Of a DNA stretch of 64,000 nucleotides, positions 1-64,000 are shown piece by piece. This stretch comes from Deltaproteobacteria bacterium. Lineage in GTDB: Bacteria; Desulfobacterota; GWC2-55-46. How positions within the stretch are numbered: position 1 is the stretch's first letter; each line of letters starts with the position of its first letter. The stretch is from positions 27,528 to 91,527 of the forward strand of contig JACRCJ010000286.1 in the NCBI GenBank assembly GCA_016219075.1. Reading direction: 5' to 3'. The notes below the pieces were generated by a model. The model saw nothing but the letters and a program-made list of their open reading frames with translations. It ran no database searches and had not been told where the DNA came from. Both the position numbers and the translations under genes were made by a program.

Positions 1-688
1 GCAGCCGGAGACGTACAAGAACAAGGTCGTCATAAAACCCTGGGGCTACGAGTTCCTGATGTTCGAGAACGACTGCGTCGCGGTCTGGTTCCTGTTCATA
101 AAGAGCGGACACTCGACCTCGATGCACTGCCACCCGAGGAAAAAGACCTCGCTAATCCTCCTTAACGGCAGCGCGATGAGCAATACGTTCCACAAGAGGC
201 GGTACCTCAAGGGAGGCGACGCGCTCATTGTTGAAAAGGGCGTCTTTCACTCGACGAAGTCGCTCTCCAGGCCGGGGATATCGCTCCTTGAGATAGAAAC
301 GCCTCCGGATAAGACGGACCTGCTGAGGCTCGAGGACAGGTACGGGAGGGAAAGGTCGGGGTACGAGGGGATATCCGAGATGCAGACGCACAACCTGAAC
401 GACTACAGCTACTTCTCTTTCGAGGAGACGGACTATCACCTTAAGCACTCGTACTCGAAAGAGCGGTTCTCGATATCGTTCGAGGTCTTCTCGAACGGGG
501 ACGAGTTCAAAAAGCACTTCAAGACAGGGGAAGGTGAGCTGTACACGGCGTGCAGGGGCAGGGTGCTCGACAAGAACGGCAGCCTCGTCCTCGATACCGG
601 AGAGACTCAGAACGCGAGCGTATTTACCGGCAACGGGCTCTTTATTTCGGGAAAGACCGTGCTCCTTAAGACGGCTACAAAGGATTAG
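1..688 (+). CDS. cupin-domain protein, 5' partial (reading frame open from window edge; ...KPWGYEFLMFENDCVAVWFLFIKSGHSTSMHCHP... two-His cupin motif)
   Basis: Frame open from base 1 and the track ORF 59..688 continues it. The G-x5-HxH-like cupin signature and beta-rich composition fit a sugar isomerase/epimerase-type cupin. Confidence 0.45.
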   Translation, partial: QPETYKNKVVIKPWGYEFLMFENDCVAVWFLFIKSGHSTSMHCHPRKKTSLILLNGSAMSNTFHKRRYLKGGDALIVEKGVFHSTKSLSRPGISLLEIETPPDKTDLLRLEDRYGRERSGYEGISEMQTHNLNDYSYFSFEETDYHLKHSYSKERFSISFEVFSNGDEFKKHFKTGEGELYTACRGRVLDKNGSLVLDTGETQNASVFTGNGLFISGKTVLLKTATKD

Positions 689-691
689 CGA

Positions 692-2254
692 ATGGCGAAA
701 AAAACCGGCCCTCTCGCTGACTGCGCGCTTGTGCTGTCCGATGGCGACAATATAGCGGTGGCCAAAACAGATATAGCGCGTTCAAGCGTCCTTGAATTTC
801 CGGGCGGCGGAGTGATTGTCCTCGAAAGGATCCCGAAGGGGCATAGGTTCGCCATCAAGGATATAAAAAAAGGCGCAATGATCGTGCAATACGGCTACCC
901 ATTCGGGAGGTCGAAGGGGATAAATAGAGGCGAGCTTATCTCAAGGGATAAGCTCGCCTCCTGGCGCAGCGATTACAGGAGGCTGGATAAAAGGCCTTTA
1001 AAGGACTTTAAAGGGCACGGCGGTAATGTAGCTCCGGATGCGGGCCTATCCAGGACTTTCATGGGCTACCTGAGGAAGGACGGCCGCGTGGGGACCCGGA
1101 ACTTCTATCTCCTTGTGCCCACTTCACTCTGCGCCGCCGACATAGCCGTGAAGCTCTCGTCTGAATTCAAGGGCGGCGCTCTGAAGGGGTACAGGAACAT
1201 AGACGGGGTCAATGCCGCCGCGCATACCGAAGGCTGCGGGTCCAATGACGGGGAGATAATAGAGCGGCTCCTCTTAACGCTGAAAAACACGATACTCCAC
1301 CCGAATGTCGGAGGCGCGCTCGTAATAGACCTCGGCTGCGAAAAGATAGGCTGCGAGGCCCTTTCCAGATACATGGGGGGCAAGCCGCGCCACGGCAAGC
1401 CCGTTGACTTCATCTCCATACAGGCGCTCGGAGGCACTGGAAAGGCCCTCAAGAAAGGGAGCGAGATAATAAGGAAAAGGCTAAAAGAGGTAAATTCCAT
1501 AAAACGAAAAGACGTGCCGGTAAGCCGTCTGGCCGCGGGCACTGAGTGCGGGGCCTCGGATACTTTCTCCGGCATTACGGCAAACCCCGTCATAGGATGG
1601 GTAGTTGACAGGTTAATTGCATCAGGAGGGTCGGCGATATTGTCCGAAACGCCTGAGATGCTCGGCGCCGAGGCCGCGCTCATCATGAGGATGCGCTCAA
1701 AGAAGACCGTCAGAAAATTCATTGACGGGCTCGATTACTATAACGGGCTGGCCAGGAGGCTTTCGGTATCAATGGAAGGGAACTTTGTAGCAGGCAACAT
1801 AAAGGGAGGGCTCCTTACTCCGGCGCTTAAGAGCCTCGGAGCGATACTCAAGGGCGGGAGCGCCCCCATTGTAGACTTCCTCGGGTACGGGGAGACGTTA
1901 AAGGAGCAGGGGCTTTCGATAATGAACGGGCCGGGCAATGACCTCGAGTCCATGACAGGCATTTCGGCGTCCGGGGCCAACATAATACTCTTCTCCACCG
2001 GCATGGGGGCGACCGAAGGCAACCTTACGTCCCCGGTCATAAAGATATCGTCCACCACCGAGCTTTTCGAGAGCATGGGCGATGACATCGATTTCGACGC
2101 CGGACGGCTGCTTGACGAAGGGGTATCAATGGACAGGCTCGGGGGCGAGCTCTTCGAGCTGATGGTAGACGTGGCCTCAGGAAAAAAAACACGCGCTGAG
2201 GTCTGGGATAAACGCTCATTCCAGATATGGAGCGCGGGAAAGCTTTCATTATAG
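692..2254 (+). CDS. UxaA/GarD-family sugar-acid dehydratase (N-terminal SAF domain plus altronate/galactarate dehydratase-like domain)
   Basis: 520 aa. The N-terminal SAF-like beta-clip is followed by GYLRKDGRVGTRNFYLLVPTSLCA, which matches the UxaA/GarD core motif GY.R.DG.VG.RN...P. Length is typical for the family. Confidence 0.65.
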   Translation: MAKKTGPLADCALVLSDGDNIAVAKTDIARSSVLEFPGGGVIVLERIPKGHRFAIKDIKKGAMIVQYGYPFGRSKGINRGELISRDKLASWRSDYRRLDKRPLKDFKGHGGNVAPDAGLSRTFMGYLRKDGRVGTRNFYLLVPTSLCAADIAVKLSSEFKGGALKGYRNIDGVNAAAHTEGCGSNDGEIIERLLLTLKNTILHPNVGGALVIDLGCEKIGCEALSRYMGGKPRHGKPVDFISIQALGGTGKALKKGSEIIRKRLKEVNSIKRKDVPVSRLAAGTECGASDTFSGITANPVIGWVVDRLIASGGSAILSETPEMLGAEAALIMRMRSKKTVRKFIDGLDYYNGLARRLSVSMEGNFVAGNIKGGLLTPALKSLGAILKGGSAPIVDFLGYGETLKEQGLSIMNGPGNDLESMTGISASGANIILFSTGMGATEGNLTSPVIKISSTTELFESMGDDIDFDAGRLLDEGVSMDRLGGELFELMVDVASGKKTRAEVWDKRSFQIWSAGKLSL

Positions 2255-2256
2255 AT

Positions 2257-2886
2257 ATGAACAGATACAGGGCTGTCTTGTTCGATTTCGACGGGGTTAT
2301 CGGGAGGACCATGGAAGATAACTTCAGGGCCTGGGAGTACGCCTTCTCGGCCTTCAACCTCGATATAAGCAAGGAGGCATACTTCCTCATCGAGGGCTTC
2401 AGCGCCAGGAAGGTCGCCGAGCACTTCCTCGGCAAAAGGGCGGAAGACAGCCTCGTAGACGACCTCGTCAGGCTCAAGGAGAAATACTATCTCGAGAACT
2501 GCAGGTTCTCTTTCTACGATGGCGTCGAGACTTTCGTGGCGAGTCTCAAGGAAAAGGAATACCTCCTCGGGCTCGTCTCGGGCGCGCACTCGAAAAGGTT
2601 GAAGCATTCCGTCGAGAAGGATTTCCTGAAGATGTTCGACGTTGTAGTGACGGCTGACAGGGTCGGCAACTGCAAACCGCACCCTGAGCCTTACCTCAAG
2701 GCGTCGAAGGCCCTTTCATGCGCCCCTTCCGAGTGCGTTGCCGTGGAGAACGCGCCCATGGGAATCGAGGCGGCCAAGAGGGCCGGGATGTACTGCGTGG
2801 CTATATGCTCGACTCTCGACGAGGCGCACCTGAGCGGAGCGGACAGGGTAGTGAATAATTTCATGGAGCTTTGCGGGATACTCTAA
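2257..2886 (+). CDS. HAD-superfamily phosphatase/hydrolase
   Basis: LFDFDGVI (HAD motif I, DxDx[TV]). ~210 aa with a Rossmann-like core and small cap. A start at the ATG at 2257 avoids overlap with the upstream stop at 2254. Confidence 0.7.
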   Translation: MNRYRAVLFDFDGVIGRTMEDNFRAWEYAFSAFNLDISKEAYFLIEGFSARKVAEHFLGKRAEDSLVDDLVRLKEKYYLENCRFSFYDGVETFVASLKEKEYLLGLVSGAHSKRLKHSVEKDFLKMFDVVVTADRVGNCKPHPEPYLKASKALSCAPSECVAVENAPMGIEAAKRAGMYCVAICSTLDEAHLSGADRVVNNFMELCGIL

Positions 2887-2919
2887 GTGCCGCGAGCCAC
2901 TAAAAGAGACGGAGGGCCG

Positions 2920-4449
2920 ATGGACAGAGGGATAGATATCGTACTCATAAACCCCGGAGACAGAAAGCAGGTCTTTCAGGAGCTTGGAAGCGAGCTCGCC
3001 GCTATCGAGCCCCCTTTCTGGGTCGCGGTCATGGCCGCGTACTTAAGGAACTGCGGCTTCGATGTGAGGGTGATAGACTCCAACGCCGAGAACATCTCAC
3101 CCGAGGAGACCGCCGAAAGGGTAAATGCGCTCGCCCCGTTGCTCGCGGCGGTCATAGTCTACGGCTCACATCCGTCGGCCTCCACCCAGAACATGACCGT
3201 AGCCGGCAGGATCTGCACCGCGCTGAAACTGCACACGGGGGCGAAGGTGGCGATTGGCGGGCTCCACCCCTCGGCGCTGCCCAAAAGGACGCTACAGGAC
3301 GAGGACGCCGACTTTGTGATAGAGGGCGAGGGACCGCACACATTAAAAGGGCTTCTGGAGGCGCTCCGCTCGGGCGGAGATTATCAGGCGGTCCCGGGGC
3401 TGTGGTACTTCGAGGAGAACGAGGTAAAGCACAACCAGAAGGCCCCGCTCATAAAGGACCTCGACACCATCCTCCCCGTGGCGGCGTGGGACCTCCTCCC
3501 GATGGAGAAATACAGGGCGCATAACTGGCACTGCTTCGACGGCATCGAGGAAAGGATGCCGTACGGGGCGATATACACGAGCCTCGGCTGCCCCTATTCG
3601 TGCGTCTTCTGCTGCATAAACGCCCCTTTCGGGAAGCCTGGCATAAGGTTCAGGAGCCCGGAGGTAGTCGTCGAAGAGATCAGGGTGCTGGTCGAGAGGT
3701 ACGGAGTAAGCAATATCAAGATCGTAGACGAGCTTTTCATACTTAACGAAAAGCATTACATGGCCATAGCCGACCTGATAATCAAGAGCGGCTACAAGCT
3801 CAATATCTGGGCCTACGCGAGGGTCGATACCATCGACTTCGATAACCTCGATACCATCAAGAGGGCCGGGATAAACTGGCTCGGCCTCGGCATCGAATCC
3901 GCGAACGCCTCCGTAAGGGACGGGGCGAACAAGCAGATGAGGAAAAACGACATCAAGGAGGTCGTGAGGAGGATACAGGGTTCCGGCATAAGGGTCGGGG
4001 CCAACTACATCTTCGGGCTGCCCGACGACACCCTTGAGACCATGCAGGAGACCCTTGATATGGCGGTGGAGCTGAATACCGAGTGGGCCAACTTCTATTG
4101 CGCTATGGCTTACCCCGGCTCGAAACTCTACGAGACCGCCGTAAGGGAGGGCTGGGAGCTGCCCGAGGAGTGGCACGGCTTTTCACAGCTCTCGTACGAG
4201 ACACACCCGCTCCCGACGGGAAAAATCGGCGCGAAAGAGGTGCTGAAGTTCAGGGACGACGCCTTCCATAAGTATTTCGAGAGCGGGCGATATCTCAAGA
4301 TGGCGGAGGAGAGGTTCGGCCCATCCGTTGTGGAGCACGTCCGTAAGATGACATCCACAAGGCTCAAAAGAAAGATGCTCGACAGCAAGGAGAGCAGGCT
4401 GAACGAATCAATGCAAAGGTTTTCCTCATACAGGTCGAAGATACTTTAA
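2920..4449 (+). CDS. B12-binding domain radical SAM protein (class B rSAM) paralog 1
   Basis: N-terminal Rossmann-like B12-binding region (DIVLINPGD...VAVMAAYLRNCGFDVRVID). Radical SAM cysteine triad YTSLGCPYSCVFCC (CxxxCxxC). GGAGGG RBS 5-10 nt upstream of the ATG at 2920. The track ORF begins at a GTG at 2887. Confidence 0.8.
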   Translation: MDRGIDIVLINPGDRKQVFQELGSELAAIEPPFWVAVMAAYLRNCGFDVRVIDSNAENISPEETAERVNALAPLLAAVIVYGSHPSASTQNMTVAGRICTALKLHTGAKVAIGGLHPSALPKRTLQDEDADFVIEGEGPHTLKGLLEALRSGGDYQAVPGLWYFEENEVKHNQKAPLIKDLDTILPVAAWDLLPMEKYRAHNWHCFDGIEERMPYGAIYTSLGCPYSCVFCCINAPFGKPGIRFRSPEVVVEEIRVLVERYGVSNIKIVDELFILNEKHYMAIADLIIKSGYKLNIWAYARVDTIDFDNLDTIKRAGINWLGLGIESANASVRDGANKQMRKNDIKEVVRRIQGSGIRVGANYIFGLPDDTLETMQETLDMAVELNTEWANFYCAMAYPGSKLYETAVREGWELPEEWHGFSQLSYETHPLPTGKIGAKEVLKFRDDAFHKYFESGRYLKMAEERFGPSVVEHVRKMTSTRLKRKMLDSKESRLNESMQRFSSYRSKIL

Positions 4450-4453
4450 AACG

Positions 4454-6181
4454 ATGGCGCGTATACTTTTGATGAACATACCTGCGGGCCCGTTCCCGTC
4501 CGATTACCCTCCGGTTGCGATATCGAGGGTCATGGAGGGCATTGACAGTTCGCTCGGCTGCGAGGCGGCTTTCCTCAACCTCGATTTCTACAGGCTTCCT
4601 TTCGAGGAGATAGCCGGGAGGATAAAGGACTTCTCCCCGGATATCATCGGGATAAGCGCGATGCTCACGCCGTCATATTCATATGTGAAAAGGCTTTCCA
4701 ACTTTATCGGGGAGAGGTTCCCGCACGTCGTGCAGGTGCTCGGCGGCCAGATGAACGTCATAGCGAACATCATACTGCTGCGCACGAAGGTCATGTTCTG
4801 CGTGATCGGAGAATCCGAGCCTGTATTCAGCTCCCTTATAAGGCTCCTGAAAGAGGACGGCTTCAGGCCCGTTGGAATGGAGCGGTACGCGCAAATAAAA
4901 GGGCTCGTCTTCCTCCGCGACAACGCCCCTTTCTTCACGGGCTACGGCACGGAGAACAAAGAGAGCGGGGTAAGGCAGTTCAACTACAGTCTGATATCGA
5001 GGTTCACCAGCCTCGAGAACTATATCCACAGGATCGACGGCCAATACTTCAAGGTGAGGCTGCCGAACAGCAGCATGGAAGACCTGATGAAGCTCTTTAG
5101 ACCGGAGAACATCGGCAAGAACCTCGCAACCGCGTTCACGAGCAAGGGGTGCGTGAACAGGTGCACCTTCTGCCACAGGTTCACCAAGGGCTACCAGGTG
5201 ATAGGCAACGACGACGTAATAAGCTACATCGAGGCCCTTAAAAAGGACCAAAACGTCGGGATGCTCCTTTTCTCTGAGGAGAACTTCGGGAACCACAAGA
5301 AGTCCACGGCCGCGCTGGTCGAATACCTGAGGACGAGCGGCATCAACTGGGCGGCCCCTGCCGTGAGGGTAAGGTCCATCAACGAGGAGATGATAAGGTC
5401 GTGGAAGGATGCCGGGTGCGTCCATGTAAACTTCGGGATAGAGTCCCTTTCGCAGAAGATACTCGACGTCATGGAGAAGAACTCCACGGTCGAGGAGAAC
5501 ATGGAGGCGATAAGGCTCTGCTACAGGTACGGGATATTCACCGTGCTCGGGCTTGTCATCGGGATGCCGGGCGAGACCGAAGAGACGATAGAGGAGACGA
5601 TCAGCAACCTCTCGGCCGTCATACCGGACGACATCTCAATCCCTTTCGAGGTCTATATCAATTTCGTGCAGGCTATCCCCGGCACGCCTGTTTACGAGTA
5701 CGCGAGAAAGGTCGGGCTTATCGGTAACTCGATAGACGAGGAGGAGAGGTATATCGAGGGCCTCTACGACATAGACGCCAACGAGATAAGGCATTACCTG
5801 AACTTCACTGATTACGGGAAAGAGGAACTCGCGTACTGGAAATATTACATCTCGATGGAGCTCGTAACGGCTTACATCAGGAAGAACGGGTTTTTCAACG
5901 TGCTCGGCCGCAAGAGGACAAGGCCTTACAGGATAGGGCTCGCCTACTCTTTGATACCAAAGGGAATAAGAAAACCGGCGCTCAAGTATGCGCTCGCCAT
6001 AAAGACATTCGGGATAGGCTCGCCGCTCAGGATATTCCATAAAAAATTGAAAAGGCTGTTCACCGGGGAATCCGCCAGGTTCAGCTTCATCGACAGGTCG
6101 TTACGAAAGATAAACCGTGAGCTGCCCGATATTCAGAGGGGCGACGACACGAGCACCGCCGTCCTGAGGGAGAGCCGCTGA
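4454..6181 (+). CDS. B12-binding domain radical SAM protein paralog 2
   Basis: N-terminal B12-binding-like domain, then FTSKGCVNRCTFCHR (CxxxCxxC). 575 aa. Separated from paralog 1 by 4 nt. Confidence 0.75.
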   Translation: MARILLMNIPAGPFPSDYPPVAISRVMEGIDSSLGCEAAFLNLDFYRLPFEEIAGRIKDFSPDIIGISAMLTPSYSYVKRLSNFIGERFPHVVQVLGGQMNVIANIILLRTKVMFCVIGESEPVFSSLIRLLKEDGFRPVGMERYAQIKGLVFLRDNAPFFTGYGTENKESGVRQFNYSLISRFTSLENYIHRIDGQYFKVRLPNSSMEDLMKLFRPENIGKNLATAFTSKGCVNRCTFCHRFTKGYQVIGNDDVISYIEALKKDQNVGMLLFSEENFGNHKKSTAALVEYLRTSGINWAAPAVRVRSINEEMIRSWKDAGCVHVNFGIESLSQKILDVMEKNSTVEENMEAIRLCYRYGIFTVLGLVIGMPGETEETIEETISNLSAVIPDDISIPFEVYINFVQAIPGTPVYEYARKVGLIGNSIDEEERYIEGLYDIDANEIRHYLNFTDYGKEELAYWKYYISMELVTAYIRKNGFFNVLGRKRTRPYRIGLAYSLIPKGIRKPALKYALAIKTFGIGSPLRIFHKKLKRLFTGESARFSFIDRSLRKINRELPDIQRGDDTSTAVLRESR

Positions 6182-7798
6182 ATGATTGTAACCGCCGGAC
6201 AGAGGCCCAAAGTCCTGCTCGTTTATCCAGGTTCAAAATCAATGGGGTTTACCTTCCCGATGGGCCTCCTTTACGTGGCCCAGGCGCTCCGGAAGATCGG
6301 CATAGAGGTGTCGATGCTCCACCTGGGCGTCGATACCATCGGCGACCTGAAGCTCGACAGGTACCTCTTCGTGGGCATAAGCATGCTGACGGGCGAGATA
6401 ATATCAAACGGGCTTGAGGTCGCAAGGATAATAAAGGGATACGACCCCGATATACCGGTTGTCATCGGGGGGGTGCACCCGTCGCTCCTTCCCGAGGAAT
6501 CGCTCGGGAACCCGCTTGTGGATATCGTCGTCGTGGGCGAGGGTGAAAAGACGGCCCAGGAACTCGCGCTCAGCCTGATGGACAACGGGGACCTTTCGGG
6601 TATAAAGGGCATCGCCTGGAAGGATAACGGAAAGGTCGTCATAAACCCCAAGCGCGAGCTCCTCGATATGGACGAGATAGAGTTCGACGTGCCCTATGAG
6701 CTTCTCGGGAGGCATTTTTACAGCTCCTCAACAATGCCGGTCCACACATCGAGGGGGTGCCCGTACAGGTGCGGTTTCTGCTATAACCCGGTGCTAAACA
6801 AAAGGCGGTACAGGTACAAGAGCGCCGAAAGGGTGATAGCCGAGATAGAGTACCTCCACGGGAAATACGGCGTCCACAACTTCAACTTCGATTACGAGGA
6901 CGAGTTCTTCGTTGACCCTAAAAGGGCTTACGAGATATTCAAGGCAGTCATAGACAAGGGGCTTAAGATCAACTGGAGCGCCTTTTGCCGGTTCAATACC
7001 TTCGACAGGGCCATAGAGCGGTTCGGAGACGATTTCACGGACGTGCTGAAAAAATCAGGTTGCTATTACCTGAGCTTCGGCGCTGAGTCCGGCTCGCAGA
7101 GGCTTCTTGACGACGTGATAGAGAAGGACATAAAGGTCGAGCAGATAGTAAGGACCATAGACAGGATGAAAAGGGCCGGGATAATGCACAGGGTCAGCTT
7201 CATATGCTGCTTCCCGACCGAGACCGAAGAGGACCTCGAGCAGACCTTCGGCTGCATGGAGCGGATTTCGAAAGGCAACCGCAAGATCGTCCTCGGGATA
7301 TTCAAGCTCGTTCCCTTGCCCTGCACGAAGATATACGACACGCTCAAGAAGGACTTCGGCTTCAAGTCGCCGTCGTCGCTCGAGGAATGGGGCCGGTACA
7401 AGATCCCGAGCGAATCCTTTGAGGACGTTACGTGGCTTCCGAAAAAATACGCCAAAAAGTGCTTCAACATAGCGCTCCTTTCGAACTACCCCTTCCATCA
7501 GGACTTCAGGTCGTACCGGGACTACAGGGACTTCGTTTTCAATATCGATTCCTCCTATGGCACGGGCTATCTCGATTATCTGATGGCAAGGTTGCAGAGG
7601 TGGCGGCTCAAAAACAGGTATTTCGGCTTCATGGCGGAGCCGGTACTGTTCAACCGGTTGATAGAGCTCAGGATGTTCCTTAAAAGGTACGTGCTAAAGA
7701 AGTACCTGCCCGCCCCGGTGTACGAGAGGCTGAAGAGGTGGTTCGGCAAGAACTCCTGGACCTTGCAGGAACATAAAGACGCGCAGGACGGGGCTTAA
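6182..7798 (+). CDS. B12-binding domain radical SAM protein paralog 3
   Basis: KVLLVYPGS... B12-binding domain. HTSRGCPYRCGFCYNP (CxxxCxxC). ATG immediately follows the stop of paralog 2 (TGAATG). Confidence 0.8.
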   Translation: MIVTAGQRPKVLLVYPGSKSMGFTFPMGLLYVAQALRKIGIEVSMLHLGVDTIGDLKLDRYLFVGISMLTGEIISNGLEVARIIKGYDPDIPVVIGGVHPSLLPEESLGNPLVDIVVVGEGEKTAQELALSLMDNGDLSGIKGIAWKDNGKVVINPKRELLDMDEIEFDVPYELLGRHFYSSSTMPVHTSRGCPYRCGFCYNPVLNKRRYRYKSAERVIAEIEYLHGKYGVHNFNFDYEDEFFVDPKRAYEIFKAVIDKGLKINWSAFCRFNTFDRAIERFGDDFTDVLKKSGCYYLSFGAESGSQRLLDDVIEKDIKVEQIVRTIDRMKRAGIMHRVSFICCFPTETEEDLEQTFGCMERISKGNRKIVLGIFKLVPLPCTKIYDTLKKDFGFKSPSSLEEWGRYKIPSESFEDVTWLPKKYAKKCFNIALLSNYPFHQDFRSYRDYRDFVFNIDSSYGTGYLDYLMARLQRWRLKNRYFGFMAEPVLFNRLIELRMFLKRYVLKKYLPAPVYERLKRWFGKNSWTLQEHKDAQDGA

Positions 7799-7799
7799 G

Positions 7800-9011
7800 A
7801 TGATAGCAGGGAAATACGCGGTGCTCTCAACACTCAAGGACGGCTTCCTTAACGACCTCGGGAACGGCTACATAAGGGAGTTCGTCAATAACGGCGCGCT
7901 CTTCATCGACTACGAGGAGGAGTACCTGAAGCGCGGCAGCAAAAGGGTGCAGGAGCACATATTCGGGTCAATAAAGGAGCGCGGGATAGAAGCGCTCATC
8001 TATCAGGCTTCCCCGAGCGATTTTCACTTCAGCCTGGATTTTTTCAGAAAGCTCCAGGACAGGGTCTATACGGTCATGATGCTCGGTGATTCGGACCACT
8101 ACTTCGACATAAGGGATATCTACTACGCGCAATGCATGGACCTCGTGGTCGTCTACGACTGTCTGTCGAGGTACAGGTTCAGGCAGTACGGGATAGACTC
8201 AATCTCCTTTTACAGCTCCTTTGACATGAAAAAATACAAAAAGGCCGGGATGAAGAAAACCATCGACGTCTCTTTCGTGGGCGACGTGGCGAACAAGATA
8301 GAAAGGCAGGGCTACCTGGATTTCCTGCGGGATAACGGGGTGTCCGTGGAGGTCTTCGGCACGGGGACGAGGAACGGGCAGATAAGCCTCGATGAGATGG
8401 TAAGGGTCTTCAACTCCTCGAAGATAAACCTCAACTTCACGAAGATATCCCTCAGGAACGCCATAAGAAAGGAGCCGCTCATAAACCTGAGGCTCCGGCA
8501 GGTGAAGGGCAGGATCATCGAGGCCGCGCTCTGCGGCGGGTTCGTCCTCACGGAGTACGTGCCGGGTATAGAGGAGGTCTTCGAACCAGGCAGGGAAATC
8601 GCCGCCTTCGACTCCAGGGAGGAGATGCTGGAGAAGACGAGGTACTTCCTCCGCCACGATAAGGAGAGGGATGAGATAGCCTTCAACGGCTTTACGAGGG
8701 CAACGAGGGACTACGACGTCGAGAAGGCCATCCCCGCGCTTATCAGCAGGATCGATGATATGAGGGGGTGGGCGAAAAAAAAGCGGGGCGAGCTCCTCAT
8801 CGACCCTGCGTTTTCAAGGAACTTCGTAACGTTCAGGGCGGAGCTGATCTCCCGCCTCATAAAGCTCAAAAGGTGGGACCTCGCGGGAGAGGAGCTCGGC
8901 CTTATCTTCAAGGGCAGGGGCATAAACCTTAAAAAAGCCGCCGGGATTCTCCTTTTCAACTTTTTCCCGGCGCTTAAGAAGATATACCTGAGGCTCAATG
9001 ACGCCGCTTGA
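7800..9011 (+). CDS. CgeB-like glycosyltransferase (Glyco_trans_1_2 / DUF3880 family) paralog A
   Basis: Blocks SFVGD...YL..L...G..V..FG.G, SKINLNFTK and EAALCGGFVLTEY are typical of the CgeB/spore-maturation-protein GT1-like family. Paralogous to 10463-11716. Confidence 0.6.
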   Translation: MIAGKYAVLSTLKDGFLNDLGNGYIREFVNNGALFIDYEEEYLKRGSKRVQEHIFGSIKERGIEALIYQASPSDFHFSLDFFRKLQDRVYTVMMLGDSDHYFDIRDIYYAQCMDLVVVYDCLSRYRFRQYGIDSISFYSSFDMKKYKKAGMKKTIDVSFVGDVANKIERQGYLDFLRDNGVSVEVFGTGTRNGQISLDEMVRVFNSSKINLNFTKISLRNAIRKEPLINLRLRQVKGRIIEAALCGGFVLTEYVPGIEEVFEPGREIAAFDSREEMLEKTRYFLRHDKERDEIAFNGFTRATRDYDVEKAIPALISRIDDMRGWAKKKRGELLIDPAFSRNFVTFRAELISRLIKLKRWDLAGEELGLIFKGRGINLKKAAGILLFNFFPALKKIYLRLNDAA

Positions 9012-10506
9012 CATAAAAAAGGACTCGAAGCTCAAATCCGGGATGAACCTGATGATAGTGCAGTTCGCGCTGTACTTCATCCCTCTCATCACAATACCGT
9101 ATGTCGTAAAGACCGTCGGGATAGAGAACTACGGCAAGTACGTTTTCTTCCAGGCCGTGATGGGCCTTCTCGGCGTGATAATAAACTGGGGCTTCATACA
9201 GACCGGCGTGAGGGACATCTCGGTATGCAAGACCCTCGATGAGATTAACCGGGAATATTCGCACATACTCTACTCCAAGCTCCTGGCGCTTTTTATCGCG
9301 TGCGCCATCGGGTCCGCGCTTTTCCTCTTCGGGATGTTTAGGGCGGAGTGGGAGCTCTATTCGCTCTCGTTCCTGGCCCTTCCGGTCATCTTCCTCGATA
9401 CGGCATTCCTTTATCAGGGGATCGAGAAACTGAAGGACTTCGTCAATATCAGCCTCGCCGGAAACCTTTGCGTGCTCGCGCTCCTTTTCCTTACGGTCAG
9501 GGAAGAAGGCGACTACAGGCTCCTCCCGATGGTCTTCTCCGCGCCGAGGATACTGGCGTACCTGTTCTCAATCTACTTCCTCCACTACAGGTTCAGGATA
9601 GTACCGAATGCCTTCAGCTTGAGCGGCGTTTACGAGAAGCTCCGGAGCAACTTCAGCATCTTCGCCACGAACATCTCCGCGATACTTTATACAAGGGCGA
9701 CGCAGGTGATACTCGGCGTTGCCGCCGGCACGGAGTTCGTAGGCTACTACGCCGTGGCCGACCAGCTCGTATTCGCCTACTCAAACATACAGGGGAAGAT
9801 CTCCACCGTCTATCAGCCGCAGATAGCGCAGGCCTTCAAGGACGACTTCAACGAGGCCGTGGTAAAGGCCAGGGAGAACACCTGCATGATCTTTCTGGCC
9901 GCCATGGCCGGGTTCCTCTTCACCCAGTTCTTCGCCCCGGAGATTTTATATTTTCTCTTCAAGGACCGCGCCGCGGGCTCTGTCCATGTATTGAGGATAC
10001 TTTCCGTAAACTTCGTCACCATGCATCTGAGCTACATTATGGCCATGCAGATACTCCTTTCGCTCCACAGGGAATGGGAGATACTCAAGCCCTCGATATA
10101 CGCGGCTATTCTGAACCTTACGCTCGGGAGCGCCCTTATATACTTTTTCAGGCACACCGGCGCGGCCCTGTCGGTGGCGTTGATAGAGGTCATAATATGC
10201 GTTTACTTCTATCTGAAGGTAAAAGGCTACGGCATAGACGTGCTCGACAGAAAAATGTTGATGACGCTGCTTAACTTCGTTGTTTCACTTCTGTTCATAT
10301 TGTCGGGCCTGAAGTTCCTCTACGTAATTACGGACGTAAGCGTCTACGTCAAGTTCCCTCTCGTAACGGTGTTTTACGCGCTCTCGATACTCTTGGCGCT
10401 CAAGGCGCTGAATATCATCGACTTTAAAAAAAGGAAGCTGCTAATCGGACAGGTCGCTATCAATGATCAGGTCGAAAGTGAAGATACTCGTGCTGAACGT
10501 CCATAA
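8998..10506 (+). CDS. Wzx-type oligosaccharide flippase (MOP/polysaccharide biosynthesis protein family)
   Basis: 502 aa with ~12-14 predicted TM helices. N-terminal LMIVQFALYFIPLITIPYVVKTVGIENYGKY is characteristic of Wzx/RfbX flippases. Confidence 0.7.
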   Translation: MTPLDIKKDSKLKSGMNLMIVQFALYFIPLITIPYVVKTVGIENYGKYVFFQAVMGLLGVIINWGFIQTGVRDISVCKTLDEINREYSHILYSKLLALFIACAIGSALFLFGMFRAEWELYSLSFLALPVIFLDTAFLYQGIEKLKDFVNISLAGNLCVLALLFLTVREEGDYRLLPMVFSAPRILAYLFSIYFLHYRFRIVPNAFSLSGVYEKLRSNFSIFATNISAILYTRATQVILGVAAGTEFVGYYAVADQLVFAYSNIQGKISTVYQPQIAQAFKDDFNEAVVKARENTCMIFLAAMAGFLFTQFFAPEILYFLFKDRAAGSVHVLRILSVNFVTMHLSYIMAMQILLSLHREWEILKPSIYAAILNLTLGSALIYFFRHTGAALSVALIEVIICVYFYLKVKGYGIDVLDRKMLMTLLNFVVSLLFILSGLKFLYVITDVSVYVKFPLVTVFYALSILLALKALNIIDFKKRKLLIGQVAINDQVESEDTRAERP

Positions 10507-11716
10507 AAAGGACGGCCGCTCCATGAACGACTTCGCGGACTTCAACGCGATGCGGCTCATGGAGAGCTTCGGAGGGGGGCGCGTATTCTATTTCTCGGAC
10601 TCGGTGAACAACATCGGCATCAGGAGGACCGAGGAGGAGATAAGGAGGATAATAGCCGAAGAGGGCGTGTCCATCGTATTCTTCGCGCCTAACGGGGACA
10701 GCTACGAGCTCTCAATAGAGTTCTTTAAAGGATTGAAAAAAGACCTCGGCGTCAAGTGTGTCCTCTGGGTCCTCGATGACGAGATGATATTCGACGTGAT
10801 GAGCAAGTATTACTCACAGGCGTTCGACGCGGCGGTTACGACTGACTACTACGCTACATTCGCCTACCGTAAGCTCGGTCTCCCCGCGCTCTATTACTTC
10901 TCAAGCTACCTGAAGGCGGACCTCCACCCCGTCGATGTCGAAAGAGACATCCCGGTAAGTTTCATCGGGGACTGCGCGAAGGCCGACAGGATGGAGTACA
11001 TAAATTACCTCCGGGAGAATGGTGTAGACGCAAGGTCCTTCGGCGACGGTTCCGAGAAAGGGTTTCTGAGCAAGGCCGAGGTCCCTGCCATATATTCGAG
11101 GTCGAAGATAAACCTCAACTTCACAAAGGTCGACCATGCGGGCCCGGGCTCGTGGTTCCTCGCTGACAACGCCCTTACGAACATCATAAGGCAGAACAAG
11201 GGCCGGCCGATGGAGATAGCGCTTACACGGTCATTTTGCCTGAGCGAAACATCGCCTTCCATAGGTGTTGTCTTCGAGCAAGGCAAGGAGATAGATACTT
11301 TCCGGTGCAAAGAGGAGCTGCTCGCCAAAGTAAATCAGTACCTCAAGAACGACGGAGTCCGCGAGCGGATAGCGGAGGGCGCTTACAGGAAGGCCGTGAG
11401 CGAGTATGAGGCCGGGGTCTTTTTCCCCGCGCTTGCGGACAGGCTCTGCGCCGTCCTTGATGAAGGCAGGTATCTGCCGGAGTGTGAATGCATCCATAAA
11501 GACCCGGTCTTCAAAAAAAACCAGATGATAAGGCTTTCGATAGTAATGCTCTACCAGATGAGCAGGCTTAAGGCGCTCCCGGCCGCCGAAACTTTCAAGG
11601 AGCTTTTCCGGTACGGGATAATCGTGTTTTTATCCTCCTTCATCAGGGCGATTAAAATTTCTTTCCTTAAGCTCGTCCATAAAAAAAGGTCAAGGCGGCA
11701 TGGACTTCAGAAATAA
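10463..11716 (+). CDS. CgeB-like glycosyltransferase paralog B
   Basis: Shares SFIGDCAKADRMEYINYLRENGVD..FG.G and SKINLNFTKV blocks with 7800-9011. An alternative start at the ATG at 10523 would remove the overlap with wzx. Confidence 0.55.
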   Translation: MIRSKVKILVLNVHKKDGRSMNDFADFNAMRLMESFGGGRVFYFSDSVNNIGIRRTEEEIRRIIAEEGVSIVFFAPNGDSYELSIEFFKGLKKDLGVKCVLWVLDDEMIFDVMSKYYSQAFDAAVTTDYYATFAYRKLGLPALYYFSSYLKADLHPVDVERDIPVSFIGDCAKADRMEYINYLRENGVDARSFGDGSEKGFLSKAEVPAIYSRSKINLNFTKVDHAGPGSWFLADNALTNIIRQNKGRPMEIALTRSFCLSETSPSIGVVFEQGKEIDTFRCKEELLAKVNQYLKNDGVRERIAEGAYRKAVSEYEAGVFFPALADRLCAVLDEGRYLPECECIHKDPVFKKNQMIRLSIVMLYQMSRLKALPAAETFKELFRYGIIVFLSSFIRAIKISFLKLVHKKRSRRHGLQK

Positions 11717-12794
11717 AGAACTGAAGAAGATAAATATCCTTTTCATAGTGTCGATCCTCCCGCCCTATCCGGGCGGTGCGGCTGTCGACTACCGGAGCTT
11801 CCTCAAAGGCCTATCCGGGAGGGAAGACCTCTGCAATGTGAGCGTGCTTACCGAGAAGGGCTGCTCGAAGGATGTGGATAACGTCGCGTTCAGGGACACG
11901 CTCTTCAATTACGATTCGGCTGGCGCGGGGGCGAAGAGCCGCTTAAGGCAGGCCGCGAATTACCTTTTGATACTGTGGCGCATAATCTCGGCGAAAGAGG
12001 ACATAATCCATATCCACGCGAGGTACGTCTACGCAAAGTACGCCGGCAGGGTCATATGGCTGGCCTTATGGTTATCGCGGGCAAAAGCTGTGGTCGATAT
12101 AAGGGACAGGTTCTACGATAACTTCGGGTTCGGCCACCACTTCATCGTATGCTCGGAAGAGCTGCTCAAATATTATTCGTGGGTAAGGAACGCGTCCTGT
12201 CTGCCTGTGCCGGTCGAGGTCAGGGCCTCGGGGCGCAAGGCCCCTGGCAGGCATATCGCCTACTTCGGGTCCGTAGCGCGGAACAAAGGTATCCTTGAGC
12301 TTGTGGACGGGTTCAAGGAATACGTCAAAGCCAGCAAAGACCCGCTTGAGCTGCACATCTACGGCCACGATATGATCGGCGAGCAGTTCCTGAAAAACAT
12401 CGAAGGCGTGGACAGGATAAGGTTTTTCGGCCCCATACCGAATGAAGAGGTGGCGGAGAGGATATCGGAGTGCAGGGGCGTGGTCCTTCCGTCAAAGTCA
12501 GAGGGCATGCCGAGGGTCTGCCTCGAGACGATGATGCTGGGGCGGGTCCTCGCCTGCCACAGGAACGTCCGTTCGATATTCCCGTGCATACCCGGTGAGT
12601 TCGTGCTCGAAGACCTGACGCCTTCGGAGTTCAATAGGGTCTTGACGAACATAGAGGCCTCCGGCGGGCGCGCCTCGTATGATTACGACTTCTCTGTCCA
12701 TGCGCCGGAGAATGTCACGGAGAGGTTATTGGAGCTTTACAGTAATGTCCTGGGCTATACATATACAAGGGAGGGAGCATGCTTGTCTCAATAG
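11700..12794 (+). CDS. GT4/GT1-family glycosyltransferase
   Basis: C-terminal E-x7-E-like donor-binding block (LPSKSEGMPRVCLETMMLGRVL). Rossmann GT-B layout. Confidence 0.65.
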   Translation: MDFRNKELKKINILFIVSILPPYPGGAAVDYRSFLKGLSGREDLCNVSVLTEKGCSKDVDNVAFRDTLFNYDSAGAGAKSRLRQAANYLLILWRIISAKEDIIHIHARYVYAKYAGRVIWLALWLSRAKAVVDIRDRFYDNFGFGHHFIVCSEELLKYYSWVRNASCLPVPVEVRASGRKAPGRHIAYFGSVARNKGILELVDGFKEYVKASKDPLELHIYGHDMIGEQFLKNIEGVDRIRFFGPIPNEEVAERISECRGVVLPSKSEGMPRVCLETMMLGRVLACHRNVRSIFPCIPGEFVLEDLTPSEFNRVLTNIEASGGRASYDYDFSVHAPENVTERLLELYSNVLGYTYTREGACLSQ

Positions 12795-13792
12795 TATTAT
12801 CTTTCCGCAATGAGGAGGACAACATCCCCGAGCTCGTACGGAGGCTCCATTGCTCGCTCGGTTCTCTCAAACCGCTTGGGATCGAATACGAGCTCATATT
12901 CGTAAACGACGCCTCGACCGACGGGTCCCTCGAACTCCTGAATGCCCTTAAGGCCGGCGACAGCACGATAAAGATAATAAACATGTCGAGGCGCTTCGGC
13001 TCGACGCCCTGCGTGATCGCCGGCATGGAGCGATCTTCGGGGGACGCGGTCGTGTACATGGACACCGACCTCCAGGACCCGCCGGAGCTGATACCTGAGC
13101 TTGTAAAGAGGTGGCTCGAAGGCGCTGACGTCGTCTATACCACGAGGTTGACAAGGGACGGGGAGAGCCGCTTTAAGATGTGGCTGACCCGGAGGGCTTA
13201 CAGGACAATAAAATTCTTTTCCGACGTAGACATCCCGGTAGACTCCGGGGACTTCAAGCTCCTCGACAGAAGGGTGGTAAAAGAGCTGCTGAGGCTCAAG
13301 GAGAAGGACCCTTATATGAGGGGGCTCATAAGCTGGGTCGGGTTCAGGCACGCGCAGGTATTCTACGACAGGGAAAAGAGGTTCGCGGGGAGGACTCACT
13401 ACCCGCTCTTCGGTCTCGGGCCTTTGAGGGCATTTGTCTCCGGGCTCGCGTCGTTCTCGACAGCCCCACTGAGCCTCGCGCTCGTGATAGGCTTCCTCGT
13501 TTCAATCGGCGCTTTCTTCTTCCTCATAGACATCGTGATAGAGAAGTTCATGGGGAGGAACCTGCCGGGGTGGTCGGCGATAATGGCCACGATGCTCTTC
13601 CTCGGCGGCACCGAGCTTTTTACCATCGGGATACTCGGGATATATGTCGGCAGGATTTATAACGAGAACAAAAGGAGGCCTAATTACATAATCGAGAGCA
13701 CGTCCGGATTTGAGGAGGCGCGCCCCGCCGGGAAACGCTACAGGGTCTATGGACAGGCAGGGAAGGGGACGGTCAAGGACCTGAATGGCTGA
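12779..13792 (+). CDS. GT2 polyprenyl-phosphate glycosyltransferase (ArnC/GtrB/DPM1-like) with C-terminal TM helices
   Basis: VSIVLSFRNEEDNI...FVNDASTDGS...YMDTDLQDPPE (DxD) plus two C-terminal TM helices is the GtrB/ArnC architecture. Confidence 0.75.
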   Translation: MLVSIVLSFRNEEDNIPELVRRLHCSLGSLKPLGIEYELIFVNDASTDGSLELLNALKAGDSTIKIINMSRRFGSTPCVIAGMERSSGDAVVYMDTDLQDPPELIPELVKRWLEGADVVYTTRLTRDGESRFKMWLTRRAYRTIKFFSDVDIPVDSGDFKLLDRRVVKELLRLKEKDPYMRGLISWVGFRHAQVFYDREKRFAGRTHYPLFGLGPLRAFVSGLASFSTAPLSLALVIGFLVSIGAFFFLIDIVIEKFMGRNLPGWSAIMATMLFLGGTELFTIGILGIYVGRIYNENKRRPNYIIESTSGFEEARPAGKRYRVYGQAGKGTVKDLNG

Positions 13793-15392
13793 TAGACACT
13801 ACATATCGAGGCTGGCAAAAACGGCCGCACCTTACGCCGCGTACATCGCGCTCGCCTGTTTCTTTATCAAACAACCCCCGATGCACGAAGAGGTGATGCA
13901 CCTGAGGGACACTGGCAGCTGGGCCTCCGCGCTCTCGTACTCGTGCCACCCTCCGCTCTATGTGATGCTCGGGCGCATCGCGAGGATCATATTCGGCGAA
14001 GGCTACAGGGCGCTTTATATCCTCGGGATTTTTGCGGGGCTTATAAACCTGTACCTCATAGGCAGGATCATCAACGCCGTCCTTGAAGACCTGGGGGACA
14101 AAAAAGAGGCGTTCTCTCTCGCCGGAGTCTGGATAGCCGTGCTGATGCCAGTGTTTGTCCAGGGCTCGCTGCTGCTTGAGATCGAGCCGGCCGTGCTGAC
14201 GCCGCTATCGCTGCTCGCGCTATTGTACTACATCAGGAAAGAGGGGCGGGGCGGGACGGGTTTTTACGCCATGACCGGTGTTTTATTCGCTCTTACGATG
14301 TGGGCCAAATATTTCTTCACGCCTTTCCTGCTGATATTCTCGATATTCATATACGAGGCAACGGGAGGGAAGATGCTCAGGGACGCGCTCAGGTCTTCCG
14401 TGATAATGCTCGGCACGGCGCTCGCCATATTCGTTCCGACGTATCTTTTATATTCGAAGGCGTTCATAACCGGCGCCAACTCCTTTGCCTTCCTCGCCCT
14501 CGATAAGACGAAGGAGGGCGCGCCTTTATTCGCGTCATTAAAGATATTTTTCCCGATGGCCACGAAGCTCATGGCCCTGACGTTCTGGCTGAGCCCGTTT
14601 TTCATCGCGGCAGTCATCTGGCTCATGCGGAGGATCTTTCACGACAGGCAGACATTCAGGAAAGAAAGGCTCTTCGCCATAGCAACGGCGTGCATATTCG
14701 TCTTCTACCTGACCATGCACCCTTACCCGTTCGGTGAGTCCAAATACTTCTATCCGATCTTCCCGCTCCTCGCGGTTTTGGGATCGAGCCTGCTCGCGAG
14801 GTCAGGTTTAAGGCTGCCGCCACTCAGGTACGCGGTATTGATAATCCCGGCCACGGCCGTCATCTTCTTTACCATCGGCGACCCTCTGTACCAGGCTATC
14901 GGCCTTTACCGTAGCCTTTCGATGGGCAGGCTCTATCTATACGTCTTTTTTTACGCCTCGATAAACCTCGCGCTCTTCGGGGCGGCCTACGCAATATTCA
15001 ACGGGCGCGGCTTCAGCGCGTTCGGGTCATCGCTCGTATACCTTTCGATATGCTCGAGCCTGTCGCTCTTCGCCTCCCAGGCGATTGGCCAATACCAGAC
15101 AAGGAGCCAGTACGGGGAGAACGGCGCGCTTGAGACCGTCAGCTTCATAAGGTCCGGGGTCCCGTCGTCCAGCAGGGTCATCATCCCCGGCGATATCCGC
15201 TTTTATACGGAGATGGAGTTCGTAAAGGTGGGGGCGGTCTCAGAGGGCGCGGAGAGCATCGCCGAATGGGACTGGATAGTGGAAAGAAAGGCCAACATAC
15301 TCAGGCTCAAGCCTGAAGCGTCAAGCGCGCTGGTCTCGAACTACAGGCTCTTAAGGCATATAGGCTCATACGAGATTTACAGGCGGAGATAG
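13785..15392 (+). CDS. GT-C fold glycosyltransferase, ArnT/PMT (GT83/GT39)-like integral membrane protein
   Basis: Multi-TM protein with the HPPLYVML hallmark motif of ArnT/PMT-family transferases. Sits directly after the ArnC-like GT2, the canonical pairing. Confidence 0.65.
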   Translation: MADRHYISRLAKTAAPYAAYIALACFFIKQPPMHEEVMHLRDTGSWASALSYSCHPPLYVMLGRIARIIFGEGYRALYILGIFAGLINLYLIGRIINAVLEDLGDKKEAFSLAGVWIAVLMPVFVQGSLLLEIEPAVLTPLSLLALLYYIRKEGRGGTGFYAMTGVLFALTMWAKYFFTPFLLIFSIFIYEATGGKMLRDALRSSVIMLGTALAIFVPTYLLYSKAFITGANSFAFLALDKTKEGAPLFASLKIFFPMATKLMALTFWLSPFFIAAVIWLMRRIFHDRQTFRKERLFAIATACIFVFYLTMHPYPFGESKYFYPIFPLLAVLGSSLLARSGLRLPPLRYAVLIIPATAVIFFTIGDPLYQAIGLYRSLSMGRLYLYVFFYASINLALFGAAYAIFNGRGFSAFGSSLVYLSICSSLSLFASQAIGQYQTRSQYGENGALETVSFIRSGVPSSSRVIIPGDIRFYTEMEFVKVGAVSEGAESIAEWDWIVERKANILRLKPEASSALVSNYRLLRHIGSYEIYRRR

Positions 15393-15394
15393 CT

Positions 15395-16747
15395 ATGGAA
15401 CAGGCTGAGAGGGCGTATACCGGCATGGGGACGCGGGAGAGCACGGCGGGGCTTAATTTTACCGCGGTAGCCGTTTTTACGGTCTCTGTTTTCATACTCT
15501 CGAACGACAACAGCCTGAGGATCGCCTCGGTAAGCGTCTCAACCGCAGTTGCCTTCCTGATGCTCGCGGTCTTTTTGGTCAGCGGTTTGAAGAAAGGCAG
15601 GTTCATCCTCAAGGGACACGATGTGCAGAGGCCGCTGTTCCTCCTTTTCTTCTGGGCCGTTTTCTCTCTCATAATCGCCCGCCTCGACCCGTGGAAGGCG
15701 CTCCCGGAGGCCGCGTATTCCTACACATGGGCCAACGGGATGAACTCGCCGGCGTGGAGGGGGGCGTCTTTCTTACTACGGCTTTTCCTTTCCGTCTTCG
15801 CCATCGAGTTCATCATCTCGAACGTGGATACGAAAGAGAAGGTCTTCAGGGTCGTGAACATCACTTTAGCCGTATATTTCCTCGTATGCCTCTTCGGCCT
15901 CGCGCAGATAATCCTCTATTTTTTCTTCCACATCGAGGCGGGCAGCGTTTTGACCGAGCCGCACTTCCGGGCCGGGGGGTACGTGGGCGAGCCGCAGACC
16001 TACGGGATACTCCTCGTAAGCTCGCTCTTCCTCGTGATAGCCGCGGTCAACAAAAGATGCGAGGGGATTTACTTCTCAAGGCGCTTTCTTAAGATACTCC
16101 TTCTTATGGCTATCATAGACCTCGTCTTTACTTTTTCGGTTTCGATGTTCGTCTCGGTCCTTCTGGCGCTCTTGTTCCACAGCAATGAAATAAGGAAAAG
16201 GGGCCTTATCATCTTTTCGATAGCAGGCGGCGCGGCCGCCTACGCCTTTTACAGCTTCCTTAACTCGGTGCTGATAGCAAAGCTCGTAAGCGAGACCTTC
16301 ACCTACAACAGCAGGACCCTCACCTGGAATATCGGCGCCAAAATGCTCGGCGAGAACCCGATTGCGGGGGTCGGCATAGGGCAGTCGCCTTTGCTATCCG
16401 GGTATTTCTCGGAGCTTATAAACCTGAGCTTCGATTCTCTCAACTTCGACGCCTTCCGCGTCACCCTTCTTAATTCCTACATAGAATGGGGGGCCGAGAC
16501 AGGCATTGTCGGGCTTGCGGTGCTCCTGTACCTGATATACAGGTGCTATATGATTGGCAGGGCGCGCACGCAGAGCAAGGAGTTCAAGTTCGTAAGACTC
16601 GCGTACGGCGGGGCGCTCCTCGCGCTCGCGGTTTCCGCTAACTCGTACGGCGGGGTCTTCTACGTTGGGTGCTTCAACCTGGTCTTCGCCATGTATATAG
16701 CGGGGACGAGGGTCTTCAGCCGGGCGGCGGATGCGGCAGCTCTATAG
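15395..16747 (+). CDS. O-antigen ligase/polymerase family protein (Wzy_C domain)
   Basis: ~12 TM helices. Large loop ending LNSYIEWGAETGIVGLAVLLYLI matches the Wzy_C motif (H/N-N-S-Y-L..L.E.G..G). Confidence 0.6.
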   Translation: MEQAERAYTGMGTRESTAGLNFTAVAVFTVSVFILSNDNSLRIASVSVSTAVAFLMLAVFLVSGLKKGRFILKGHDVQRPLFLLFFWAVFSLIIARLDPWKALPEAAYSYTWANGMNSPAWRGASFLLRLFLSVFAIEFIISNVDTKEKVFRVVNITLAVYFLVCLFGLAQIILYFFFHIEAGSVLTEPHFRAGGYVGEPQTYGILLVSSLFLVIAAVNKRCEGIYFSRRFLKILLLMAIIDLVFTFSVSMFVSVLLALLFHSNEIRKRGLIIFSIAGGAAAYAFYSFLNSVLIAKLVSETFTYNSRTLTWNIGAKMLGENPIAGVGIGQSPLLSGYFSELINLSFDSLNFDAFRVTLLNSYIEWGAETGIVGLAVLLYLIYRCYMIGRARTQSKEFKFVRLAYGGALLALAVSANSYGGVFYVGCFNLVFAMYIAGTRVFSRAADAAAL

Positions 16748-17888
16748 ATATGCGGTATTCTTCTCCAGGACGCTGGCCCTTTCTTCAGGGTCTTTCACGC
16801 AGTCTCTGCTTCACGCGCTGTATGAGAGACATTACCCGGCGAGGAAACGGAAGGCCGGGGGAGAAATCAATATCCTTGTAGTCCAGCTCGGCCAGATAGG
16901 GGACTTTGTCCTCTCCGCCCCGCTCTTCGAGGCGCTTAAATCGACCTACGGCAAAAGGCTAAGGCTGACCGTAATGACCGATTCGATAAATAAGGACCTT
17001 GCCGGCATGGACATGAACATAGACAAGACCGTTTTTTATGACTCGCCGAGGTATTCACGGGTAAAGGGCGGCGGAAGCGTTTTCCCTTACGAGCGCCTTA
17101 AAGAAGGAAGGTTCGACGAGGTTATCTGGCTCAGGGGTGACATGAAGGTATTTATATGGATGGCCTCAAGAAGGGTCCCGATGAAGAGCATAATGAAGTT
17201 CCCGAACCCGCTACGCTCGTCATGGCTCGCGCTCATAACAGGACGGCCTTCCAAAAAAAAGGCGATGCATTACCTTGAGACACTCGACGAGGTGTGTAAA
17301 GACGCCAGCCCAAGCGGGCTATTCAGGGCGAAGGCAAGCAATGCGCCAGCCGCAGGCATGCGGGAAGTCATGATACACATCGGCTCCGGCAACGCCTTGA
17401 GGAGGTGGCCTGAGGAGAGGTTCTCGAAGCTCTGCTCGCTACTCGCCGGGCTTTCGCCTGATATCAGCGTCAGCCTTATCGGCTCAAAAGAGGACAGGCA
17501 GGCCGGCGAGCGCATAGCCACAGGGGCGGCCGCAAATGGCGCTCAAGGGGTCAGCAACCTCTGCGGGGCTTTCATGCTTACGGACCTGTACGAAAGGTTC
17601 AGGGCCGCCAGCCTTTACATCGGGTTCGACAGCGGCCCCATGCACATGGCGGCGAGCGCCGGGGCCCCGCTCATAGCGCTTATGGGCCCGCAGTCCCCGC
17701 AGGTCTTCGGCCCGCGCGGTCAGAACGTAAAAGTGATACACAAGGGGTTTCCCTGCTCACCGTGCTGGCAGTTCGGGTGCGTGCGTAACGATAACGGCGC
17801 GGGCGCGTGCGTGCTCGCGATAACCCCTGAGGAGGTCTTCAGGGAGGCCAGGGCTTTCCTGGAGGGTTCGGCTTCTTATGCGCATTGA
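16731..17888 (+). CDS. GT9 family glycosyltransferase (ADP-heptose:LPS heptosyltransferase-like)
   Basis: ILVVQLGQIGDFVLSAPLFEALK and GFDSGPMHMAASAGAPLIALMGP match the GT9 RfaF/WaaC signature blocks. Confidence 0.7.
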   Translation: MRQLYRYAVFFSRTLALSSGSFTQSLLHALYERHYPARKRKAGGEINILVVQLGQIGDFVLSAPLFEALKSTYGKRLRLTVMTDSINKDLAGMDMNIDKTVFYDSPRYSRVKGGGSVFPYERLKEGRFDEVIWLRGDMKVFIWMASRRVPMKSIMKFPNPLRSSWLALITGRPSKKKAMHYLETLDEVCKDASPSGLFRAKASNAPAAGMREVMIHIGSGNALRRWPEERFSKLCSLLAGLSPDISVSLIGSKEDRQAGERIATGAAANGAQGVSNLCGAFMLTDLYERFRAASLYIGFDSGPMHMAASAGAPLIALMGPQSPQVFGPRGQNVKVIHKGFPCSPCWQFGCVRNDNGAGACVLAITPEEVFREARAFLEGSASYAH

Positions 17889-18504
17889 CCCGAGGCTTTT
17901 ATTCCTCATGAGGAGGGCCTTTGAGGCAAAGGACGAGCGCTTCGGAGGTATCAATGCGCGCTTTCTGGATATCGGATGCGCTGACGGGAGTTTTATAAAT
18001 GCGGTGCTCGCCTCCGGCAAAAGCGGCGTGGAAATAGACGGGGTAGACGTGCCGTCCCGATGGCTCAAGGCCGCCTCAATCGGCGCCGGGTGCAGGCTCT
18101 ACGTACAGGACCTGCAGAAGGGAATAGGGGAGATGGAGCCGGGCAAATACCATATCGCGACGATGTGGGAGGTGGTGGAACATATTGAGAACGTCCATCA
18201 GTTCCTCCGCAACGCCAGCGAGCTCCTTGTCCCCGGGGGCGTTGCGCTTTTATCCACGCCGAACCTCCTGAGCCTGAGCCGCTTCGTAAAGGGGCAAAGG
18301 TGGGTGGGCACTTCAGAGCCTGACCATAAATACCTCTTCGACGCGAAGTCATTAAAGATGGTGCTTTCAAGGACCGGCTTTAGCGAAATAGACGTGAGGG
18401 GTTTTTTCCTGCCGTCGAAAGGCCCGTCTTTCGACCCGTGGAACAGGCTCCTTTCCATGTCGCCCGGAGGCGGGATGCTCTTTGCCAGGGCCTTAAAGGG
18501 GTAG
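17878..18504 (+). CDS. class I SAM-dependent methyltransferase
   Basis: FLDIGCADGSF (motif I, D/E-x-G-x-G-x-G-like). ~200 aa with a Rossmann MTase fold pattern. Confidence 0.6.
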   Translation: MRIDPRLLFLMRRAFEAKDERFGGINARFLDIGCADGSFINAVLASGKSGVEIDGVDVPSRWLKAASIGAGCRLYVQDLQKGIGEMEPGKYHIATMWEVVEHIENVHQFLRNASELLVPGGVALLSTPNLLSLSRFVKGQRWVGTSEPDHKYLFDAKSLKMVLSRTGFSEIDVRGFFLPSKGPSFDPWNRLLSMSPGGGMLFARALKG

Positions 18505-18573
18505 ATAGATAACGGCGCCCGGTCCTTTTGGAAAGACAAGGCGGCCCAAAGATAACCATAAAAGGATAAAACC

Positions 18574-20028
18574 ATGAAAAAGATACTCCTTGTATATAAC
18601 GTCTATTCAGATGAGCTCGGGTCGAGCCGCCCGCCGCTCGGCACGGGCTATCTCGCGCAGGCGCTCGAGGACGCGGGGGCCGAGTACGGCGTGGTTGACA
18701 TGAAGCTCGGCTACTCGGAGGAAGACGTCCTGAAAATGATCGAGGAAGGCGGCTATGACTGCGTGGGGACAACTGTCTATACGGTCGGGCACAAGAGGTT
18801 TTTCGGGCTCCTCGGTCTTATAAAGGACAGGTTCCCCTCCATCGAGACCCTTGCGGGGGGGCCGCATGTGACGATAATGGGCAGGAAAATACTGGAAGAG
18901 TACGGGAAGGTCGATTTCGCGTTCGCGGGAGAGTCTGAAGGCTCTCTTATACGGTTCCTTGAAGGCGGGGAACACAGGGATATCCCGGGGCTTATTTACA
19001 GGGATGGAGGGGAGGTCCTCTACCCGGTCCCGTTCACAAGGCCGGAGAATCTCGACGATATCGGATGGCCGAAGTACTCCGGGTTCGAGCTCGACAAATA
19101 CGCAAATGAAATGGGGGTCATCACATCGAGGGGGTGCCCTTACTCCTGCATCTTCTGCTCGGTCGGGCTCACGCTCGGCAAGAAGATAAGGACCCGCTCG
19201 ATAGAAAAGATAGGCGATGAGCTTGAGTACTGGTACTCGAAAGGCAGGAGGATTTTCAACTTCCTCGACGACAACTTCACCTTCTACAGCGAAAGGGTCT
19301 TCGCGCTTTGCGGCGAGATAGAGAAAAGAGGGCTCAAGGACCTGACACTGAGGGCGTCAAACGGCATAAGGGCCGACAAGATAAACAGGGAGATGCTCCT
19401 CAGGATGAAGGAGGCCGGGTTCAAAAGTTTCGGCATCGGCGTCGAGGCGGGGAACAACAAGGTGCTCAAGACGTTAAAGAAGGGCGAGACCATCGAGCAG
19501 ATAGAGGGCGCGATAAAGATGAGCTGCGAGCTGGGGTTCGAGGTATCGCTCTTTTTCGTCTACGGGGCCCCAGGGGAGACGGCCGAGGACATAGAGGACT
19601 CCATAAGGATTGCCGGGAAATATCCCGTCTTCAAGGCTGACTTCTACAACCTCATGCCGTTCCCGGGCACGGCCCTCTGGGACTGGGTCGAGGACAATAA
19701 CGCCTGGACGGACGAGCCCCTTGAGCTGCTGAACAGCATGGACAAGAACCTCAGGTTCTCTAAAAAGACCGGCAGGCCCTTTTTCGTCACAAGCGAGCTC
19801 AACGAGGAAGACAGGCAGAAGCTCGCCGGGAAGCTGCGGAAGGCGACTCTGCATATCCAGAGGAAGGGGATTGAAAAGGTCTTCGCAAGGTTCGGGGTAT
19901 TGAAATACCCGGCCGGTTATATCGGCTCTACAATGGTCTTCCAGCGGCTTTTTTTCAATAACAACAGGCTCAGGAAATTATCCGACAGGGTACGCTTTCA
20001 CTCAAAACCAAGGACAAAAGTAGATTAA
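18574..20028 (+). CDS. B12-binding domain radical SAM protein paralog 4
   Basis: MKKILLVYNV... B12-binding domain. ITSRGCPYSCIFCSV (CxxxCxxC). AAAGGATAAAACC RBS region before the ATG. Confidence 0.8.
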   Translation: MKKILLVYNVYSDELGSSRPPLGTGYLAQALEDAGAEYGVVDMKLGYSEEDVLKMIEEGGYDCVGTTVYTVGHKRFFGLLGLIKDRFPSIETLAGGPHVTIMGRKILEEYGKVDFAFAGESEGSLIRFLEGGEHRDIPGLIYRDGGEVLYPVPFTRPENLDDIGWPKYSGFELDKYANEMGVITSRGCPYSCIFCSVGLTLGKKIRTRSIEKIGDELEYWYSKGRRIFNFLDDNFTFYSERVFALCGEIEKRGLKDLTLRASNGIRADKINREMLLRMKEAGFKSFGIGVEAGNNKVLKTLKKGETIEQIEGAIKMSCELGFEVSLFFVYGAPGETAEDIEDSIRIAGKYPVFKADFYNLMPFPGTALWDWVEDNNAWTDEPLELLNSMDKNLRFSKKTGRPFFVTSELNEEDRQKLAGKLRKATLHIQRKGIEKVFARFGVLKYPAGYIGSTMVFQRLFFNNNRLRKLSDRVRFHSKPRTKVD

Positions 20029-20039
20029 GGGGGCGAATT

Positions 20040-21485
20040 ATGAAGATACTCATGCTCAACCCGCCGTTCCTTCCGAGGTTCTCAAGGTTCTCGCGGAGCC
20101 CCGCCGTGACAAGGAGCGGCACCATCTATTACCCGCTCTGGCACGCGTACGCCACGGGACTCCTTGAAAGGGAGGGGCACAGGGTGATGCTCCTTGACGC
20201 GCCTGCCGAGGGGCTTGGCGCGGACGAGTGCTACAGGATAGCGAAGGGGTTCTCGCCGGATATTACGGTGGTCTACACCTCAACGCCGTCCATCTACAAT
20301 GACGTAGAGATAGCCGGAGGTATTAAGGATATCCAGCCGAAGGGCGTTATTGTGCTCACCGGCCCCCATGTATCCGCCCTGCCTGAAGAATCCCTTGAGC
20401 TGGATAAAAGGGTCGATATCGTAGCGAGGGGCGAGTACGACCTTACAATAGCCGGGATAGCGAAGGCCATTGAAGAGGGCGAAGGCCTCGAATCGGTCAA
20501 AGGGATCACCTGGAGGTCGTCTTCGGGGATAACCTCAAACCCCGGCAGGGCCTTTATCGAGGACCTTGACTCGTTGCCTTTCGTATCGATGGTCTATAAA
20601 AAACACCTGAAGGTAGAGAACTACTTCTACGCGCACTGCAGGTACCCGGCCGTGTCGATATTCACGAGCAGGGGGTGCAACGCGCAGTGCTCCTACTGCG
20701 TCTATCCCCAGCAGATGTTCGGCAGGAAGCAGAGGCAGAGGAGCCCGGAGAGCATCGTAGCCGAGTTCGAATACATCGAAAAGGAACTGCCTCGGGTGAA
20801 AGAGGTCCTGATAGACGACGACACGTTCTCTTCCGACCAGTCGCATACGATGCAGTTCTGCGAGCTGATGATAAAAAAGGGGATAAGGGTGCCGTGGACA
20901 GCCGAGTGCAGGGCGAACCTGAAGTACGAGACGATGGCCATGATGAAACGCGCGGGTTGCAGGCTTATCGTCGTGGGCTTCGAGAGCGCGGACAACACGG
21001 TCCTTAAGAACATGAAGAAGGGCCTGAGCATCGATAGGATGAGGCTTTTCGCGTTCGAGGCCAGGAGGGCCGGGATCATGCTCCACGCCTGCTTCATGGC
21101 GGGCAACAAGGGGGACACCATCGGGACCCTCATGGAGTCCCTCCGGTTCGCCAGGGAAGTGAACGCCGATACGTGCCAGTTCTTCCCGCTCATGGTCTAC
21201 CCCGGCACCGAGAGCTACGATTGGGCGAAAAAGAGCGGGTATCTGAAGGAAAAGGACTTTAGCAGGTGGCTTACCCCGGACGGGCTGCATAACTGCGTGG
21301 TTTCCACGCCGGAATTGAGCGCAAAGGACGCGGTGGATTTCTGCGGCTACGCGAGGAGGAAGTATTACCTGGGGCCGGGGTACCTGAGCAGGAAGCTCCT
21401 CCAAATGATAAAGAGCCCCGGGGAGCTTAAAAAGACCGTGAAGTCCGCGAAGACCTTCGCGAAATACCTTCTGAAGGCGAATTGA
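20040..21485 (+). CDS. B12-binding domain radical SAM protein paralog 5
   Basis: MKILMLNPPF... B12-binding domain. FTSRGCNAQCSYCVYP (CxxxCxxC). AAGGGGG RBS. 11 nt after paralog 4. Confidence 0.8.
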   Translation: MKILMLNPPFLPRFSRFSRSPAVTRSGTIYYPLWHAYATGLLEREGHRVMLLDAPAEGLGADECYRIAKGFSPDITVVYTSTPSIYNDVEIAGGIKDIQPKGVIVLTGPHVSALPEESLELDKRVDIVARGEYDLTIAGIAKAIEEGEGLESVKGITWRSSSGITSNPGRAFIEDLDSLPFVSMVYKKHLKVENYFYAHCRYPAVSIFTSRGCNAQCSYCVYPQQMFGRKQRQRSPESIVAEFEYIEKELPRVKEVLIDDDTFSSDQSHTMQFCELMIKKGIRVPWTAECRANLKYETMAMMKRAGCRLIVVGFESADNTVLKNMKKGLSIDRMRLFAFEARRAGIMLHACFMAGNKGDTIGTLMESLRFAREVNADTCQFFPLMVYPGTESYDWAKKSGYLKEKDFSRWLTPDGLHNCVVSTPELSAKDAVDFCGYARRKYYLGPGYLSRKLLQMIKSPGELKKTVKSAKTFAKYLLKAN

Positions 21486-21491
21486 AAGGAG

Positions 21492-22658
21492 ATGGTGATG
21501 TTCCTGGAGGCCGCTTTCTGGTCAGGCGTCATTGTCATACTTTACTCTTACATCGGGTACCCGGCGCTGCTGTTACTGCTGAACAGGCTCATCCCTGCTG
21601 ACAAGCCTTTGGCGGAGAACTCAAGACTGCCGAAGGTAAGCCTCGTAATAGCGGCCTACAACGAGGAGAAGGTGATAGACGACAAGATCAGGAACTCACT
21701 CGAAATAGATTACCCTGAAGGGCTTTTCGAGGTCTGGGTCGCGTCGGACGGCTCTGACGACGGGACGAACGGGATAGTCAGGAAATGGGCAGGGAAGGAC
21801 GGGAGGGTGCGCTTGCTTGAGCTTCCGAGGTCCGGCAAATCCGAGGCCATAAACAGGGCGATGGAGCGGATCAGCGGGGAGATAGCGGTTTTTTCCGACG
21901 CTAACACAGTCTATTCGCCGGATTCGATAAAAAGGCTCGTGAGACGTTTCAACGACCCGAGGGCCGGGTGCGTCTGCGGCAGGCTCGTATACAGGAACAC
22001 GGGGCGCGCCGCCAGCGGCAGGGGAGAGGGGCTTTACTGGAGGTATGAGACCTTCTTGAAGGTGCTGGAGAGCAGGCTCGGCTTCATCGCCGGGGCGAAC
22101 GGCGCGATCTACGCGATAAGGAAAGGGCTCTTCGAGCCCCTTGCGCGCGGGACTATAAACGACGACCTCGTCATCTCGATGCGCATTGTAAGGAAGGGCT
22201 GCAGGAGCGTATACGAGGATAAGGCCGTGGCCTACGAGGACGTAGCGCCCACGGTCGGAAGCGAGTTCAGGCGCCATGTGAGGGACGGCGCCGGCCATTA
22301 CCTGGCGGCCGTCCACCTGATAGGGCTACTTAACCCGTTCCTCGGCACAAGGTCGCTTATTTACCTCTCGCACAGGGTCCTGCGGTGGGGCGCGCCGTTT
22401 TTGATGATAGCGATGCTCTTTGCCAACATAGCGCTCAAGGGTGAGCCTTTCTACGCGTTATTGCTCATCCCGCACATCGGGTTTTATCTGCTGGCGTTTG
22501 CGGGGTTTTTCGTAATAAAGACCTTGCCGTGGCCGCTCCCGTTCTTCGTCTACGGGCCGTTTTACTTCTGCAACCTGAACCTCGCGCTCTTTTTCGGGTT
22601 CCTCAAGGCATTGACGGGCTCTCAGGGCGCCGCATGGGAAAGGACGGAGAGGGCATGA
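21492..22658 (+). CDS. integral-membrane GT2 family glycosyltransferase (PgaC/HmsR-like synthase architecture)
   Basis: N-terminal TM. VSLVIAAYNEEKVI...VASDGSDDGT...FSDANT (DxD-type). C-terminal multi-TM region. Confidence 0.7.
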   Translation: MVMFLEAAFWSGVIVILYSYIGYPALLLLLNRLIPADKPLAENSRLPKVSLVIAAYNEEKVIDDKIRNSLEIDYPEGLFEVWVASDGSDDGTNGIVRKWAGKDGRVRLLELPRSGKSEAINRAMERISGEIAVFSDANTVYSPDSIKRLVRRFNDPRAGCVCGRLVYRNTGRAASGRGEGLYWRYETFLKVLESRLGFIAGANGAIYAIRKGLFEPLARGTINDDLVISMRIVRKGCRSVYEDKAVAYEDVAPTVGSEFRRHVRDGAGHYLAAVHLIGLLNPFLGTRSLIYLSHRVLRWGAPFLMIAMLFANIALKGEPFYALLLIPHIGFYLLAFAGFFVIKTLPWPLPFFVYGPFYFCNLNLALFFGFLKALTGSQGAAWERTERA

Positions 22659-23617
22659 ACGATAAGGTCATTTTAAGCGCCTCAATCGGCTTTATAGCGG
22701 GGCTTTTTGGGGCGCTCCTTATAAGGGGCTGCGGAAAGGCCCTGCTCGATATGCCGAACGGGAGGAGCTCCCATTCCGTGCCGACACCGAGGGGAGGCGG
22801 TATTGGGATCGTGATCGGGTTCGTCATAGTATCAGCGTTTATCGTAAACGACTTTACCGGGGCCGCGATAGGCGCGGGGATAGGGGTGCTGGGGGTTTTA
22901 GAGGACCGGTTCGGGCTCCCTATCGGACTACGGCTGGCCCTCCAGCTCATGGGCGCGCTCACGGCTGTTTTGATAGCAGGGGCCTCGGCGACGACGGCCC
23001 TGTTCTGGGCCGTCGTTACAGCCGGGACTGCGAACTTCTACAACTTCCTCGACGGCATCGACGGGATAGCCGGGCTTACAGGGGCCGTAAGCTTTTCCCT
23101 GCTCGCCTTTTTTTCTTTCTTTATCGCGGGGAACGCCTCCATCGGCGCGCTCTCGACAGCGCTTGCCGCCGGGTGCATCGGGTTCCTGCCGCTCAACTTC
23201 CCCAGGGCGAAGGTCTTCATGGGGGATGCCGGGAGCATCTTTCTCGGGTTCGAGTTCGCCCTGTCAACGCACAGCCTCGCGGACTCTCTTAAGAGCCTGC
23301 TCTGCCTCGGGATGTTCCTGTGCGTCTTTTACGCCGACGCGCTCGTTACGTTATTTTACAGGTGGAGGAACGGCGAAGACCTGGCCTCTCCCCACAGGGG
23401 GCACCTCTACCAGTATCTGTGCAACGGGCTCGGGTATTCGCACAGGACGGTGTCGGAGTTATACGCCGCGGTCCAGCTTCTCTTCGGGGTGCTCGCGATA
23501 TTGGCGTACTACAGGTCGGTTGTCTGGCAGGCCGCGGTAATAATCGCATTCTCGGCGTCGTTCATAATAGCCTACAGGTCGATAAAGGGTCTGGACCCGC
23601 TCGGGCAGATATACTGA
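22656..23617 (+). CDS. polyprenyl-phosphate N-acetylhexosamine-1-phosphate transferase (WecA/MraY family GT4) - pathway-initiating enzyme
   Basis: LDMPNGRSSHSVPTPRGGGIGIV is the WecA/MraY signature. NFLDGIDG (D-D-x-x-D-like). Multi-TM. Start at the ATG at 22656 (ATGA overlap with upstream stop). The track ORF start at 22529 is an upstream extension. Confidence 0.75.
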
Positions 23618-23811
23618 ATGGGCTTGGCCGGAGTGAATCCGTCCAAGTCTCACAAATTGCCCGGCTTTTTTAAGCCTCGCATTTGGCAATCCTTCCATGG
23701 ATTGCTTGGCAGGCTGTTTTTCAACAGCCTGCTAACCTTCAGCTTTGAAGGACACCTCGACTAAAAAAAGCAGCGCGTAACCATTCATCTCTGAAAAAAG
23801 AAGAGAGAGAG

Positions 23812-25854
23812 ATGAAAAAAATAATTTCAAGGCTCCTCCATCCGACATACATCAAGAGGACCGCGTTCTTCTTCATCTTCGACATCGTTATAATAGCGTT
23901 TTCACTCTACTTCTCCTTCCTCGTCCGGTTCGATTTCGACCTCACGGACGAATACAGGAGGCTCGCCGTGGACGCGATACCGATATTCATACTGGTGAAA
24001 TTGAGCGTCTTTTCGGCCTTCAGGCTTAGCAGGATAACATGGAAGTACGTGGGTCTCCGCGACCTTATCAACATCAGCGCCGCGCTCCTCGCCTCCGAGG
24101 CGGTATTGGCCCTCATAATACTCTTCCCGCCCGCCGGATGGGCCTACTTCTCGTCGTTCATCCCGGATATAAAGGCGCTCGGGTTCCCGCGGAGCATCTT
24201 TATTATCGATGCCGCCAATTCGCTCCTGCTCCTTTTGACGCTCAGGGTCTCCAAGAGGCTTTACGTCGAGTTCCTCCACGGGAACGGGAGCAACAGGAAC
24301 GGCCTGAAGACCGTCATCATAGGCGCGGGGAACGCCGGGGAGATGATCCTCCGGGACATGTCGCGCCATAACGGCTCCGGGTTCAGCCCGGCTGGCTTTC
24401 TCGACGACGACAGGACGAAGATCGGCACGTACATACACGGGGTAAAGGTCCTGGGCGCCACGGATATGCTGAGGGACGTCGTCCTCAAGAAGGGGATAAA
24501 GGCGATGATCATAGCGATACCGTCACTGAACCAGAAGACCCTGAGGAACATCTATGATTCCGCGCGCGACACCGGCGTGGAGACTATCAAGATAGTTCCC
24601 CGGATATATGACTACGACAGGCCCGAGGTGAACCTGAAGAGCCTCGAAACCATCAGCATAGAGGACATCCTCGGCAGGAGGGTCGTAGAGGTAGACTACG
24701 GGGAGATAAGGAAGTTCCTCAAGGACAAAGTCGTGCTCGTCACCGGGGCAGGCGGCTCCATAGGCTCCGAGATAGCCGTGCAGGCGCTCGGCTGCGGGCC
24801 CTCACAGCTCATCCTCTTCGACATAGACGAAACCGAGCTGCATAACATGGAGATAAGGCTCAAGAGGACGTTCCCGCACCTGTTCAGGCAGGGTGGGAAC
24901 GGAAAAGACCGTCCGAAGAAGGCAAATCACGAGAGGGTATCCTTTGTCGTTGGCGACGTCAGGGACATGGACAGGGTCGATTCGGTGCTGTCGGAATACA
25001 GGCCGCAGGTCGTCTTCCACGCAGCCGCCTACAAGCACGTGCCCATGATGGAGCATAACCCTGACGAGGCCGTCAAGGTGAATGTCTTCGGCGCGCACAG
25101 GATGGCGTCGGCATCGGTCAGGCACGGGGTCGGGAAGTTCATCATGATATCGACCGACAAGGCCGTGAGGCCGACGAGCGTAATGGGGGCCACGAAGAGG
25201 ATAGCCGAGTACGTCTGCAAGGCATACAACGGAGAAGGGGGGACCGAGTTCGTCTCGGTCAGGTTCGGCAACGTGCTCGGGAGCCGCGGCAGCGTCCTGC
25301 CGCTGTTCCTGGAGCAGTTGAAGGCCGGCGGCCCCATAACGGTCACGCACAGGGACATGAAAAGGTACTTCATGACAATACCCGAGGCGGTATCCCTCGT
25401 GCTGCAGGCCGGCGCGATAGGCCGCGGCGGGGACGTCCTCGTCCTCGACATGGGGGACCCCGTAAGGATAGTCGAGCTGGCCGAGGAGCTGATACGGATC
25501 CACGGCCTCGAGCCCCATAAGGACATAGACATCGAGTTCGTGCATATGAGGCCCGGCGAAAAGCTTTTTGAAGAAATACTGACGGCAGAGGAAGGGACGA
25601 CCGCGAGCAGGCATAAGCAGATTTTCATAGCTCGGGAATCCCGCAGGCACTCGAGGCTCGAGATAGAGAAGATACTGAAAGAGTTCGAGTCCCGGCTGGA
25701 CAACGGGCGCGGCGGGGTGAGGGAGCTGCTTAAGAAGCATGTGGTCCATTACGAGGCTGATGGCAGGGAAGCAACCGGGGAAACCGGCGCGCGGTCCATC
25801 CACGCGCCGGAACCGAATAGAGAGGAGGCAGCTGGATATGCAGGCGGACAATGA
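23812..25854 (+). CDS. membrane-anchored NDP-sugar 4,6-dehydratase/epimerase (WbpM/CapD/PglF family)
   Basis: Four N-terminal TM helices, then IIGAGNAGEM and VTGAGGSIGSE Rossmann motifs, YKHVPMME, and an extended SDR fold. 680 aa as in WbpM/PglF. Strong AAGAAGAGAGAGAG RBS. Confidence 0.8.
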   Translation: MKKIISRLLHPTYIKRTAFFFIFDIVIIAFSLYFSFLVRFDFDLTDEYRRLAVDAIPIFILVKLSVFSAFRLSRITWKYVGLRDLINISAALLASEAVLALIILFPPAGWAYFSSFIPDIKALGFPRSIFIIDAANSLLLLLTLRVSKRLYVEFLHGNGSNRNGLKTVIIGAGNAGEMILRDMSRHNGSGFSPAGFLDDDRTKIGTYIHGVKVLGATDMLRDVVLKKGIKAMIIAIPSLNQKTLRNIYDSARDTGVETIKIVPRIYDYDRPEVNLKSLETISIEDILGRRVVEVDYGEIRKFLKDKVVLVTGAGGSIGSEIAVQALGCGPSQLILFDIDETELHNMEIRLKRTFPHLFRQGGNGKDRPKKANHERVSFVVGDVRDMDRVDSVLSEYRPQVVFHAAAYKHVPMMEHNPDEAVKVNVFGAHRMASASVRHGVGKFIMISTDKAVRPTSVMGATKRIAEYVCKAYNGEGGTEFVSVRFGNVLGSRGSVLPLFLEQLKAGGPITVTHRDMKRYFMTIPEAVSLVLQAGAIGRGGDVLVLDMGDPVRIVELAEELIRIHGLEPHKDIDIEFVHMRPGEKLFEEILTAEEGTTASRHKQIFIARESRRHSRLEIEKILKEFESRLDNGRGGVRELLKKHVVHYEADGREATGETGARSIHAPEPNREEAAGYAGGQ

Positions 25855-26851
25855 GATAAATCTCCTCGACGCATTGCGCGTAGTATGGAGGAGGAGGGCC
25901 TTCATAGTGTTATTTACTTTTGCCTGCGCGCTCGGAGCGGCGATAATCACGCTTTTCATGACTGACCTTTACAGGGCCTCGGCGATACTCACGCCGGTAA
26001 ACGGCAAGGAAAAGATCGGAGGGGAGCTGTCGTTGATAGCCCAGCAGATAGGGGGGCTGTCGGGCATAACACTGCCCTCGTCCGGGTCGTCGTCCGAGAT
26101 AATAAGCCTGCTTAACTCCAACATACTCAAAGAGAAGGTAATCAAGGACTACGACCTCCTGCCCGTGCTTTTTCCAGAACAGTGGGACAGGGAGAAGAAG
26201 GCATGGAAGACCCCGGATAAATCTTTTTTCAGGCTCCCGGCGATATCCGGCCTCCTTACAGGCTTATTCAGACCGGCTGAAAGTCCGGCCAATGCGCAGG
26301 GCCCGACTGTCTGGGACGGGATAAGAAGGCTCGGCGAGATGACAAAAGTGAGTGCGAGCGCCAAGGACAATACGATAACTCTTATGATCGAGTTCCACGA
26401 CCCGGAGCTCGCCGCGAAACTGACGGAGCGCTTTTTGACGGCCCTGACAATGCACATGAGCGGCGAGGCCAAGAGGGTCGCCGAGGTGAACAGGAGATAC
26501 CTCGTCGAGCAGTTAGGCAATTCGACCGACCCGATAATCAGGCAGAAGATATACAATCTCATAGCGCAGCAGGTGGAGGTGTTCATGATGTCCGAGGTAA
26601 AAGAGAACTTCGCCTTCAAGGTCATAGACCCGCCGAGGGCCGCTGACAGGAGGGTATGGCCGAGGAGGTCCTCCATCGTGGAGCTCGCCTTTGCCGCTGC
26701 TTTCCTCGCGGCGTCATTCGGCGCTTTCGCAATCGATTACGTCCAAAATCGTCTGAGGAAGGATGGAGGGCGCTGTTGCGTGGAGGCGTCTGAAGGCCGC
26801 GAAAGCAATGAATTGAAGTATACCGGGAGGGATGCGGATGAACACACATAG
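25838..26851 (+). CDS. Wzz-like polysaccharide chain-length determinant (PCP, no kinase domain)
   Basis: N-terminal TM (AFIVLFTFACALGAAIITLF) after LLDALRVVWRRR and a C-terminal TM. AGAGGAGG RBS upstream of the ATG at 25838. The track ORF from 25739 is an extension overlapping wbpM. Confidence 0.65.
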   Translation: MQADNEINLLDALRVVWRRRAFIVLFTFACALGAAIITLFMTDLYRASAILTPVNGKEKIGGELSLIAQQIGGLSGITLPSSGSSSEIISLLNSNILKEKVIKDYDLLPVLFPEQWDREKKAWKTPDKSFFRLPAISGLLTGLFRPAESPANAQGPTVWDGIRRLGEMTKVSASAKDNTITLMIEFHDPELAAKLTERFLTALTMHMSGEAKRVAEVNRRYLVEQLGNSTDPIIRQKIYNLIAQQVEVFMMSEVKENFAFKVIDPPRAADRRVWPRRSSIVELAFAAAFLAASFGAFAIDYVQNRLRKDGGRCCVEASEGRESNELKYTGRDADEHT

Positions 26852-26957
26852 CGAGCGCATCTCCCGCTGCTTGCGGCGGGGTTCAGCGAGCGAATCGAAA
26901 TCGAAATTTCCTTATGTGTCGAAGATTCCCCGAAGAAAAGCTGCGGAGAGATTCAAC
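26840..26957 (+). repeat. ~118-nt intergenic repeat element, copy 1 (contains CCCCGCTG-CTTG-CGGCGGGG hairpin)
   Basis: Direct match (~88% identity by eye) to 51785-51898: GAACAC.CA.AGCGAGCGCAT.YCCCGCTG.TTGCGGCGGGGTT.AGCGAGCGAATCGAA...GTGTCGAAGATTCCCCG...GCTGCGG.GAGATTCAA. Confidence 0.8.
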
Positions 26958-26975
26958 AGGGTTTTCAGGGTATTG

Positions 26976-29900
26976 ATGTGCCTGTTCCTTATCCACCTCC
27001 TTGCGGGCGTAAGCCGCGCATATCAGGGGGACGGCATGATTGGGGACGCTAACGCCTACGCGCAGGGAGAAAACAATTACATCTCGGGCGAAGGCGGCGC
27101 GGGCAACGCAGGCTTCAAGTCCCCTGACGATATCTGCAGGGAGAAAAACCTTTCCATCGAGCAGTGCCAGTCTTTAAAGGACAGGATACTCGGCTCCGGG
27201 CTCAAGGACGAAGAGCTGTTAAAGAGTGCGCCCGAGCTGAAGGACCTGAAGCCGGAGGAGCTGATTAAAGGGAAAGAGCTCCTTAAAAAAAGAAGGACGG
27301 ACGACGAGGCACGGGCGGAGAAAAACCAGCCGCGTAAAAATGACCTTGACGAGACGCCTGAAGATGAGGATACCTCGCTTTTCGACAGGTACCTGGCCGA
27401 TACACCGGCGCACGAGGTGGAGCTTAAGCTCAAACCTTTCGGGTACGGCCTTTTTACAAGGCCGTTACAAAGGCCCAACCAGGACCTGCCCGTGGCGTCC
27501 GACTACGTTATAGGCCCTGGAGATGAGATCGGGGTCAACGTCTGGGGGAGGCTCAGCGGGCAGTACAGCCTTGTGGTAAGCAGGGAGGGGACGGTGCAGT
27601 TCCCGAACATCGGCCCGCTTACGGTGGCCGGCATGACATTCGAAGAGATGAAGAAGTTCCTCAAGAGGCAGTCGTCGAACATAATCGGCACTGACATAAA
27701 CATCACCATGGGGAAACTCCGGGGCATACAGGTCTTCGTCCTCGGGGAGGTGAAAAAACCAGGCGCCTACACCTTGAGCGGCATGTCCACGATAACCAAC
27801 GCGCTCATGGCCGCCGGAGGGCCTTCGAACATAGGCACGCTCAGAAGGATCGAGCTCAAGAGGGCGAACAGGACCATCTCGGCACTTGATTTCTACGACC
27901 TCCTGCAAAAAGGCGACAAATCGAACGACATGAGGCTCCAGAGCGGCGACGTCGTCTTCGTGCCGACGGTAGGCCCCCTCGTCGGCATAGCCGGGAACGT
28001 GAAAAGGCCCGCCATCTACGAGCTTAAGGACTCGACCGACCTCGTGGGAGCGCTCGAACTCGCAGGAGGGATAATCCCGACGGCATACGCTCAGCAGGTA
28101 CAGATAGAACGCGTGGAAGGCAACTCGCGCAGGACCATCGCCGACATAAACGCCTCCGGCAAGGACGCCCCCGGCTCCTTCATGCTCCAGGACGCGGACC
28201 TCGTCAAGGTATTCTCCATATTCGACAAGGACTCGAACGCGGTCTATGTCTACGGGAACGTAAAGAGGCCGGGCAAGTTCGAGCTTAAAAAAGGCATGCG
28301 CCTCAGGGACATAATAAGGGACGAGAACGACCTCTTGAAGGAGACCTACTTCGATTACGGGCTTGTAAAGAGGCTTATACCGCCGTCGATGGAAGTAAAG
28401 CTCATGCCGTTCAACCTCGGAAGCATGCTTTTCAAAGGCTCGGACGCCGACAATATCGAGCTATCCTACAGGGACGCGGTTTATATATTTCCGAAGAGGC
28501 TCTTCGAGGACAGAAAGACCGTCCGCATAGAGGGGGAGGTCAGGTGCGCGTATATGAAGCTCGATAAGAAGGCCCCTGAGGAATGCGACGCGAAAGACGG
28601 GCGCGGGTGCCCTGCCGCGGAGAATGAAAAGGCGGACAAGACGCCCCAGGGGCCGGCAACAAATATTTTACCGAAGGACAACGGCAAAAAGGAAGAACAA
28701 CCCTCTCAGGCGGCGACTTCAGCAGCGGCCCTGCAAGAGGCCAAAAAGGCCGTTGAGAAAGGCGCTGATGAGCCCGCAAAGGAAAACAACTGGGAAAAGA
28801 AGTTTGAGCAGAAAAGCGAAACAAAGCCCGTGAAAGCGGCCGGGGAGGCGCAAGGCTGGTGCGAGTTCGAGCTTGAGAAGGACCTGAGCGTAAAGGACCT
28901 GGTGCTACGCGCGGGCGGCCTTACCAGGGACGCCTCCCTGGAAGACTTCGAGCTCTACAGGACAGACCCCTCGACGAAAGAGGCGGTCCTGCAGAAGTTC
29001 AACCTCAAAAAGGCGATGGAAGGCGACAGGGGCGAGAACGTCTACCTCGCGGACCAGGACAGGGTCGTCATCCACTCGGTCTGGGAGAAGGTGCCCAAGC
29101 AATACCTGACCATAAAGGGCGAGGTCACAAAGCCGGGGCAGTACCCGTTCGCGGCGAACATGAGGGTAAGCGACCTCGTCTTCGCGGCGGGCAGCCTCCT
29201 TGAATCGAGCTACTCGGAGGCCGAGCTCGCCTCGCACACGGTCATAGACGGCGAACTCTCCCTCGTGAGCTACAAGGCGGTGAATCTGCGCGGGGCGATG
29301 TCCGGGCTCGAGACGGATAACGTAAGGCTCAAGCCCTACGACACCCTCTTCATAAAAAAGATCCCGGACTGGAGGGAGGAGAGGTTCGTAACGGTCGCCG
29401 GCGAGGTGCGCTTCCCCGGCAGGTACATAATAAAAAAGGGCGAGAGGCTCAGCTCGCTTATCGACAGGGCCGGCGGGTTTACTGACAAGTCATACCTGAA
29501 GGGCGCGGTCTTCCGCAGGGAATCCGTAAGGCAGATGCAGCAGAGGAACCTCGATGAGTCGATAAGCAGGCTTGAGCGTACCATGCTGTCGCAGTCCTCC
29601 ATAAACATAGAAAAATCGGTCACGCCGGAGGCCGCGAAGCAGCAGGAGATGGCGATGGAACAGAGAAAGACGCTTATAGCCAAGATGAGGGAAGTTAAGC
29701 CCAGGGGGAGGATAGTGGTGAGCCTGGCGCCTTCCGACAATCTCAGGGGCAGCCCTTACGACGTGATACTCGAGGACAACGACTTCCTCGAAGTGCCGGA
29801 GAGGTCGTCGGTAGTGAACGTTTCCGGCTCCATAATCAACCCGACCTCGTTCGTCTACGACCCCGGGACAAGCGTATCGTCCTATATCTCCAAGTCCGGC

Positions 29901-30179
29901 GGCACGACAGAGCTTGCCGACAAGGACAGGACGTACGTTATAAAGGCGGACGGCTCATCGTTAAGCCCTGACGCGCTCAGCAGCTGGACCAACTTCGATT
30001 GGAACGAGTCCACGAAGAGCTGGGAGGCGGGCTCGTACTCCGCCAAGCTTGAGCCCGGCGATACCATCGTGGTGCCGGAGCAGATAGAGAGGGTAGCGTG
30101 GCTCAGGGAGATAAAGGACGTAACGCAGATACTCTACCAGATAGCGGTTACGGCAGGGGTGATAATCGTTGCGTTTTAA
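26976..30179 (+). CDS. giant OPX/Wza-like outer-membrane polysaccharide export protein (Poly_export plus multiple SLBB domains, ~1067 aa)
   Basis: Signal peptide MCLFLIHLLAGVSRA. PES motif region VIGPGDEIGVNVWGR. Repeated SLBB-like blocks (VYVYGNVKRPGKFEL, VTIKGEVTKPGQY, VTVAGEVRFPGRYII). Low-complexity Lys/Glu/Ala-rich insert ~28560-28860. Hydrophobic C-terminal helix. The true start is probably the ATG at 26976, because the track ORF start at 26832 lies inside a repeated noncoding element. Confidence 0.7.
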   Translation: MCLFLIHLLAGVSRAYQGDGMIGDANAYAQGENNYISGEGGAGNAGFKSPDDICREKNLSIEQCQSLKDRILGSGLKDEELLKSAPELKDLKPEELIKGKELLKKRRTDDEARAEKNQPRKNDLDETPEDEDTSLFDRYLADTPAHEVELKLKPFGYGLFTRPLQRPNQDLPVASDYVIGPGDEIGVNVWGRLSGQYSLVVSREGTVQFPNIGPLTVAGMTFEEMKKFLKRQSSNIIGTDINITMGKLRGIQVFVLGEVKKPGAYTLSGMSTITNALMAAGGPSNIGTLRRIELKRANRTISALDFYDLLQKGDKSNDMRLQSGDVVFVPTVGPLVGIAGNVKRPAIYELKDSTDLVGALELAGGIIPTAYAQQVQIERVEGNSRRTIADINASGKDAPGSFMLQDADLVKVFSIFDKDSNAVYVYGNVKRPGKFELKKGMRLRDIIRDENDLLKETYFDYGLVKRLIPPSMEVKLMPFNLGSMLFKGSDADNIELSYRDAVYIFPKRLFEDRKTVRIEGEVRCAYMKLDKKAPEECDAKDGRGCPAAENEKADKTPQGPATNILPKDNGKKEEQPSQAATSAAALQEAKKAVEKGADEPAKENNWEKKFEQKSETKPVKAAGEAQGWCEFELEKDLSVKDLVLRAGGLTRDASLEDFELYRTDPSTKEAVLQKFNLKKAMEGDRGENVYLADQDRVVIHSVWEKVPKQYLTIKGEVTKPGQYPFAANMRVSDLVFAAGSLLESSYSEAELASHTVIDGELSLVSYKAVNLRGAMSGLETDNVRLKPYDTLFIKKIPDWREERFVTVAGEVRFPGRYIIKKGERLSSLIDRAGGFTDKSYLKGAVFRRESVRQMQQRNLDESISRLERTMLSQSSINIEKSVTPEAAKQQEMAMEQRKTLIAKMREVKPRGRIVVSLAPSDNLRGSPYDVILEDNDFLEVPERSSVVNVSGSIINPTSFVYDPGTSVSSYISKSGGTTELADKDRTYVIKADGSSLSPDALSSWTNFDWNESTKSWEAGSYSAKLEPGDTIVVPEQIERVAWLREIKDVTQILYQIAVTAGVIIVAF

Positions 30180-31851
30180 AAGAGCCCTCCCCAATGCCGC
30201 CGTCATAGCTCTTTTTATCGTTTTTTCAGCTGCGCAGGCCCATGCCTCAGCGCCCGGCAAGGACAACTGGGCACGGTGGGAGATATGGAGCTGGAAGGAC
30301 GTGGCCCTGGGCAACGTAACGACCAATCTCGACTCCGGGGGTGGAAGTGACGAAGGAGGCGGCATCGGCGGCAAGGCCGGGTGGGGGCGCGGCGGCAGCG
30401 CCTCCGCGAACGTGCCCGTGGGGAGCCGGGTCTATGAGTGCCTGGAGCGGCTTGAACTGGACGGCCTCATAAAGACCGGGCTTCTTTCCACCAGGCCCAT
30501 AAGCCGCGCCGAGGGCGCGAGGCTCACGTCCGAGGCTGAACGGAGGTTCGAGGCCCTGCCTGAGCAGTTGAAGCAGAGAAAGAGCCGCGCGAGGGCCGAT
30601 ATCCAGAGGTTAAAGACAATGTTCAGGGAAGAGCTCGGCGGGGGGAGCCCGGCCGTACTGGTCAAACCCGCCGACCGCATCTATCTCGAATACCTCTACA
30701 GCTCGAAAACACCGGTCTTTCCCAACGTGAACAATAACGGCGACGAGTTCAGGAAGGGCGCTAACCTGAGGCTCGGCACGGATACCGCCGTAAAGCTCTT
30801 CAACAGGGCCTCTCTTTACCTGAACCCGGAGTTCAGGCTTTCAGACGATACGCCCTCGGGAAAGCTCCTGCAAGGGTATCTGACCTTCGACCTTGCGGGT
30901 GTGGAGCTCGAGGCGGGCAGGGACTCGATGTGGTGGGGGGCGGGGTATCACGGGGACCTCCTTCTGACCAACAACGCCGCGCCGTTCGACATGATAAAGG
31001 TCTCCTCGGCAAGGCCGGTGCTGCTGCCGTGGAAGCTCAAGTACCTCGGGCTTTTCAAGCCGACATTTTTCCTTACCCACCTTGAGAAGGACAGGGACTT
31101 CCCGAGGGCGAGCCTCCTCGGGATGAGGCTCGATTTCAAGCCTACCCCGAGGTTCCAGATAGCCCTCAACAGGGTCTTCATCTTCGGAGGCGAGGGGAGG
31201 CGGAGCCTGAACCTGGGCGAATGGGCGAAGGTGTTCTTCGTCTCAGACAGCGCCGACCACGCGGACTCGCCCATAAACGGCGACCAGCTCGCCTCCATAG
31301 ACGCCTCATACGTCTACGCAAGCGAAAACAGCTACATCCCTTTCTCCGGGTTGAAGCTCTACACCGAGTGGGGGGCCGAGGACTCCTCTGGACACACAAA
31401 AACGCCAACCGGCCGGGCGAACCTCTACGGGGTCTTTGTAAGCGGCCCCTTCTGGATGCCTGATGTGGACCTCAGGGTCGAATGGGCTAACACGGCGCGG
31501 AACGCCAGGTACGGCCCGCTCTGGTACGAGCACGGGGTCTACACGGACGGGTACAGGTACAACGGCCTGGTCATAGGCCACCACATGGGGGGCGACGCGC
31601 AGGACCTTTTCTTAAGGGCTCAGTACCACGGAGATAACGGAAAACAGATAGGCGTGGAGTACGACACAGAAAGGTCGGGTATACACGGCTCATCCGTAAC
31701 CAAAAAGAAGTGGCTTGGTGTGGACGTGACATATCCCTTGAAGACGGACATCTCTGTACAGGGGAATTACGGGATGGAGGTGGTCAAGTCCGATAACTCG
31801 GAGCCGGTCAAGGGCTTTACAGTCGGGGTAAAGATGGCGTGGGAGTTCTGA
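30169..31851 (+). CDS. outer-membrane beta-barrel protein, Wzi/Wzp-like partner of the OPX exporter
   Basis: Signal peptide ending AQAHA. Alternating hydrophobic beta-strand pattern throughout. C-terminal aromatic residue (…MAWEF). Overlaps the wza-like stop by 11 nt. Confidence 0.5.
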   Translation: MRFKRALPNAAVIALFIVFSAAQAHASAPGKDNWARWEIWSWKDVALGNVTTNLDSGGGSDEGGGIGGKAGWGRGGSASANVPVGSRVYECLERLELDGLIKTGLLSTRPISRAEGARLTSEAERRFEALPEQLKQRKSRARADIQRLKTMFREELGGGSPAVLVKPADRIYLEYLYSSKTPVFPNVNNNGDEFRKGANLRLGTDTAVKLFNRASLYLNPEFRLSDDTPSGKLLQGYLTFDLAGVELEAGRDSMWWGAGYHGDLLLTNNAAPFDMIKVSSARPVLLPWKLKYLGLFKPTFFLTHLEKDRDFPRASLLGMRLDFKPTPRFQIALNRVFIFGGEGRRSLNLGEWAKVFFVSDSADHADSPINGDQLASIDASYVYASENSYIPFSGLKLYTEWGAEDSSGHTKTPTGRANLYGVFVSGPFWMPDVDLRVEWANTARNARYGPLWYEHGVYTDGYRYNGLVIGHHMGGDAQDLFLRAQYHGDNGKQIGVEYDTERSGIHGSSVTKKKWLGVDVTYPLKTDISVQGNYGMEVVKSDNSEPVKGFTVGVKMAWEF

Positions 31852-32062
31852 TCGTTGCCGTGAGCCTTAAAAAAATATTGACAACCCTGCCCTTATCTGA
31901 GAATATTATTGACTATGGTAATCTGAAACGCTTGGGGTGTCACACCGGGCGCAAAGGTACCTGGGCAGGTTTTGAAAAAAAGAATAAGGCCGTTAGTGTT
32001 ACAAGACCGCGCCTGCATACTTGATAGAGTACCTCAAGTTAGTCCAGCAACCCTTCAAAAAA

Positions 32063-32068
32063 TATAAT
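32063..32068 (+). promoter_or_regulatory. putative -10 hexamer (TATAAT) for tRNA-Arg
   Basis: Perfect TATAAT 10 nt upstream of the mature tRNA 5' end, in an AT-rich leader. The -35 is weak (TTAGTC). Confidence 0.35.
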
Positions 32069-32077
32069 CTTTCCTTA

Positions 32078-32154
32078 GCCCCCGTAGCTCAGATGGATAG
32101 AGCAACGGATTCCTAATCCGTGTGCCGGACGTTCGAATCGTCTCGGGGGCGCCA
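32078..32154 (+). tRNA. tRNA-Arg (anticodon CCT, decodes AGG)
   Basis: Cloverleaf folds by eye. Acceptor GCCCCCG/CGGGGGC, D-arm GCTC-AGATGGATA-GAGC, anticodon arm ACGGA-TTCCTAA-TCCGT (CCT at 34-36), T-arm GGACG-TTCGAAT-CGTCT, discriminator G, encoded CCA. TATAAT at 32063-32068 sits 10 nt upstream. Confidence 0.85.
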
Positions 32155-32370
32155 TTTTTTCCTTAACATCCGTTAGCGGCAAAGTTATACATCCACCAAG
32201 AAAAACTTTCATTCGTGCGCTCGGCGGAAGGTACGCCCTTTTAAAAGCGCATCAAATGAGCTGTATAAAAGGCAAGGACCTTGCCGGCGATCCCCGCCAT
32301 TTAAGGCGAGGTAATTCAATTCTGATATAATGAAAGGGATATGTGAAAACTCTTTCAGGAGGGCCCTTAA

Positions 32371-32604
32371 ATGGCTGTCGAGGCGTATGTCTTTATCGAA
32401 TGCGAGCACGCGAGGTCAAAGGAGGTCCTTGATGCCCTCGTGAAGATAGGCGGGGTCAGGGACGCAAGGATAGTGACGGGCCCTTACGACCTCATAGCGC
32501 TTGTAGCCGCGTCGAACTTCAAGGTACTGGGAGACGTGGTCATAAGCAAGATACAGTCTATCAACTATGTCAAGAGGACCCTTACGAACGTAATCATCGA
32601 TTAA
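32371..32604 (+). CDS. stand-alone Lrp/AsnC ligand-binding (RAM) domain protein, 77 aa
   Basis: YVFIECEHARSKEVLDALVKIGGVRDARIVTGPYDLIALV matches the AsnC_trans_reg/RAM beta-alpha-beta-beta-alpha-beta fold signature. No HTH present. TGATATAATG -10-like sequence at ~32324 and a CAGGAGGG RBS. Confidence 0.6.
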   Translation: MAVEAYVFIECEHARSKEVLDALVKIGGVRDARIVTGPYDLIALVAASNFKVLGDVVISKIQSINYVKRTLTNVIID

Positions 32605-32643
32605 GCCCGTTCACAATCCACTTCAGGCCCCACACACGAACAG

Positions 32644-32680
32644 GGATCAGTTGCTCTACCATCTGAGAGCTATAAGACTT
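32644..32680 (-). pseudogene. tRNA-like fragment (inverted partial copy of a tRNA 5' half/D-arm, resembling tRNA-Arg positions ~8-40)
   Basis: Minus strand reads TAGCTCTCAGATGGTAGAGCAACTGATCCC, versus tRNA-Arg TAGCTCAGATGGATAGAGCAACGGATTCC. No complete cloverleaf can be drawn. Confidence 0.4.
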
Positions 32681-32826
32681 TAGAGCGGGGCAGGGGATTA
32701 GGTGCGAGTATGTTTGCCGGCAGGGACTTGCGGCGCTGAGTCTGGTATGGATAAGTGCGTTATGGTTTTTTGCCCGGCCGTGGTTTTTGACGCAGGCGAA
32801 TGGCGCTAACCGAGGGGCCGGAAGCC

Positions 32827-33693
32827 TCAGTTGTAATACGCCCTTATCTGGTCCTTCAAGCCGTCAACGGTCTCGCTTATCTCCTTCAGGGCCTCTCCCT
32901 TGAGATTGAGGGACTTGAGGAAAAAGGCGTGGTCAGGGGAAATGACGGTGTATTTTGAAGTAAGGGAGTTGCCGTCGGAGACTATCAGGTCCGCCAGGTA
33001 GACCATGGGCACGAGGCATGAAAGATGCCTTTCAGCGGCCTCCATGTGCAGGCGGTATGTCTCCGGGTCGTGATGATACCTGATGGCGGCTACGCAGTCC
33101 TCCGGCAGCTTGCACTTGTCCGCGAACCACGCGCCCGCCTCCGGGTGCGCCGCGCCGAACGACTCCTCTTCGAGGACAATGAGCCCGGCCGAATCAGGGG
33201 CCGATACCTCGAGGTAATTCTTCCCGTGGACCTGGAATATTATGGGCCTGCCGATATCGTGAAGCAGCCCGGCGAGGAAGGCCGTGTCCTTGCTGATAAG
33301 GCCGGTCTTTTGCGCCAGGAGGGTCGATGTCAGCGCCACTTCGAAGGAATGCTGCCATATAGCCGCGACGTCGTTACGCCTGTCCCCGGAAATGCCCTTG
33401 AAGACCACCATCGATATGGCAAGCCCCTTGACCATCTCGAACCCGAGGACGAGTATCGCCTGCGAAATGGATGATATCTTTCTCGGGAACCCGTAGAAGA
33501 CCGCGTTCGAGATACCCACTATCCTTAAGGCAAGCGCCTGGTCATGCTCTATTACGGCCTCGAGGTCGGTGACCGATGAATTGCCGCTCCCGGTTATCTC
33601 CATTATCTTTTTCAATACAGAGGGTATGGAGGATATCTTTACCAGCTCGTTTATCTTCGCTCTCAACGCCTCTTTACGGTCATCGAACATCAT
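32827..33693 (-). CDS. HDOD domain-containing signalling protein
   Basis: PSVLKKIMEITGSGNSSVTDLEAVIEHDQALALRIV...LGFEMVKGLAIS...LLHDIGRPI is the HDOD (HD-related output domain) pattern. Confidence 0.65.
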   Translation of the reverse strand: MMFDDRKEALRAKINELVKISSIPSVLKKIMEITGSGNSSVTDLEAVIEHDQALALRIVGISNAVFYGFPRKISSISQAILVLGFEMVKGLAISMVVFKGISGDRRNDVAAIWQHSFEVALTSTLLAQKTGLISKDTAFLAGLLHDIGRPIIFQVHGKNYLEVSAPDSAGLIVLEEESFGAAHPEAGAWFADKCKLPEDCVAAIRYHHDPETYRLHMEAAERHLSCLVPMVYLADLIVSDGNSLTSKYTVISPDHAFFLKSLNLKGEALKEISETVDGLKDQIRAYYN

Positions 33694-34027
33694 TTTTTCC
33701 CTAAAATCATTTTTATTTATCCGGATTTCGGCCCTGATACCTATTTATCGGTAATGGGCAATTAAACTTTACTTCTTTTTGAGCCGTAAAAACCTTGTAA
33801 AACAAACACTTTAAAATGCGTCCCTCCGGAATGCGCGGCAGGGGATAGGAACAGTTATTTTCTTATATATTTGAGCCATCCGTCTCTATTATATGGTTAC
33901 AAAGTTCTCATAGTCATAGCTGAAAAATATCAATGCCGGGCCTGTAAAGGCTTGTGTTAGCAGGGCATACTGTGTTAAAAAAGGACGGGAAAACAACCCG
34001 CTTAGCCGTTTCCCTTTTTTCAAACCG

Positions 34028-35497
34028 ATGGGCTATCTTAAATCCCGTTTCACTTTATCCATAATAATCTTTCTGCTCGTCTTGGCGGCGTCCGGATATT
34101 CGTTCATGAAAAACCGCCAGTTGGGGCACCTCGGGGGCATGACCGATGAGTGGTTCGACCTCGGGATCAACATATCCGTATTCGGCGAGTATTCGATCGG
34201 CGGCGTCGACCCGGTCGTATTCAGACCTCCGGGATACCCGTTTTTCGTGGCCGGGATAGCAGACGTCTTCGCCGGACGGCACGACCTGAGGGTGATAGAC
34301 ACCGACGCGAAGTGGGCGGAGTGGAGGGACTTTTCAATAAAGGCCCTGAACTCGCTCTATCTCTCGCAGTGCGTGCTCCTGGCCCTCTCGTCCGTGGCGC
34401 TCTTTCTGTGGGCATCGAGGTACTTCGGCAGGGGAGCGGCATTTTCCGGGGCGCTCCTTTTCGGGGCTAACCCGTATTCAATCGTGCTGACCGGCCTTCT
34501 CCATTACGATATCCTCCATATCTTCCTTATAGTGGTATCCACGTTTCTCCTTACCCTGTTCCTTGAAAACGATAAGAGGCCCGGGGGCAAGATGTTCCTC
34601 GCAGGCGCGGCCTGGGGCATAGCTACGCTCGTGCGCCCGGTCACGCTTACGCTGCCGGTCTTTATCCTCGCGATGCTGTTCATAAAATCAGGCTCGTTAA
34701 GGCGCGCCGCTTACATGACATCCGCTCTCGTCCTTGGGATGGCGCTGGTGGTCCTCCCGTACACGGCCAGAAACTACTCGCTGACCGGGAGGGTCATACC
34801 CGTGAACGCCCAGAGCTGGACCGCGCTGTGGGGCTCGACGGTTACGAAATTTTCGATAAACCCGAACCACTACAACTGGTACAGGGTCTACCCCGACCCG
34901 TACGAGAAGATATTCCAAAGGGCGACGGGCGAGGGGTATACATACGAGGGGCTCATAAGGAATAACATCAAGGTGGAGGACGAATTCAAAAAAAGCGCCA
35001 TCGAGAACCTTAAGAAAAGCCCCGGTACCTATGTCGTCAACTGCCTCACGTCTTTCTTTACACTCAATATCCACATAAACTCGGTCTTCATAAAGGTCTT
35101 CCAGTTCATCCAAAGCCCCGATAACGGGATAGAAAAGGCCTGGTTTGTGCCCGGCGCCGCCCAGGACTTCTATCCGTCTACGGCCTCAAATGCGTTTTCT
35201 TTCCTTGTATACGCGCTTACGGGCTTAAGCCTGTTAGGTCTTTATCTCTCCCTGAAAAAAAAGGACGGCTTCTTCCTTGTGCCGGGGGCGGTCTACCTGG
35301 CCCTGACGGTTTCTCACTCGCTTACTTACTTTGACCTCATGTATTACTATATAAAGATGCCTTTCCTGTTCCTTTTCGCCTTTTACGCGGTCAACGCTCT
35401 CGGGGGATACAGGCTTAAAGGTGTCCCTATCCCGGCCCTCCTGATAATTACTCTACTGGTCTATACCTTCGCCCTCGATATAGCGGTCTTCTATTAA
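34028..35497 (+). CDS. GT-C fold glycosyltransferase, PMT/ArnT (GT39/GT83)-like integral membrane protein
   Basis: ~12 TM helices. RPPGYPFFVAGIADVF loop motif typical of PMT_2/ArnT-like transferases. Confidence 0.55.
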   Translation: MGYLKSRFTLSIIIFLLVLAASGYSFMKNRQLGHLGGMTDEWFDLGINISVFGEYSIGGVDPVVFRPPGYPFFVAGIADVFAGRHDLRVIDTDAKWAEWRDFSIKALNSLYLSQCVLLALSSVALFLWASRYFGRGAAFSGALLFGANPYSIVLTGLLHYDILHIFLIVVSTFLLTLFLENDKRPGGKMFLAGAAWGIATLVRPVTLTLPVFILAMLFIKSGSLRRAAYMTSALVLGMALVVLPYTARNYSLTGRVIPVNAQSWTALWGSTVTKFSINPNHYNWYRVYPDPYEKIFQRATGEGYTYEGLIRNNIKVEDEFKKSAIENLKKSPGTYVVNCLTSFFTLNIHINSVFIKVFQFIQSPDNGIEKAWFVPGAAQDFYPSTASNAFSFLVYALTGLSLLGLYLSLKKKDGFFLVPGAVYLALTVSHSLTYFDLMYYYIKMPFLFLFAFYAVNALGGYRLKGVPIPALLIITLLVYTFALDIAVFY

Positions 35498-35754
35498 CAG
35501 GCCGCTGAAAAAGTCCCTGAACAAATTCCGAGCAGGCTTACGGTTACGCGACACAGGGAGCCTCCTTTTCAGCCTTCCTCCTTTTTCTTCCTGCGTTTCT
35601 TGATGTCGCATAATGGATATTATGTCAAATTGCATATATTTAAGACTGCGTATAAAGGAAATACTGAAATGCTTTGTTTTGTATTGCTTTTCTCCCCTGC
35701 CGATACAGGACGCTGTCGGGGTCGCGTGAGGAAATGTTATGCTGGCTGGCTGTT

Positions 35755-36651
35755 CTACCCTCTTGGGTGGTTTTTCTTGTGGAGGGACTTCAGTCTTTCG
35801 TTGGTTATATGGGTGTATATCTGCGTGGTGGAGATATCGGCGTGGCCGAGCATCTCCTGGACAAGGCGCAGGTCCGCCCCGCCTTCAAGGAGATGCGTGG
35901 CGAATGAATGTCGTATTATGTGCGGTTTTATCCTCTTCCTTTCTATCCCGGCCCTGAGAGCGGCGGTCTTTATTATGACCCAGAAGTTCTGCCGTGTCAT
36001 TTTGGTGCCTCGGGCCGTTACAAAAAGGTGCTTGTTAGTCCTCTTTTTAAGGATGGCCGGCCTCGACCCTTCAAGGTACAGCCTCAGCCAGTGCATCGCC
36101 GCCTCGCCGAACGGCACAAGCCGCTCCTTCGACCCCTTGCCGAATGCGGTCAAATATCCGGCCTGGAGGTTCAGGTCGTTCAGCTTAAGCCCCGTAAGCT
36201 CTGATACCCTCAGGCCCGTCGCGTATAGCACCTCTATCATGGCCCTGTCGCGCAGCCCCAGAGGCGTTTCCGTGTCCGGGGCATTCAGTAGCCTTTCGAC
36301 CTCGTCTATTTTCAGGAAATCAGGGAGCCTCCTGGCGAGCCTCGGTATGTCGACATTGGAGCAAGGAGAGGACTTGACCCTGCCTTTCTTGAGCTGGTAC
36401 TTGTAGAACCCCCTTATCGCTATCAGGGCCCTTGTATATGACCTTACCGCGTTGCCGCTCCGCTTGAGGTCTTCGAGGTAGCCCGTTATGTCCGCCGGGC
36501 TGGCCTGCAACAGCGGCACGCCCCTTTTGTCGAGGGCCGCGGAGAACCTTGATATGTCCCTGCCGTAGGAAAGGAGCGTATTGGTGGATAGCCCCCTTTC
36601 AACCACTATGTAGTCGAGGAACTCGCTCAGGAGGTCGCCGCTATTTTCCAT
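35755..36651 (-). CDS. xerD: tyrosine recombinase XerD
   Basis: N-terminal SAM-like domain (LSEFLDYIVVERGLSTNTLLSYGRDI). Catalytic RHSFATHLLEGGADLRLVQEMLGHADISTTQIYTH with Arg-His-Arg-Tyr residues. ~298 aa. Start at the ATG at 36651 follows the glnD stop. Confidence 0.85.
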   Translation of the reverse strand: MENSGDLLSEFLDYIVVERGLSTNTLLSYGRDISRFSAALDKRGVPLLQASPADITGYLEDLKRSGNAVRSYTRALIAIRGFYKYQLKKGRVKSSPCSNVDIPRLARRLPDFLKIDEVERLLNAPDTETPLGLRDRAMIEVLYATGLRVSELTGLKLNDLNLQAGYLTAFGKGSKERLVPFGEAAMHWLRLYLEGSRPAILKKRTNKHLFVTARGTKMTRQNFWVIIKTAALRAGIERKRIKPHIIRHSFATHLLEGGADLRLVQEMLGHADISTTQIYTHITNERLKSLHKKNHPRG

Positions 36652-39298
36652 CCCTGCCCGTCTTTTTCTCGGCAAGGACGCCGTGGAGGGTCTCCGCTAT
36701 CTCCTTCAGCCGCTCCGTATAGAATATCTTCTGCCCGAAGATGTCCTTTACGTAGAAGATATCCGCCGCCTCGTCGCCCTTTGTCGATATCTTGGCGATA
36801 TAGATATACAGGCCGAGCTTTGAAAGAGTGCTCGTGATATCGTAGAGGAGCCCGATCCTGTTCTGCGCGTGTATGTCTATTACCGTATAGGCGTCCGAGA
36901 CCTCGTTGTCCGTCTGGACGTTCGGCCTTACCGGGGGCTTCGCCTTCATGTCGAGTATCGAAGGCTTCCTCTTGCCCACGAGGGCCGCCACCTTCATCCT
37001 TCCGGTTATCACGCCGGACAGGTCGTCGTCGATCTTCTTTAGTTTCATCGGGTCTGTAATTAGTTCGCCGATGGCGCTGGTGACCTGCAGTATATCGAGG
37101 ACTATCCCGTTCTTCAGGGTGTTTATCTGGGCCCCGAGGATATTAACGGCGTTTGCGGCCATGACCCCGGTTATCATCGAAAAGAGGCCGTGGACGTCAT
37201 GCGTGCATACGATGAACTCGGTATAATTCCTCTGGGGCTCCTGCCTTGCGGTCATTATATATGGCTTGCCGCTTAAGTCCCTCAGTATCTTTACGTGCTC
37301 GGCAATGGAATCCGCGCCCGTTGAGAGGAAGTACCTGTGCGGGAGGAGCTGGAAGTAATCCTCCACGAAAAGCCTGTCTATGCCTTCCGGCTTCAATATC
37401 CCGGCTACCCTCTCCCTTATCCTTTCAAGCTTAGCGGCCGCGTCCTCGGCCTCGAAGCTCCCGCGCTCAAGCACCGTCAGCGCCTTGAAGTAAAGCTCCT
37501 GGAACAGCGCGCCCTTCCACTGGTTCCACACGTCGGGGCCCACGGCGCGCACGTCCGCGAAGGTCAGGAGGTACAGGAGGTTAAGCCTCTCTATGTCGCC
37601 GACCTTCCTCGCGAACTCTATTATGAGGTTCTCGTCGTGGAGGTCCCTGTACTGGGCGGTGTCTGCAAGGAGGAGGTGGTTCTTGACGAGGAACTTCACG
37701 AGGTTTGAGTCGTCCTCGGAAAGGCCGAGCCTCCTGCATATCTCCGGCACCATGCGGCCGCCCTTCTCGGCGTGCCCTTTCCCGTGCGCCTTGCCGATGT
37801 CGTGGAAGAGGACCGAGAGCATGAGCATCTCAGGGTTCGGTATCTCCCCGAAGAGCGTGGAAAGAAGGGAGAAGTCGGCCTTGTATTCATTCCTGAGCCT
37901 CTCCAGCTCCCTTATGGCGAATAGCGTATGGGCGTCCACGGTGTATACGTGGTAGAGGTCGTGCTGGACCCTGCAGGTTATCTCCCCGAACTCCGGGATG
38001 TACTTTTCCAGGAATTTGAGCCTTTGCATCTCCATGAGGGTCTTGAAGACGCCTTTCCCCTTGAGTATCTTGAGGAATGACTCGGAGGCGGCCCTGGAAA
38101 CCCGGAGGTCGTCCCCCGCGCTTTCAAGGTAATTGAGGATGGCGTCCTTTGTGTGCTGGCTCATCTCGACGTCAAAGGCCTGCGCGTACTCGAAGGCCCT
38201 TACGGCCACGGACGGGTCTTCTTCGAGGCCGCCGTGGGTACTCAGGGTAAGGGAGCCGCCGGTGATCGAAAAATTCCTGTCTATCCTTACCTTCTTCTTC
38301 GGCCAGAAGAATACCTTCTTCCGCCCCCTGTCCATGCTCCTCTGGAGTATCAGGTTGGAGCACCTGCTTATGTTGGCGGCGTGCCTGTAATACGTCTGCA
38401 TGAAGGACTCGACCGCCAGCGCCTTCTCGGTGTTCTCGAACCCGAGTAGGCCCGCTATCCTCTCCTGATGGTCGAAGGTAAGCTGGTCGGTCTTCCTCCC
38501 GGTCTGGAAGTGGAGGTCGTTCCTCACCCATAGGAGGAAATCGAGCGAGGCGGCGAGCTCCTTCTTGTCGCGCTCGGAGATGAGCCCGAGGGAGAATGGC
38601 TCGACGGCCTTGCCGTCCTTCGCCCTTACGGCCCACATGGCGGTATGGAGGTCCCTCAACCCCCCCTCGCCTTCCTTGACGTTAGGCTCGAGTATGTAGA
38701 CGGAGCCCCCGTACTTGGCGTGCCTGTTTTTGGTCTCGTCTATCTTGTCCTTTATGAAGGCGTCGGTCTTCTGCCTGTTGAAGAGGTTCTTCCTTACGCT
38801 TGAGTGGAGGGCCTCGAAAAGGCCTCTGTCCCCGAGTATGAAGCGCAGGTCGAGCACCGCCGTCATGGTCTTCAGGTCTTCTCTGGCAAGGGAAATGCAC
38901 TCAGGGACGGAGCGGATGCTGAAGCCCATGTCCAGCCCCGTGTCCCAGAGTATATAGAGTACCTGCTGGGTGAGCTCCTCGACCGGTTTGGTTATTCGCT
39001 TTTTGTGAAGGAGCATGAGGTCGATATCGGAGCGGACGTTGAGCTCTCCCCTGCCGTAACCTCCGATGGCGACGAGCGCGGTCGGCTCGTCGCAGGAGAC
39101 CTCCGCGGCCTTGAAGGTAAAAAGCGCCTTCAGTATCCCGTCCACAAGGGCCGTGTAGGACCTGCATACGCTCGAGCCGGGCTCACCCGCGATGTGCCTT
39201 TTGCGGAGGTCCTCCTCGGCGCGGGAAAGGCTCTCCTTTATGACCGCCGCGGCGGCCTTTGGGTCCTTACGCAAGGATTCGAGGATGAGGTTATGCAT
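36641..39298 (-). CDS. glnD: [protein-PII] uridylyltransferase / uridylyl-removing enzyme GlnD
   Basis: Nucleotidyltransferase motif GGYGRGELNVRSDIDLMLLH, central HD domain (LFHDIGKA...), two C-terminal ACT domains. 885 aa. Confidence 0.85.
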   Translation of the reverse strand: MHNLILESLRKDPKAAAAVIKESLSRAEEDLRKRHIAGEPGSSVCRSYTALVDGILKALFTFKAAEVSCDEPTALVAIGGYGRGELNVRSDIDLMLLHKKRITKPVEELTQQVLYILWDTGLDMGFSIRSVPECISLAREDLKTMTAVLDLRFILGDRGLFEALHSSVRKNLFNRQKTDAFIKDKIDETKNRHAKYGGSVYILEPNVKEGEGGLRDLHTAMWAVRAKDGKAVEPFSLGLISERDKKELAASLDFLLWVRNDLHFQTGRKTDQLTFDHQERIAGLLGFENTEKALAVESFMQTYYRHAANISRCSNLILQRSMDRGRKKVFFWPKKKVRIDRNFSITGGSLTLSTHGGLEEDPSVAVRAFEYAQAFDVEMSQHTKDAILNYLESAGDDLRVSRAASESFLKILKGKGVFKTLMEMQRLKFLEKYIPEFGEITCRVQHDLYHVYTVDAHTLFAIRELERLRNEYKADFSLLSTLFGEIPNPEMLMLSVLFHDIGKAHGKGHAEKGGRMVPEICRRLGLSEDDSNLVKFLVKNHLLLADTAQYRDLHDENLIIEFARKVGDIERLNLLYLLTFADVRAVGPDVWNQWKGALFQELYFKALTVLERGSFEAEDAAAKLERIRERVAGILKPEGIDRLFVEDYFQLLPHRYFLSTGADSIAEHVKILRDLSGKPYIMTARQEPQRNYTEFIVCTHDVHGLFSMITGVMAANAVNILGAQINTLKNGIVLDILQVTSAIGELITDPMKLKKIDDDLSGVITGRMKVAALVGKRKPSILDMKAKPPVRPNVQTDNEVSDAYTVIDIHAQNRIGLLYDITSTLSKLGLYIYIAKISTKGDEAADIFYVKDIFGQKIFYTERLKEIAETLHGVLAEKKTGRDGK

Positions 39299-39304
39299 AG
39301 GCGT

Positions 39305-40567
39305 CTACACCGGGCCCGGGCCGTTAATGTAGCGCATAAGGCCGGTGCTTATGCCCTCTATCACCTCGCGGAGGTACTTTTCGTCCTGGAGCTTTTTTTC
39401 CTCGTTGGGGTTGCTTATGTACGAGACCTCAACGAGTATGCTCGGCATCTTGGTGCCCACGAGCACGTAGAAAGGCGCGCCCTTTACTCCGTTACTCCTG
39501 GTGTCGCCGTATTTCTCCTTGAGGCCCTTGACGAGCCTCTCCTGGACGGCCGTGGCAAGCCGGACCGAGTCGTTGGTCTTGGCTGTCCTTATCAGGTCGT
39601 TAAGGATGAACTCGAGGTCGCTTACCGAGCGGGTGGACGTGGCGTTCTCGCGCGCCGCCACCCTCTTGGCCTCCTCGTCGTTGGAGATGTTGAGGATATA
39701 GGTCTCTATGCCGGAGGCCGTCTTTTTCGGGCTCGCGTTTATGTGTATCGAGATGAAGAGGTCGGCGTCGTATTTGTTCGCAATCGCGGTACGCTCCTCA
39801 AGCGGTATGAAGACGTCAGTATCCCTCGTCATTATTATCTTCGGCCCCGAGTCATTGGCAAGCCTTTCCCTGAGCATCTTCGATAAGCGGAGCGTCACGT
39901 CCTTTTCCTTGAGCCCTCCTCTTCCTATCGCGCCGGGGTCCTTGCCGCCGTGGCCGGGGTCGATGACTATCTTTCTCACCTTCAGGCCGAGCTGCTGGGT
40001 GATGGTGATGCCCTCTTTTGCCTTCCTTATTTCGGTCTTTTTAGGCCCTTCGAGCCTCGGTATTTTTTGCGCCGCGTCTTCTGAAGCAACGGGCGGAGCG
40101 ATGGATGGCGGGGGCGGAGGCGCGGGCGCAACGCCCTTGCCCGTGACGTCAACGACTATCCTGAACGGCTCGCTCAGGGGGAAGACCTTGTAGTCCTCGA
40201 TAGATTCGATATCGAGGACTACCCTGACGGTATCGTTGTCGTACTGGCCCGCGCGGGCGACCTTCAAAAGGCCGTCGTTTATCGGTATCGGCTTTTTTAG
40301 CGCACCGGCGAGCTTCGCGCCCTTTATGTCGATGTAAAGGCGCCTCCACTCCATCTTGATGGAAGGGTCCTGCTTCAGTAGCCTCTGTGAGAAGACGGCC
40401 TTTTTGCTGAGCTCTATGACGACCCTCGTGTAGTTCGGGTTAGACCAATGCTTCACGTCCGACACTACGGCCTTGCCTGCGGCGCTGGATTCATTCGGGG
40501 AGAAAGCGACCAGCAAGGACGGGACGAGAAGAAGGCAGAGGAGCCTTATGGAGTAAAGGTATCGCAT
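39305..40567 (-). CDS. N-acetylmuramoyl-L-alanine amidase (AmiC-like; AMIN domain plus Amidase_3)
   Basis: Signal peptide. AMIN-type N-terminal domain (VKHWSNPNYTRVVIEL...LYIDIKGAKL). Pro/Ala linker. Catalytic IVIDPGHGGKDPGA...ISIHINAS. Confidence 0.8.
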   Translation of the reverse strand: MRYLYSIRLLCLLLVPSLLVAFSPNESSAAGKAVVSDVKHWSNPNYTRVVIELSKKAVFSQRLLKQDPSIKMEWRRLYIDIKGAKLAGALKKPIPINDGLLKVARAGQYDNDTVRVVLDIESIEDYKVFPLSEPFRIVVDVTGKGVAPAPPPPPSIAPPVASEDAAQKIPRLEGPKKTEIRKAKEGITITQQLGLKVRKIVIDPGHGGKDPGAIGRGGLKEKDVTLRLSKMLRERLANDSGPKIIMTRDTDVFIPLEERTAIANKYDADLFISIHINASPKKTASGIETYILNISNDEEAKRVAARENATSTRSVSDLEFILNDLIRTAKTNDSVRLATAVQERLVKGLKEKYGDTRSNGVKGAPFYVLVGTKMPSILVEVSYISNPNEEKKLQDEKYLREVIEGISTGLMRYINGPGPV

Positions 40568-43134
40568 CAGTTTTCCAGCATCTCTTTCATCTTGTGGAGG
40601 GCGTTCAAAGCGTCAAGCGGCGTAAGGCGGTCGGTGTCTATCTTCTTTAATTCCTCGCGCACGGGGTCGCCTTCTCCCAATAGGCTCAGCTGCCTCGGGT
40701 CCGGCTCCCTCTTGGCGGCTATCCTCGGCATGCCGGCCTCATTCAGCTCGCCGGTCTCAAGGTTCTTGAGTATCTCCTGCGCCCTTGAGATTATCGCCGC
40801 GGGCATGCCCGCGAGGCGGGCCACCTGTATGCCGTAGCTCCGGGAGCCGCCGCCGGGCACGACCTTCCTCAGGAAAATGACCTTGCCGCCCCACTCCTTC
40901 ACTGCCATATTATAATTTTTGACCATTTCTTTTGTCAAGGAAAGCTCGGTAAGCTCGTGGTAATGCGTGGCGAAAAGCGTTTTCGACCTGAGCTTCGGGT
41001 TGTCGTGCATGTGCTCCACGACGGCCCACGCAATGCTCAGGCCGTCGAAGGTCGAGGTGCCCCTGCCGATCTCGTCGAGTATCACAAGGCTCCTTTGGGT
41101 AGCGTTATTGAGGATATTCGCGGTCTCGTTCATCTCGACCATGAAGGTAGACTGCCCGCTTGCGATGTCGTCGGACGCGCCGACGCGCGTAAATATCCTG
41201 TCCACGGCCCCGATGACCGCCTTCCCTGCCGGGACAAAAGAGCCTATGTGCGCCATGAGGACTATAAGCGCGTTCTGCCGGAGGTACGTCGATTTGCCCG
41301 CCATGTTCGGGCCTGTGAGTATTATTATCCTCTCGCCGGACCCGAGCTTCAAGTCGTTCGCCACGAACTCCTGCGACCTGGCCTCGACCACCGGGTGCCT
41401 GCCGGCCTCGATATCGAGTATGTCGTCCTCCACCATCGAGGGCCTCGCGTACCCCCTCTCGGACGCCGCCTGCGCGAGCGAAAGCAAAGCGTCGAGCGTG
41501 GAGACCGCCTCTGCCGTCTTCTGTATTCTCGGGGCGTAGCCGGATACCCTGTCGAGTACCTCCGCGAAAAGCCCGGCCTCGAGCTCTTTAGATTTTTCCT
41601 CGGCGGTAAGGATCTTTTCTTCCCACTCCTTCAATTCCGGCGTAATGAATCGCTCGGCGTTCACAAGAGTCTGCTTCCTTATGTAATCAACGGGGACGTT
41701 TCCGAGGTTTGTCCTTGTCACCTCTATATAGTAGCCGAAGACCCTGTTGTAGCTTACCTTGAGGGAGTTTATCCCGGTCCTTTGCCTCTCGGCGGATTCG
41801 AGCCTCGCTATCCAGTCCTTCCCGCCTGAGCCGATATCCCTCAGCTCGTCAAGAGAGGCGTTGCAGCCCTTCCTTATAACCCCGCCGTCGCGTATTGTGA
41901 AGGGAGGGGCGTCTACTATCGCGTCTTCTATTATCTTTACGGCCTCCGGGACCTCGTCGATGCAAGATAACAGCGAACTCAGCATAGCCGAGCCGAATCG
42001 CCTCAACCCGTCCTTTACTGCCGGGACCCTCTGGAGGGATGATTTCAGCGCGACTAAGTCCCTCGGGTTCGCGGCGTTCAGGAAGACCTTTACCGTGAGC
42101 CTCTCGAGGTCGTACACATCGTCAAGAAGCTCCTGCAGGGACGCCCTTGCCGCGCGCTCTCCGAGAAGCTCTTCTACGGCCCCCTGCCGCTCAACTATGC
42201 GCGAGACGTCCCTCAACGGGAAGAGGAGCCATGACTTAAGGCGCCTCCCGCCCATGGCCGTCTTCGTCCTGTCGAGCAGCTCAAGCAGGGTGCCTTCTTT
42301 ACCGCCGGAGGTGTTCTCTATTATCTCGAGGTTCCTTCTCGTGGAGGCGTCGAGCGCCAGGTATTCGCCCGTTGAATAGGGGACGCACTTGCTGACGTGA
42401 TTGATCTCGCCTTTCTGCGTCTCTTTTATATATTGCAGGAGCGCGCCTGCCGCCCTCGTGCCCTCTATCATGCCCTTGCACCCGAAACCGTCGAGCGAGC
42501 TTACGCCGAAGTGTGCGTTCAGCCGCTCAAGCGCCGGGCGGTAATCGAAGGCGTATTTGCCCGGCACGGTTATCTTTTTTACGGAAGCGCCGGGGAAAAA
42601 ATCCGTCAAGGGCTCTTCGAGAAGCAGCTCCTGCGGCCTTATCCTCTTTATCTCGTCGTTTAACGGGCCCGCTCCGTCGAACTCAGCCATCATGAACTCG
42701 CCGGTCGATACGTCCATGTAGGAAAAGCCGCATTGTTTAGGGCTTATTGACGCGGCGGCTATGAAGTTGTTGGACTTCGGGTCGAGTATCTCGTCTTCGA
42801 GCGCGACACCGGGAGTGATGACCTTCACGACGGCCCTCTCGACAAGGCCTTTGGACTCCCTGGGGTCCGTCACCTGCTCGCATACCGCCACCTTATGCCC
42901 ATCTTTAACGAGCCTTGCTATGTAGGACGAGGCGGCGTGGTAAGGCACCCCGCACATCGGGATGTCTTTGTCTTTGTCCCTCGACGTGAGGGCGATGCCA
43001 AGGACTTTCGCGGCGCACCTGGCGTCCTCGAAGAACATCTCGTAGAAGTCCCCCATCCTGAAAAAGATGATGGCGTCGCTGTTTTGGGACTTTATCTCGA
43101 GGTACTGCCGCATGGCAGGGGTAAGGGGCTTCAT
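40567..43134 (-). CDS. mutS: DNA mismatch repair protein MutS
   Basis: N-terminal MTPAMRQYLEIK...FFRMGDFYEMF mismatch-binding domain. Walker A GPNMAGKST. 855 aa. Confidence 0.9.
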   Translation of the reverse strand: MKPLTPAMRQYLEIKSQNSDAIIFFRMGDFYEMFFEDARCAAKVLGIALTSRDKDKDIPMCGVPYHAASSYIARLVKDGHKVAVCEQVTDPRESKGLVERAVVKVITPGVALEDEILDPKSNNFIAAASISPKQCGFSYMDVSTGEFMMAEFDGAGPLNDEIKRIRPQELLLEEPLTDFFPGASVKKITVPGKYAFDYRPALERLNAHFGVSSLDGFGCKGMIEGTRAAGALLQYIKETQKGEINHVSKCVPYSTGEYLALDASTRRNLEIIENTSGGKEGTLLELLDRTKTAMGGRRLKSWLLFPLRDVSRIVERQGAVEELLGERAARASLQELLDDVYDLERLTVKVFLNAANPRDLVALKSSLQRVPAVKDGLRRFGSAMLSSLLSCIDEVPEAVKIIEDAIVDAPPFTIRDGGVIRKGCNASLDELRDIGSGGKDWIARLESAERQRTGINSLKVSYNRVFGYYIEVTRTNLGNVPVDYIRKQTLVNAERFITPELKEWEEKILTAEEKSKELEAGLFAEVLDRVSGYAPRIQKTAEAVSTLDALLSLAQAASERGYARPSMVEDDILDIEAGRHPVVEARSQEFVANDLKLGSGERIIILTGPNMAGKSTYLRQNALIVLMAHIGSFVPAGKAVIGAVDRIFTRVGASDDIASGQSTFMVEMNETANILNNATQRSLVILDEIGRGTSTFDGLSIAWAVVEHMHDNPKLRSKTLFATHYHELTELSLTKEMVKNYNMAVKEWGGKVIFLRKVVPGGGSRSYGIQVARLAGMPAAIISRAQEILKNLETGELNEAGMPRIAAKREPDPRQLSLLGEGDPVREELKKIDTDRLTPLDALNALHKMKEMLEN

Positions 43135-43151
43135 ATAACCGCCATAGGATA

Positions 43152-45371
43152 TCAGACTATCCAGTTCTGCTGCTCGAAGTCTTCCGTCGGGACCTGGAAT
43201 ATGAGGAAGCCCTTAACCGGCCACCTCTCGACGCCTCTTTCGTTGCCGTCGATATTTATGAAGAGCCTTATTTCATTCCCCTTTAAGGCGCCGAGGGTGT
43301 CGAGCCCGACGCCTAACTCGACCACGGCGTCGGACGCTATCTCCTTGACAGCGCCCGCCTCGACCCATTTATTGTCCTGCTTCACGGAGAGCGCGGCCTT
43401 CGCCTCCCTGCCTTTTATCGCGGCCGTTATCTTTACCGGCTTCGGGTGGAGGAAGTTTATGGTGAAGCTCCACTCTCCCTCGAAGGGCGCGAGGTCCTCG
43501 AGGTAGTCGAACCTGAAAAATAGCGTGTCCTTCGAGAACCCGTACGAGATGCCTTCTATAACGCCGTTGCCCTGCAGCTCCCTGTGCATGGCGCTCCCGA
43601 AGTAATGGCGCTCCAGCCTCCCGGCGGAGAGCCATTCGAAATAGTTTGAGACAAGCCCGTCTATATTGGGCTTGATGAAGGCCGAAGGGGCCACCGGCGG
43701 CACATAGCCCTTCACCTCTGAGGATATCGGTATCTCAAGGTAGTCCGGCGGCTCCATCTCGATGAGCGAGTAGACCCTCTTAATGTGTTTCCTGAAGAGC
43801 GAATCGAAGTGCTCGTCGCTTAAGGAAGTATGCTCCTCGCCGTACCACCAGAACCAGTCGCTCCCCTCGGCCGCGTAGACCTCTTCCCAGGCTTCCGCGA
43901 TGGCGTCTTTCTTCTCCTTGCGCTCCGCGGGCTTCAACGACTCTTCGTATTTGACAAGCGCGGAGCGCGCCTCGGCTATGTAGTCCCAGGCCGTGTTGTC
44001 CTCGACATGGCCTATCCATATCTTGAAGTTATGGCTTATCCAGGAGCCCGGGTAGAGCCAGTTGAGCGGCTCCCTGAACTCGGTTTCCTTCAGGTGCTCG
44101 CTCATCGTGACGCAGCGCAGCTTCCTGTGGCCGGACAGTTTCGAGTACAGGGCCGAAAGGAAGTCCCTGCCGTCGTTCCTGAAGTGCTCCCACGCGTTCT
44201 CGCCGTCGAGTATTATGCTCACCACGTGCTTTTCGGGCTCTTCGAGCATGTCATGGATGTGGACGAGCCTCGATACCATGTCGTTTGCCGCGGCCTCCGG
44301 GTCCATCTTCGCGTAGTCGAACCCGATAAGGTCGGAGAGCACGTGGTCCCTGAAAAATATAGAGACCTTCCGCATGTCAGCCCCTATTGCGTAGGGCTTA
44401 TACAGGAACGGGTCGTAACAGTTGCCGTGCGTGTCCCTCCTTATGGGCCTCTTAAGGGAATTCGATAGTATCTCCTCGTCCGAGGCCATCCACCGTATGC
44501 CCGCCTCCGCCGCTATCGGCAGCACCTCCATGCTCACCGAGCCCTCGGAGGGCCAGATGCCCTCGGGCTTTTTCCCGAAGGTCTCTTCGTAAAGGGCTAT
44601 CCCCTTCTCAAGCTGCGTCCGCGCGTCCTCGGGGTGCATGAACCTTTCGCGCGGGAGCGTAAGCCCGGGCATCGCCTCTTTCGCGGAGAAGCTGTCGCAA
44701 AGGAGCGGCATTATCGGGTGGTAGTACGGGGTAGTGGATACCTCTATTATGCCCCTGTCCATCATCTCCCTGTACTTCGGCAACACTGTCCCTACTATCT
44801 CTATCTGCTTGTCGAGGAGCTTGAGCTTCTCCGTCTCGGTGAACCTCCCGCCCTTTGAATACAGGGCCGAGAGGAACGGGTCCTTTGCCCTGATGACCGG
44901 GTCTATCCAGACGAGGTTGAAAAGGACCTGCAGGTCGAGGTAGTCCTCCTCGGTGAAATACCTGAGCACGTGCTGTATCTCGTCCTTCGAGCTCGACACC
45001 CCGCGTTTCTTAAGGAGCTCCCAGTACCTCGGCAGCGGCTTTACCATCCAGTCCCAGTTGGCCTGGAAGAAGTACTGGATCATGAACTCCTTGTCGTCCC
45101 TTGTCAGGAGCGAGGCCGGCTTTTTGCTGAGCTTCCTGTATTTGTCGAGGGCCTTGCCGGAGGCGTATTCGTTAAGCTGCTCCATGAGGCACGGCACCAG
45201 GTTGAAGGTCTGGTGGACTTCCGGGAACTCGTCGAGTATCGCGGCCATGTCGTAGTAGTCCTTGGTAGCGTGGAGGAGCACCCACGGGAGCGTGTATTCG
45301 CCCGTTGAAGGGTCCTTGTATAGAGGCTGGTGCATGTGCCAGAGGAAGGCTATGTTGAGTCTTTTGTCCAT
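43152..45371 (-). CDS. glycoside hydrolase family 57 alpha-glucan enzyme (4-alpha-glucanotransferase/amylase/branching-enzyme type)
   Basis: N-terminal LNIAFLWHMHQPLYKD GH57 signature. ~740 aa with C-terminal extension. Confidence 0.75.
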   Translation of the reverse strand: MDKRLNIAFLWHMHQPLYKDPSTGEYTLPWVLLHATKDYYDMAAILDEFPEVHQTFNLVPCLMEQLNEYASGKALDKYRKLSKKPASLLTRDDKEFMIQYFFQANWDWMVKPLPRYWELLKKRGVSSSKDEIQHVLRYFTEEDYLDLQVLFNLVWIDPVIRAKDPFLSALYSKGGRFTETEKLKLLDKQIEIVGTVLPKYREMMDRGIIEVSTTPYYHPIMPLLCDSFSAKEAMPGLTLPRERFMHPEDARTQLEKGIALYEETFGKKPEGIWPSEGSVSMEVLPIAAEAGIRWMASDEEILSNSLKRPIRRDTHGNCYDPFLYKPYAIGADMRKVSIFFRDHVLSDLIGFDYAKMDPEAAANDMVSRLVHIHDMLEEPEKHVVSIILDGENAWEHFRNDGRDFLSALYSKLSGHRKLRCVTMSEHLKETEFREPLNWLYPGSWISHNFKIWIGHVEDNTAWDYIAEARSALVKYEESLKPAERKEKKDAIAEAWEEVYAAEGSDWFWWYGEEHTSLSDEHFDSLFRKHIKRVYSLIEMEPPDYLEIPISSEVKGYVPPVAPSAFIKPNIDGLVSNYFEWLSAGRLERHYFGSAMHRELQGNGVIEGISYGFSKDTLFFRFDYLEDLAPFEGEWSFTINFLHPKPVKITAAIKGREAKAALSVKQDNKWVEAGAVKEIASDAVVELGVGLDTLGALKGNEIRLFINIDGNERGVERWPVKGFLIFQVPTEDFEQQNWIV

Positions 45372-45483
45372 GGTGAATATGCATGGCTATCGCTTCCCAC
45401 GCGGTGATTGCGCGGGGAAGCCGCCGGATAAAATGTGAAGCCGCCTTTCATCCCGGCTCCCCCCTTTCCGCTGGAGAACGAGC

Positions 45484-46701
45484 CTATTTTGTTTTGAAGA
45501 CCGTAAGGAGCCCCTTGTCCGTAAGGAGCGCTACCCCCGCGTCCCCTGCCGAGGCGTTCGCGGTAACGGAGGAGCCTACGCCCTTTTCCCAGAGGGTACC
45601 GCCGTCCTTGAGGCTCAATGCCTGTATGCGCCCCTTTGTCCTCGATAGGAAATCCCACCCGAAGGGCTTTATCGTCCGTTTCGAGACCACGAAAAGCGCG
45701 TCCCCGGCCGCGAAAACGCTCGTTAAGGGGCTGTACTTCACATCGCTTTTCCAGAGCACGGCCCCGGTGAGCCTGTCTATCATGGCCACCTGGCTCTCTC
45801 CGGCTATCACAAGACGGTTCCTGTCAAGGGCTATGAAGTCGTAAGCCTTTATTATATTGTATATCCCTTTTACCTCGCCCGTATCTTCCGAGAGCGCCTC
45901 GACCGCGTTGTTGTCGTCTATGGCGTAAACCGCGCCCCCGGCTACGAGCGGGGTCCTTCTGGTCTGCCGGGCGTTGTCGAACCTCTTGACCAATTTCTTA
46001 GACCACGCCTCCTTGCCAGTATCCGCGGAAAGGCTTACGAGCGTCCCGTCGGAGAAAAAGACGTAAAGCCTCCCGTTAGACCAGGCGGGTGAGGCGTATA
46101 TCCTCGGGGTCACGGTCTGCAAGGTGCCCCTGTTGTAGCTCCAGGCCTTCTCGCCGGTCTTCGCGTCCAGGGCGTAGACCCTGTCGTCCGACGAAGAGAA
46201 GTAGACCCTGCCGCCGGTCACTACCGGGGAAGAGAGTATCTCGGAGCGCGCCGTGAACCGCCAGGCCTCCTTGCCGTTCGCCCTGTCGAGGCACCTCAAG
46301 ACCCCGTCCGACGAGCCGAAATATACGGACTGGCCTTCCACGGTAGCTGTTGCCTCGACCGGGTAGCCGGAGTCGAACTTCCAAAGGGTTTTGCCGGAAT
46401 CGAAATCGACTGTATAGAACTCCTCGTTGGTGGAGCCGGCGTAGAGCACCCCGTTCGAGATCACCGGTGAGGAGAGCTGCTCTTTCGGGTACGCCTTGAA
46501 GAGGTTGAAGGCCGAGACGTTCCTGTCCCACGCTATCGCAAGGGGGAGCGTCAGGTTTTCTCCGGTCATGTTCGCGCGCTGGTATCCGTTCAGGTAGGTC
46601 GGCCAGTCCTTATGGACCACGGCCTTTGGCGCCGCGCAGCCGGACAGGATAAACAGAACGGCTGCCGCCTTAATAAGCCTTTTTGAGAAGTTCCCTGGCA
46701 T
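45484..46701 (-). CDS. PQQ-like beta-propeller lipoprotein (BamB-like outer membrane assembly factor candidate)
   Basis: Lipobox LSGC after a signal peptide. Repeated GxxYxxxxDGxLxALDxxTGxxxW blades (8 repeats). Confidence 0.55.
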   Translation of the reverse strand: MPGNFSKRLIKAAAVLFILSGCAAPKAVVHKDWPTYLNGYQRANMTGENLTLPLAIAWDRNVSAFNLFKAYPKEQLSSPVISNGVLYAGSTNEEFYTVDFDSGKTLWKFDSGYPVEATATVEGQSVYFGSSDGVLRCLDRANGKEAWRFTARSEILSSPVVTGGRVYFSSSDDRVYALDAKTGEKAWSYNRGTLQTVTPRIYASPAWSNGRLYVFFSDGTLVSLSADTGKEAWSKKLVKRFDNARQTRRTPLVAGGAVYAIDDNNAVEALSEDTGEVKGIYNIIKAYDFIALDRNRLVIAGESQVAMIDRLTGAVLWKSDVKYSPLTSVFAAGDALFVVSKRTIKPFGWDFLSRTKGRIQALSLKDGGTLWEKGVGSSVTANASAGDAGVALLTDKGLLTVFKTK

Positions 46702-47317
46702 TCTCTCTGATTCTCCTTATGTCGGCGTTGTCAAGCCCGGCGCCGAGCGCTATCTTATCCGCCTTTTCATCGGTAATGAGATCGCCGGGCGAGTGCGAGT
46801 CCGTATTTACCACCATGCGTACCCCGAACTCCTTGCACATCCGAGCCACGTGGCCGTTCGAGGCGTTGTGCCCTCCCCTGCTCGTTATCTCGAAGCGGAC
46901 GGATTTTTTTACCGCGGCCCTGCACTCTTCCTCGGTAACGAGCCCCGGGTGGGCGAGTATGTCAACGCCCGCTTTTATGTAGGCCATGTTCGTACCGGCC
47001 TCCACGGGCTCGGCCAGGGTCTCGCCGTGGCCGATGACGATGCGCGCGCCGAGGGCGCGCGCATTCTTTACCATGAGAGGTATACGCCGCGGGGGTATGT
47101 GCGTAAGCTCAACGCCGGGGATGAGCCTGAAGCCCTTGTCCCTGTTTACGAGAGCGCTGACCTTTATTATCTGCTTCAAGACCTGCTCTATGTTGGACTC
47201 ATCGGCGTGGTCTGTTATGGCCATGGCCGTGTACCCCATGACGCGGGCCCTCCTCACCAGCTCCGAGGGTATGAGGGCGCCGTCGCTAAGAAGGCTGTGA
47301 GTGTGGAAGTCTATCAT
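46670..47317 (-). CDS. PHP-family metal-dependent phosphoesterase
   Basis: MIDFHTHSLLSDG...AMAITDHAD PHP motif I/II. ~215 aa. Confidence 0.6.
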   Translation of the reverse strand: MIDFHTHSLLSDGALIPSELVRRARVMGYTAMAITDHADESNIEQVLKQIIKVSALVNRDKGFRLIPGVELTHIPPRRIPLMVKNARALGARIVIGHGETLAEPVEAGTNMAYIKAGVDILAHPGLVTEEECRAAVKKSVRFEITSRGGHNASNGHVARMCKEFGVRMVVNTDSHSPGDLITDEKADKIALGAGLDNADIRRIRENARELLKKAY

Positions 47318-47338
47318 CGTGGTCTCTTTCTTGAGGGT

Positions 47339-48874
47339 TTATGCGGCGACATAATCGTCTTTTATGAGCTTGCTGAAAAGCCCGTAGAAGACCTCGGCCG
47401 CTACCGAGTCTTTGGCGTTGAGCCTGAATACCGGCTCATCGGGCTTTAGGCTCAGTTCATTCCTGAAGCCCGCCTCGCCCCCGGCGGGTGTGTCGCCCCC
47501 GGCGTATACGTGCATGGCCGGGACCCGTCTCTTCAGGAGTATCTCCCGCTTGGCGGCCGAGAGGTCTTTTAACGCGTTCGCCCCGCCGTCGTCCCAGAGG
47601 ACTATGAGGCCGATGAGGTTCGTGGAAAAGGCCTTCCATATCGGCCCCATGTGCTTCGCCTCGGGTATCGAGAAGAGCAATAGCTCCATCCCTCCGTAGA
47701 GCTTTAGCTTGGCGACCGTGCCGAGGGGGCTCTCCTTCGCTATGTGGGCGAAGGACGAAGAGCCGCCCGACGAAAATCCGGGGATACGCCCGCAGCTCTC
47801 GATGAAACGGTTTACGGCGCTGCCGGAAGTCGAGAGGATGAATATCTTCCCGTAGTTGAGGTTGAATATGTCCGAGAACCTGCTTATTATCTTCTCCCTT
47901 ATGCTTATCATCTGGTCGTGCGTCAGGAACTCCTGCCTCTGCCCGGCCCCGGCCCTGACTTCTTTTTCTTCGAGTATCCCCCGCCCTATCATGCTCGACA
48001 GGGTCTTGTAGACCTCGTAGTCCGGGTGAGTGCAGTGCTCGACGAGGTCCTCTACCCTCGGGTACGCGGCTGAGAGCTGTATTATCTCGTAGATTATGGG
48101 CTGTAGATTCTTGGGCAGGCTCCCGGAGCCCAGCTTCGCCTTGACGAGGGTGTCGCTGCGCGGGAACTGGTCCATGTTTTTCTTGAACTCGTCCATCTGC
48201 CTCATCCCCTCCATGAGGAGGTTCCCGGCGGCGCCCTTGATCTTCTTCTGCGCGGTCACGGCCCCGGGGATGAACTCGAACTTCCCGTCGGCCCACTGGA
48301 GGAGCCTGAACAGGGCCTTCTCCTTCTCCACGCCTGCGGTGGACGCGTTGTATATCTGTCCGTCCTTCAAGTAGATGCTCCCTGACCTGTCGTTAGCGGC
48401 AAGCCTGAGCTCGCCCTCTTTCCTGTTGAGGTGGAGGAACTGGAGGATGTCCGCGAGCGACATGTGCGAGAGCTTCCCCTCGATCTCCTTTGTCGAGAGC
48501 GCGCCGCCGCCTTTCGTTGAGAGCGTCTGCCTTATCCTGCCGTAAAGCTCCTCGAGCTTGACCGGCTTCATGAGGAATATGTCTACCCCTGCCTTGAACC
48601 CCTTTATGTCAGTGACGGCGTCCGAGACGAACAGGAACGGCACTGACGAGGTGTGCGGGTTGTTCCGTAATATCTGGAAGACCTTCTCGCCGCCAATTAC
48701 AGGCAGGTCTATCTCCGCTATTATGAGGGAAGGCACGTCCCTTACCGCGAGTTCGAGGGCGTGCGCCCCGTCCCTCACAGGCTTGACGTCAAAGCCGAGC
48801 CCGGAGAGATACGCCGAGAACGCCTTTATGTCCTCGCTCCCTTTGAGCGCAAGGAGGATGCTGTTCTTCGCCAT
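47339..48874 (-). CDS. response regulator: receiver (REC) domain plus DUF4388 domain
   Basis: REC with the phospho-acceptor region (SLIIAEIDLP...) and K-containing C-terminal strand. DUF4388-like LADILQFLHLNRKEGELRL...YLKDGQIY. Start at the ATG at 48874 (MAKNSILL) overlapping the upstream stop (TAATG). The track ORF extends to 48991. Confidence 0.6.
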   Translation of the reverse strand: MAKNSILLALKGSEDIKAFSAYLSGLGFDVKPVRDGAHALELAVRDVPSLIIAEIDLPVIGGEKVFQILRNNPHTSSVPFLFVSDAVTDIKGFKAGVDIFLMKPVKLEELYGRIRQTLSTKGGGALSTKEIEGKLSHMSLADILQFLHLNRKEGELRLAANDRSGSIYLKDGQIYNASTAGVEKEKALFRLLQWADGKFEFIPGAVTAQKKIKGAAGNLLMEGMRQMDEFKKNMDQFPRSDTLVKAKLGSGSLPKNLQPIIYEIIQLSAAYPRVEDLVEHCTHPDYEVYKTLSSMIGRGILEEKEVRAGAGQRQEFLTHDQMISIREKIISRFSDIFNLNYGKIFILSTSGSAVNRFIESCGRIPGFSSGGSSSFAHIAKESPLGTVAKLKLYGGMELLLFSIPEAKHMGPIWKAFSTNLIGLIVLWDDGGANALKDLSAAKREILLKRRVPAMHVYAGGDTPAGGEAGFRNELSLKPDEPVFRLNAKDSVAAEVFYGLFSKLIKDDYVAA

Positions 48875-49887
48875 TATCCGAAATTTTCCTGAAGGGAGTA
48901 TTCGCCCTGGAACTTGGAGATAAGGCCTTCGACAAGGACCGGGTCCGCGGTATGGAAGCAGGAGAATGTCGCCCCCCAGTTCTCCTTGCACACAAGGGCG
49001 TAGCCCGAGTCCTCGTTGAGGAAAAATGTGAAGAGGAACTCCTTGAGCCTCGGGTCGTCGAGCGGAATGGGCGTCGCGCTCTTCACCTCCGATAGATTCC
49101 CGTCCGGCTCGCCCACCAGGAAGACCCTTGTCGCCAGCGCCCCGGCCGAGTTGAGGGCCTTCAGCACGGGGAGCGAAGAGATCGACTTCGACGCGTAATA
49201 GAGCACCCCCCTTTTCTGCGGCGCCCTCATGACCTCGTTCAACACAAGCTCGTTTATCCCGTCTATGAAAAATTCCGTAAGGTCCTGTCCGGAGCCCGCC
49301 TCAAAGCTCGAGTTGTCGAAGCCCGAGTAAGGCCTGCCCGAAAGCTCGCCGATTATCTCCCAGAAGAGCCTGTCTTTAAGCCCCTGCCGCTCCCATACCG
49401 ACTCCTTCCTCTCCCTGGCCCTCTTCGCGGCCGTGCTCAGGAGCTCCCCGAAGCCCTTGCCGTCCCTCGGGAAGGTCGCCTGGGTTATGACCGCCGAAAG
49501 CCTCCCCTTGCGTGCTATCTGCCCGGCCGCCTTCGTAAGCTTCCTTACGGCGATAAGCGAGCCGAAGTAGTCGGTCTCCGGGAGTATCACGACGAGCTCC
49601 CTGTCGCACGCCATGCCGGCCACGTCGCAGTTCCTGACGGAATCGGTCACCACCTTCGCAAGCGCCTTAATGGACTCCAGGTGCGCGCCCTCGGACGGGT
49701 CAACGTCCCCGTGGCCGTCTACCGTTATAAGTACGACGGAGAAACAGGTATTGTACCTCGTTGAGCGCAGGGCCTCGATCTTGCCGTATTCGTTTATGAA
49801 GTATGCGTCGTAGAACCTGCCCGGCAAACCCCTGGCGAAGGCCGTTTTCCTGTCGATGTCCAAGCTCCAAGCTCCAGATAAACGCAA
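48874..49887 (-). CDS. hypothetical protein with degenerate GGDEF-like N-terminal domain (CDREL in place of GG[D/E]EF)
   Basis: FSVVLITVDGHGD...VAGMACDRELVVILPETD follows the diguanylate-cyclase fold pattern but lacks the GGDEF catalytic motif. 337 aa. Translationally coupled to the downstream response regulator. Confidence 0.35.
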   Translation of the reverse strand: MRLSGAWSLDIDRKTAFARGLPGRFYDAYFINEYGKIEALRSTRYNTCFSVVLITVDGHGDVDPSEGAHLESIKALAKVVTDSVRNCDVAGMACDRELVVILPETDYFGSLIAVRKLTKAAGQIARKGRLSAVITQATFPRDGKGFGELLSTAAKRARERKESVWERQGLKDRLFWEIIGELSGRPYSGFDNSSFEAGSGQDLTEFFIDGINELVLNEVMRAPQKRGVLYYASKSISSLPVLKALNSAGALATRVFLVGEPDGNLSEVKSATPIPLDDPRLKEFLFTFFLNEDSGYALVCKENWGATFSCFHTADPVLVEGLISKFQGEYSLQENFG

Positions 49888-49901
49888 GACCCGCGCTTTT
49901 T

Positions 49902-50393
49902 CTACATCTTGTATTTGCCGAACTCGCCGGGTGAGATGTCTTCAAGGCTGTCGAGGAAGTCCTTGCCTGATTTTTTCCCCTCCCCGCGCATGTCTATGCT
50001 CTTGGACTTCTCCAATACGCTGGAATCGACGAATATGTTCGAGTTCATCCTGAGCGCCAGGGCTATCGCGTCGCTCGGCCTTGCGTCGAGGGTGAAATCA
50101 CTGCCGTCCTTGCCCGTCATGTGGATGGTAGCGTAATATACGTTGTCCTTGAGGTCGTTTACCTCTATCTTGTTGACCGTGACGCTCAGGTTCTTCAATA
50201 TTTCCTTCAGGAGGTCGTGCGTCATGGGTCTCGAGAACCGGACCTTTTCAAGCTCGGAGGCTATGGCGCTCGCCTCCAGCACGCCTATCCAGACCGGCAG
50301 GGCGTTCTTCTCATCGTGGTCCTTCAATATCACTATGGGCACGTTAGTGAACGGGTCGATCGTGAGCCCGAAGACCTTCATCTTCAAAAACAT
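49902..50393 (-). CDS. bifunctional nuclease family protein (BFN/DUF151)
   Basis: PIVILKDHDEKNALPVWIGVLEASAIA...RPMTHDLL and RPSDAIALALRMN match the BFN domain. Confidence 0.6.
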   Translation of the reverse strand: MFLKMKVFGLTIDPFTNVPIVILKDHDEKNALPVWIGVLEASAIASELEKVRFSRPMTHDLLKEILKNLSVTVNKIEVNDLKDNVYYATIHMTGKDGSDFTLDARPSDAIALALRMNSNIFVDSSVLEKSKSIDMRGEGKKSGKDFLDSLEDISPGEFGKYKM

Positions 50394-50421
50394 GATGCTG
50401 CTCCTTTTTTTGTGCTGCGTT

Positions 50422-51774
50422 TTACGCCTTTAATCTCTCTGCAACCATCCCGCGTAGAGAATTGGGGAACGCATGGGTTATGCTTACGTCGATCAAACAG
50501 CCGGCCTCGGTCCGTTCTCCTTCGGGGGCCGGGAAATTGACTACCCTCCCGCAGGAGGTCCTCCCCGAAAGCTCTTCCACGTCCGTCTTGCTTGCGCCCT
50601 CCACGACCACCTCGATGGTGGAGCCTTCAAGCCTCCTGTTCCTCTCAAGGGATATCTCCCTTTGCGCCGCCATCAATATCCGCAGCCTTTCGGACTTCAC
50701 CTCGAAAGGGACCTGCTCCTTGAAGGACGCGGCCTTTGTGCCGGGACGCGGCGAGTACATGAATGAGAAGATACTGTCGAACCTCACCCTGTCCAGAAGG
50801 GCCATCGTATCGTCGAAATCGGCCCCGGTCTCTCCGGGAAAACCGACGATCATGTCGGTCGTTATCGCCATGCCGGGGTACAAGGACCTCAAAAGCGATA
50901 CCCTGGAGAAGTACTCATCCACGGTGTAGCCCCTGCCCATCTTCCTTAATACGCCGTCCGAGCCCGACTGGACCGGCAGGTGTATGTGCCTGCAGAGCTT
51001 CGGCTCGTCCCTGAAAAGGTATATCAGCTCTTCAGAGATGTCCTTGGGATGGGAAGTTATGAACTTTATCCTCTCTATCCCCTCCACCCCGGCAACCATC
51101 CTCAAAAGGCAGGGGAATGATACGTCCCCGCCGTTGTTCCCGTATGAGTTGACGTTCTGCCCGAGCAGGGTGACTTCCTTGACGCCCTCGTCAGAAAGCC
51201 TCTTTACCTCTTCGACTACCTCGGCGCTGCCCCTGCTCACCTCCCTGCCCCTCGTGTAAGGCACTATGCAGTAGGCGCAGAAGTTGTCGCACCCCCTCAT
51301 TATGCTCACGAAGGCCCTGTGCTTCGTAGAAGGGAGGGTAAAACCGTATTCGTCCGCGCCAATCTCCGCGCTTTGCTCTACGGCTACGGGCCTTTTTTTC
51401 AGGGAGGCCTCGTCGAGCAGGTCCTTCAGCCTGTGTATGTTATGCGGGCCGAAGACTATGTCCAGGTAGGGCGCCCTCTTCAAGAGCTTTGCGCCCTGCT
51501 GCTGGGCAACGCACCCGGATACGCCTATTATAAGCCCCGGGTTCCAGCTCTTGAGTTCTTTAAACCTGCCGAGCGCGGAGTAGACCTTCTGCTCGGCCTT
51601 GTCCCTGATGCTACAGGTGTTTATTATGATGAGGTCGGCCTTGCCGGGCTCGTAGGTGCGCGAGTACCGTATGTCCTTCAGGAACCCGAGTATCCTGTCG
51701 GAGTCGTTCTCGTTCATCTGGCAGCCGAAGGTCTCGAGGAAGACCTTCTTATCTCCGCTTAAAGCCTCTTGCAT
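50422..51774 (-). CDS. miaB: tRNA (N6-isopentenyl adenosine(37)-C2)-methylthiotransferase MiaB
   Basis: MTTase N-domain (KVFLETFGCQMNENDSDRI), radical SAM CxxxCxxC (GCDNFCAYC), C-terminal TRAM domain. 450 aa. Confidence 0.85.
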   Translation of the reverse strand: MQEALSGDKKVFLETFGCQMNENDSDRILGFLKDIRYSRTYEPGKADLIIINTCSIRDKAEQKVYSALGRFKELKSWNPGLIIGVSGCVAQQQGAKLLKRAPYLDIVFGPHNIHRLKDLLDEASLKKRPVAVEQSAEIGADEYGFTLPSTKHRAFVSIMRGCDNFCAYCIVPYTRGREVSRGSAEVVEEVKRLSDEGVKEVTLLGQNVNSYGNNGGDVSFPCLLRMVAGVEGIERIKFITSHPKDISEELIYLFRDEPKLCRHIHLPVQSGSDGVLRKMGRGYTVDEYFSRVSLLRSLYPGMAITTDMIVGFPGETGADFDDTMALLDRVRFDSIFSFMYSPRPGTKAASFKEQVPFEVKSERLRILMAAQREISLERNRRLEGSTIEVVVEGASKTDVEELSGRTSCGRVVNFPAPEGERTEAGCLIDVSITHAFPNSLRGMVAERLKA

Positions 51775-51784
51775 GACTCACCTT

Positions 51785-51898
51785 GAACACGCACAGCGAG
51801 CGCATTCCCCGCTGTTTGCGGCGGGGTTTAGCGAGCGAATCGAATTTTTTTCCTTTTGTGTCGAAGATTCCCCGCAGCTTGCTGCGGGGAGATTCAAA
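51785..51898 (+). repeat. ~114-nt intergenic repeat element, copy 2 (two near-perfect hairpins)
   Basis: Same sequence as 26840-26957. The second hairpin CCCCGCAGC-TTGC-TGCGGGG is perfect here and degenerate in copy 1. Lies in the miaB 5' region (antisense to miaB). Confidence 0.8.
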
Positions 51899-52032
51899 GC
51901 AACCAGTACATTTTAAGGTCAATGAACGCTTTTAGTCAAGAGAGTTCTGGAGGTATGGGGGCTTAAGACTTTGTTTTTAAAAGTATTTTTAACAGGCTGC
52001 TGAAAAAGCCCTGTTCTACCGTGTCGTCTCTG

Positions 52033-52722
52033 TTAAACCTGCCCCCTGGCCTTTGCCAGGAGCTCGTCTTTTTCAGGCTTGACTGTCCACGGGTTACGGA
52101 TGCCGAACTTCTTCTCCATGGTCTTTGCCGCTGAGAGAGCCTCTTTTTTCGTGGAATAGAAGCCGACCCTCACCCTGTGCCATTTGACGCCTTTTTTCGT
52201 AAAGTCCGTGATATACGCGTCGTAACCGGCCTTTTTGAGCTTTCCGGCGAGTGCCTGCGCCGAACGCATGTCAGGGAAAGACGCGAGGTTCAATGCCCAG
52301 GGCTTTGACAGGGTCTTTTTCTCTATTTTCTTTGCATCTGCCTTGGCCGGGGCCTTTTTCGCCGCCGCCTTTTCGCCGGACGGAGCCTTCTGGGCGGTCT
52401 TTTTCTCCTTGTTGTCCTGAAGGTCTATCTTTATCGCAGGCTTTGCGGGGGCCTCGGCAACCACCTTTTTCTCCGGCTTTTTCTGCTCAAGGACAACGGG
52501 GGCCGGGGCCGGCCTCGACGCCGGCGTTGCCGCCTCTTGCGCGGGCTGTATCTCCGTCGCGGCTGAGCCCTCGGCAGGGGCTGCCGCGTCCTTGAGCTCT
52601 ATCTTAACCCTCTTCGATATTACCTCCGAATCCCCTTTATCTTTTTTCTTCCCGCACGCCGGGACAAGCGCGAGCAGTAATATGAGCGTAAGGCAATGGA
52701 ACTTCCTCGGCATAACCCTCAA
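52033..52722 (-). CDS. SPOR-domain lipoprotein (peptidoglycan-binding), Ala/Pro/Lys-rich linker
   Basis: Lipobox VPAC. Low-complexity APAKPA/KKAA linker. C-terminal SPOR domain (WALNLASFPDMRSAQALAGKLKKAGYDAYI...WHRVRVGFYSTKKEA). ATGA overlap with the pilQ stop. Confidence 0.65.
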   Translation of the reverse strand: MRVMPRKFHCLTLILLLALVPACGKKKDKGDSEVISKRVKIELKDAAAPAEGSAATEIQPAQEAATPASRPAPAPVVLEQKKPEKKVVAEAPAKPAIKIDLQDNKEKKTAQKAPSGEKAAAKKAPAKADAKKIEKKTLSKPWALNLASFPDMRSAQALAGKLKKAGYDAYITDFTKKGVKWHRVRVGFYSTKKEALSAAKTMEKKFGIRNPWTVKPEKDELLAKARGQV

Positions 52723-54047
52723 TTCATGACCTCCGTATTGTTAACAGGCTTTACTATCCTCGGCGTTATGAAGACAAGGAGCTCCTCGTGGGTGGAGTCC
52801 CTCGCGTCAGACCTGAAAAAACTCCCAAGCACGGGCACACCGGAAAGGAACGGGACCGAGCCTTTCTGGTCCGAGGCGGTAGTCTTGTAGAGCCCGCCTA
52901 TCACGACCGTATCCCCGTCCCTCACGAGCACGAACGTGGAGGCGCTCTTCTCGGACACCCCGGGGATGCCGTCTACCGTCCTTGTAAAATCAGGGTCGCT
53001 CTTATTGGTGTTTATGTTCAATACGATGAACCCGTCCGCGTTTATCTGCGGGGTTACCGTAAGGTCTATCCCCGTCTTTATCTGCTCGAGCCCGCCCAGG
53101 CCCGTCGTGGTCGTTGTGGCGGCGTTGGCGCCCGTCACGATGGCCTGTGTCAATTTGACCCTGAAGGTAAGGCCGCTATGGATGGTGGCTGGCCTGTTGT
53201 TGAGCGTCGATATCTTCGGCCTCGATACGATCTTCAGCTCGCCGCGCGTCTCAGCGGCTGAAAGCTCTATGTCGAGGAAGACCTTCTTCGATAAATTGCC
53301 GAGTATGAGCCCGAGCCCCGAGGTCGGGGACGAGGCCGGGAGGTTTACCGCGAAGTTCCTGTCCCCGGAGGACTTGGGAAGGAGCGCGCTGCCGCCCAGG
53401 AAGTCCCTGCCCGATGAGTATGTAGCGCCCCACTGGATGCCCAATTGCCTCGTGAAGGTGCTGTTCGCCTCCACAATGCGGGCCTCTATCTCGACCTGCG
53501 GCGTCTGGGTGTCCACTGCCGTCAAAAGGCTTTTCGCCATTTCAAGGTTCCTTGGCAGGTCCCTCAACACGACCGAATTGGTCCTCATATCGGCGAAGGC
53601 GGCGCCTTCGGGGCTCAGGGTGCCTTTAAGCTGCTGTATCGCGCTGCCGGGGTCCGCGTAGTTGAGCCTTACTATCTCTACGCGCATCTCCTCTGACAGG
53701 TCGACCTTTTTCCCTACCCAGAAGACGTTATTCTGTATGGTGTATGTAAGCCCCTGGGCCTTTATTATCATCTCGAGGGCCCGCCTGAAAGGCACTTCCC
53801 TGAAGCTTACGCTGACCTTGCCGGCGACCCCTTCCCCGAGGATTATATTGAGGCCGCTTTGCCGGGCGAGCGCCCTTAGGACGTCGGAGACTTCAGCGTC
53901 CCTAACCTCGATGGAAAAAAGCCTTTCCTCATCCCCGGCAACGCCTTCCGATGGCTGGCCGAAGGCGGCCGGAGGCGCTAAAAAAAACAATAAAAACAGA
54001 AAGATACGCCCAGTTTTACCTGCCAGCATTGTGTAGCTCCGGGACAT
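52719..54047 (-). CDS. pilQ: type IV pilus secretin PilQ
   Basis: N-terminal STN/secretin-N domain. C-terminal secretin domain ending GGLYKTTASDQKGSVPFLSGVPVLGSFFRS...LLVFITPRIV. Confidence 0.8.
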   Translation of the reverse strand: MSRSYTMLAGKTGRIFLFLLFFLAPPAAFGQPSEGVAGDEERLFSIEVRDAEVSDVLRALARQSGLNIILGEGVAGKVSVSFREVPFRRALEMIIKAQGLTYTIQNNVFWVGKKVDLSEEMRVEIVRLNYADPGSAIQQLKGTLSPEGAAFADMRTNSVVLRDLPRNLEMAKSLLTAVDTQTPQVEIEARIVEANSTFTRQLGIQWGATYSSGRDFLGGSALLPKSSGDRNFAVNLPASSPTSGLGLILGNLSKKVFLDIELSAAETRGELKIVSRPKISTLNNRPATIHSGLTFRVKLTQAIVTGANAATTTTTGLGGLEQIKTGIDLTVTPQINADGFIVLNINTNKSDPDFTRTVDGIPGVSEKSASTFVLVRDGDTVVIGGLYKTTASDQKGSVPFLSGVPVLGSFFRSDARDSTHEELLVFITPRIVKPVNNTEVMN

Positions 54048-54411
54048 CCGCCATCTGGATTTTCACCTGGCCGTTTTCACCCTGAAGTATAACATGAGTC
54101 CTGCCTATATCAATAACTTTTTGTCCCTTTACAACGCCTCCGATGTAGACGATCCTGTCGTTTATTATGGCCGAGGGGTTCCGCGGGTTGTAGAATATCG
54201 CTGTAAGTCTCAGGTCCGGGGGCGCTCCAGTGACTTTCAAGGCCGGCACGAACGGGTCTTTGCCCCACGCAAGGGGCAGGGACCTGGTGGGCGGGAGCTT
54301 GCCCGCGTAGGAGAGCGACTCCCCTTTCGAGGTGTTCGTGATGAAAAGGAGGCAAAACGCCGCTGCGAGCGCGTATGCTGAAATGGATTTTCCGTCTCTT
54401 TTAACGTCCAT
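54016..54411 (-). CDS. pilP: type IV pilus assembly lipoprotein PilP
   Basis: Small protein with PilP-type C-terminal beta domain (LRLTAIFYNPRNPSAIINDRIVYIGGVVKGQKVIDIGRTHVIL). Position between pilO and pilQ. Confidence 0.65.
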   Translation of the reverse strand: MDVKRDGKSISAYALAAAFCLLFITNTSKGESLSYAGKLPPTRSLPLAWGKDPFVPALKVTGAPPDLRLTAIFYNPRNPSAIINDRIVYIGGVVKGQKVIDIGRTHVILQGENGQVKIQMADVPELHNAGR

Positions 54412-55003
54412 AGTTCATCATGTAGGCGCTTAAATAGACCTGGGCCCTCAGCACGGCGGACGAGTCGTCCTTCGGCTCCACCATGAAGTTATCGACTATC
54501 ATGAGCCTCGGCATCTTCTCGACCCTTTCGAGATAGTCCCCGAACGGGATGAACCGCGCCTCCATCGTTATCTGGAACGGCAGCCTTGAAAGCTCCCCCC
54601 TGTCCTCCGGAGCTAAGGGCTTTATCGATACTATCCTGATCCCGGCGCCCGGAGTGCCGGAGAACTCGGCGAGGAGCCTCGATACCTGCTTGTCCGAAGG
54701 GAGCCTTTCTTTAAGATTTTTAAGCCTGTCTTCAAGGAGCTTTAGGCTAACCGAGGCCTCAGCCGCCGTCTTTTCAAGGTTAGCGGAAGCGCGCGCCTCA
54801 GCCTCCGTCTTCCCCAACTCGGCGCGGGCGCCCTCTATCCGTCCGTCGAGGGCGCTTATCTCCCTTGCGTTTCTCATGTAGCCGAACCTGTAGAAGACGA
54901 CGGAAAAGACGAAAAGTCCGAGCAGGGCTATAAGCTCGCCCTTGAAAACCTTCAATCTGGAGAGGTCCAGGTCATGGAGTGCCTTCAGGACGTCACCATT
55001 CAT
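54401..55003 (-). CDS. pilO: type IV pilus assembly protein PilO
   Basis: Single TM, coiled-coil, ferredoxin-like C-terminal domain. Position between pilN and pilP. Confidence 0.65.
   Translation of the reverse strand: MNGDVLKALHDLDLSRLKVFKGELIALLGLFVFSVVFYRFGYMRNAREISALDGRIEGARAELGKTEAEARASANLEKTAAEASVSLKLLEDRLKNLKERLPSDKQVSRLLAEFSGTPGAGIRIVSIKPLAPEDRGELSRLPFQITMEARFIPFGDYLERVEKMPRLMIVDNFMVEPKDDSSAVLRAQVYLSAYMMNYGR

Positions 55004-64000: not shown

What the first reader, a model, noticed from the sequence alone, without database searches (positions are those of the whole stretch)
1..2886. Cupin + UxaA-family dehydratase + HAD phosphatase trio at the head of the glycan operon: possible route to an unusual deoxy/keto sugar
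UxaA/GarD-type enzymes dehydrate hexonate/hexarate sugar acids and are normally catabolic. Here a 520-aa UxaA-like gene sits between a cupin (sugar isomerase/epimerase-type) and a HAD phosphatase, immediately upstream of three B12-rSAM genes on the same strand. The arrangement resembles a precursor-supply module making a 2-keto-3-deoxy acid sugar (isomerase, dehydratase, phosphatase), analogous in logic but not in homology to Kdo/nonulosonate pathways.
Basis: inference. Interest (0 to 1): 0.55.

Follow-up and report, generated by a model that had tools for sequence, protein, structure and literature searches.

The report
Sugar-acid dehydratase inside a sugar-building cassette

Summary
The three ORFs are real, but the description needs correcting. 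The "cupin" (bases 2-688) is open to the window edge. In close relatives it is the C-terminal module of a ~570-aa protein whose N-terminal half resembles GDP-fucose synthase. About 9 kb of the same operon lies upstream, so the trio is not at the head of the operon. ORF 692-2254 is a full-length UxaA/GarD-superfamily dehydratase with the four iron-site cysteines. It belongs to a separate clade that never sits next to uronate catabolism genes. The HAD gene (true start probably 2257) resembles the BT2127 inorganic pyrophosphatase and keeps both residues I recall as BT2127's markers.

All three genes belong to a cassette found in Desulfobacterota, Elusimicrobiota, anammox bacteria and Omnitrophota. 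Its core is a cupin, a TPP enzyme, a DJ-1/PfpI protein and a HAD, with nucleotide-sugar enzymes and B12 radical-SAM genes. Next to that core lies UxaA, an enolase-superfamily sugar-acid dehydratase, a 2-keto-3-deoxy-acid aldolase, or nothing.

My best reading is that UxaA makes a 2-keto-3-deoxy acid that the TPP enzyme consumes, probably to add a carbon branch to a GDP-keto-sugar. The product is unknown. I found no paper describing the cassette.

The parts
2..688 (+). C-terminal two-domain metal-type cupin module of a ~570-aa fusion with a GDP-fucose-synthase-like SDR. The N-terminal ~340 aa lie outside the window.
   Evidence: The frame is open to base 2. It is 96% identical to the C-terminus of the L001 570-aa protein, whose N-terminal domain matches GDP-fucose synthase 1BSV at 1.3e-98. 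The AF2 model has pLDDT 90.6 and a cupin fold. Invariant H42, H44 and H83 suggest a metal site.
692..2254 (+). UxaA/GarD-superfamily (COG2721) sugar-acid dehydratase, 520 aa, of a clade specific to this cassette.
   Evidence: Pfam GD_AH_C and GD_AH_second. GarD 6U7L at E 1.1e-63 over the full length. Foldseek TM 0.76/0.85. Cys147, Cys182, Cys216 and Cys286 are invariant and match the proposed iron ligands of PMC6336799. TIGR03248 scores 279 bits against a cut-off of 731, so it is not a GarD equivalog.
2257..2886 (+). HAD-IA hydrolase of the BT2127 (inorganic pyrophosphatase) type, 209 aa. An alternative upstream ATG lies at 2227.
   Evidence: HAD_2 1e-32. Best PDB match is BT2127 3QU2 at 2.4e-21, with the Glu47 and Asn172 equivalents kept. 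Both are invariant in the cassette HADs. NF053653 scores 121 bits against a cut-off of 245.
2920..4449 (+). B12-binding radical-SAM enzyme 1 (GTG 2887 is an alternative start). It is conserved directly downstream of the HAD in the closest relatives.
   Evidence: Pfam B12-binding and Radical_SAM. 94% identical to its L001 counterpart. Same order in L001, L003 and L009.
4454..6181 (+). B12-binding radical-SAM enzyme 2.
6182..7798 (+). B12-binding radical-SAM enzyme 3.

Best explanation
The three ORFs are the middle of one long operon that builds and polymerises an unusual, probably GDP-activated, sugar.

(1) Bases 2-688 are the cupin half of a bifunctional enzyme. Its missing N-terminal half resembles GDP-fucose synthase. 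The architecture is like CapF (SDR plus cupin), and the enzyme probably epimerises or isomerises and reduces a GDP-4-keto-6-deoxy sugar.

(2) Bases 692-2254 encode an iron-dependent UxaA/GarD-type dehydratase. It removes the proton next to a carboxylate and eliminates the neighbouring hydroxyl, turning a 2,3-dihydroxy acid (an aldonate-type sugar acid) into a 2-keto-3-deoxy acid. That keto acid is most likely the substrate of the cassette's TPP enzyme (PDH-E1-like alpha/beta, encoded just upstream of the window in relatives). The TPP enzyme would decarboxylate it and, by analogy with YerE and AviB/EvdU5-S3, attach the remaining carbon unit as a branch on the GDP-keto-sugar. Cassette versions without a dehydratase would use pyruvate.

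(3) Bases 2257-2886 encode a BT2127-type HAD. It most likely hydrolyses pyrophosphate to pull the HddC-like guanylyltransferase, which works with the HddA/Fkp-like GHMP kinase.

The B12 radical-SAM enzymes downstream probably C-methylate the sugar before the glycosyltransferases and the Wzx/Wzy machinery use it.

Shown: family memberships, conserved catalytic residues, gene order, co-occurrence, and which genes replace which. Inferred: every substrate, the link from dehydratase to TPP enzyme, the branching reaction and the pyrophosphatase role.
For: Family and fold of the dehydratase: with the iron-cysteine motif from PMC6336799.

Biosynthetic cassette: the closest relatives L001 and L003 carry DegT, an HddC-like nucleotidyltransferase, an HddA-like GHMP kinase, an SDR, a GDP-fucose-synthase (GFS)-like SDR, E1 alpha, E1 beta, DJ-1, the GFS-like SDR::cupin fusion, UxaA, HAD and three B12 radical-SAM genes, followed by glycosyltransferases and Wzx. 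The same core occurs in Elusimicrobiota, Brocadia and Geomonas limicola, and with an ALS-type TPP enzyme in Scalindua and Omnitrophota.

Context specificity: of 80 genome loci, nine of the eleven with at least 40% identity (all those at 45% or more) carry cassette genes. All 69 canonical UxaA loci (32-38% identity) carry none, apart from one weak radical-SAM hit in L024. Two canonical loci checked (L027, L064) and the 41% outlier L017 carry catabolic genes: UxaC/UxaB, LacI/PfkB and GH106.

Slot replacement: in loci anchored on the cupin, the gene after the cupin is UxaA (11), an enolase-superfamily sugar-acid dehydratase (11), the HAD directly (6) or E1 alpha directly (4). UxaA and the enolase-type gene never occur together. 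In the variant with an ALS-type TPP enzyme (30 loci) the accessory is UxaA, the enolase-type gene or an HpcH/HpaI 2-keto-3-deoxy-acid aldolase. In L169 the aldolase lies between the cupin and the TPP enzyme.

TPP link: E1 alpha/beta is replaced by an ALS/YerE-type enzyme, which is fused to the cupin in L012, L014 and probably L127. Both TPP enzyme types are described as adding branches to NDP-4-keto sugars (PMC10338323).

HAD.

Operon continuity: gaps of 3 nt, 2 nt (or an overlap) and 0-33 nt, with no + strand promoter or terminator motif between the genes.
Against: No substrate is known. Every characterised UxaA/GarD and enolase-type dehydratase acts on free open-chain sugar acids in catabolism, and the cassette has no obvious source of such an acid. 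YerE-type enzymes are known to use pyruvate only, so a 2-keto-3-deoxy-aldonate donor has no precedent. Cassettes without any dehydratase work with the same TPP enzyme (L088, L124), so the dehydratase could equally be a late tailoring step. DJ-1 is unexplained and lies next to the dehydratase in five loci (L015, L016, L111, L118, L153), which fits a different order of steps. The HAD scores below the NCBIfam cut-off for BT2127 orthologues and could be a sugar-phosphate phosphatase. The window's own upstream sequence was not seen and is inferred from relatives whose UxaA is 89% and 71% identical.
Confidence: 0.5

Rival explanations
1. Cupin isomerase, UxaA dehydratase and HAD phosphatase form a self-contained module that makes a 2-keto-3-deoxy sugar acid (with the logic of Kdo synthesis), and that acid is itself built into the glycan.
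For: The three genes abut. UxaA chemistry yields 2-keto-3-deoxy acids. The HAD also hits the YqaB-type subfamily that includes 6-phosphogluconate phosphatase.
Against: The cupin is fused to a GFS-like SDR or to a TPP enzyme. The dehydratase is optional while the cupin and HAD persist. The HAD carries the residues I recall as BT2127 markers. No CMP-ulosonate synthetase or KdsA/NeuB-type synthase was seen in the ORFs scanned: window ORFs of at least 150 aa to about 45 kb, and the called genes upstream in L001/L003.
Confidence: 0.1
2. Late tailoring on the nucleotide sugar. The TPP enzyme first adds a short branch. Oxidation gives a 2-oxoaldehyde, which DJ-1/PfpI (glyoxalase-III chemistry) converts to a 2-hydroxy acid. 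UxaA then dehydrates that acid side chain while it is still on the NDP-sugar. The result is an acidic, deoxygenated, branched sugar.
For: DJ-1 with an intact Cys-His elbow belongs to every cassette version. The dehydratase lies directly beside DJ-1 in L015, L016, L111, L118 and L153. The optional dehydratase behaves like a tailoring step.
Against: No UxaA or enolase-type dehydratase is known to act on a nucleotide-linked substrate. DJ-1 might only protect against reactive keto sugars. The HpcH-type aldolases found in the same position fit supply of a free keto acid better than tailoring.
Confidence: 0.18
3. Free-sugar route. UxaA makes a 2-keto-3-deoxy-aldonate and the TPP enzyme simply decarboxylates it to a 2-deoxy-aldose one carbon shorter. 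The GHMP kinase phosphorylates that sugar at C1 and the guanylyltransferase, helped by the HAD pyrophosphatase, activates it, as in Fkp-type salvage.
For: The GHMP kinase also resembles the Fkp fucokinase domain. BT2127-type HADs pair with Fkp, which acts on a free sugar. NUDIX genes in several cassettes could release free sugars. All known family members act on free acids.
Against: The fusions of cupin with GFS-like SDR and of cupin with TPP enzyme tie the TPP step to nucleotide-sugar chemistry. Cassettes without a dehydratase still need a substrate for the TPP enzyme.
Confidence: 0.12
4. Heptose supply by stand-ins. The PMI-like cupin replaces GmhA (ketose-phosphate to aldose-phosphate) and the HAD replaces GmhB (removal of the terminal phosphate between the kinase and nucleotidyltransferase steps). 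This explains only the cupin and the HAD, not UxaA.
For: An HddA-like kinase and an HddC-like transferase are present without gmhA or gmhB in the cassette. In Scalindua they are replaced by an HldE-like kinase/nucleotidyltransferase next to a HAD. The cupin hits the PMI domain of GMP/PMI (TIGR01479) weakly.
Against: The cassette HAD is type IA with the residues I recall as BT2127 markers, not a IIIA GmhB type. The cupin is fused to a GFS-like SDR or a TPP enzyme, not to the kinase. Distant cassettes keep cupin and HAD without a GHMP kinase.
Confidence: 0.1
5. A catabolic uronate or hexonate island that merely lies next to the glycan cluster.
For: All characterised members of the family are catabolic.
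Against: No UxaB, UxaC, KdgK, KdgA, transporter or regulator is present. The genes are tightly packed with biosynthetic genes. The clade is confined to the cassette context, while canonical UxaA loci carry UxaC/UxaB/LacI.
Confidence: 0.02

Closest known systems
UxaA/GarD superfamily (COG2721): E. coli GarD (6U7L), UxaA, D-arabinonate dehydratase C785_RS13685
   Same: Same domain order (SAF-like N-domain, GD_AH_second, GD_AH_C), same fold, the same four cysteines proposed to bind iron, and the same conserved acidic and basic core residues.
   Different: Only 26-28% identity to GarD in the structural alignment and 32-38% to canonical UxaA. It scores below the GarD equivalog cut-off. It has clade-specific switches such as E285/K next to Cys286, E419/V and D465/W. 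Its setting is biosynthetic rather than catabolic.
TPP-dependent branching of NDP-4-keto sugars: YerE (ALS type, yersiniose) and AviB1/B2 or EvdU5/EvdS3 (PDH-E1 type, eurekanate)
   Same: The cassette holds a PDH-E1-like alpha/beta pair or, in other lineages, an ALS-type TPP enzyme, beside nucleotide-sugar SDRs and in some loci an RfbH-like DegT. PMC10338323 describes both TPP types in this role.
   Different: Those pathways have no sugar-acid dehydratase, DJ-1, PMI-like cupin or B12 radical-SAM set. The donor there is pyruvate. The sugar here is probably GDP-linked rather than CDP-, UDP- or TDP-linked.
CapF of Staphylococcus aureus (2ZKL): SDR reductase plus cupin epimerase in one chain
   Different: The sequence relation is only at the level of fold (15% identity). 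The SDR half here is a close GDP-fucose synthase relative. The cupin has an extra C-terminal beta domain.
BT2127 (HAD-type inorganic pyrophosphatase) paired with Fkp in Bacteroides
   Same: It is the best solved-structure match. The Glu47 and Asn172 equivalents are kept. A gene 91% identical to BT2127 lies directly upstream of the GHMP-kinase/GDP-fucose pyrophosphorylase Fkp, which parallels the cassette's GHMP kinase and guanylyltransferase.
   Different: It scores 121 bits against a 245-bit cut-off for the NCBIfam equivalog. It is found in other phyla. Its activity is untested.
GDP-heptose modification in Campylobacter jejuni capsules (HddA, HddC, GFS-like C4 reductases, cupin epimerases)
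   Same: An HddA-like kinase, an HddC-like guanylyltransferase and GFS-like SDRs sit beside a cupin. That the PDB entries named GDP-L-fucose synthase (7ANH, 7M13, 7CXT) are C. jejuni enzymes is my own recall.
   Different: All scores are below the equivalog cut-offs. There is no GmhA or GmhB. The cupin is a metal-type, PMI-like one rather than RmlC-like. TPP, DJ-1, dehydratase and radical-SAM genes are extra.

Membership tests
UxaA/GarD superfamily (COG2721) | Domain architecture: SAF-like N-domain, GD_AH_second and GD_AH_C | tested here: met
   Pfam 4.7e-83 and 6.8e-34. SAF is sub-threshold in sequence, but the N-domain matches 3K3S and 3LAZ with TM 0.7-0.9.
UxaA/GarD superfamily (COG2721) | Four conserved cysteines proposed as iron ligands (PMC6336799) | tested here: met
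   C147, C182, C216 and C286 are invariant in 22 clade members and conserved in 69 canonical UxaA proteins.
UxaA/GarD superfamily (COG2721) | Full-length fold like GarD | tested here: met
   phmmer 1.1e-63 over residues 14-506. Foldseek E 7e-39, TM 0.76/0.85.
Galactarate dehydratase GarD (equivalog TIGR03248) | Score above the curated cut-off of 730.85 bits | tested here: not met
   278.9 bits.
Altronate dehydratase UxaA in the strict sense | Hexuronate catabolic context (UxaB, UxaC, KdgK/KdgA, regulator) and close similarity to canonical UxaA | tested here: not met
   32-38% identity to the 69 canonical loci. No catabolic neighbour in the window or in cassette loci, whereas L027 and L064 have UxaC/UxaB/LacI/PfkB.
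UxaA/GarD superfamily (COG2721) | Iron-dependent dehydration of a sugar acid to a 2-keto-3-deoxy acid | not testable with these tools
   Needs an enzyme assay. Indirect support: an enolase-type sugar-acid dehydratase takes the same slot.
BT2127-type HAD inorganic pyrophosphatase | HAD catalytic motifs plus equivalents of Glu47 (cap) and Asn172 (motif 4, ENAP) | tested here: met
   DFDG, FLIEG and ENAPMG align to BT2127. They are invariant in the cassette HADs. That these two residues are markers is my recall of Huang et al. 2011; the residue-47 variant sequences among the PDB hits show it was a mutagenesis target.
BT2127-type HAD inorganic pyrophosphatase | NCBIfam NF053653 score above 245 bits | tested here: not met
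   121 bits; 122.6 bits for the L089 homologue.
BT2127-type HAD inorganic pyrophosphatase | Pairing with a GHMP anomeric kinase and a GDP-sugar pyrophosphorylase | tested here: met
   The Bacteroides orthologue lies beside Fkp. The cassette holds a GHMP kinase and an HddC-like transferase.
CapF-like SDR::cupin bifunctional enzymes | SDR and cupin in one polypeptide, with a metal site in the cupin | tested here: inconclusive
   Neither was found among the ORFs scanned: window ORFs of at least 150 aa to about 45 kb, and the called genes upstream in L001/L003.
YerE/AviB-type branched-chain sugar pathway | A TPP enzyme beside enzymes that form NDP-4-keto sugars | tested here: inconclusive
   TPP enzymes of both known types are present in relatives. 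SDR312 is only generically like GalE or a 4,6-dehydratase. The branching activity is untested, and the TPP genes lie outside the window.

The most novel reading that the evidence does not exclude
The cassette makes a so far undescribed sugar. A 2-keto-3-deoxy sugar acid made by UxaA (or in other lineages by an enolase-type dehydratase or an HpcH-type aldolase) is decarboxylated by the TPP enzyme and joined to a GDP-keto-sugar. This gives a long polyhydroxyalkyl-branched or chain-extended 'higher' sugar, which several B12 radical-SAM enzymes then C-methylate. It would be the first biosynthetic role for the UxaA/GarD superfamily and the first use of a sugar-acid donor by a YerE/AviB-type enzyme.
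Probability: 0.2. Interest if true: 0.8.

Novelty: new variant of a known kind. Interest (0 to 1): 0.6.

Why it matters
Every characterised UxaA/GarD enzyme is catabolic. A clade dedicated to nucleotide-sugar biosynthesis would widen what the family is known to do. It would also flag a widespread cassette in Desulfobacterota, Elusimicrobiota, anammox Planctomycetota and Omnitrophota, and possibly Magnetococcales (a lone UxaA-clade hit), whose sugar product is unknown. The mutually exclusive use of three unrelated enzyme families that all make or handle 2-keto-3-deoxy acids gives a concrete, testable idea of the intermediate. One cultured strain, Geomonas limicola Red745, carries the cassette, so the product can be sought experimentally. 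The work also corrects the annotation of the neighbouring genes: the cupin is half of a fusion protein, and the HAD is probably a pyrophosphatase.

Tried and rejected
- Exact-sequence look-ups of the window's UxaA protein and of its 100% identical database entry P0001 found no contig. The true upstream sequence therefore had to be inferred from relatives whose UxaA is 89% and 71% identical.
- Five literature searches found nothing relevant. They combined UxaA or altronate dehydratase with radical SAM, GDP, heptose, DJ-1, polysaccharide or biosynthetic gene cluster, and anammox with S-layer glycosylation.
- The BT2127 paper is not held. Its marker residues are therefore quoted from memory, backed by the residue-47 variant sequences among the PDB hits.
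- A sequence search of the fusion protein against the PDB matched only its SDR half among the 60 best of 94 hits shown.
- The promoter and terminator scan found nothing above chance between the genes.
- The catabolic-island idea was rejected on context.
- I considered a methionine-salvage-like trio (dehydratase, HAD enolase-phosphatase, cupin dioxygenase). I dropped it because most hosts appear to be anaerobes (my assumption from their taxonomy), the HAD is of the BT2127 type, and the cupin is fused to an SDR or a TPP enzyme.

Full report
**What is in the window**

Positions 1-31851 carry one long + strand cluster. Bases 2-688 are an ORF that is open to the window edge. Next come a 520-aa ORF (692-2254), a HAD ORF (2227 or 2257 to 2886) and three B12-binding radical-SAM genes. 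After these lie CgeB-like and other glycosyltransferases, Wzx, a PMT_2-family membrane protein, Wzy, a methyltransferase and two more B12 radical-SAM genes. The cluster ends with a WbpM-like dehydratase, Wzz, a 1115-aa Wza-like exporter and Wzi.

The three genes of the finding are tightly packed:
- The stop at 688 is followed by an ATG at 692.
- The stop at 2254 is followed by an ATG at 2257, which gives the same 209-aa HAD as in relatives.
- The stop at 2886 is followed by GTG 2887 or ATG 2920.
- No + strand promoter-like or terminator-like site lies between them.

**Checking the observation**

The UxaA call is solid. Pfam gives GD_AH_C 4.7e-83 and GD_AH_second 6.8e-34. The protein aligns over its full length to E. 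coli GarD (6U7L, E 1.1e-63). An AF2 model (pLDDT 87) superposes on GarD with TM 0.76/0.85, and its N-terminal domain matches the UxaA and GarD N-domain fragments. The HAD call is also solid.

The "cupin gene" is not a whole gene. The frame is open from base 2. The 228 residues are 96% identical to the C-terminus of a 570-aa protein in the closest relative L001. The N-terminal 310 residues of that protein match E. coli GDP-fucose synthase at 1.3e-98.

In L001 and L003 (UxaA 89% and 71% identical) nine further genes precede the UxaA gene on the same strand:
- an RfbH/DegT-type PLP enzyme
- an HddC-like nucleotidyltransferase
- an HddA-like GHMP kinase
- a GalE-like SDR
- a second GDP-fucose-synthase (GFS)-like SDR
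- PDH-E1-like alpha and beta subunits
- a DJ-1/PfpI protein
- the GFS-like SDR::cupin fusion

"At the head of the operon" is therefore an effect of the window edge.

**A cassette-specific clade**

The 120 best database relatives (47-100% identity) are all about 520 aa. The few that carry a source name come from Deltaproteobacteria, Thermodesulfobacteriota, Elusimicrobiota and Brocadia.

Contexts in Elusimicrobiota (L005, L007), Brocadia (L006), groundwater Deltaproteobacteria (L009, L015) and the cultured Geomonas limicola Red745 (L016) repeat the same genes, although the order varies. Scalindua (L012) and Omnitrophota (L014) keep DJ-1, cupin, UxaA and radical-SAM genes but use a different TPP enzyme.

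In a scan of one genome per species, nine of the eleven loci with at least 40% identity carry cassette genes; these are all the loci at 45% or more. The 69 loci with 32-38% identity carry none, apart from one weak radical-SAM hit in L024. The controls show the classical catabolic setting. L027 has UxaC-LacI-UxaB-UxaA, L064 has LacI and PfkB, and the 41% outlier L017 sits next to a GH106 rhamnosidase.

The four cysteines proposed as iron ligands in this superfamily (PMC6336799) are invariant here (C147, C182, C216, C286). So are the other family-wide polar residues. About 25 positions are fixed differently in the two groups, for example E285 against K next to Cys286. The protein scores 279 bits against the 731-bit cut-off of the GarD equivalog model. 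It is a competent-looking member of the superfamily, but it is neither GarD nor UxaA proper.

**The dehydratase slot**

I anchored a second search on the cupin rather than on UxaA. Tables built with tblastn show the usual order: DJ-1, GFS-like SDR, cupin, X, HAD, E1 alpha, E1 beta. X is one of the following:

| Gene in slot X | Loci |
|---|---|
| UxaA | 11 |
| Enolase-superfamily (MR_MLE) protein | 11 |
| Nothing, HAD follows directly | 6 |
| Nothing, E1 alpha follows directly | 4 |

UxaA and MR_MLE never occur in the same locus. The best curated matches of the L089 MR_MLE protein are arabinonate, gluconate/galactonate, galactonate, talarate/galactarate, mannonate and rhamnonate dehydratases.

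Two unrelated families with the same chemistry thus occupy one slot. This is strong contextual evidence that the step is dehydration of a sugar acid. The existence of cassettes with no dehydratase shows that the step is optional.

**The wider core**

In Scalindua and Omnitrophota the cupin is the N-terminus of an ~855-aa fusion with an ALS/YerE-type TPP enzyme, and there is no E1 alpha/beta. In 30 loci the cupin is directly followed by such a TPP enzyme, or fused to it, mostly with DJ-1 and, where the contig is long enough, a HAD, an SDR, a nucleotidyltransferase, DegT and glycosyltransferases.

The invariant core is therefore cupin, TPP enzyme (either type), DJ-1 and HAD. Next to that core lies UxaA (L012, L014), MR_MLE (L153) or an HpcH/HpaI-type aldolase (L133, L161, L169). 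In L169 the aldolase sits between the cupin and the TPP enzyme. To my knowledge, HpcH/HpaI aldolases make or cleave 4-hydroxy-2-oxo acids, that is, 2-keto-3-deoxy acids.

All three accessory families share that compound class, and the enzyme beside them decarboxylates 2-oxo acids. Both TPP enzyme types have published roles, shown or proposed, in attaching a carbon branch to NDP-4-keto sugars: YerE, and the PDH-E1-like EvdU5/EvdS3 (PMC10338323). The fusions of cupin with the GFS-like SDR and of cupin with the TPP enzyme link these three activities.

In Scalindua the kinase and nucleotidyltransferase pair is also replaced, by an HldE-like bifunctional protein.

**The HAD**

Its best solved relative is BT2127, a HAD-fold inorganic pyrophosphatase (2.4e-21). 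The Glu47 equivalent (FLIEG) and the Asn172 equivalent (ENAPMG) are present and invariant in the cassette HADs. I recall these two residues as the BT2127 markers; the residue-47 variant sequences among the PDB hits show that it was a target of mutagenesis.

A Bacteroides protein 91% identical to BT2127 lies directly upstream of Fkp, the GHMP fucokinase/GDP-fucose pyrophosphorylase. The cassette has the analogous kinase and guanylyltransferase, and its kinase also hits the Fkp model.

A role in removing pyrophosphate is therefore at least as likely as a role as a sugar-phosphate phosphatase. However, the score (121 bits) is below the 245-bit cut-off of the curated model.

**The cupin**

**Most likely mechanism**

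UxaA turns a 2,3-dihydroxy acid into a 2-keto-3-deoxy acid. The TPP enzyme decarboxylates that acid and, I think most likely, adds the carbon unit to a GDP-4-keto-6-deoxy sugar prepared by the SDRs and the cupin. The HAD drives GDP-sugar formation, and the radical-SAM enzymes methylate the product.

Only family membership, residue conservation and the gene patterns are shown. All substrates and the order of steps are inferred.

The rivals are these:
- late tailoring of an acid side chain, which fits the adjacency of DJ-1 and the dehydratase in five loci
- a free-sugar route to a 2-deoxy sugar
- stand-ins for the heptose pathway, which would explain only the cupin and the HAD
- a catabolic island, which the context contradicts

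**Novelty and verdict**

I found no paper describing this cassette or a biosynthetic UxaA. I rate it a new variant of a known kind, with interest 0.6.

Noticed in passing
window 2887-7798 and 18574-21485: The one glycan cluster holds five B12-binding radical-SAM genes. All score far below every curated equivalog cut-off; the best partial hits are BchE, HpnJ, ApyD and P-methyltransferase models. Relatives carry three to five such genes, some HemN-like or SPASM-type. Several C-methylations or other radical steps on a sugar are implied.
   Followed up: partly
window 7800-9011 and 10463-11716: Two paralogous CgeB-like Glyco_trans_1_2 proteins (403 and 417 aa) flank the Wzx flippase. The arrangement is conserved in L001 and L003.
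   Followed up: no
window 26832-30179: An unusually long (1115 aa) Wza-type exporter with Poly_export and at least eight SLBB matches (six SLBB, two SLBB_2). Wzi follows it.
   Followed up: no
window 2227-2257 and 2887-2920: The longest-ORF starts are probably wrong. The HAD more likely starts at ATG 2257 and the first radical-SAM gene at ATG 2920, preceded by GGAGGG. Both then match the lengths of the L001 homologues (209 and 509 aa).
   Followed up: yes
L016 (Geomonas limicola Red745, NZ_BLXZ01000004.1) 1852-6845: In this cultured strain a GT2-TPR fusion, a TPR protein and a GT61 precede the cassette. To me this looks more like protein glycosylation than a capsule locus. It offers an experimental handle on the sugar.
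   Followed up: partly
L006 (Ca. Brocadia DTUAMX2) 2964-12260: In Brocadia the eight-gene core (SDR, E1 alpha, E1 beta, B12 radical-SAM, DJ-1, SDR::cupin, UxaA, HAD) stands alone between uvrB and a type I-C CRISPR-Cas locus. No glycosyltransferase, kinase or nucleotidyltransferase lies nearby.
   Followed up: no
L161 5491-9122; L133; L169: Some distant cassettes carry an HMGL/DmpG-like aldolase and an HpcH/HpaI aldolase. L161 and several others (for example L127, L130, L137) also have a second ALS-type TPP enzyme.
   Followed up: partly
L005, L007, L088, L089: A NUDIX hydrolase recurs inside the cassette, with a weak hit to GDP-mannose mannosyl hydrolase among many others. It might release or edit the nucleotide sugar. 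The window itself was not checked for one.
   Followed up: no
window 32827-45371: Downstream of the cluster the strand switches. The genes there are an HDOD protein, a second PMT_2 membrane protein (+ strand), a XerC/D-type recombinase, GlnD, AmiC-like amidase, MutS and a GH57 enzyme. All are ordinary housekeeping genes, so the glycan cluster ends near 31.9 kb.
   Followed up: no

What the first reader, a model, noticed from the sequence alone, without database searches (positions are those of the whole stretch)
2920..21485. Five paralogous cobalamin-binding (class B) radical SAM enzymes embedded in a Wzx/Wzy polysaccharide gene cluster
Five genes (2920-4449, 4454-6181, 6182-7798, 18574-20028, 20040-21485) each pair an N-terminal Rossmann-like B12-binding domain with a TS[LRK]GC-x3-C-x2-C radical SAM core. 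Three are strictly tandem (gaps of 4 and 0 nt) and two more are tandem (gap 11 nt). They are interleaved with glycosyltransferases, a flippase and a polymerase in one co-directional array. Class B rSAMs act on unactivated carbons (C-methylation, ring contraction, cyclisation). Five of them dedicated to one glycan implies a heavily C-modified or otherwise radically tailored sugar polymer or glycolipid, a chemistry essentially uncharacterised for surface polysaccharides. The divergent lengths (481-575 aa) suggest distinct substrates or steps rather than redundancy.
Basis: partly seen in the sequence, partly recalled or inferred. Interest (0 to 1): 0.85.

Follow-up and report, generated by a model that had tools for sequence, protein, structure and literature searches.

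The report
Radical SAM enzymes in a capsule locus
A surface-polysaccharide gene cluster from an uncultivated anaerobic deltaproteobacterium carries five intact radical SAM enzymes with B12-type domains, of families that recur in such clusters across several phyla, which points to sugar chemistry nobody has characterised in bacterial capsules.

Summary
Five intact genes (2920-4449, 4454-6181, 6182-7798, 18574-20028, 20040-21485) each combine a Pfam B12-binding domain with a radical SAM core and a TS[LKR]GC-x3-C-x2-C motif. They sit in one co-directional Wzx/Wzy/Wzz/Wza/Wzi polysaccharide locus.

They are not recent duplicates: pairwise identity is 22-27%. They fall into separate evolutionary modules.
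- R1+R2 travel with GDP-sugar tailoring genes, including a pyruvate-dehydrogenase-E1-like thiamine enzyme pair, and with PF13524 glycosyltransferases and Wzx.
- R5 is a sister family of the hopanoid ring-contraction enzyme HpnJ (35% identity). In 10 of 13 assessable genomes from several phyla it is followed directly by a membrane GT2.
- R3 and R4 come and go between relatives.

None of the five reaches the curated cutoff of any characterised family. R1, R2, R3 and R5 are under purifying selection (dN/dS 0.07-0.12).

Cobalamin use is inferred, not shown. R5's closest solved structure is AprD4, a sugar diol-dehydratase that does not bind cobalamin.

Most likely these are cytoplasmic tailoring enzymes acting on nucleotide- or undecaprenyl-linked sugars. 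The chemistry is unknown. I found no published characterisation. This is a solid lead of a known kind, not a new category.

The parts
2..688 (+). C-terminal cupin half of a 570-aa GDP-fucose-synthase-like SDR-cupin fusion, cut by the window start
   Evidence: The translation aligns end to end with the C-terminus of the 570-aa protein of L023. That protein hits Pfam Epimerase and NCBIfam GDP-L-fucose synthase at 424 bits against a cutoff of 500.
692..2254 (+). Galactarate/altronate-dehydratase-family (GD_AH) sugar-acid dehydratase
   Evidence: PF20629 278.7 bits and PF04295 117.3 bits. TIGR03248 279 bits, below its cutoff of 731. Conserved in L023 and L026.
2227..2886 (+). HAD-IA phosphatase (beta-phosphoglucomutase-like)
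   Evidence: PF13419 114 bits. dN/dS 0.05 against L023.
2920..4449 (+). R1, class-B-architecture radical SAM enzyme (509 aa)
   Evidence: Pfam B12-binding 62.4 and Radical_SAM 74.4 bits. Best NCBIfam hits are BchE 164 and HpnJ 161 bits, far below their cutoffs. Orthologues sit next to R2 in L023, L024 and L026. dN/dS 0.12.
4454..6181 (+). R2, class-B-architecture radical SAM enzyme (575 aa, helical C-terminal extension)
   Evidence: Pfam 41.8 and 82.7 bits. AF2 model pLDDT 92.6; best folds are TsrM, MgmA, CysS, OxsB and AprD4. A distinct family with 43-88% identity in Deltaproteobacteria, Nitrospirae and Elusimicrobia. Close to a PF13524 GT in every locus examined.
6182..7798 (+). R3, class-B-architecture radical SAM enzyme (538 aa), accessory
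   Evidence: Pfam 67.3 and 81.5 bits. Best NCBIfam hit is ApyD at 155 bits against a cutoff of 750. Present in L023, L042 and L043, absent in L024 and L026. dN/dS 0.07.
7800..9011 (+). PF13524 (Glyco_trans_1_2) glycosyltransferase-like protein GT1a
   Evidence: PF13524 93.8 bits. Orthologue adjacent to R2 or R3 in L024, L026, L040 and L042. No PDB sequence relative.
8998..10506 (+). Wzx flippase
   Evidence: PF01943 74.1 bits. Ten hydrophobic segments.
10463..11716 (+). PF13524 glycosyltransferase-like protein GT1b
   Evidence: PF13524 56.2 bits. Conserved after Wzx in L024, L026 and L042.
11700..12794 (+). GT1-type (GT-B fold) glycosyltransferase
   Evidence: PF13692 49.6 and PF00534 42.6 bits.
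12779..13792 (+). GT2 polyprenyl-phosphate glycosyltransferase (PgfS/ArnC-like)
   Evidence: PF00535 96 bits. NCBIfam PgfS 228 and ArnC 137 bits, both below cutoff.
13785..15392 (+). PMT_2 (ArnT-like GT-C) membrane glycosyltransferase, the likely periplasmic partner of the preceding gene
   Evidence: PF13231 31 bits. Seven hydrophobic segments.
15395..16747 (+). Wzy-type polymerase or O-antigen-ligase-family protein
   Evidence: PF04932 34.4 bits against a cutoff of 31.7. Nine hydrophobic segments.
16731..17888 (+). GT9 (heptosyltransferase-family) glycosyltransferase
   Evidence: PF01075 79.6 bits. TIGR02195 97 bits, below its cutoff of 134.6.
17878..18504 (+). Class I SAM-dependent methyltransferase
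   Evidence: PF13489 73.6 bits.
18574..20028 (+). R4, class-B-architecture radical SAM enzyme (484 aa), accessory
   Evidence: Pfam 56.6 and 93.4 bits. Orthologues follow GT9 (with MT in between in L021 and L022, directly in L042): 935, 761 and 534 bits. Absent from L001, whose R5 is 90% identical.
20040..21485 (+). R5, HpnJ-like radical SAM enzyme (481 aa)
   Evidence: NCBIfam HpnJ 400.7 bits over the full length against a cutoff of 577.6; the next best family scores 140. 35% identity to a real HpnJ. AF2 model best match is AprD4 at TM 0.74-0.78. At least 120 clusters at 66-90% identity.
21492..22658 (+). Membrane GT2 (PgaC/NodC-like), the conserved partner of R5
   Evidence: PF00535, PF13641 and PF13632. 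An orthologue lies immediately downstream of R5 in 10 of 13 assessable genome loci. Hydrophobic segments near both ends, residues 1-21 and 319-343. Only 20% identity to HpnI.
22529..23617 (+). WecA/MraY-family polyprenyl-phosphate HexNAc-1-P transferase (initiating enzyme). The listed GTG start overlaps the previous gene by 130 nt and is probably too early.
   Evidence: PF00953 81 bits. TIGR02380 83.6 bits, below cutoff.
23812..25854 (+). PglF/CapD-like membrane UDP-HexNAc 4,6-dehydratase
   Evidence: PF02719 367 bits. PseB 184 bits, below cutoff.
25739..26851 (+). Wzz-type chain-length determinant (polysaccharide co-polymerase)
   Evidence: PF02706 47.1 bits.
26832..30179 (+). Wza-type outer-membrane polysaccharide export protein with multiple SLBB domains
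   Evidence: PF02563 63.6, PF10531 202 (6 stretches) and PF22461 138.7 bits.
30169..31851 (+). Wzi capsule-assembly outer-membrane protein, last gene of the array
   Evidence: PF14052 287.4 bits. It is followed by tRNA-Arg at 32078-32154.

Best explanation
This is a Wzx/Wzy-dependent capsule or exopolysaccharide locus of an uncultivated anaerobic deltaproteobacterium (NCBI MAG, proteins MBI5469348-62). Its repeat unit is tailored by five soluble, cytoplasmic radical SAM enzymes with the class B (Rossmann plus radical SAM barrel) architecture.

The five belong to separate modules:
1. R1 and R2, here joined by R3. These follow a GDP-sugar tailoring block: Fcl-like reductase/epimerases, a PDH-E1-like thiamine enzyme pair that in other pathways attaches two-carbon branches to keto-sugars, a sugar-acid dehydratase and a HAD phosphatase. 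They precede two PF13524 glycosyltransferases and Wzx. They most likely modify a nucleotide-activated or lipid-linked deoxy or branched sugar at unactivated carbons.
2. R5 with the membrane GT2 directly downstream. This pair sits next to the initiating WecA-like transferase and the PglF-like dehydratase. By analogy with its two nearest characterised relatives, HpnJ (ring contraction of a lipid-linked glucosamine) and AprD4 (1,2-diol dehydration of a glucosamine ring), R5 most likely abstracts a ring hydrogen from the hexosamine or hexose that the GT2 adds to the undecaprenyl-linked intermediate. It would then rearrange or deoxygenate that ring rather than methylate it.
3. R4, after the GT9 and the O-methyltransferase, is an optional decoration step.

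All of these steps would occur before Wzx flips the unit, Wzy polymerises it and Wzz/Wza/Wzi export it.

Shown: the domain architecture, intactness, selection, operon-like packing, conserved synteny and modularity. Inferred: the substrates, cobalamin use and the reaction types.
For: - Domains and motifs.
- Class B fold: R2 model pLDDT 92.6, matching TsrM, MgmA, CysS and OxsB. R5 model pLDDT 86.6, matching AprD4, TsrM, MgmA, OxsB, CysS and TokK.
- Complete export machinery in one co-directional array: Wzx, Wzy, WecA-like, PglF-like, Wzz, Wza, Wzi.
- No hydrophobic segments in R1, R3, R4 or R5, and one buried segment in R2. The GT2 partner has hydrophobic segments near both ends, so it is probably membrane-anchored.
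- Purifying selection: dN/dS is 0.12 (R1), 0.12 (R2), 0.07 (R3) and 0.10 (R5), equal to or lower than the neighbouring GT, Wzx and Wzy genes.
- R5 with GT2: an orthologue (218-536 bits) lies immediately downstream in 10 of 13 assessable genome loci. These come from Omnitrophota, Melioribacter, Smithella, Thermodesulfobacteriota, Bacteriovoracaceae and unclassified bacterial MAGs, always within polysaccharide genes.
- R5 is closest to HpnJ: 400.7 bits against 140 for the next family, and 35% identity over the full length. HpnJ is proposed to contract the ring of BHT-glucosamine (PMC9204698).
- The R1-R2 pair is conserved in Elusimicrobia (816 bits each) and in L026 (856 and 963 bits), next to Fcl-like SDRs and a split thiamine enzyme.
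- A Nitrospirae MAG has the order NusG-R2-GT1a-R3-Wzx-GT1b...PMT_2-Wzy-GT9-R4.
- Another locus holds at least 8 radical SAM genes among PF13524 glycosyltransferases.
Against: - No biochemical data exist for any of the five families, and none reaches a curated equivalog cutoff.
- Cobalamin binding is not demonstrated. AprD4, R5's best structural match, has the same Rossmann-like domain but does not bind cobalamin.
- No cobalamin riboswitch is present in the window.
- The GT2 partner is not an HpnI orthologue (20% identity) and there is no HpnK-type deacetylase, so the HpnI/J/K analogy is incomplete.
- R5-family members keep Cys307, Cys351 and Cys435, which HpnJ lacks. This hints at chemistry different from HpnJ.
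- The upstream GDP-sugar block is seen only in relatives (L023, L026, L024), because the window starts inside it.
- Lawsonia's R5-like gene is followed by methyltransferases rather than the GT2.
Confidence: 0.7

Rival explanations
1. All five are cobalamin-dependent C-methyltransferases. The glycan would then carry several C-methyl or iteratively alkylated sugars, made by GenK/MoeK5-type chemistry on lipid- or nucleotide-linked sugars.
For: Methylation is the commonest reaction of class B enzymes (PMC9204698). GenK, Fms7 and MoeK5 methylate sugar carbons, and MoeK5 groups with HpnJ in the published similarity network. All five pass the Pfam B12-binding threshold. TokK, CysS, TsrM and MgmA, all methylases, are among the best structural or sequence matches for R2 and R3.
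Against: R5's nearest characterised relatives, HpnJ and AprD4, are non-methylases. No methylase family cutoff is reached. HpnR, KedN5 and TsrM-type models score only 23-101 bits against cutoffs of 500-700. A separate class I methyltransferase is already present in the locus.
Confidence: 0.25
2. Some or all of the Rossmann domains are vestigial, as in AprD4. The enzymes would then be cobalamin-independent sugar dehydratases, epimerases or dehydrogenases that generate deoxy or keto sugars, not C-C modified ones.
For: AprD4 is the top PDB sequence hit for R5 (76 bits) and R1 (56 bits). It is also the top structural hit for R5, at TM 0.74-0.78 and 24% identity. AprD4 does not bind cobalamin. R2 has the weakest B12-domain score, 41.8 bits.
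Against: The NCBIfam AprD4 model scores only 41-82 bits against a cutoff of 500. No AprD3-like partner reductase is evident next to R5. For R2 the best structural matches are enzymes crystallised with cobalamin (TsrM, OxsB), ranked ahead of AprD4. For R3 the best PDB sequence matches are methylases (MgmA, TokK, CysS), also ranked ahead of AprD4.
Confidence: 0.2
3. The enzymes act on a non-sugar component made by the same locus, such as a lipid anchor, an amino-acid or phosphonate substituent, or a hopanoid-like lipid. They would not act on the glycan's sugars.
For: HpnJ, BchE, ladderane and P-methylase models are among the hits for several of the five. Related loci contain asparagine synthase-like and ABC-exporter genes.
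Against: Among the 42 larger window ORFs put through Pfam, none is a squalene-hopene cyclase, a PEP mutase or a lipid-synthesis gene. In every relative the context is sugar-nucleotide, glycosyltransferase and flippase genes. All those model scores are far below cutoff.
Confidence: 0.08
4. The co-location is incidental. Class B radical SAM genes are abundant in anaerobes and were inserted into a variable polysaccharide island without serving it.
For: R3 and R4 are gained and lost between relatives. The locus ends at a tRNA gene, typical of variable islands. There are 45,935 library representatives at E<=0.001, which shows how large the superfamily is.
Against: The same gene order recurs in different phyla. 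Gaps of 0-11 nt and overlaps indicate co-transcription. Purifying selection is as strong as on the glycosyltransferases. The R5-GT2 adjacency holds in 10 of 13 genomes.
Confidence: 0.03

Closest known systems
HpnJ (TIGR03471), the hopanoid-associated class B radical SAM enzyme of the hpnI-hpnJ-hpnK operon
   Same: R5 aligns over its full length with 35% identity (E 5e-100) to Mycetohabitans HpnJ. HpnJ is by far its best curated family. As in hpnIJ, the radical SAM gene is adjacent to a membrane GT2 and the presumed substrate is a lipid-linked sugar.
   Different: The score is below the equivalog cutoff (400.7 against 577.6). The GT2 is not HpnI (20% identity) and lies downstream rather than upstream. 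There is no HpnK and there are no hopanoid genes. The context is Wzx/Wzy polysaccharide genes in all relatives. Family-specific cysteines are absent from HpnJ. HpnJ's own reaction is only proposed.
AprD4 (PDB 6fd2), the radical SAM 1,2-diol dehydratase of apramycin biosynthesis
   Same: It is the best solved-structure match to R5 (TM 0.74-0.78, 24% identity) and the best PDB sequence hit for R5 and R1. It acts on a glucosamine ring and has a Rossmann-like N-terminal domain plus a radical SAM barrel.
   Different: The NCBIfam AprD4 model scores 82 bits or less against a cutoff of 500. AprD4 does not bind cobalamin. It works on a soluble aminoglycoside together with a partner reductase, AprD3, and no obvious counterpart lies next to R5.
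Sugar C-methylating class B enzymes of natural-product pathways (GenK, GenD1, Fms7, MoeK5)
   Same: They share the architecture. Their substrates are sugar carbons, and MoeK5 acts on a lipid-linked oligosaccharide.
   Different: Those enzymes belong to antibiotic pathways in actinomycetes, not to surface-polysaccharide loci. I could not compare sequences directly, because none of these four appears among the NCBIfam families listed for R1-R5 and I had no reference sequences.
Multi-radical-SAM glycan cluster on the Brachyspira hyodysenteriae plasmid pBHWA1
   Same: It is a published case of many radical SAM genes interleaved with glycosyltransferases, HAD hydrolases, epimerases and rfb genes. 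It is linked to virulence and is biochemically uncharacterised (PMC4267127; annotation).
   Different: Those proteins are 330-400 aa radical SAM or SPASM types, too short to hold an added N-terminal B12-type domain. They show no similarity to R1-R5 at E<=1e-5.
TIGR04295 'B12_rSAM_oligo' family
   Same: It is a class B radical SAM family.
   Different: The best score is 107 bits (R1) against a cutoff of 400, so none of the five is a member.

Membership tests
Class B (B12-binding domain) radical SAM superfamily | N-terminal Rossmann-type B12-binding domain (PF02310) above the gathering score | tested here: met
   62.4, 41.8, 67.3, 56.6 and 46.5 bits against 32.1 for R1-R5.
Class B (B12-binding domain) radical SAM superfamily | Radical SAM core with a CxxxCxxC cluster motif | tested here: met
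   PF04055 scores 59.9-93.4 bits against 29.5. One CxxxCxxC per protein. It is invariant in the family alignments.
Class B (B12-binding domain) radical SAM superfamily | Overall fold like solved cobalamin-dependent members | tested here: met
   The R2 and R5 AF2 models match TsrM, MgmA, OxsB and CysS, plus TokK for R5, at Foldseek probability 1.00. R1, R3 and R4 were not modelled.
Class B (B12-binding domain) radical SAM superfamily | Actual binding and use of cobalamin | not testable with these tools
   The AprD4 precedent shows that the domain alone is not proof.
HpnJ (TIGR03471 equivalog) | Score at or above the curated cutoff of 577.6 bits | tested here: not met
   R5 scores 400.7 bits, R1 160.9, and the others 83-122.
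HpnJ (TIGR03471 equivalog) | Genomic context with hpnI, hpnK and hopanoid genes | tested here: not met
   The downstream GT2 is 20% identical to HpnI. No HpnK or hopanoid genes are in the window or in the related loci.
AprD4 family (NF033070) | Score at or above the curated cutoff of 500 bits | tested here: not met
   R5 81.7, R1 74.8, R4 70.3, R3 52.1 and R2 41.0 bits.
BchE (TIGR02026) | Score at or above the curated cutoff of 481 bits | tested here: not met
   123-164 bits for all five.
Wzx/Wzy-dependent polysaccharide assembly and export system | Flippase, polymerase, initiating phosphoglycosyltransferase, co-polymerase and outer-membrane exporter in one locus | tested here: met
   Wzx PF01943, Wzy_C PF04932 (34.4 against 31.7, marginal), Glycos_transf_4, Wzz, Poly_export plus SLBB, and Wzi.
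Sugar C-methylases GenK, Fms7 and MoeK5 | Orthology to a characterised member | not tested

The most novel reading that the evidence does not exclude
The R5-GT2 pair would be a widespread and unrecognised two-enzyme module. It would install a ring-contracted (cyclitol or carbasugar-type) or radically deoxygenated hexosamine near the reducing end of surface polysaccharides in many anaerobic phyla. The whole locus would build a capsule with several radical C-C or C-H modifications, including a thiamine-dependent branch that R1 and R2 elaborate further. That would be a class of bacterial glycan chemistry with no characterised example.
Probability: 0.15. Interest if true: 0.85.

Novelty: new variant of a known kind. 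Interest (0 to 1): 0.62.

Why it matters
Radical SAM tailoring of sugars is known from antibiotics (gentamicin, apramycin, moenomycin) and from hopanoid head groups. It is not known from capsules, O-antigens or exopolysaccharides.

These families, R5 above all, are highly conserved. At least 120 clusters share 66-90% identity with R5, and relatives down to about 50% identity occur in Omnitrophota, Melioribacter, Thermodesulfobacteriota, Bdellovibrionota, Planctomycetota and Chloroflexota MAGs, with truncated matches in a Nitrospirae and a Deltaproteobacteria MAG. They are tied to glycan genes.

If they do tailor the polymer, anaerobes would display sugars that current glycan databases, lectins and phage receptor models do not cover. 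The enzymes would be new biocatalysts for C-H functionalisation of carbohydrates.

A homologue on the Lawsonia intracellularis plasmid offers a route into a cultured pathogen.

Tried and rejected
- Exact look-ups of the window's R5 and of the 100%-identical P0121 in the contig index found nothing. The source was identified instead through cluster membership.
- The metagenome scan with R2 gave only one true relative, L026. The other 11 loci were generic radical SAM hits at 23-28% identity.
- A cobalamin riboswitch or any other Rfam element linked to the cluster: only a tRNA was found.
- The idea that the GT2 partner is HpnI was rejected: 20% identity, and the HpnI model is absent from its NCBIfam hits.
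- A hopanoid or phosphonate reading was rejected. Among the larger ORFs scanned there is no cyclase and no PEP mutase, and the P-methylase models score 90-125 bits against cutoffs of 575-600.
- The Brachyspira plasmid radical SAM genes as homologues were rejected, with no similarity.
- An auxiliary Fe-S cluster in R5: only three scattered family-specific cysteines with no motif, so this is left as a note.
- Seven literature searches found no paper on B12-type radical SAM enzymes in polysaccharide loci.
- The promoter and terminator scans were uninformative, with counts near shuffle expectation.
NCBIfam scores were used as a proxy.

Full report
**Observation**

The window's first 31.9 kb is one co-directional (+) array of 23 genes. 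Five of them pass Pfam gathering thresholds for both B12-binding (PF02310, 41.8-67.3 bits against 32.1) and Radical_SAM (PF04055, 59.9-93.4 bits against 29.5):

| Gene | Coordinates | Length |
|---|---|---|
| R1 | 2920-4449 | 509 aa |
| R2 | 4454-6181 | 575 aa |
| R3 | 6182-7798 | 538 aa |
| R4 | 18574-20028 | 484 aa |
| R5 | 20040-21485 | 481 aa |

The gaps are 4, 0 and 11 nt.

One correction: the five share only 22-27% identity. They are superfamily-level paralogues, not a recent tandem expansion.

**Source**

R1, R2, R4, R5 and the GT2 are identical to NCBI proteins MBI5469348, -49, -60, -61 and -62 of a 'Deltaproteobacteria bacterium' MAG, on a contig of 105,282 bp.

**What surrounds them**

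The gene order is as follows:
- the truncated C-terminal cupin half of an Fcl-like SDR-cupin fusion (2-688)
- a GD_AH sugar-acid dehydratase and a HAD phosphatase
- R1, R2, R3
- a PF13524 GT, Wzx, and a second PF13524 GT
- a GT1-type GT
- a polyprenyl-phosphate GT2 and a PMT_2/ArnT-like GT-C
- Wzy, a GT9 and a class I methyltransferase
- R4, R5 and a membrane GT2
- a WecA-like initiating transferase and a PglF-like 4,6-dehydratase
- Wzz, Wza with multiple SLBB domains, and Wzi

Most junctions overlap or are 33 nt or less. The array ends 226 nt before a tRNA-Arg(CCT). This is a complete Wzx/Wzy-type capsule or EPS system. The five radical SAM proteins lack transmembrane segments, so they should work in the cytoplasm before flipping.

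**The genes are functional**

I compared the window with a relative carried on one 25-kb Logan contig (L001 and L023), at 86-92% protein identity. dN/dS there is 0.12 (R1), 0.12 (R2), 0.07 (R3) and 0.10 (R5). The neighbouring GT, Wzx and Wzy genes give 0.11-0.22.

**Modularity**

*R5 and the GT2.* R5 has at least 120 database clusters at 66-90% identity. Of 17 genome loci found, 13 can be assessed downstream. In 10 of these an orthologue of the GT2 (218-536 bits) follows R5 directly, 2 have a weaker GT2, and 1 has none. The carriers are Omnitrophota, Melioribacter, Smithella, Thermodesulfobacteriota, Bacteriovoracaceae and unclassified MAGs, always among polysaccharide genes and often next to a PglF-like dehydratase and an initiating transferase.

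*R1 and R2.* R2 defines a narrower family, with 43-88% identity in Deltaproteobacteria, Nitrospirae and Elusimicrobia. R1 and R2 orthologues are adjacent in L023, L024 (Elusimicrobia) and L026. There they follow Fcl-like SDRs and a split thiamine-dependent enzyme. In L024 they also follow HddC-like, HddA-like and RfbH-like genes, which make up a GDP-sugar deoxygenation and branching block. The window begins inside this block.

*PF13524 partners.* R2 and/or R3 lie close to a PF13524 glycosyltransferase-like gene in every locus examined.

*R3 and R4.* R3 is absent from L024 and L026. R4 is absent from the relative whose R5 is 90% identical, but present after GT9, with or without the methyltransferase, in L021, L022 and L042.

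*Recurrence.* A Nitrospirae MAG repeats the order NusG-R2-GT-R3-Wzx-GT...PMT_2-Wzy-GT9-R4. Another locus has at least 8 radical SAM genes in 21.7 kb. So this is a recurrent locus type, assembled from modules.

**Placement among known enzymes**

None of the five reaches any NCBIfam equivalog cutoff.
- R5 stands out as HpnJ-like. It scores 400.7 bits over the full length against a cutoff of 577.6, while the next family scores 140. It is 35% identical to a genuine HpnJ.
- The downstream GT2 is not HpnI (20% identity), and there is no HpnK.
- The best PDB sequence hits for R5 and R1 are AprD4. For R3 they are MgmA, TokK and CysS.
- AlphaFold models are confident, at pLDDT 92.6 for R2 and 86.6 for R5.
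- R2 matches TsrM, MgmA, CysS, OxsB and AprD4.
- R5 matches AprD4 best, at TM 0.74-0.78 and rmsd 4.0 Å, ahead of TsrM, MgmA, OxsB, CysS and TokK.

HpnJ is proposed to contract the glucosamine ring of bacteriohopanetetrol glucosamine (PMC9204698). AprD4 dehydrates a diol on the glucosamine ring of paromamine and does not bind cobalamin (description; PMC12931638).

Two consequences follow. First, the Pfam 'B12-binding' hit does not prove cobalamin use. Second, for R5 a non-methylating ring rearrangement or dehydration on a lipid-linked hexosamine is better supported than C-methylation.

**Mechanism proposed (inference)**

1. The WecA-like enzyme starts the unit on undecaprenyl phosphate, with a sugar processed by the PglF-like dehydratase.
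2. The membrane GT2 adds a sugar that R5 then modifies by hydrogen abstraction.
3. The GDP-sugar block, with R1 and R2 (and R3), produces an unusual deoxy or branched sugar. The PF13524 enzymes transfer it.
4. GT9, the methyltransferase and R4 add and decorate a further residue.
5. Wzx flips the unit. The GT2/GT-C pair may add a periplasmic side sugar.
6. Wzy polymerises, and Wzz, Wza and Wzi export and anchor the polymer.

**Rivals**

The rivals are listed separately: all five as methylases, cobalamin-independent dehydratase or epimerase types, non-sugar substrates, and incidental co-location. Conserved synteny, gene packing and selection make the last one very unlikely.

**Novelty**

Seven full-text searches found no study of B12-type radical SAM enzymes in polysaccharide loci.

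The nearest published genomic precedent is the Brachyspira hyodysenteriae plasmid. It has seven genes annotated as radical SAM or SPASM-domain proteins (six in the 2014 paper's table), set among rfb and glycosyltransferase genes and linked to virulence (PMC4267127). Those proteins are a different, shorter class, unrelated to R1-R5.

Radical SAM tailoring of sugars is well known in antibiotic and hopanoid pathways. This finding is therefore a new variant of a known kind: uncharacterised enzyme families placed in a new biosynthetic setting. It is not a new category. It is a good experimental lead, particularly the very conserved R5-GT2 module, and a homologue exists on a plasmid of the cultured pathogen Lawsonia intracellularis (47.5% identity).

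**Limits**

- No chemistry, substrate or cofactor was tested.
- The upstream block is inferred from relatives.
- No tree against reference class B enzymes could be built.
- Neighbourhood counts rest on a few dozen loci.

Noticed in passing
window 31851-36675: The polysaccharide array ends 226 nt before a tRNA-Arg(CCT) at 32078-32154. GC then drops to 0.51-0.53. The next genes are an HDOD protein (32827-33693, -), a second PMT_2 GT-C glycosyltransferase (34028-35497, +) and a XerC/D-like tyrosine recombinase (35755-36675, -). This may be an island boundary.
   Followed up: partly
window 18505-20039 versus L001 9953-10000: R4 is a presence/absence polymorphism. In the relative whose R5 is 90% identical, the methyltransferase is followed by R5 after a 48-nt spacer with no R4. 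L021, L022 and L042 do carry R4 orthologues.
   Followed up: partly
window 2-688; L023 1-5685: The first window ORF is the cupin half of a 570-aa Fcl-like SDR-cupin fusion. Upstream in the relative lie an SDR epimerase/dehydratase, an Fcl-like SDR, a PDH-E1 alpha/beta-like thiamine enzyme pair and a DJ-1/PfpI protein. This block would suit a branched-chain GDP-sugar pathway.
   Followed up: partly
L040 1-21725 (ENA ERZ27254744 k141_1395861): A locus related to a Nitrospirae MAG has at least 8 radical SAM genes, most with B12-binding domains, in 21.7 kb. They are interleaved with PF13524 and GT4 glycosyltransferases, an SDR, an asparagine synthase, a methyltransferase and an ABC exporter. This is an even denser version of the same theme.
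   Followed up: no
L038 9531-10994 (Lawsonia intracellularis plasmid 1, NC_008012): A cultured intracellular pathogen carries an R5-like gene (47.5% identity) on a 27-kb plasmid. Around it are five class I methyltransferases, another radical SAM gene, GT2s and heptose-pathway-like SIS, HAD-IIIA and GHMP-kinase genes.
   Followed up: partly
window 20040-21485 (R5 residues 307, 351, 435): Three cysteines are conserved in almost all R5-family members, including the 47.5%-identity Lawsonia homologue and most of the roughly 50%-identity ones. They are replaced in HpnJ. This may mean a hydrogen-donor cysteine or an extra metal site, and so chemistry that differs from HpnJ.
   Followed up: no
window 22529-22658 and 25739-25854: The listed starts of the WecA-like gene (GTG 22529) and the Wzz gene (ATG 25739) overlap the preceding genes by 130 and 116 nt. 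The true starts are probably further downstream.
   Followed up: no
window 36641-63852, minus strand: The rest of the window is housekeeping: GlnD, an AmiC-type amidase, MutS, GH57, BamB, a MiaB-type radical SAM methylthiotransferase (50422-51774), a PilM/N/O plus secretin type IV pilus block (52719-56605), and pseudopilin-like genes (61590-63852).
   Followed up: partly
one search hit list (P0372, P0377, P0422, P0431, P0460 and others): Some representatives of the R5/HpnJ-like group are parts of much longer proteins (700-2600 aa, some with two or more matched stretches). These are fusions that might reveal functional partners.
   Followed up: no

What the first reader, a model, noticed from the sequence alone, without database searches (positions are those of the whole stretch)
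26840..26957. A ~118-nt hairpin-containing element present twice (26840-26957 and 51785-51898), once between wzz and wza and once in the miaB 5' region
The two copies align over their full length at roughly 88% identity (GAACACRCAYAGCGAGCGCAT.YCCCGCTG.TTGCGGCGGGGTTYAGCGAGCGAATCGAA...GTGTCGAAGATTCCCCG...GCTGCGGRGAGATTCAA). Both are on the + strand, although the flanking genes have opposite polarity. Each contains an 8-bp GC-rich stem-loop (CCCCGCTG/CGGCGGGG). Copy 2 has a second perfect 9-bp stem (CCCCGCAGC/GCTGCGGGG), which is decayed in copy 1. The track ORF for wza starts inside copy 1, which is almost certainly a mis-call. Candidates are a small structured RNA, a REP/MITE-like repeat, or a shared regulatory leader. 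Its presence exactly in the gap before the exporter gene is suggestive of regulation.
Basis: seen in the sequence. Interest (0 to 1): 0.6.

Follow-up and report, generated by a model that had tools for sequence, protein, structure and literature searches.

The report
Miniature hairpin-ended transposon, two copies
The two look-alike ~114-base stretches are copies of a tiny gene-less mobile DNA element of the single-strand "peel-and-paste" (IS200/IS605) type, which occurs dozens of times in related groundwater bacteria; it is an ordinary kind of thing, although one copy sits in frame inside the very start of the polysaccharide-exporter gene.

Summary
Window 26839-26956 and 51784-51897 (+ strand) are two copies of one sharply bounded repeat.

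It is not a private duplication or a shared leader. An exact core pattern finds at least 38 copies in one groundwater MAG (JACRCL01), on both strands. Its left-end pattern gives more than 120 metagenome stretches. Full copies also lie on Ca. Manganitrophus (Nitrospirota) plasmids. No Rfam family matches.

The anatomy follows the IS608 rules for IS200/IS605 ends:
- There are no terminal inverted repeats and no target duplication.
- Two near-identical subterminal hairpins show compensatory changes.
- A conserved TGAA lies exactly 19 nt 5' of hairpin 1.
- The element ends in TCAA.
- The 4-nt "guides" 5' of each hairpin (CATT, GATT) pair with TGAA and TCAA by the published rule.

Two related genomes (about 90% and 80% identical) have the empty wzz/wza site, ...ATGAA|TAGG.... 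The 114-nt insert therefore lies 3' of a pre-existing TGAA.

Copy 1 entered codon 2 of wza in frame, adding 38 codons, and it supplies a new wzz stop codon. Copy 2 lies antisense in the miaB 5' UTR.

No cognate Y1 transposase was found in the 1.27 Mb examined. Verdict: a new family of a known kind (a non-autonomous IS200/IS605-type element, or PATE).

The parts
26839..26842 (+). TGAA target motif (left cleavage site, or TAM) of copy 1. It predates the insertion, is not part of the inserted DNA, and overlaps the wza start (A-TGAA).
   Evidence: Empty orthologous sites: L051 GCGGATGAA|TAGGATC and L050 GCGAATGAG|TAGGACT.
26843..26956 (+). Element copy 1. It is 114 nt, of subfamily B, and degenerate: guide CATT has become CATC and hairpin 2 is decayed. 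It is probably immobile.
   Evidence: The ssDNA fold is no better than shuffles.
26862..26881 (+). Hairpin 1 of copy 1 (TCCCGCTG-CTTG-CGGCGGGG).
26928..26948 (+). Decayed hairpin 2 of copy 1 (CCCCGAAG-AAAAG-CTGCGGAG).
26838..26840 (+). Ancestral wza start codon. The ORF runs from here in frame through the element, adding 38 residues after Met-Asn.
   Evidence: Protein alignment with L050 and L051 Wza N-termini; DNA alignment.
26849..26851 (+). TAG stop codon now used by wzz, supplied by the element. Wzz ends ...DEHT* instead of ...(D/N)E*.
51784..51787 (+). TGAA target motif (TAM) of copy 2.
   Evidence: by analogy.
51788..51897 (+). Element copy 2. It is 110 nt, of subfamily A, intact, and differs at 2 of 114 positions (98.2% identical) from the most common copies in JACRCL01.
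   Evidence: the ssDNA fold has z = -3.6.
51803..51806 (+). Left guide CATT, at element positions +16 to +19, the same positions as in IS608. It pairs with TGAA (C:G, A:T, T:A).
   Evidence: Direct reading against the rule in PMC5934647 and PMC3201880.
51807..51826 (+). Hairpin 1 (the left imperfect palindrome, IPL): CCCCGCTG-TTTG-CGGCGGGG.
51866..51869 (+). Right guide GATT. It pairs with TCAA (G:C, A:T, T:A).
   Evidence: read.
51870..51889 (+). Hairpin 2 (the right imperfect palindrome, IPR): CCCCGCAG-CTTG-CTGCGGGG, followed by AG as in the IS608 right end.
51894..51897 (+). TCAA right cleavage motif (TEM), the last four bases of the element.
   Evidence: compared.
51910..51939 (-). miaB promoter-like site, TTGACT-N18-TAAAAT. 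It is conserved in relatives with and without the element. The element begins about 12 nt downstream of the -10 hexamer, so it lies in the miaB 5' UTR in antisense orientation.
51777..51783 (-). miaB Shine-Dalgarno sequence AGGTGAG, left intact immediately next to the element's left boundary.

Best explanation
The two stretches are copies of a gene-less, non-autonomous transposable element of the IS200/IS605 type. Such elements are called palindrome-associated transposable elements (PATEs), a kind of MITE.

Inferred mechanism. A Y1 (HUH) TnpA transposase encoded elsewhere binds the two subterminal hairpins on the single-stranded top strand. It cleaves 3' of TGAA at the left and 3' of TCAA at the right. 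Each cleavage site is recognised by base pairing with the 4-nt guide just 5' of the corresponding hairpin (CATT and GATT). The 110-114-nt top strand is excised as a circle. It is then pasted 3' of another single-stranded TGAA, with no duplication or loss of target DNA.

What is shown:
- The family is multi-copy and sharply bounded.
- It has no terminal inverted repeats and no target-site duplication.
- TGAA is present at empty sites before insertion.
- The hairpins are maintained by compensatory changes.
- The guide and cleavage sequences are complementary, and the left-end spacing equals that of IS608.

What is inferred: the transposase itself and the single-strand chemistry.

Consequences in the window:
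- Copy 1 landed on the TGAA inside the overlapping wzz stop and wza start (ATGAATAG). It survived because it is 114 nt, is in an open frame for wza, and brings a TAG that ends wzz two codons later.
- Copy 2 landed between the miaB promoter and its ribosome-binding site. It now adds about 110 nt of antisense hairpin-rich leader.
For: 1. Dispersed family. An exact core pattern gave 42 loci, of which 33 were from one MAG, JACRCL01. That MAG holds at least 38 full or near-full copies on both strands, each with unrelated flanks. A related MAG, JACRNN01, has 2 copies. Full copies at about 80% identity occur on three Ca. Manganitrophus plasmid records.

2. Ends. Every copy starts TGAACA and ends (A/C)TTCAA. 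There is no target duplication of 3 nt or more in 37 copies, and no terminal inverted repeat beyond TTGAA/TTCAA.

3. True empty sites. GCA_040960095.1 (L050) is 90% identical to the window in nucleotide sequence, and Logan contig L051 is a second relative. In both, wzz and wza overlap as ...ATGA(A/G)TAGG.... The window has ...ATGAA[114 nt]CAGG....

4. Paralogous sites. Two sites inside a second repeat family keep their length only if TGAA is target DNA rather than inserted DNA.

5. Further differences between these relatives. L048 has a nested 82-nt copy where the window is empty. At the miaB site L048 has a one-hairpin remnant of about 48 nt.

6. IS608 rules read from the papers. The left cleavage site lies 19 nt 5' of the hairpin foot and is not part of the IS. 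The guide occupies +16 to +19. Guide base 1 pairs with cleavage base 2, and guide base 2 with cleavage base 1. Two bases 3' of the right hairpin (A, G) form base triplets.

7. The element fits these rules. TGAA is followed by 19 nt and then hairpin 1. CATT sits at +16 to +19 and gives C:G and A:T. At the right end GATT and TCAA give G:C and A:T. The single difference between TGAA and TCAA (G versus C) is matched by the single difference between the guides (C versus G). AG follows hairpin 2.

8. Hairpins. 92.7% of cells are paired. Each hairpin has one covarying pair (UA 10/UG 8/AU 3/GC 1 and AU 17/GC 8/GU 1). The covariation score exceeds all 500 shuffles and all slid controls.

9. Orientation. 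[quoted passage not shown] This evidence is weak.
Against: - No Y1 transposase gene was found. I searched about 1.27 Mb (the window plus 171 loci) by tblastn with IS200 and IS608 TnpA sequences written from memory, and by an HUH...Y motif scan. A separate tblastn of 149 kb of Ca. Manganitrophus plasmid DNA also found none.
- No longer element bounded by the same ends was found.
- Guide position 3 is T at both ends, whereas IS608 has A there. The paper says an A in the guide is inserted into the protein.
- The right hairpin lies 8 nt from the element end, against 10 nt in IS608.
- Copies in opposite orientation lie within 1-4 kb of each other (L007, L010, L038), so any replication-strand bias is not strict.
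- The third guide-cleavage pair (base 4 with base 4) rests on my recollection of Barabas et al. 2008, not on text I read here.
Confidence: 0.8

Rival explanations
1. It is a REP/BIME/REPIN-type extragenic palindrome family, spread and maintained by a domesticated RAYT (a REP-associated tyrosine transposase, also a Y1 HUH enzyme).
For: The elements are short GC-rich palindromes in intergenic DNA with high copy number. The enzyme superfamily would be the same as in the best explanation. One RAYT-like gene was seen in a metagenome locus that also holds a copy (L147).
Against: That RAYT is flanked by its own, unrelated GTAGGGTGGGCA...TGCCCACCCTAC REPs and lies 3.4 kb from the copy. Our hairpins have no GTAG-type head. 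The two hairpins are in direct, not inverted, order, so the element is not a REPIN. The element has distinct left and right ends with IS608-type guide and cleavage sequences. It inserts as one unit 3' of TGAA.
Confidence: 0.08
2. It is a classical cut-and-paste MITE derived from a DDE-transposase insertion sequence.
For: The size (about 114 nt), copy number and intergenic location are typical of MITEs.
Against: There are no terminal inverted repeats: the ends are TGAACACGCA... and ...GGAGATTCAA. No target-site duplication of 3 nt or more occurs in 37 copies. The real empty sites show no duplicated bases beyond an ambiguous AA that is part of TGAA/TCAA.
Confidence: 0.03
3. It is a functional RNA element (a small RNA gene, a riboswitch-like leader or a transcription terminator) that the host has recruited upstream of wza and miaB.
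For: It has two stable hairpins with compensatory changes. Both window copies lie within transcribed regions. The most conserved block is the unpaired AGCGAGCGAAT in the centre.
Against: No Rfam match, even at E <= 10. No terminator-like T tract. The element is in opposite sense to the two neighbouring genes. Close relatives with the same genes lack it. Copies neighbour unrelated genes in either orientation. Hairpin covariation is equally expected for DNA hairpins that a transposase recognises.
Confidence: 0.04
4. It is an IS91-like rolling-circle (Y2 HUH) derived element. Such elements also lack terminal inverted repeats and target duplications and insert next to a tetranucleotide (GAAC/CAAG, from my own memory of the IS91 literature).
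For: The left boundary reads TGAAC, which contains GAAC. There are no terminal inverted repeats or target duplications.
Against: The empty sites read ATGAATAGG and ATGAGTAGG. GAAC is therefore not present before insertion, and the C belongs to the insert. The IS608-type guide-cleavage pairing at both ends has no counterpart in IS91.
Confidence: 0.02

Closest known systems
IS608 of Helicobacter pylori (IS200/IS605 family): its left and right ends
   Same: - Subterminal hairpins of about 20 nt of the form CCCC...GGGG at both ends, and no terminal inverted repeats or target duplication.
- A left cleavage/target tetranucleotide outside the element, 19 nt from the hairpin foot, with the guide at +16 to +19.
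- A right cleavage site of TCAA.
- The same guide-cleavage pairing (guide base 1 with cleavage base 2, guide base 2 with cleavage base 1).
- AG directly 3' of the right hairpin.
Sources: searches compared.
   Different: - The target is TGAA, not TTAC.
- The guides are CATT and GATT, not AAAG and GAAT, with T rather than A at guide position 3.
- 8 nt rather than 10 nt follow the right hairpin.
- The hairpins are perfect or carry a G.T pair, without the extrahelical T of IS608.
- There is no tnpA or tnpB: the whole element is 110-114 nt.
Palindrome-associated transposable elements (PATEs): gene-less IS200/IS605 derivatives described in Haloquadratum walsbyi (PMC3119063) and Geobacillus stearothermophilus (PMC10055086)
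   Same: A minimal left end plus right end without genes, in many copies, presumed to be mobilised in trans by a TnpA encoded elsewhere.
   Different: In those genomes the autonomous relatives with the same ends were identified; here none was found. This family lives in uncultured 'Deltaproteobacteria' MAGs, Ca. Manganitrophus plasmids and many metagenomes. It is modular, with forms of 51, 80, 114, 122 and 146 nt. Whether it carries an omega-RNA, as many PATEs are said to, is unknown.
REP / REPIN elements with RAYT transposases
   Same: Short GC-rich extragenic palindromes in high copy number, with a Y1 HUH enzyme acting on DNA hairpins.
   Different: REPs have a GTAG-type head and REPINs are inverted doublets. 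They lack distinct left and right ends with guide-cleavage pairing. They are not known to insert as a unit 3' of a fixed tetranucleotide. See the membership test.
Rickettsia palindromic elements (RPEs) (from my own knowledge, not checked here)
   Same: A short palindromic mobile repeat found inserted in frame in a protein-coding gene, which extends the protein.
   Different: The family here shows no enrichment of open frames over shuffled sequences. The wza case looks like a single tolerated insertion, not a property of the family.

Membership tests
IS200/IS605-type non-autonomous element (PATE) | No terminal inverted repeats. | tested here: met
   The ends are TGAACACGCA... and ...GGAGATTCAA. 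Only TTGAA/TTCAA are complementary.
IS200/IS605-type non-autonomous element (PATE) | Insertion 3' of a fixed tetranucleotide that stays in the left flank, with no gain or loss of target DNA. | tested here: met
   Orthologous empty sites L050 and L051 read ...ATGA(A/G)|TAGG.... The window has ...ATGAA[114 nt]CAGG.... Two paralogous sites keep their length only under this model. TGAA is present in 41 of 42 copies retrieved with a pattern that does not include it. No target duplication of 3 nt or more was found.
IS200/IS605-type non-autonomous element (PATE) | Similar subterminal hairpins at both ends on one strand. | tested here: met
   Hairpins CCCCGCWG-N4-CWGCGGGG lie at positions 24-43 and 87-106. 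92.7% of cells are paired, and each hairpin has one compensatory pair. ssDNA folds have z = -3.6, -2.7 and -5.4 for intact copies.
IS200/IS605-type non-autonomous element (PATE) | Cleavage sites recognised by a 4-nt guide 5' of each hairpin foot (guide base 1 with cleavage base 2, guide base 2 with cleavage base 1). | tested here: met
   The rule is taken from PMC5934647 and PMC3201880. Left end: CATT with TGAA gives C:G and A:T. Right end: GATT with TCAA gives G:C and A:T. The G/C difference between the two cleavage sites is mirrored in the guides. This test was made on sequence only, not biochemically.
IS200/IS605-type non-autonomous element (PATE) | Asymmetric geometry: the left cleavage site is distant from the hairpin (19 nt in IS608), and the right cleavage site lies close, 3' of its hairpin (10 nt). 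| tested here: met
   The distances here are 19 nt at the left end and 8 nt at the right end (compared).
IS200/IS605-type non-autonomous element (PATE) | A cognate Y1 (HUH) TnpA in the same genome, ideally within an element that has the same ends. | tested here: inconclusive
   None was found in about 1.27 Mb of window and loci by tblastn with remembered TnpA sequences and by a motif scan. No long element with these ends was found. Only about a tenth of any one genome was available.
IS200/IS605-type non-autonomous element (PATE) | [quoted passage not shown] | tested here: inconclusive
   The top strand lies on the locally G-rich strand in 29 of 42 copies. Local skew is confounded with gene strand, and opposite orientations occur within a few kb of each other.
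REP/REPIN with RAYT | Palindromes of 20-40 nt with a conserved GTAG-type head, often arranged as inverted doublets (REPINs). | tested here: not met
   There is no GTAG head. The two hairpins are in direct order, with loop TT in both.
REP/REPIN with RAYT | A RAYT gene flanked by the same palindromes. | tested here: not met
   The only RAYT-like gene seen (in L147) is flanked by different REPs. The test is limited by the small fraction of each genome available.
Classical DDE-type MITE | Terminal inverted repeats and target-site duplications. | tested here: not met
Any described RNA family (Rfam 15) | A covariance-model match at the gathering score. | tested here: not met
   Only a tRNA was found in the window. 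The best hits on the two copies are chance-level, with E = 0.4-5 and scores far below gathering.

The most novel reading that the evidence does not exclude
The family may be more than a passive hitch-hiker. Three observations point that way:
- Its most invariant part is the unpaired central block AGCGAGCGAAT, not the transposition signals.
- No cognate tnpA was seen near about 170 copies.
- Near-identical copies (98%) occur in genomes whose MiaB proteins are at most about 76% identical.

On this reading the element would carry a functional RNA. That RNA could be a minimal omega-RNA-like guide read out of the right end for a TnpB or IscB nuclease acting in trans, or another small RNA. Alternatively, the element could be moved by a still undescribed HUH enzyme.
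Probability: 0.1. Interest if true: 0.6.

Novelty: new member of a known kind. Interest (0 to 1): 0.3.

Why it matters
For annotation. These 110-120-nt elements explain odd ORF starts and stops and long "intergenic" gaps in this lineage:
- Here the Wza N-terminus gains 38 residues.
- The Wzz C-terminus gains 2 residues.
- miaB has a hairpin-rich leader.
The elements should be masked or annotated as mobile elements.

For mobile-element biology. The family is a clean natural replicate of the IS608 guide-cleavage code with a different target (TGAA). The one-base difference between the left and right cleavage sites is compensated in the guides. That supports the generality of the DNA-guided target recognition rule. 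It also gives a predicted TAM (TGAA) for any TnpB or TnpA partner.

Its presence in both "Deltaproteobacteria" MAGs and Nitrospirota plasmids suggests horizontal spread.

None of this is surprising to a specialist. Gene-less IS200/IS605 derivatives are well known.

Tried and rejected
- Rfam scans, at gathering scores on the whole window and at E <= 10 on both copies, found nothing relevant.
- I looked for a transposase between three inverted pairs of copies 1.1-1.25 kb apart (L007, L038, L010). They flank ordinary genes such as a methyltransferase-like gene and gpsA.
It has unrelated REPs of its own.
- An HUH...Y motif scan gave 0 hits.
- A search for long elements (left end with a distant right end) found none; the apparent cases were neighbouring short copies.
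- A viral-contig scan with the left-end pattern gave 0 matches.
- I read the annotation of one 37-kb Ca. Manganitrophus plasmid and 100 kb of a second. There is no IS200/IS605 transposase, only an IS3.
- The idea that the family is selected to be open-reading-frame compatible, like Rickettsia palindromic elements, is rejected. The number of open frames is no higher than in dinucleotide shuffles (P = 0.22, 0.56 and 1.0).
- A replication-strand bias from local GC skew (29:13) is suggestive only.
- A possible third, very degenerate copy at 45374-45449 is not significant (E = 0.14).
- Nine non-JACRCL/JACRNN loci from the genome scan (Verrucomicrobia, Acidobacteriota, Leucobacter and others). Those that reappeared in later searches matched only the 15-22-nt core; I treat all nine as chance matches.
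Full report
**1. The observation**

The two stretches exist as described. Window 26839-26956 and 51784-51897, both on the + strand, align from TGAACAC to GATTCAA, and the flanks are unrelated. BLAST gives 83.9% identity over 118 gapped columns. The first 61 nt are 90% identical without gaps. A 33-nt core pattern occurs exactly twice in the window and never in 100 dinucleotide-preserving shuffles.

Hairpin 1 is present in both copies. Hairpin 2 is perfect in copy 2 and decayed in copy 1.

Pfam confirms the neighbouring genes:
- A Wzz-domain ORF (25739-26851, +) and a Poly_export/SLBB exporter ORF (to 30179, +) surround copy 1.
- A SPOR-domain gene (52033-52722, -) and miaB (50422-51774, -) surround copy 2.

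**2. It is a dispersed repeat family, not a private duplication**

Rfam has nothing for it.

*Species-representative genomes.* I scanned them with the exact core GGGTTNAGCGAGCGAATCGA and got 42 loci. Thirty-two were from one groundwater MAG, JACRCL01 ('Deltaproteobacteria bacterium NC_groundwater_1645'), and one was from JACRNN01. BLAST and alignment of these loci give 40 further full or near-full copies on both strands. All start at TGAACA and end at TTCAA, and each has different flanks. The nine loci from other phyla share at most the short core and are treated as chance matches.

*Subfamilies.* Two are visible:
- A is 114 nt including TGAA. About 17 copies are nearly identical, and window copy 2 differs from them at 2 positions.
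- B is 118 nt. Window copy 1 belongs here.

The copies there are modular. Forms of 114, 122 and 146 nt have two hairpins. Forms of 80 nt lack hairpin 1, and forms of 51 nt have a single hairpin. The short forms are explicable by recombination between the internal direct repeats.

*Plasmids.* Full-length copies at about 80% identity lie on three plasmid records of Ca. Manganitrophus (Nitrospirota), one per record and unannotated.

**3. Anatomy**

Read on the + strand, the element consists of the following parts in order:
- TGAA.
- 19 nt, CAC(G/A)CA(C/T)AGCGAGCGCATT.
- Hairpin 1, CCCCGCWG-N4-CWGCGGGG.
- TTTAGCGAGCGAATCGAAAT..., a variable T-rich segment, then ...TGTGTCGAAGATT.
- Hairpin 2, with nearly the same sequence as hairpin 1 and in direct order.
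- AGATTCAA.

There are no terminal inverted repeats. Among 37 copies with complete flanks there is no target duplication of 3 nt or more. The only flank preference is a pyrimidine at -1 (T in 19 of 37).

On 27 distinct copies, 92.7% of hairpin cells are paired. Each hairpin has one position with compensatory changes: UA 10/UG 8/AU 3/GC 1 in hairpin 1, and AU 17/GC 8/GU 1 in hairpin 2. The covariation score is above all 500 shuffles and all slid controls. The copies are related to one another, so this is supportive rather than conclusive.

As single-stranded DNA, the intact copies fold into the two hairpins better than shuffles (z = -2.7 to -5.4). Window copy 1 does not (z = -1.1).

**4. Empty sites**

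The window's own MiaB is in NCBI as MBI5469381.1, on a 105-kb MAG contig. A close relative, GCA_040960095.1, is 90-91% identical in nucleotide sequence and fully syntenic over 28 kb.

*The wzz/wza site.* In that relative (L050) and in a Logan contig (L051, Wzz 80% identical), wzz and wza overlap by 8 nt:
- L051 reads GCGGATGAATAGGATC.
- L050 reads GCGAATGAGTAGGACT.
- The window reads GCGGATGAA[CACACATAGCG...GAGAGATTCAA]CAGGGTT.

The insert is therefore 114 nt (26843-26956). It lies 3' of a TGAA that was already there, and no bases were duplicated or lost.

*Two paralogous comparisons* inside a second repeat family say the same:
- GCAGCCTGAA|TAAATTCC (L016) against GCAGCCTGAA[...]TAAATTCC (L008).
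- GCATCTGGAGCTTTTT (the consensus of that second family) against GCATCTTGAA[...]CTTTTT (L010, L014, L048).

*The family has been active since these two genomes split:*
- L048 has an 82-nt copy between the BFN-domain gene and the next gene, where the window has a 14-nt spacer.
- The wza insertion is specific to the window lineage.
- At the miaB site L048 carries only a one-hairpin remnant of about 48 nt.
- A more distant relative (L043, MiaB 76% identical) has an empty miaB spacer.

**5. Comparison with the IS608 rules**

From the papers read here (PMC3201880 and PMC5934647), IS608 has these properties:
- It is cleaved 3' of TTAC, which lies 19 nt 5' of the foot of the left hairpin and is not part of the IS.
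- It is also cleaved 3' of TCAA, 10 nt 3' of the right hairpin.
- It inserts 3' of TTAC with no gain or loss of DNA.
- The cleavage sites are read by 4-nt guides just 5' of each hairpin: AAAG at +16 to +19, and GAAT.
- The documented pairs are A+16:T-3 and A+17:T-4 on the left, and G-35:C-3 and A-34:T-4 on the right. In short, guide base 1 pairs with cleavage base 2, and guide base 2 with cleavage base 1.
- The two bases 3' of the right hairpin (A-10, G-9) form base triplets.

In the present element:
- TGAA lies exactly 19 nt from hairpin 1.
- The four bases at +16 to +19 are CATT, which gives C:G and A:T with TGAA.
- The four bases before hairpin 2 are GATT, which gives G:C and A:T with TCAA.
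- Guide base 4 (T) can pair with cleavage base 4 (A) at both ends. This third pair is the IS608 C:G and A:T position as I remember it from Barabas et al. 2008, which I did not read here.
- The bases after hairpin 2 are AG.

The only difference between the two cleavage motifs (G versus C) is matched by the only difference between the two guides (C versus G). By chance, four specified Watson-Crick pairs would occur about once in 256 trials.

The reverse orientation fails this test, because the other flank has no conserved motif.

The differences from IS608 are T instead of A at guide position 3, 8 nt instead of 10 nt after the right hairpin, and the target itself.

Window copy 1 has lost guide base 4 (CATC) and hairpin 2, so it is probably a fossil. 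Copy 2 has every signal intact.

**6. What is missing**

The transposase is missing. In about 1.27 Mb (the window plus 171 loci), the following searches found no IS200-like TnpA:
- A scan for the HUH...Y motif.

A separate tblastn of 149 kb of Ca. Manganitrophus plasmid DNA also found none.

No longer element with these ends turned up. The one RAYT-like gene found has its own different REPs.

Only about 10% of any one genome could be examined. Gene-less copies far outnumber autonomous ones in documented cases (PMC10055086). This is therefore a gap rather than a contradiction, but it keeps my confidence near 0.8.

[quoted passage not shown] It is confounded with gene strand.

**7. Consequences in the window**

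*Copy 1.* TGAA here is part of ATGAATAG, the overlapping wza start and wzz stop.
- After insertion the wza Shine-Dalgarno sequence and ATG (26838) are unchanged.
- The 114-nt insert is in frame and free of stops. The ORF now reads MN-THSERISRCLRRGSASESKSKFPYVSKIPRRKAAERFN-RVFRVLMCLFLIHLLAG..., where relatives read MNR(I/T)FR(V/I)L....
- Wzz now ends ...DEHT*, using a TAG inside the element, instead of ...(D/N)E*.
- Whether the 38 extra residues (net charge about +8), which sit ahead of the signal peptide, are translated is not known. A downstream start (ATG 26977) may be used instead.
- The family as a whole is not enriched in open frames. This looks like one insertion that happened to be tolerated.

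*Copy 2.* The miaB promoter-like site TTGACT-N18-TAAAAT (51939-51910, - strand) is conserved in relatives with and without the element. The element lies between it and the intact AGGTGAG ribosome-binding site. The miaB leader therefore carries the reverse complement of the element, with its two strong hairpins. I can show no regulatory role. The close relative has reduced the element at this site to a 48-nt remnant.

**8. An unexplained point**

Copy 2 is of type A, and 98% identical to the JACRCL01 copies. The remnant at the same miaB site in L048 is B-like (CACACATAG). Either the same TGAA was hit independently in the two lineages, or one copy was converted by another.

The 98% identity between genomes whose MiaB proteins are at most about 76% identical to the window's, together with the Nitrospirota plasmid copies, points to horizontal spread.

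**9. Verdict**

The finding is a real repeat. It is best explained as a new family of non-autonomous IS200/IS605-type elements (PATEs). It is not a regulatory RNA. It is useful for annotation and as a natural test of the guide-cleavage code, but it is not a new kind of system.

Noticed in passing
window 51993-52008 (-) and 35498-35513 (-); many fetched loci (e.g. L006 4041-4162, L003 3407-3528): There is a second, more abundant repeat family: MITE-like units of about 120 nt with termini CAGGCTGCTSAAAAAG ... CTTTTTSAGCAGCCTG (46 terminus matches in the fetched DNA). The window holds only solo termini, one of them 95 nt from copy 2, just after the stop of the SPOR-domain gene. The studied element is several times nested in, or abutting, this family (L010 3154, L014 6917, L048 12026, L008 843, L010 7004).
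   Followed up: partly
window 22696-22727, 34435-34466, 62938-62969: A third short repeat (AGCGGGGCTTTTTGGGGCGCTCCTTATAAGGG-like, 69-75% identical between copies) was reported by the repeat finder. I did not examine it.
   Followed up: no
window 45374-45449 (+): This may be a very degenerate relic of the same element (TGAATATGCATGGCTATCGCTT followed by a hairpin), upstream of the GH57 gene. The nhmmer E-value is 0.14, which is not significant. The stretch is conserved in the relative L048.
   Followed up: partly
L048 9952-10000 and window 51784-51897: At the same miaB-upstream TGAA, the window has an intact A-type copy. The 91%-identical relative has a B-like one-hairpin remnant of about 48 nt. 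This suggests either repeated use of one target site or conversion between copies.
   Followed up: partly
L147 10972-11463 (-): This metagenome contig holds a RAYT-like gene (37% identical to E. coli YafM as I remember that sequence, E = 6e-26). It is flanked by its own inverted GTAGGGTGGGCA...TGCCCACCCTAC REPs, which are unrelated to the element studied here.
   Followed up: partly
L172 17603-17723 (CP114557.1) and CP114554.1 27747-27867: In the Ca. Manganitrophus plasmid copies, the direct repeat that flanks hairpin 1 (AGCGAGCG in the window family) is replaced on both sides by ACGCGCG. The repeat is kept although its sequence has changed, which hints that the pair has a function.
   Followed up: no
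L038 4026-4139 with gyrA; L006 2438-2440; L030 4866-4868: In JACRCL01 the gyrA ORF also runs into a B-type copy and ends ...VEHT* at the element's TAG. In two other loci the TGA of the TGAA target appears to be the stop codon of the upstream longest ORF (crude ORF calls). TGAA motifs at gene starts (ATGAA) and ends (TGA-A) may explain why copies hug gene boundaries.
   Followed up: partly
window 1-64000: GC skew is positive over 1-32 kb and negative over 32-64 kb. The change coincides with the switch of genes from the + strand to the - strand. I could not tell whether this reflects replication or only the coding strand.
   Followed up: no

What the first reader, a model, noticed from the sequence alone, without database searches (positions are those of the whole stretch)
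26976..31851. Unusually large multi-SLBB OPX exporter with a low-complexity charged insert, paired with a dedicated beta-barrel outer-membrane protein
The Wza-like protein is ~1067 aa, roughly three times E. coli Wza. It has at least four SLBB-like repeats and a ~100-aa Lys/Glu/Ala/Pro-rich insert (about 28560-28860). It is followed, with an 11-nt overlap, by a 560-aa signal-peptide beta-barrel protein ending in Phe. This matches the recently recognised OPX classes in which the periplasmic exporter relies on a separate 18-strand porin (Wzp/Wzi-like) to cross the outer membrane. However, this OPX also retains a hydrophobic C-terminal helix, so its class is ambiguous.
Basis: partly seen in the sequence, partly recalled or inferred. 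Interest (0 to 1): 0.5.

Follow-up and report, generated by a model that had tools for sequence, protein, structure and literature searches.

The report
Long polysaccharide exporter beside Wzi barrel
These are the last two genes of a surface-polysaccharide gene cluster in an uncultured deltaproteobacterium: a long KpsD-type export channel that keeps its own outer-membrane helix, and a plugged Wzi-type barrel best known for holding capsule on the cell surface, so this is an ordinary member of kinds already catalogued.

Summary
ORF 26976-30179 encodes a 1067-aa OPX protein: one Poly_export domain, seven SLBB domains (not four) and a disordered ~104-aa K/A/E-rich insert. ORF 30169-31851 overlaps it by 11 nt and encodes a 560-aa Wzi-family protein modelled as an 18-strand barrel.

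The interpretation does not hold.
- **OPX class.** The last two SLBB domains plus a helical hairpin form a GfcC-like module, followed by a near-invariant amphipathic C-terminal helix. By the published scheme (Saidi 2022) this is Class 2B (KpsD type), which is credited with spanning the outer membrane itself. It is not a Class 3 OPX that needs a porin.
- **The barrel.** It is a Wzi with its N-terminal helical plug, not a Wzp/EpsX-type open porin. Characterised Wzi anchors capsule and does not export it.
- **Synteny.** In related species with enough flanking DNA, 33 of 48 long-OPX loci have no Wzi gene nearby.

Size is normal for this family: the best 120 of more than 3600 homologs are 773-1255 aa. 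NCBI already names both proteins.

The one mildly new point is the insert. It sits in the beta1-beta2 hairpin of the fourth SLBB. That site is a family-wide insertion hot spot, often bracketed by a covarying Cys pair.

New member of a known kind; low interest.

The parts
25739..26851 (+). Wzz-domain polysaccharide co-polymerase (370-aa ORF, no kinase domain), the likely inner-membrane partner of the OPX. The true start may lie downstream, because the ORF overlaps the preceding gene by 116 nt.
   Evidence: Pfam Wzz 3.1e-12. Only weak NCBIfam matches, to chain-length determinant and Wzc N-terminus models. A homolog lies directly upstream of the OPX in 51 of 62 related loci.
26976..30179 (+). OPX gene, 1067 aa. 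Order of parts: signal peptide, N-terminal helical region, Poly_export, seven SLBB domains, C-terminal helix.
26976..27485 (+). Signal peptide (about aa 1-15, no lipobox) and an N-terminal helical region (aa ~50-108) with a Cys-x9-Cys pair. No known domain.
   Evidence: Sequence. No Pfam match for aa 1-170. Model helices at 50-108 with pLDDT about 50-84. The motif is conserved in the family consensus.
27489..27701 (+). Poly_export (PES, Wza D1-like) domain, aa 172-242.
   Evidence: Pfam PF02563 1.7e-17. Aligns to Wza 2W8I/2J58.
27723..28493 (+). SLBB domains 1-3 (aa 250-329, 335-414, 422-506).
   Evidence: Per-segment Pfam SLBB/SLBB_2 matches, 1.5e-12, 3.8e-12 and 7.7e-07. Model pLDDT around 90.
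28518..29078 (+). SLBB domain 4 (aa 515-701), split by the insert in its beta1-beta2 hairpin.
   Evidence: With the insert removed, the segment matches SLBB at 1.4e-4 (22.1 bits, below Pfam's 27-bit cutoff) and SLBB_2 at 1.4e-3 over the full profile length. Model strands 515-520 and 628-632 flank the disordered stretch.
28548..28859 (+). Low-complexity K/A/E/P-rich insert (aa 525-628). It is bracketed by C524 and C629 and contains C537 and C545.
   Evidence: Composition. pLDDT below 50 over 529-625. Same-site inserts occur in 45 of 120 homologs, with a covarying Cys pair in 22 and no homolog carrying only the first Cys. Identity to close homologs is 51-66% in the insert against 82-96% in the SLBB/Poly_export domains.
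29103..29360 (+). SLBB domain 5 (aa 710-795).
   Evidence: Pfam SLBB 1.3e-05 on the isolated segment (25.4 bits, just below the 27-bit cutoff). Model.
29382..30074 (+). GfcC-like module: SLBB6 (aa 803-940) with an inserted helical hairpin (aa 849-906), then SLBB7 (aa 946-1033).
   Evidence: Foldseek GfcC 3P42 E 4.5e-9, TM(target) 0.59. hhalign against E. coli GfcC 84% probability, E 7e-6. PDB profile search hits 3p42 at E 0.065. Sub-threshold Pfam GfcC_N and GfcC_C matches appear in the right order. Helices 849-880 and 884-906 in the model.
30087..30176 (+). C-terminal amphipathic/hydrophobic helix (aa 1038-1067, ...WLREIKDVTQILYQIAVTAGVIIVAF), the presumed outer-membrane-spanning segment.
   Evidence: Many positions of 1042-1062 are conserved in at least 90% of 120 homologs. 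Hydrophobic moment about 0.5 over 1040-1061, with a polar stripe R1044/K1047/D1048/Q1051/Q1055/T1059. Rough insertion free energy +3.0 kcal/mol. Model helix 1049-1066, low confidence in the monomer.
30169..31851 (+). Wzi-family outer-membrane protein gene, 560 aa, TTG start, overlapping the OPX stop by 11 nt.
   Evidence: Pfam Caps_assemb_Wzi 2.4e-85. PDB 2YNK 4.4e-13 by sequence and 2.7e-25, TM 0.80, by fold. Identical to the NCBI protein 'capsule assembly Wzi family protein'. RBS-like AGGGG upstream.
30247..30408 (+). Trp/Gly-rich low-complexity extension (aa ~27-80) between the signal peptide and the conserved start of mature Wzi. It is particular to this protein.
   Evidence: pLDDT below 50 over 25-73. 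There are 83 residues before the NVPVGS motif, against a median of 32 in 107 homologs.
30418..30636 (+). N-terminal helical bundle of Wzi (aa ~84-156), the periplasmic plug.
   Evidence: Model helices 87-97, 113-128, 132-137 and 139-151 at pLDDT above 90. The alignment to 2YNK spans 497 columns of a 441-residue target. A weak sequence alignment joins aa 106-147 to Wzi 27-71.
30655..31848 (+). 18-strand beta-barrel of Wzi (aa 163-560), ending in Phe.
   Evidence: 18 strands in the model, pTM 0.85. Best PDB fold match is Wzi; AlgE comes second at 3e-12.

Best explanation
The two genes close a Wzx/Wzy-dependent surface-polysaccharide locus (about nt 700-31851).

**The 1067-aa protein** is a Class 2B (KpsD-type) outer-membrane polysaccharide export protein.
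- It is made with an ordinary (non-lipoprotein) signal peptide.
- By analogy with Wza, it probably assembles as a ring-shaped oligomer of eight stacked rings: one Poly_export ring and seven SLBB rings. These would form a long periplasmic tube docked on the Wzz-type co-polymerase encoded just upstream.
- Its C-terminal amphipathic helices would form the pore through the outer membrane. The exporter therefore does not need a separate porin.

**The ~104-residue charged insert** is a disordered loop at the tip of the beta1-beta2 hairpin of the fourth SLBB.
- It is probably stapled at its base by a C524-C629 disulfide.
- It most likely projects outward from the tube into the periplasm.
- It is a tolerated, fast-evolving expansion at a site where the family repeatedly accepts inserts.

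**The 560-aa protein** is a Wzi: an 18-strand barrel plugged by its own N-terminal helical bundle. It most likely binds the exported polymer on the cell surface and holds or organises it there, as E. coli K30 Wzi does. It is probably translationally coupled to the OPX gene.

**Shown here:** domain content, folds, conservation and synteny. **Inferred:** oligomeric state, membrane insertion of the helix, disulfides, loop orientation and lectin function.
For: **Locus context.** Wzx (Polysacc_synt), a Wzy_C-family protein, a WecA-like GT4, a WbpM-like dehydratase, many glycosyltransferases and Wzz are all present.

**OPX.**
- Poly_export plus seven SLBB domains.
- Wza is the best solved relative (2.6e-16 by sequence; 1.4e-17 by fold).
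- A separate GfcC-like module is detected.
- There is no lipobox. Class 2B proteins mostly carry SPI signal peptides and have a median length of 824 aa (PMC9603273).

**C-terminal helix.**
- Nearly invariant across 120 homologs that share only 43-60% identity overall.
- Amphipathic.
- Rough membrane-insertion free energy above zero, as reported for outer-membrane helices of OPX proteins (PMC11845990).

**Wzi.**
- Pfam match far above the cutoff.
- 18 strands plus helical bundle, TM 0.80 to 2YNK.
- Wzi is a plugged lectin needed for capsule anchoring rather than export (PMC3791409; PMC9601211).

**Synteny.**
- Wzz then OPX is the conserved core (51 of 62 loci).
- Wzi is adjacent in only 15 of 48 loci, in two different positions, and always co-directional.
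- In two further relatives Wzi follows the GT4 gene and the OPX lies elsewhere.

**Insert.** Disordered in the model, sited at a hot spot with a covarying Cys pair, and evolving faster than the domains.
Against: - No experiment exists on any member of this clade.
- Pfam Wza_C was not detected in the tail even at E up to 10.
- The helix is modelled with low confidence in a monomer.
- The final 19 residues are more uniformly hydrophobic than a classic amphipathic helix (mean Kyte-Doolittle 1.9).
- For KpsD itself, the literature calls membrane spanning uncertain.
- Sequence evidence for the GfcC module is only moderate (hhalign 84%; Pfam sub-threshold).
- The Foldseek output did not report which query residues align to 3P42.
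- Saidi et al. treat barrels near OPX genes of all classes, Wzi included, as possible export partners.
- The tight overlap of the two genes fits a physical partnership as well as it fits mere co-expression.
- The orientation of the insert relative to the channel was not determined.
Confidence: 0.75

Rival explanations
1. Composite translocon. The OPX forms only the periplasmic tube, and the adjacent 18-strand barrel is the actual outer-membrane pore, as in Myxococcus WzaX/WzpX (EpsY/EpsX).
For: The genes overlap by 11 nt and are probably co-translated. A Wzi gene lies next to the Wzz-OPX pair, co-directional, in 15 of 48 related loci. Saidi et al. found Wzi-type barrels near OPX genes of every class and proposed that some act as export barrels. 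AlgE, a real polysaccharide porin, is the second-best fold match.
Against: The barrel keeps the helical plug, and it belongs to the Wzi family rather than the Wzp/PgaA-like family. Saidi's porin candidates were specifically the plug-less Wzi homologs. Schwabe et al. contrast Wzi with EpsX on exactly this feature. The OPX keeps a near-invariant C-terminal helix, which Class 3 OPX proteins lack. 33 of 48 loci of the same OPX family have no Wzi within the fetched flank.
Confidence: 0.1
2. The C-terminal hydrophobic helix does not form a pore. It would be a simple membrane anchor or an oligomerisation element. The polymer would then leave through an unidentified route or stay periplasmic or cell-bound.
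For: The last 19 residues are strongly hydrophobic (mean Kyte-Doolittle 1.9) and the hydrophobic moment falls to about 0.25 at the very end. Pfam Wza_C gives no match. The literature calls outer-membrane spanning by KpsD uncertain.
Against: A polar stripe (R1044, K1047, D1048, Q1051, Q1055, T1059) runs along one face and the moment is about 0.5 over 1040-1061. The rough insertion energy is +3 kcal/mol, so retention in the inner membrane is unlikely. Nothing follows the helix that could sit in the cytoplasm. Conservation is extreme. The position after a GfcC-like module matches Class 2B.
Confidence: 0.08
3. The charged insert is a functional module rather than a tolerated loop. It could be a periplasmic spacer, a cell-wall contact, or a docking site for a partner protein, held out from the fourth SLBB ring by a disulfide.
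For: Length (101-109 aa), four Cys and a QEAKKA motif are kept in four homologs although only 51-66% of residues are identical. The Cys pair covaries perfectly in 22 homologs, with 5 more carrying a shifted variant. Other clades carry a coiled coil or what may be a folded unit at the same site. In P0096 the insert resembles the family's N-terminal module.
Against: 75 of 120 homologs have no insert (0-1 extra residues) at this site. The sequence is low-complexity, predicted disordered and fast-evolving. It matches no Pfam family.
Confidence: 0.2

Closest known systems
E. coli KpsD and the Class 2B OPX proteins of Saidi et al. 2022 (Poly_export-SLBBn-GfcC-C-terminal helix)
   Same: Same order of modules: a Wza-like N-terminal part, extra SLBB domains, a GfcC-like pair of beta-grasp domains with a helical hairpin, and a terminal helix. 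Ordinary signal peptide rather than a lipoprotein signal. Long (class median 824 aa).
   Different: Longer, with seven SLBB domains. It sits in a Wzx/Wzy locus with a Wzz-type co-polymerase, not in an ABC-transporter (KpsMT/KpsE) locus. It has a ~155-aa N-terminal helical region with no known domain. It carries a ~104-aa disordered insert in SLBB4. Pfam GfcC models match only below threshold.
E. coli Wza (PDB 2J58), Class 1 OPX
   Same: Best solved relative for the Poly_export, SLBB1 and SLBB2 region (2.6e-16 by sequence, 1.4e-17 by fold). C-terminal helix as the presumed pore.
   Different: Wza is a 379-aa lipoprotein with two SLBB domains and no GfcC-like module. Its D1 loop, which carries the gating tyrosine ring, is about 11 residues longer in the alignment.
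E. coli K30 Wzi (PDB 2YNK)
   Same: Same Pfam family, an 18-strand barrel, an N-terminal helical bundle, and a gene in the same operon as the OPX of a Wzx/Wzy capsule locus.
   Different: Only 19% identity in the structural alignment. An extra ~55-aa Trp/Gly-rich disordered segment follows the signal peptide. The gene lies downstream of the OPX rather than at the head of the wzi-wza-wzb-wzc operon. No tyrosine kinase or phosphatase is encoded in the locus.
Myxococcus xanthus WzaX/WzpX (EpsY/EpsX) composite translocon, Class 3 OPX plus porin
   Same: An OPX gene next to a gene for an 18-strand outer-membrane barrel in a Wzx/Wzy locus.
   Different: Class 3 OPX proteins are short (median 256 aa), lack the C-terminal helix, and about half are lipoproteins. 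Wzp barrels are PgaA/AlgE-like and have no helical plug. NCBIfam EpsY scores 79 bits against a cutoff of 320.
E. coli GfcC (PDB 3P42), group 4 capsule
   Same: Two beta-grasp domains, a helical hairpin inserted in the first, and an amphipathic helix at the end. Foldseek 4.5e-9; hhalign E 7e-6.
   Different: GfcC is a stand-alone 248-aa periplasmic protein. Here the module is fused to the end of an OPX.

Membership tests
OPX (outer-membrane polysaccharide export) family | N-terminal Poly_export (PF02563) domain followed by at least one SLBB domain | tested here: met
   PF02563 at 63.8 bits (cutoff 28). SLBB at 202.6 bits and SLBB_2 at 139.3 bits.
OPX (outer-membrane polysaccharide export) family | Ring-shaped oligomer (an octamer in Wza) forming a channel | not testable with these tools
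   Only monomer prediction was available.
Class 2B OPX (Saidi et al. 2022, PMC9603273) | Region homologous to Wza 2J58 | tested here: met
   phmmer 2.7e-16 over aa 171-410. Foldseek 6.3e-17.
Class 2B OPX (Saidi et al. 2022, PMC9603273) | Separate, non-overlapping region homologous to GfcC 3P42 | tested here: met
   Foldseek 3p42_B at 4.5e-9, probability 1.00, TM(target) 0.59, 265 columns. hhalign of aa 800-1067 against E. coli GfcC gives 84% and E 7e-6, aligning aa 899-1000 to GfcC 102-202. PDB profile search gives E 0.065. Pfam GfcC_N and GfcC_C match only below threshold.
Class 2B OPX (Saidi et al. 2022, PMC9603273) | C-terminal alpha-helix of Wza_C type after the GfcC module | tested here: inconclusive
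   A helix is predicted at 1049-1066. It is amphipathic over 1040-1061 and nearly invariant. Pfam Wza_C gave no match at E up to 10, and HHpred against the 2J58 helix, the published criterion, could not be run.
Class 1 OPX (Wza type) | Poly_export-SLBBn-Wza_C with no GfcC-like region; mostly lipoproteins | tested here: not met
   A GfcC-like region is present. There is no lipobox Cys after the signal peptide.
Class 3 OPX with Wzp porin (composite translocon) | OPX lacks any C-terminal membrane-spanning helix | tested here: not met
   A conserved 26-30 residue terminal helix is present.
Class 3 OPX with Wzp porin (composite translocon) | Partner barrel is PgaA/AlgE-like, open, and has no N-terminal helical plug | tested here: not met
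   The partner is Wzi family. Helical bundle 87-156 is modelled at pLDDT above 90. The 2YNK match (2.7e-25) is far better than AlgE (3e-12).
Wzi (PF14052, capsule assembly protein) | Match to the family model above the curated cutoff | tested here: met
   287.4 bits against a cutoff of 30.1, covering profile positions 22-384 of 392.
Wzi (PF14052, capsule assembly protein) | 18-strand barrel with an N-terminal helical bundle at the periplasmic end | tested here: met
   18 strands plus four helices in a model with pTM 0.85. TM 0.80 to 2YNK over 497 columns. Whether the bundle actually occludes the lumen could not be inspected, because no coordinates were available.
Wzi (PF14052, capsule assembly protein) | Lectin-like binding of the cognate polymer; loss releases capsule from the cell | not testable with these tools
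   Needs experiment. The function is taken from E. coli K30 (PMC3791409).

The most novel reading that the evidence does not exclude
The beta1-beta2 hairpin of the fourth SLBB ring may be a dedicated display site on long OPX channels. Different lineages would hang different modules there on a disulfide-stapled stalk: charged disordered loops, coiled coils, small folded units, or a copy of the N-terminal module. Counting down from the outer membrane, it is the fourth ring, roughly where the cell wall might lie. These modules could therefore tie the export tube to peptidoglycan or to a periplasmic partner. That role has not been described for OPX proteins.
Probability: 0.15. Interest if true: 0.45.

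Novelty: new member of a known kind. Interest (0 to 1): 0.2.

Why it matters
Little changes for the field. The case shows that a long OPX next to a barrel gene should not be read by default as a composite translocon. The presence of the Wzi plug and of the OPX terminal helix decides the question, and both can be checked from sequence and a monomer model.

The locus adds a Wzx/Wzy-linked example of KpsD-type architecture, which is usually discussed for ABC-transporter capsules. It comes from an uncultured deltaproteobacterial lineage.

The insertion hot spot in SLBB4, with its covarying cysteine pair, is a small structural observation. It could guide where tags or domains can be inserted into OPX channels.

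Tried and rejected
- **Exact-sequence lookup of the window's OPX** found no contig on record, so the source contig could not be read beyond the window.
- **The afdb50 fold library** was not available.
- **Pfam Wza_C and GfcC models** on isolated C-terminal segments gave nothing (Wza_C) or only sub-threshold matches (GfcC). A profile search of PDB put GfcC at E 0.065 only. The GfcC assignment therefore rests on Foldseek plus hhalign.
- **Obligate Wzi partner:** rejected, because most related loci lack an adjacent Wzi and Wzi sits away from the long OPX in L002 and L004.
- **Lipoprotein OPX:** rejected. There is no lipobox in the window protein, and the Cys in P0002 and P0004 is not in a canonical lipobox.
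- **Insert as an assembly artefact or a repeat expansion private to this contig:** rejected, because three other assemblies carry it.
- **Promoter and terminator scan of 25500-33000:** no more sites than expected from shuffles. It shows only a promoter-like site after the Wzi stop and gives no evidence for an internal promoter between the two genes.
- **Not run:** the representative-library HMMER search. Family size and lengths were already clear.

Full report
**1. What is in the sequence.**

On the + strand, an ORF runs from ATG 26976 to the stop at 30177-30179 and encodes 1067 aa. The frame is open from an ATG at 26832. However, the 1067-aa form is identical to an NCBI protein named 'MAG: SLBB domain-containing protein [Deltaproteobacteria bacterium]'.

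A second ORF starts at TTG 30169, 11 nt before the end of the first, and ends at 31851, giving 560 aa.
- AGGGG lies about 10 nt upstream of the TTG.
- The product begins with a typical signal peptide and ends in Phe.
- It is identical to an NCBI protein named 'capsule assembly Wzi family protein'.

**2. Context.**

The two genes end a co-directional block of about 31 kb. It encodes:
- a Wzx-type flippase, a Wzy_C-family protein and two PMT_2-type membrane proteins;
- glycosyltransferases of families 1, 2 and 9;
- a WecA-like GT4 initiating transferase and a 680-aa WbpM/PglF-like dehydratase;
- five B12-binding radical SAM enzymes and a methyltransferase;
- a 370-aa Wzz-domain co-polymerase, directly upstream of the exporter.

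No tyrosine kinase or ABC transporter was found in the block. After 31851 come unrelated genes on both strands: HDOD, a tyrosine recombinase, GlnD, an amidase and MutS. This is a Wzx/Wzy-type surface-polysaccharide locus. The polymer itself is unknown.

**3. The large protein.**

Pfam finds Poly_export (aa 172-242), SLBB (7 stretches) and SLBB_2. All seven separately scanned segments match SLBB/SLBB_2, three of them just below Pfam's 27-bit cutoff when scanned alone.

An AlphaFold2 model built on 120 homologs has mean pLDDT 78.6, with the domains mostly above 90. Its layout is:

| Part | Residues |
|---|---|
| Poly_export | 184-245 |
| SLBB1 | 250-329 |
| SLBB2 | 335-414 |
| SLBB3 | 422-506 |
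| SLBB4 (disordered stretch 529-625) | 515-701 |
| SLBB5 | 710-795 |
| SLBB6 (two long helices, 849-880 and 884-906, inserted) | 803-940 |
| SLBB7 | 946-1033 |
| Terminal helix | 1049-1066 |

The best solved relatives are Wza structures, at 2.6e-16 by sequence and 1.4e-17 by fold.

GfcC (3P42) also matches, at E 4.5e-9 with TM(target) 0.59 over 265 columns. A profile of residues 800-1067 aligns to E. coli GfcC with 84% probability and E 7e-6. It also finds 3p42 at E 0.065 in a PDB profile search. Sub-threshold Pfam matches to GfcC_N and GfcC_C fall on SLBB6 and SLBB7, in that order.

GfcC is described as two Wza-like SLBB domains plus a C-terminal amphipathic helix (PMC9603273).

**4. Which class.**

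Saidi et al. (PMC9603273) define three classes:
- Class 1: Poly_export-SLBB(1-14)-Wza_C.
- Class 2: proteins with both a 2J58-like region and a separate 3P42-like region. Subclass 2B adds a terminal helix; its median length is 824 aa and most members have ordinary signal peptides.
- Class 3: proteins lacking both the helix and the GfcC module (median 256 aa).

The window protein has both regions, a terminal helix and no lipobox, so it fits Class 2B.

The tail (...WLREIKDVTQILYQIAVTAGVIIVAF) has these properties:
- Many of its positions are conserved in at least 90% of 120 homologs that share only 43-60% identity overall.
- Its hydrophobic moment is about 0.5 over residues 1040-1061, with a polar stripe on one face.
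- A rough position-independent insertion energy is +3.0 kcal/mol (the scale was taken from memory of Hessa 2005). That is on the side reported for outer-membrane helices of OPX proteins (PMC11845990).

One caveat remains. Pfam Wza_C does not match, and I could not run the HHpred criterion the authors used. This feature is therefore predicted, not proven.

**5. Size is not unusual for the family.**

Of 8000 candidates scored, 3641 proteins match at E <= 1e-10. The best 120 are all 773-1255 aa with the same Pfam content. Where a source names them, they come from Deltaproteobacteria, Syntrophales, Thermodesulfobacteriota and Nitrospirota MAGs.

A scan of one genome per species found 564 relatives. 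The best 80 are again mostly from Syntrophales/Smithella, Desulfobacterales, Nitrospirota and unclassified Deltaproteobacteria MAGs. Large OPX proteins have been a recognised group since the 2009 classification cited in PMC11845990 (groups E and F).

**6. The insert.**

Residues 525-628 are rich in K, A, E and P, match no Pfam family and are modelled as disordered. They interrupt the beta1-beta2 hairpin of SLBB4: GEVRC-[insert]-CEFELE.

In the alignment of 120 homologs, this hairpin region (aa 518-645 of the query) is 25 residues long in 73 of them. The remaining 47 include two with a single extra residue and 45 with 5-144 extra residues at the same point. Those 45 are of several unrelated kinds:
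- short or long Cys-bracketed loops;
- a ~75-aa coiled-coil-like segment;
- inserts of roughly 85-125 residues with a shared motif;
- in P0096, a segment resembling the family's own N-terminal Cys-x9-Cys/PEF module.

The two bracketing cysteines covary. 22 sequences have both, none has only the first, and five more have a variant shifted by two residues. This points to a disulfide at the base of the loop.

Among the three closest homologs (77-88% identical overall), identity is 51-66% in the insert against 82-96% in the SLBB/Poly_export domains. Length, four cysteines and a QEAKKA motif are nevertheless kept.

I read this as a tolerated, fast-evolving loop at a permissive site. A functional role is not excluded. 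By inference only: eight copies of a 100-residue disordered loop could not sit in the channel lumen without blocking it, so the loop probably points outward.

**7. The 560-aa protein.**

- Pfam Caps_assemb_Wzi scores 287 bits against a cutoff of 30.1.
- E. coli Wzi 2YNK is the only solved sequence match (4.4e-13).
- The model (pLDDT 88, pTM 0.85) has 18 strands between residues 163 and 559. Helices at 87-97, 113-128, 132-137 and 139-151 precede them.
- It superposes on 2YNK with TM 0.80 over 497 columns (E 2.7e-25). AlgE follows at 3e-12.

Wzi is an 18-strand barrel closed outside by loops and plugged at the periplasmic end by a helical bundle. It binds K30 polymer and is needed for capsule assembly on the surface (PMC3791409).

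Schwabe et al. state that Wzi is important for anchoring but not for biosynthesis or export. They contrast it with EpsX, which lacks the helical bundle (PMC9601211). Saidi et al. single out only the plug-less Wzi homologs as export-barrel candidates. The window protein keeps the bundle.

It also has an extra Trp/Gly-rich disordered stretch after the signal peptide. There are 83 residues before the conserved NVPVGS motif, against a median of 32 in homologs.

**8. Is Wzi a fixed partner of this OPX family?**

I searched 80 loci from different species for homologs of the window's Wzz and Wzi.
- Wzz lies directly upstream of the OPX in 51 of 62 loci with enough upstream sequence.
- Of the 48 loci with at least 3.5 kb upstream and 2 kb downstream, 9 have Wzi just downstream of the OPX, 6 have it just upstream of Wzz, and 33 have none in the fetched flank.

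In two further relatives Wzi follows the GT4 gene, at the end of a conserved block (GT9, two radical SAM genes, epimerase, GT2, GT4). The long OPX lies elsewhere on the contig, or a shorter OPX lies divergently nearby. In another relative the order OPX then Wzi is the same as here.

So Wzi belongs to the polysaccharide locus in one part of the family but is not bound to the OPX. Saidi et al. had already counted Wzi-type barrels near OPX genes of all classes: 133 full-length, of which 48 were near Class 2B.

**9. Mechanism proposed.**

- Repeat units are built on undecaprenyl phosphate, flipped by Wzx and polymerised by Wzy with the Wzz-type co-polymerase.
- The growing chain enters a long OPX tube made of eight stacked rings. 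By analogy with Wza this would be an octamer, and by inference from Wza's dimensions it would be of the order of 20 nm or more.
- The chain leaves through a barrel formed by the C-terminal helices.
- Wzi, made from the same message, binds the polymer outside and keeps it on the cell.

The domain content, folds, conservation and synteny are shown here. The stoichiometry, membrane insertion, disulfides, loop orientation and lectin activity are inferred.

**10. Verdict.**

The families are right, but the pair is not a Class 3 OPX/porin translocon, and the class is not ambiguous.

This is a new member of known kinds, already named correctly by automatic annotation. The insertion hot spot with its cysteine pair is the only feature I did not find described, and it is a minor one.

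Noticed in passing
window 2887-7798 and 18574-21485: The polysaccharide locus contains five B12-binding radical SAM genes. The one at 20040-21485 matches the hopanoid-associated HpnJ model over its full length (400 bits, below the 577 cutoff). Relatives keep a block of GT9, two radical SAM genes, epimerase, GT2, GT4 and Wzi (L002, L004). This suggests unusual radical chemistry on the sugar units.
   Followed up: partly
window 30247-30408 (Wzi aa 27-80): A Trp/Gly-rich disordered segment (…NWARWEIWSWKD…SGGGSDEGGGIGGKAGWGRGGSAS…) lies between the signal peptide and the conserved start of mature Wzi. Homologs have a median of 32 residues before that motif, against 83 here. Both proteins of the pair therefore carry lineage-specific low-complexity additions.
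   Followed up: partly
P0096 (homolog), insert at the SLBB4 hairpin: In this homolog the insert at the hot spot resembles the family's own N-terminal module (Cys-x9-Cys followed by a …TPE…L…PEF.G… motif), as if that module had been moved into the loop.
   Followed up: no
window 26832-26978: The OPX frame is open from ATG 26832, which overlaps the Wzz ORF end by 20 nt. With the annotated start at 26976 the signal peptide has no positively charged N-region. The homolog P0002 starts a few residues earlier (MSRTFRVLMC…). The true start is uncertain.
   Followed up: partly
window 27489-27701 (OPX aa 172-242): In the alignment to Wza, the loop between the first two strands of the Poly_export domain is about 11 residues shorter than in Wza. 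In Wza that loop carries the gating tyrosine ring, and a short loop was reported as a Class 3 trait. A Tyr still aligns with the Wza QY.
   Followed up: no
window 25739-25854: The Wzz ORF as listed overlaps the preceding 680-aa dehydratase gene by 116 nt, and its Wzz domain starts only at residue 38. The real start is probably further downstream.
   Followed up: no
window 32000-36700: GC content drops to 0.51-0.53 (0.56-0.59 in the neighbouring stretches) right after the locus. A XerC/D-like tyrosine recombinase gene lies at 35755-36675 (-), and another PMT_2-type glycosyltransferase gene at 34028-35497. This may mark a boundary of the polysaccharide region.
   Followed up: no
window 52719-58361 (- strand): A secretin gene (Secretin, STN, Secretin_N), a PilM-like gene and an AAA_22 ATPase gene lie in one co-directional run. 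This looks like a type IV pilus or MSHA-like assembly cluster. An 858-aa protein with a Big_1 domain lies next to it.
   Followed up: no
L004 11220-13349 and 9996-11201: One relative has a shorter (709-aa) OPX with its own Wzz, encoded divergently just after the Wzi gene. The 927-aa long OPX (P0046) that shares a 2.59-Mb assembly contig with this same Wzi (P0182) sits in a separate sugar-modification cluster (L001, read from that assembly; L004 is a copy of the Wzi locus from a different metagenome). These organisms therefore appear to have several OPX systems.
   Followed up: no
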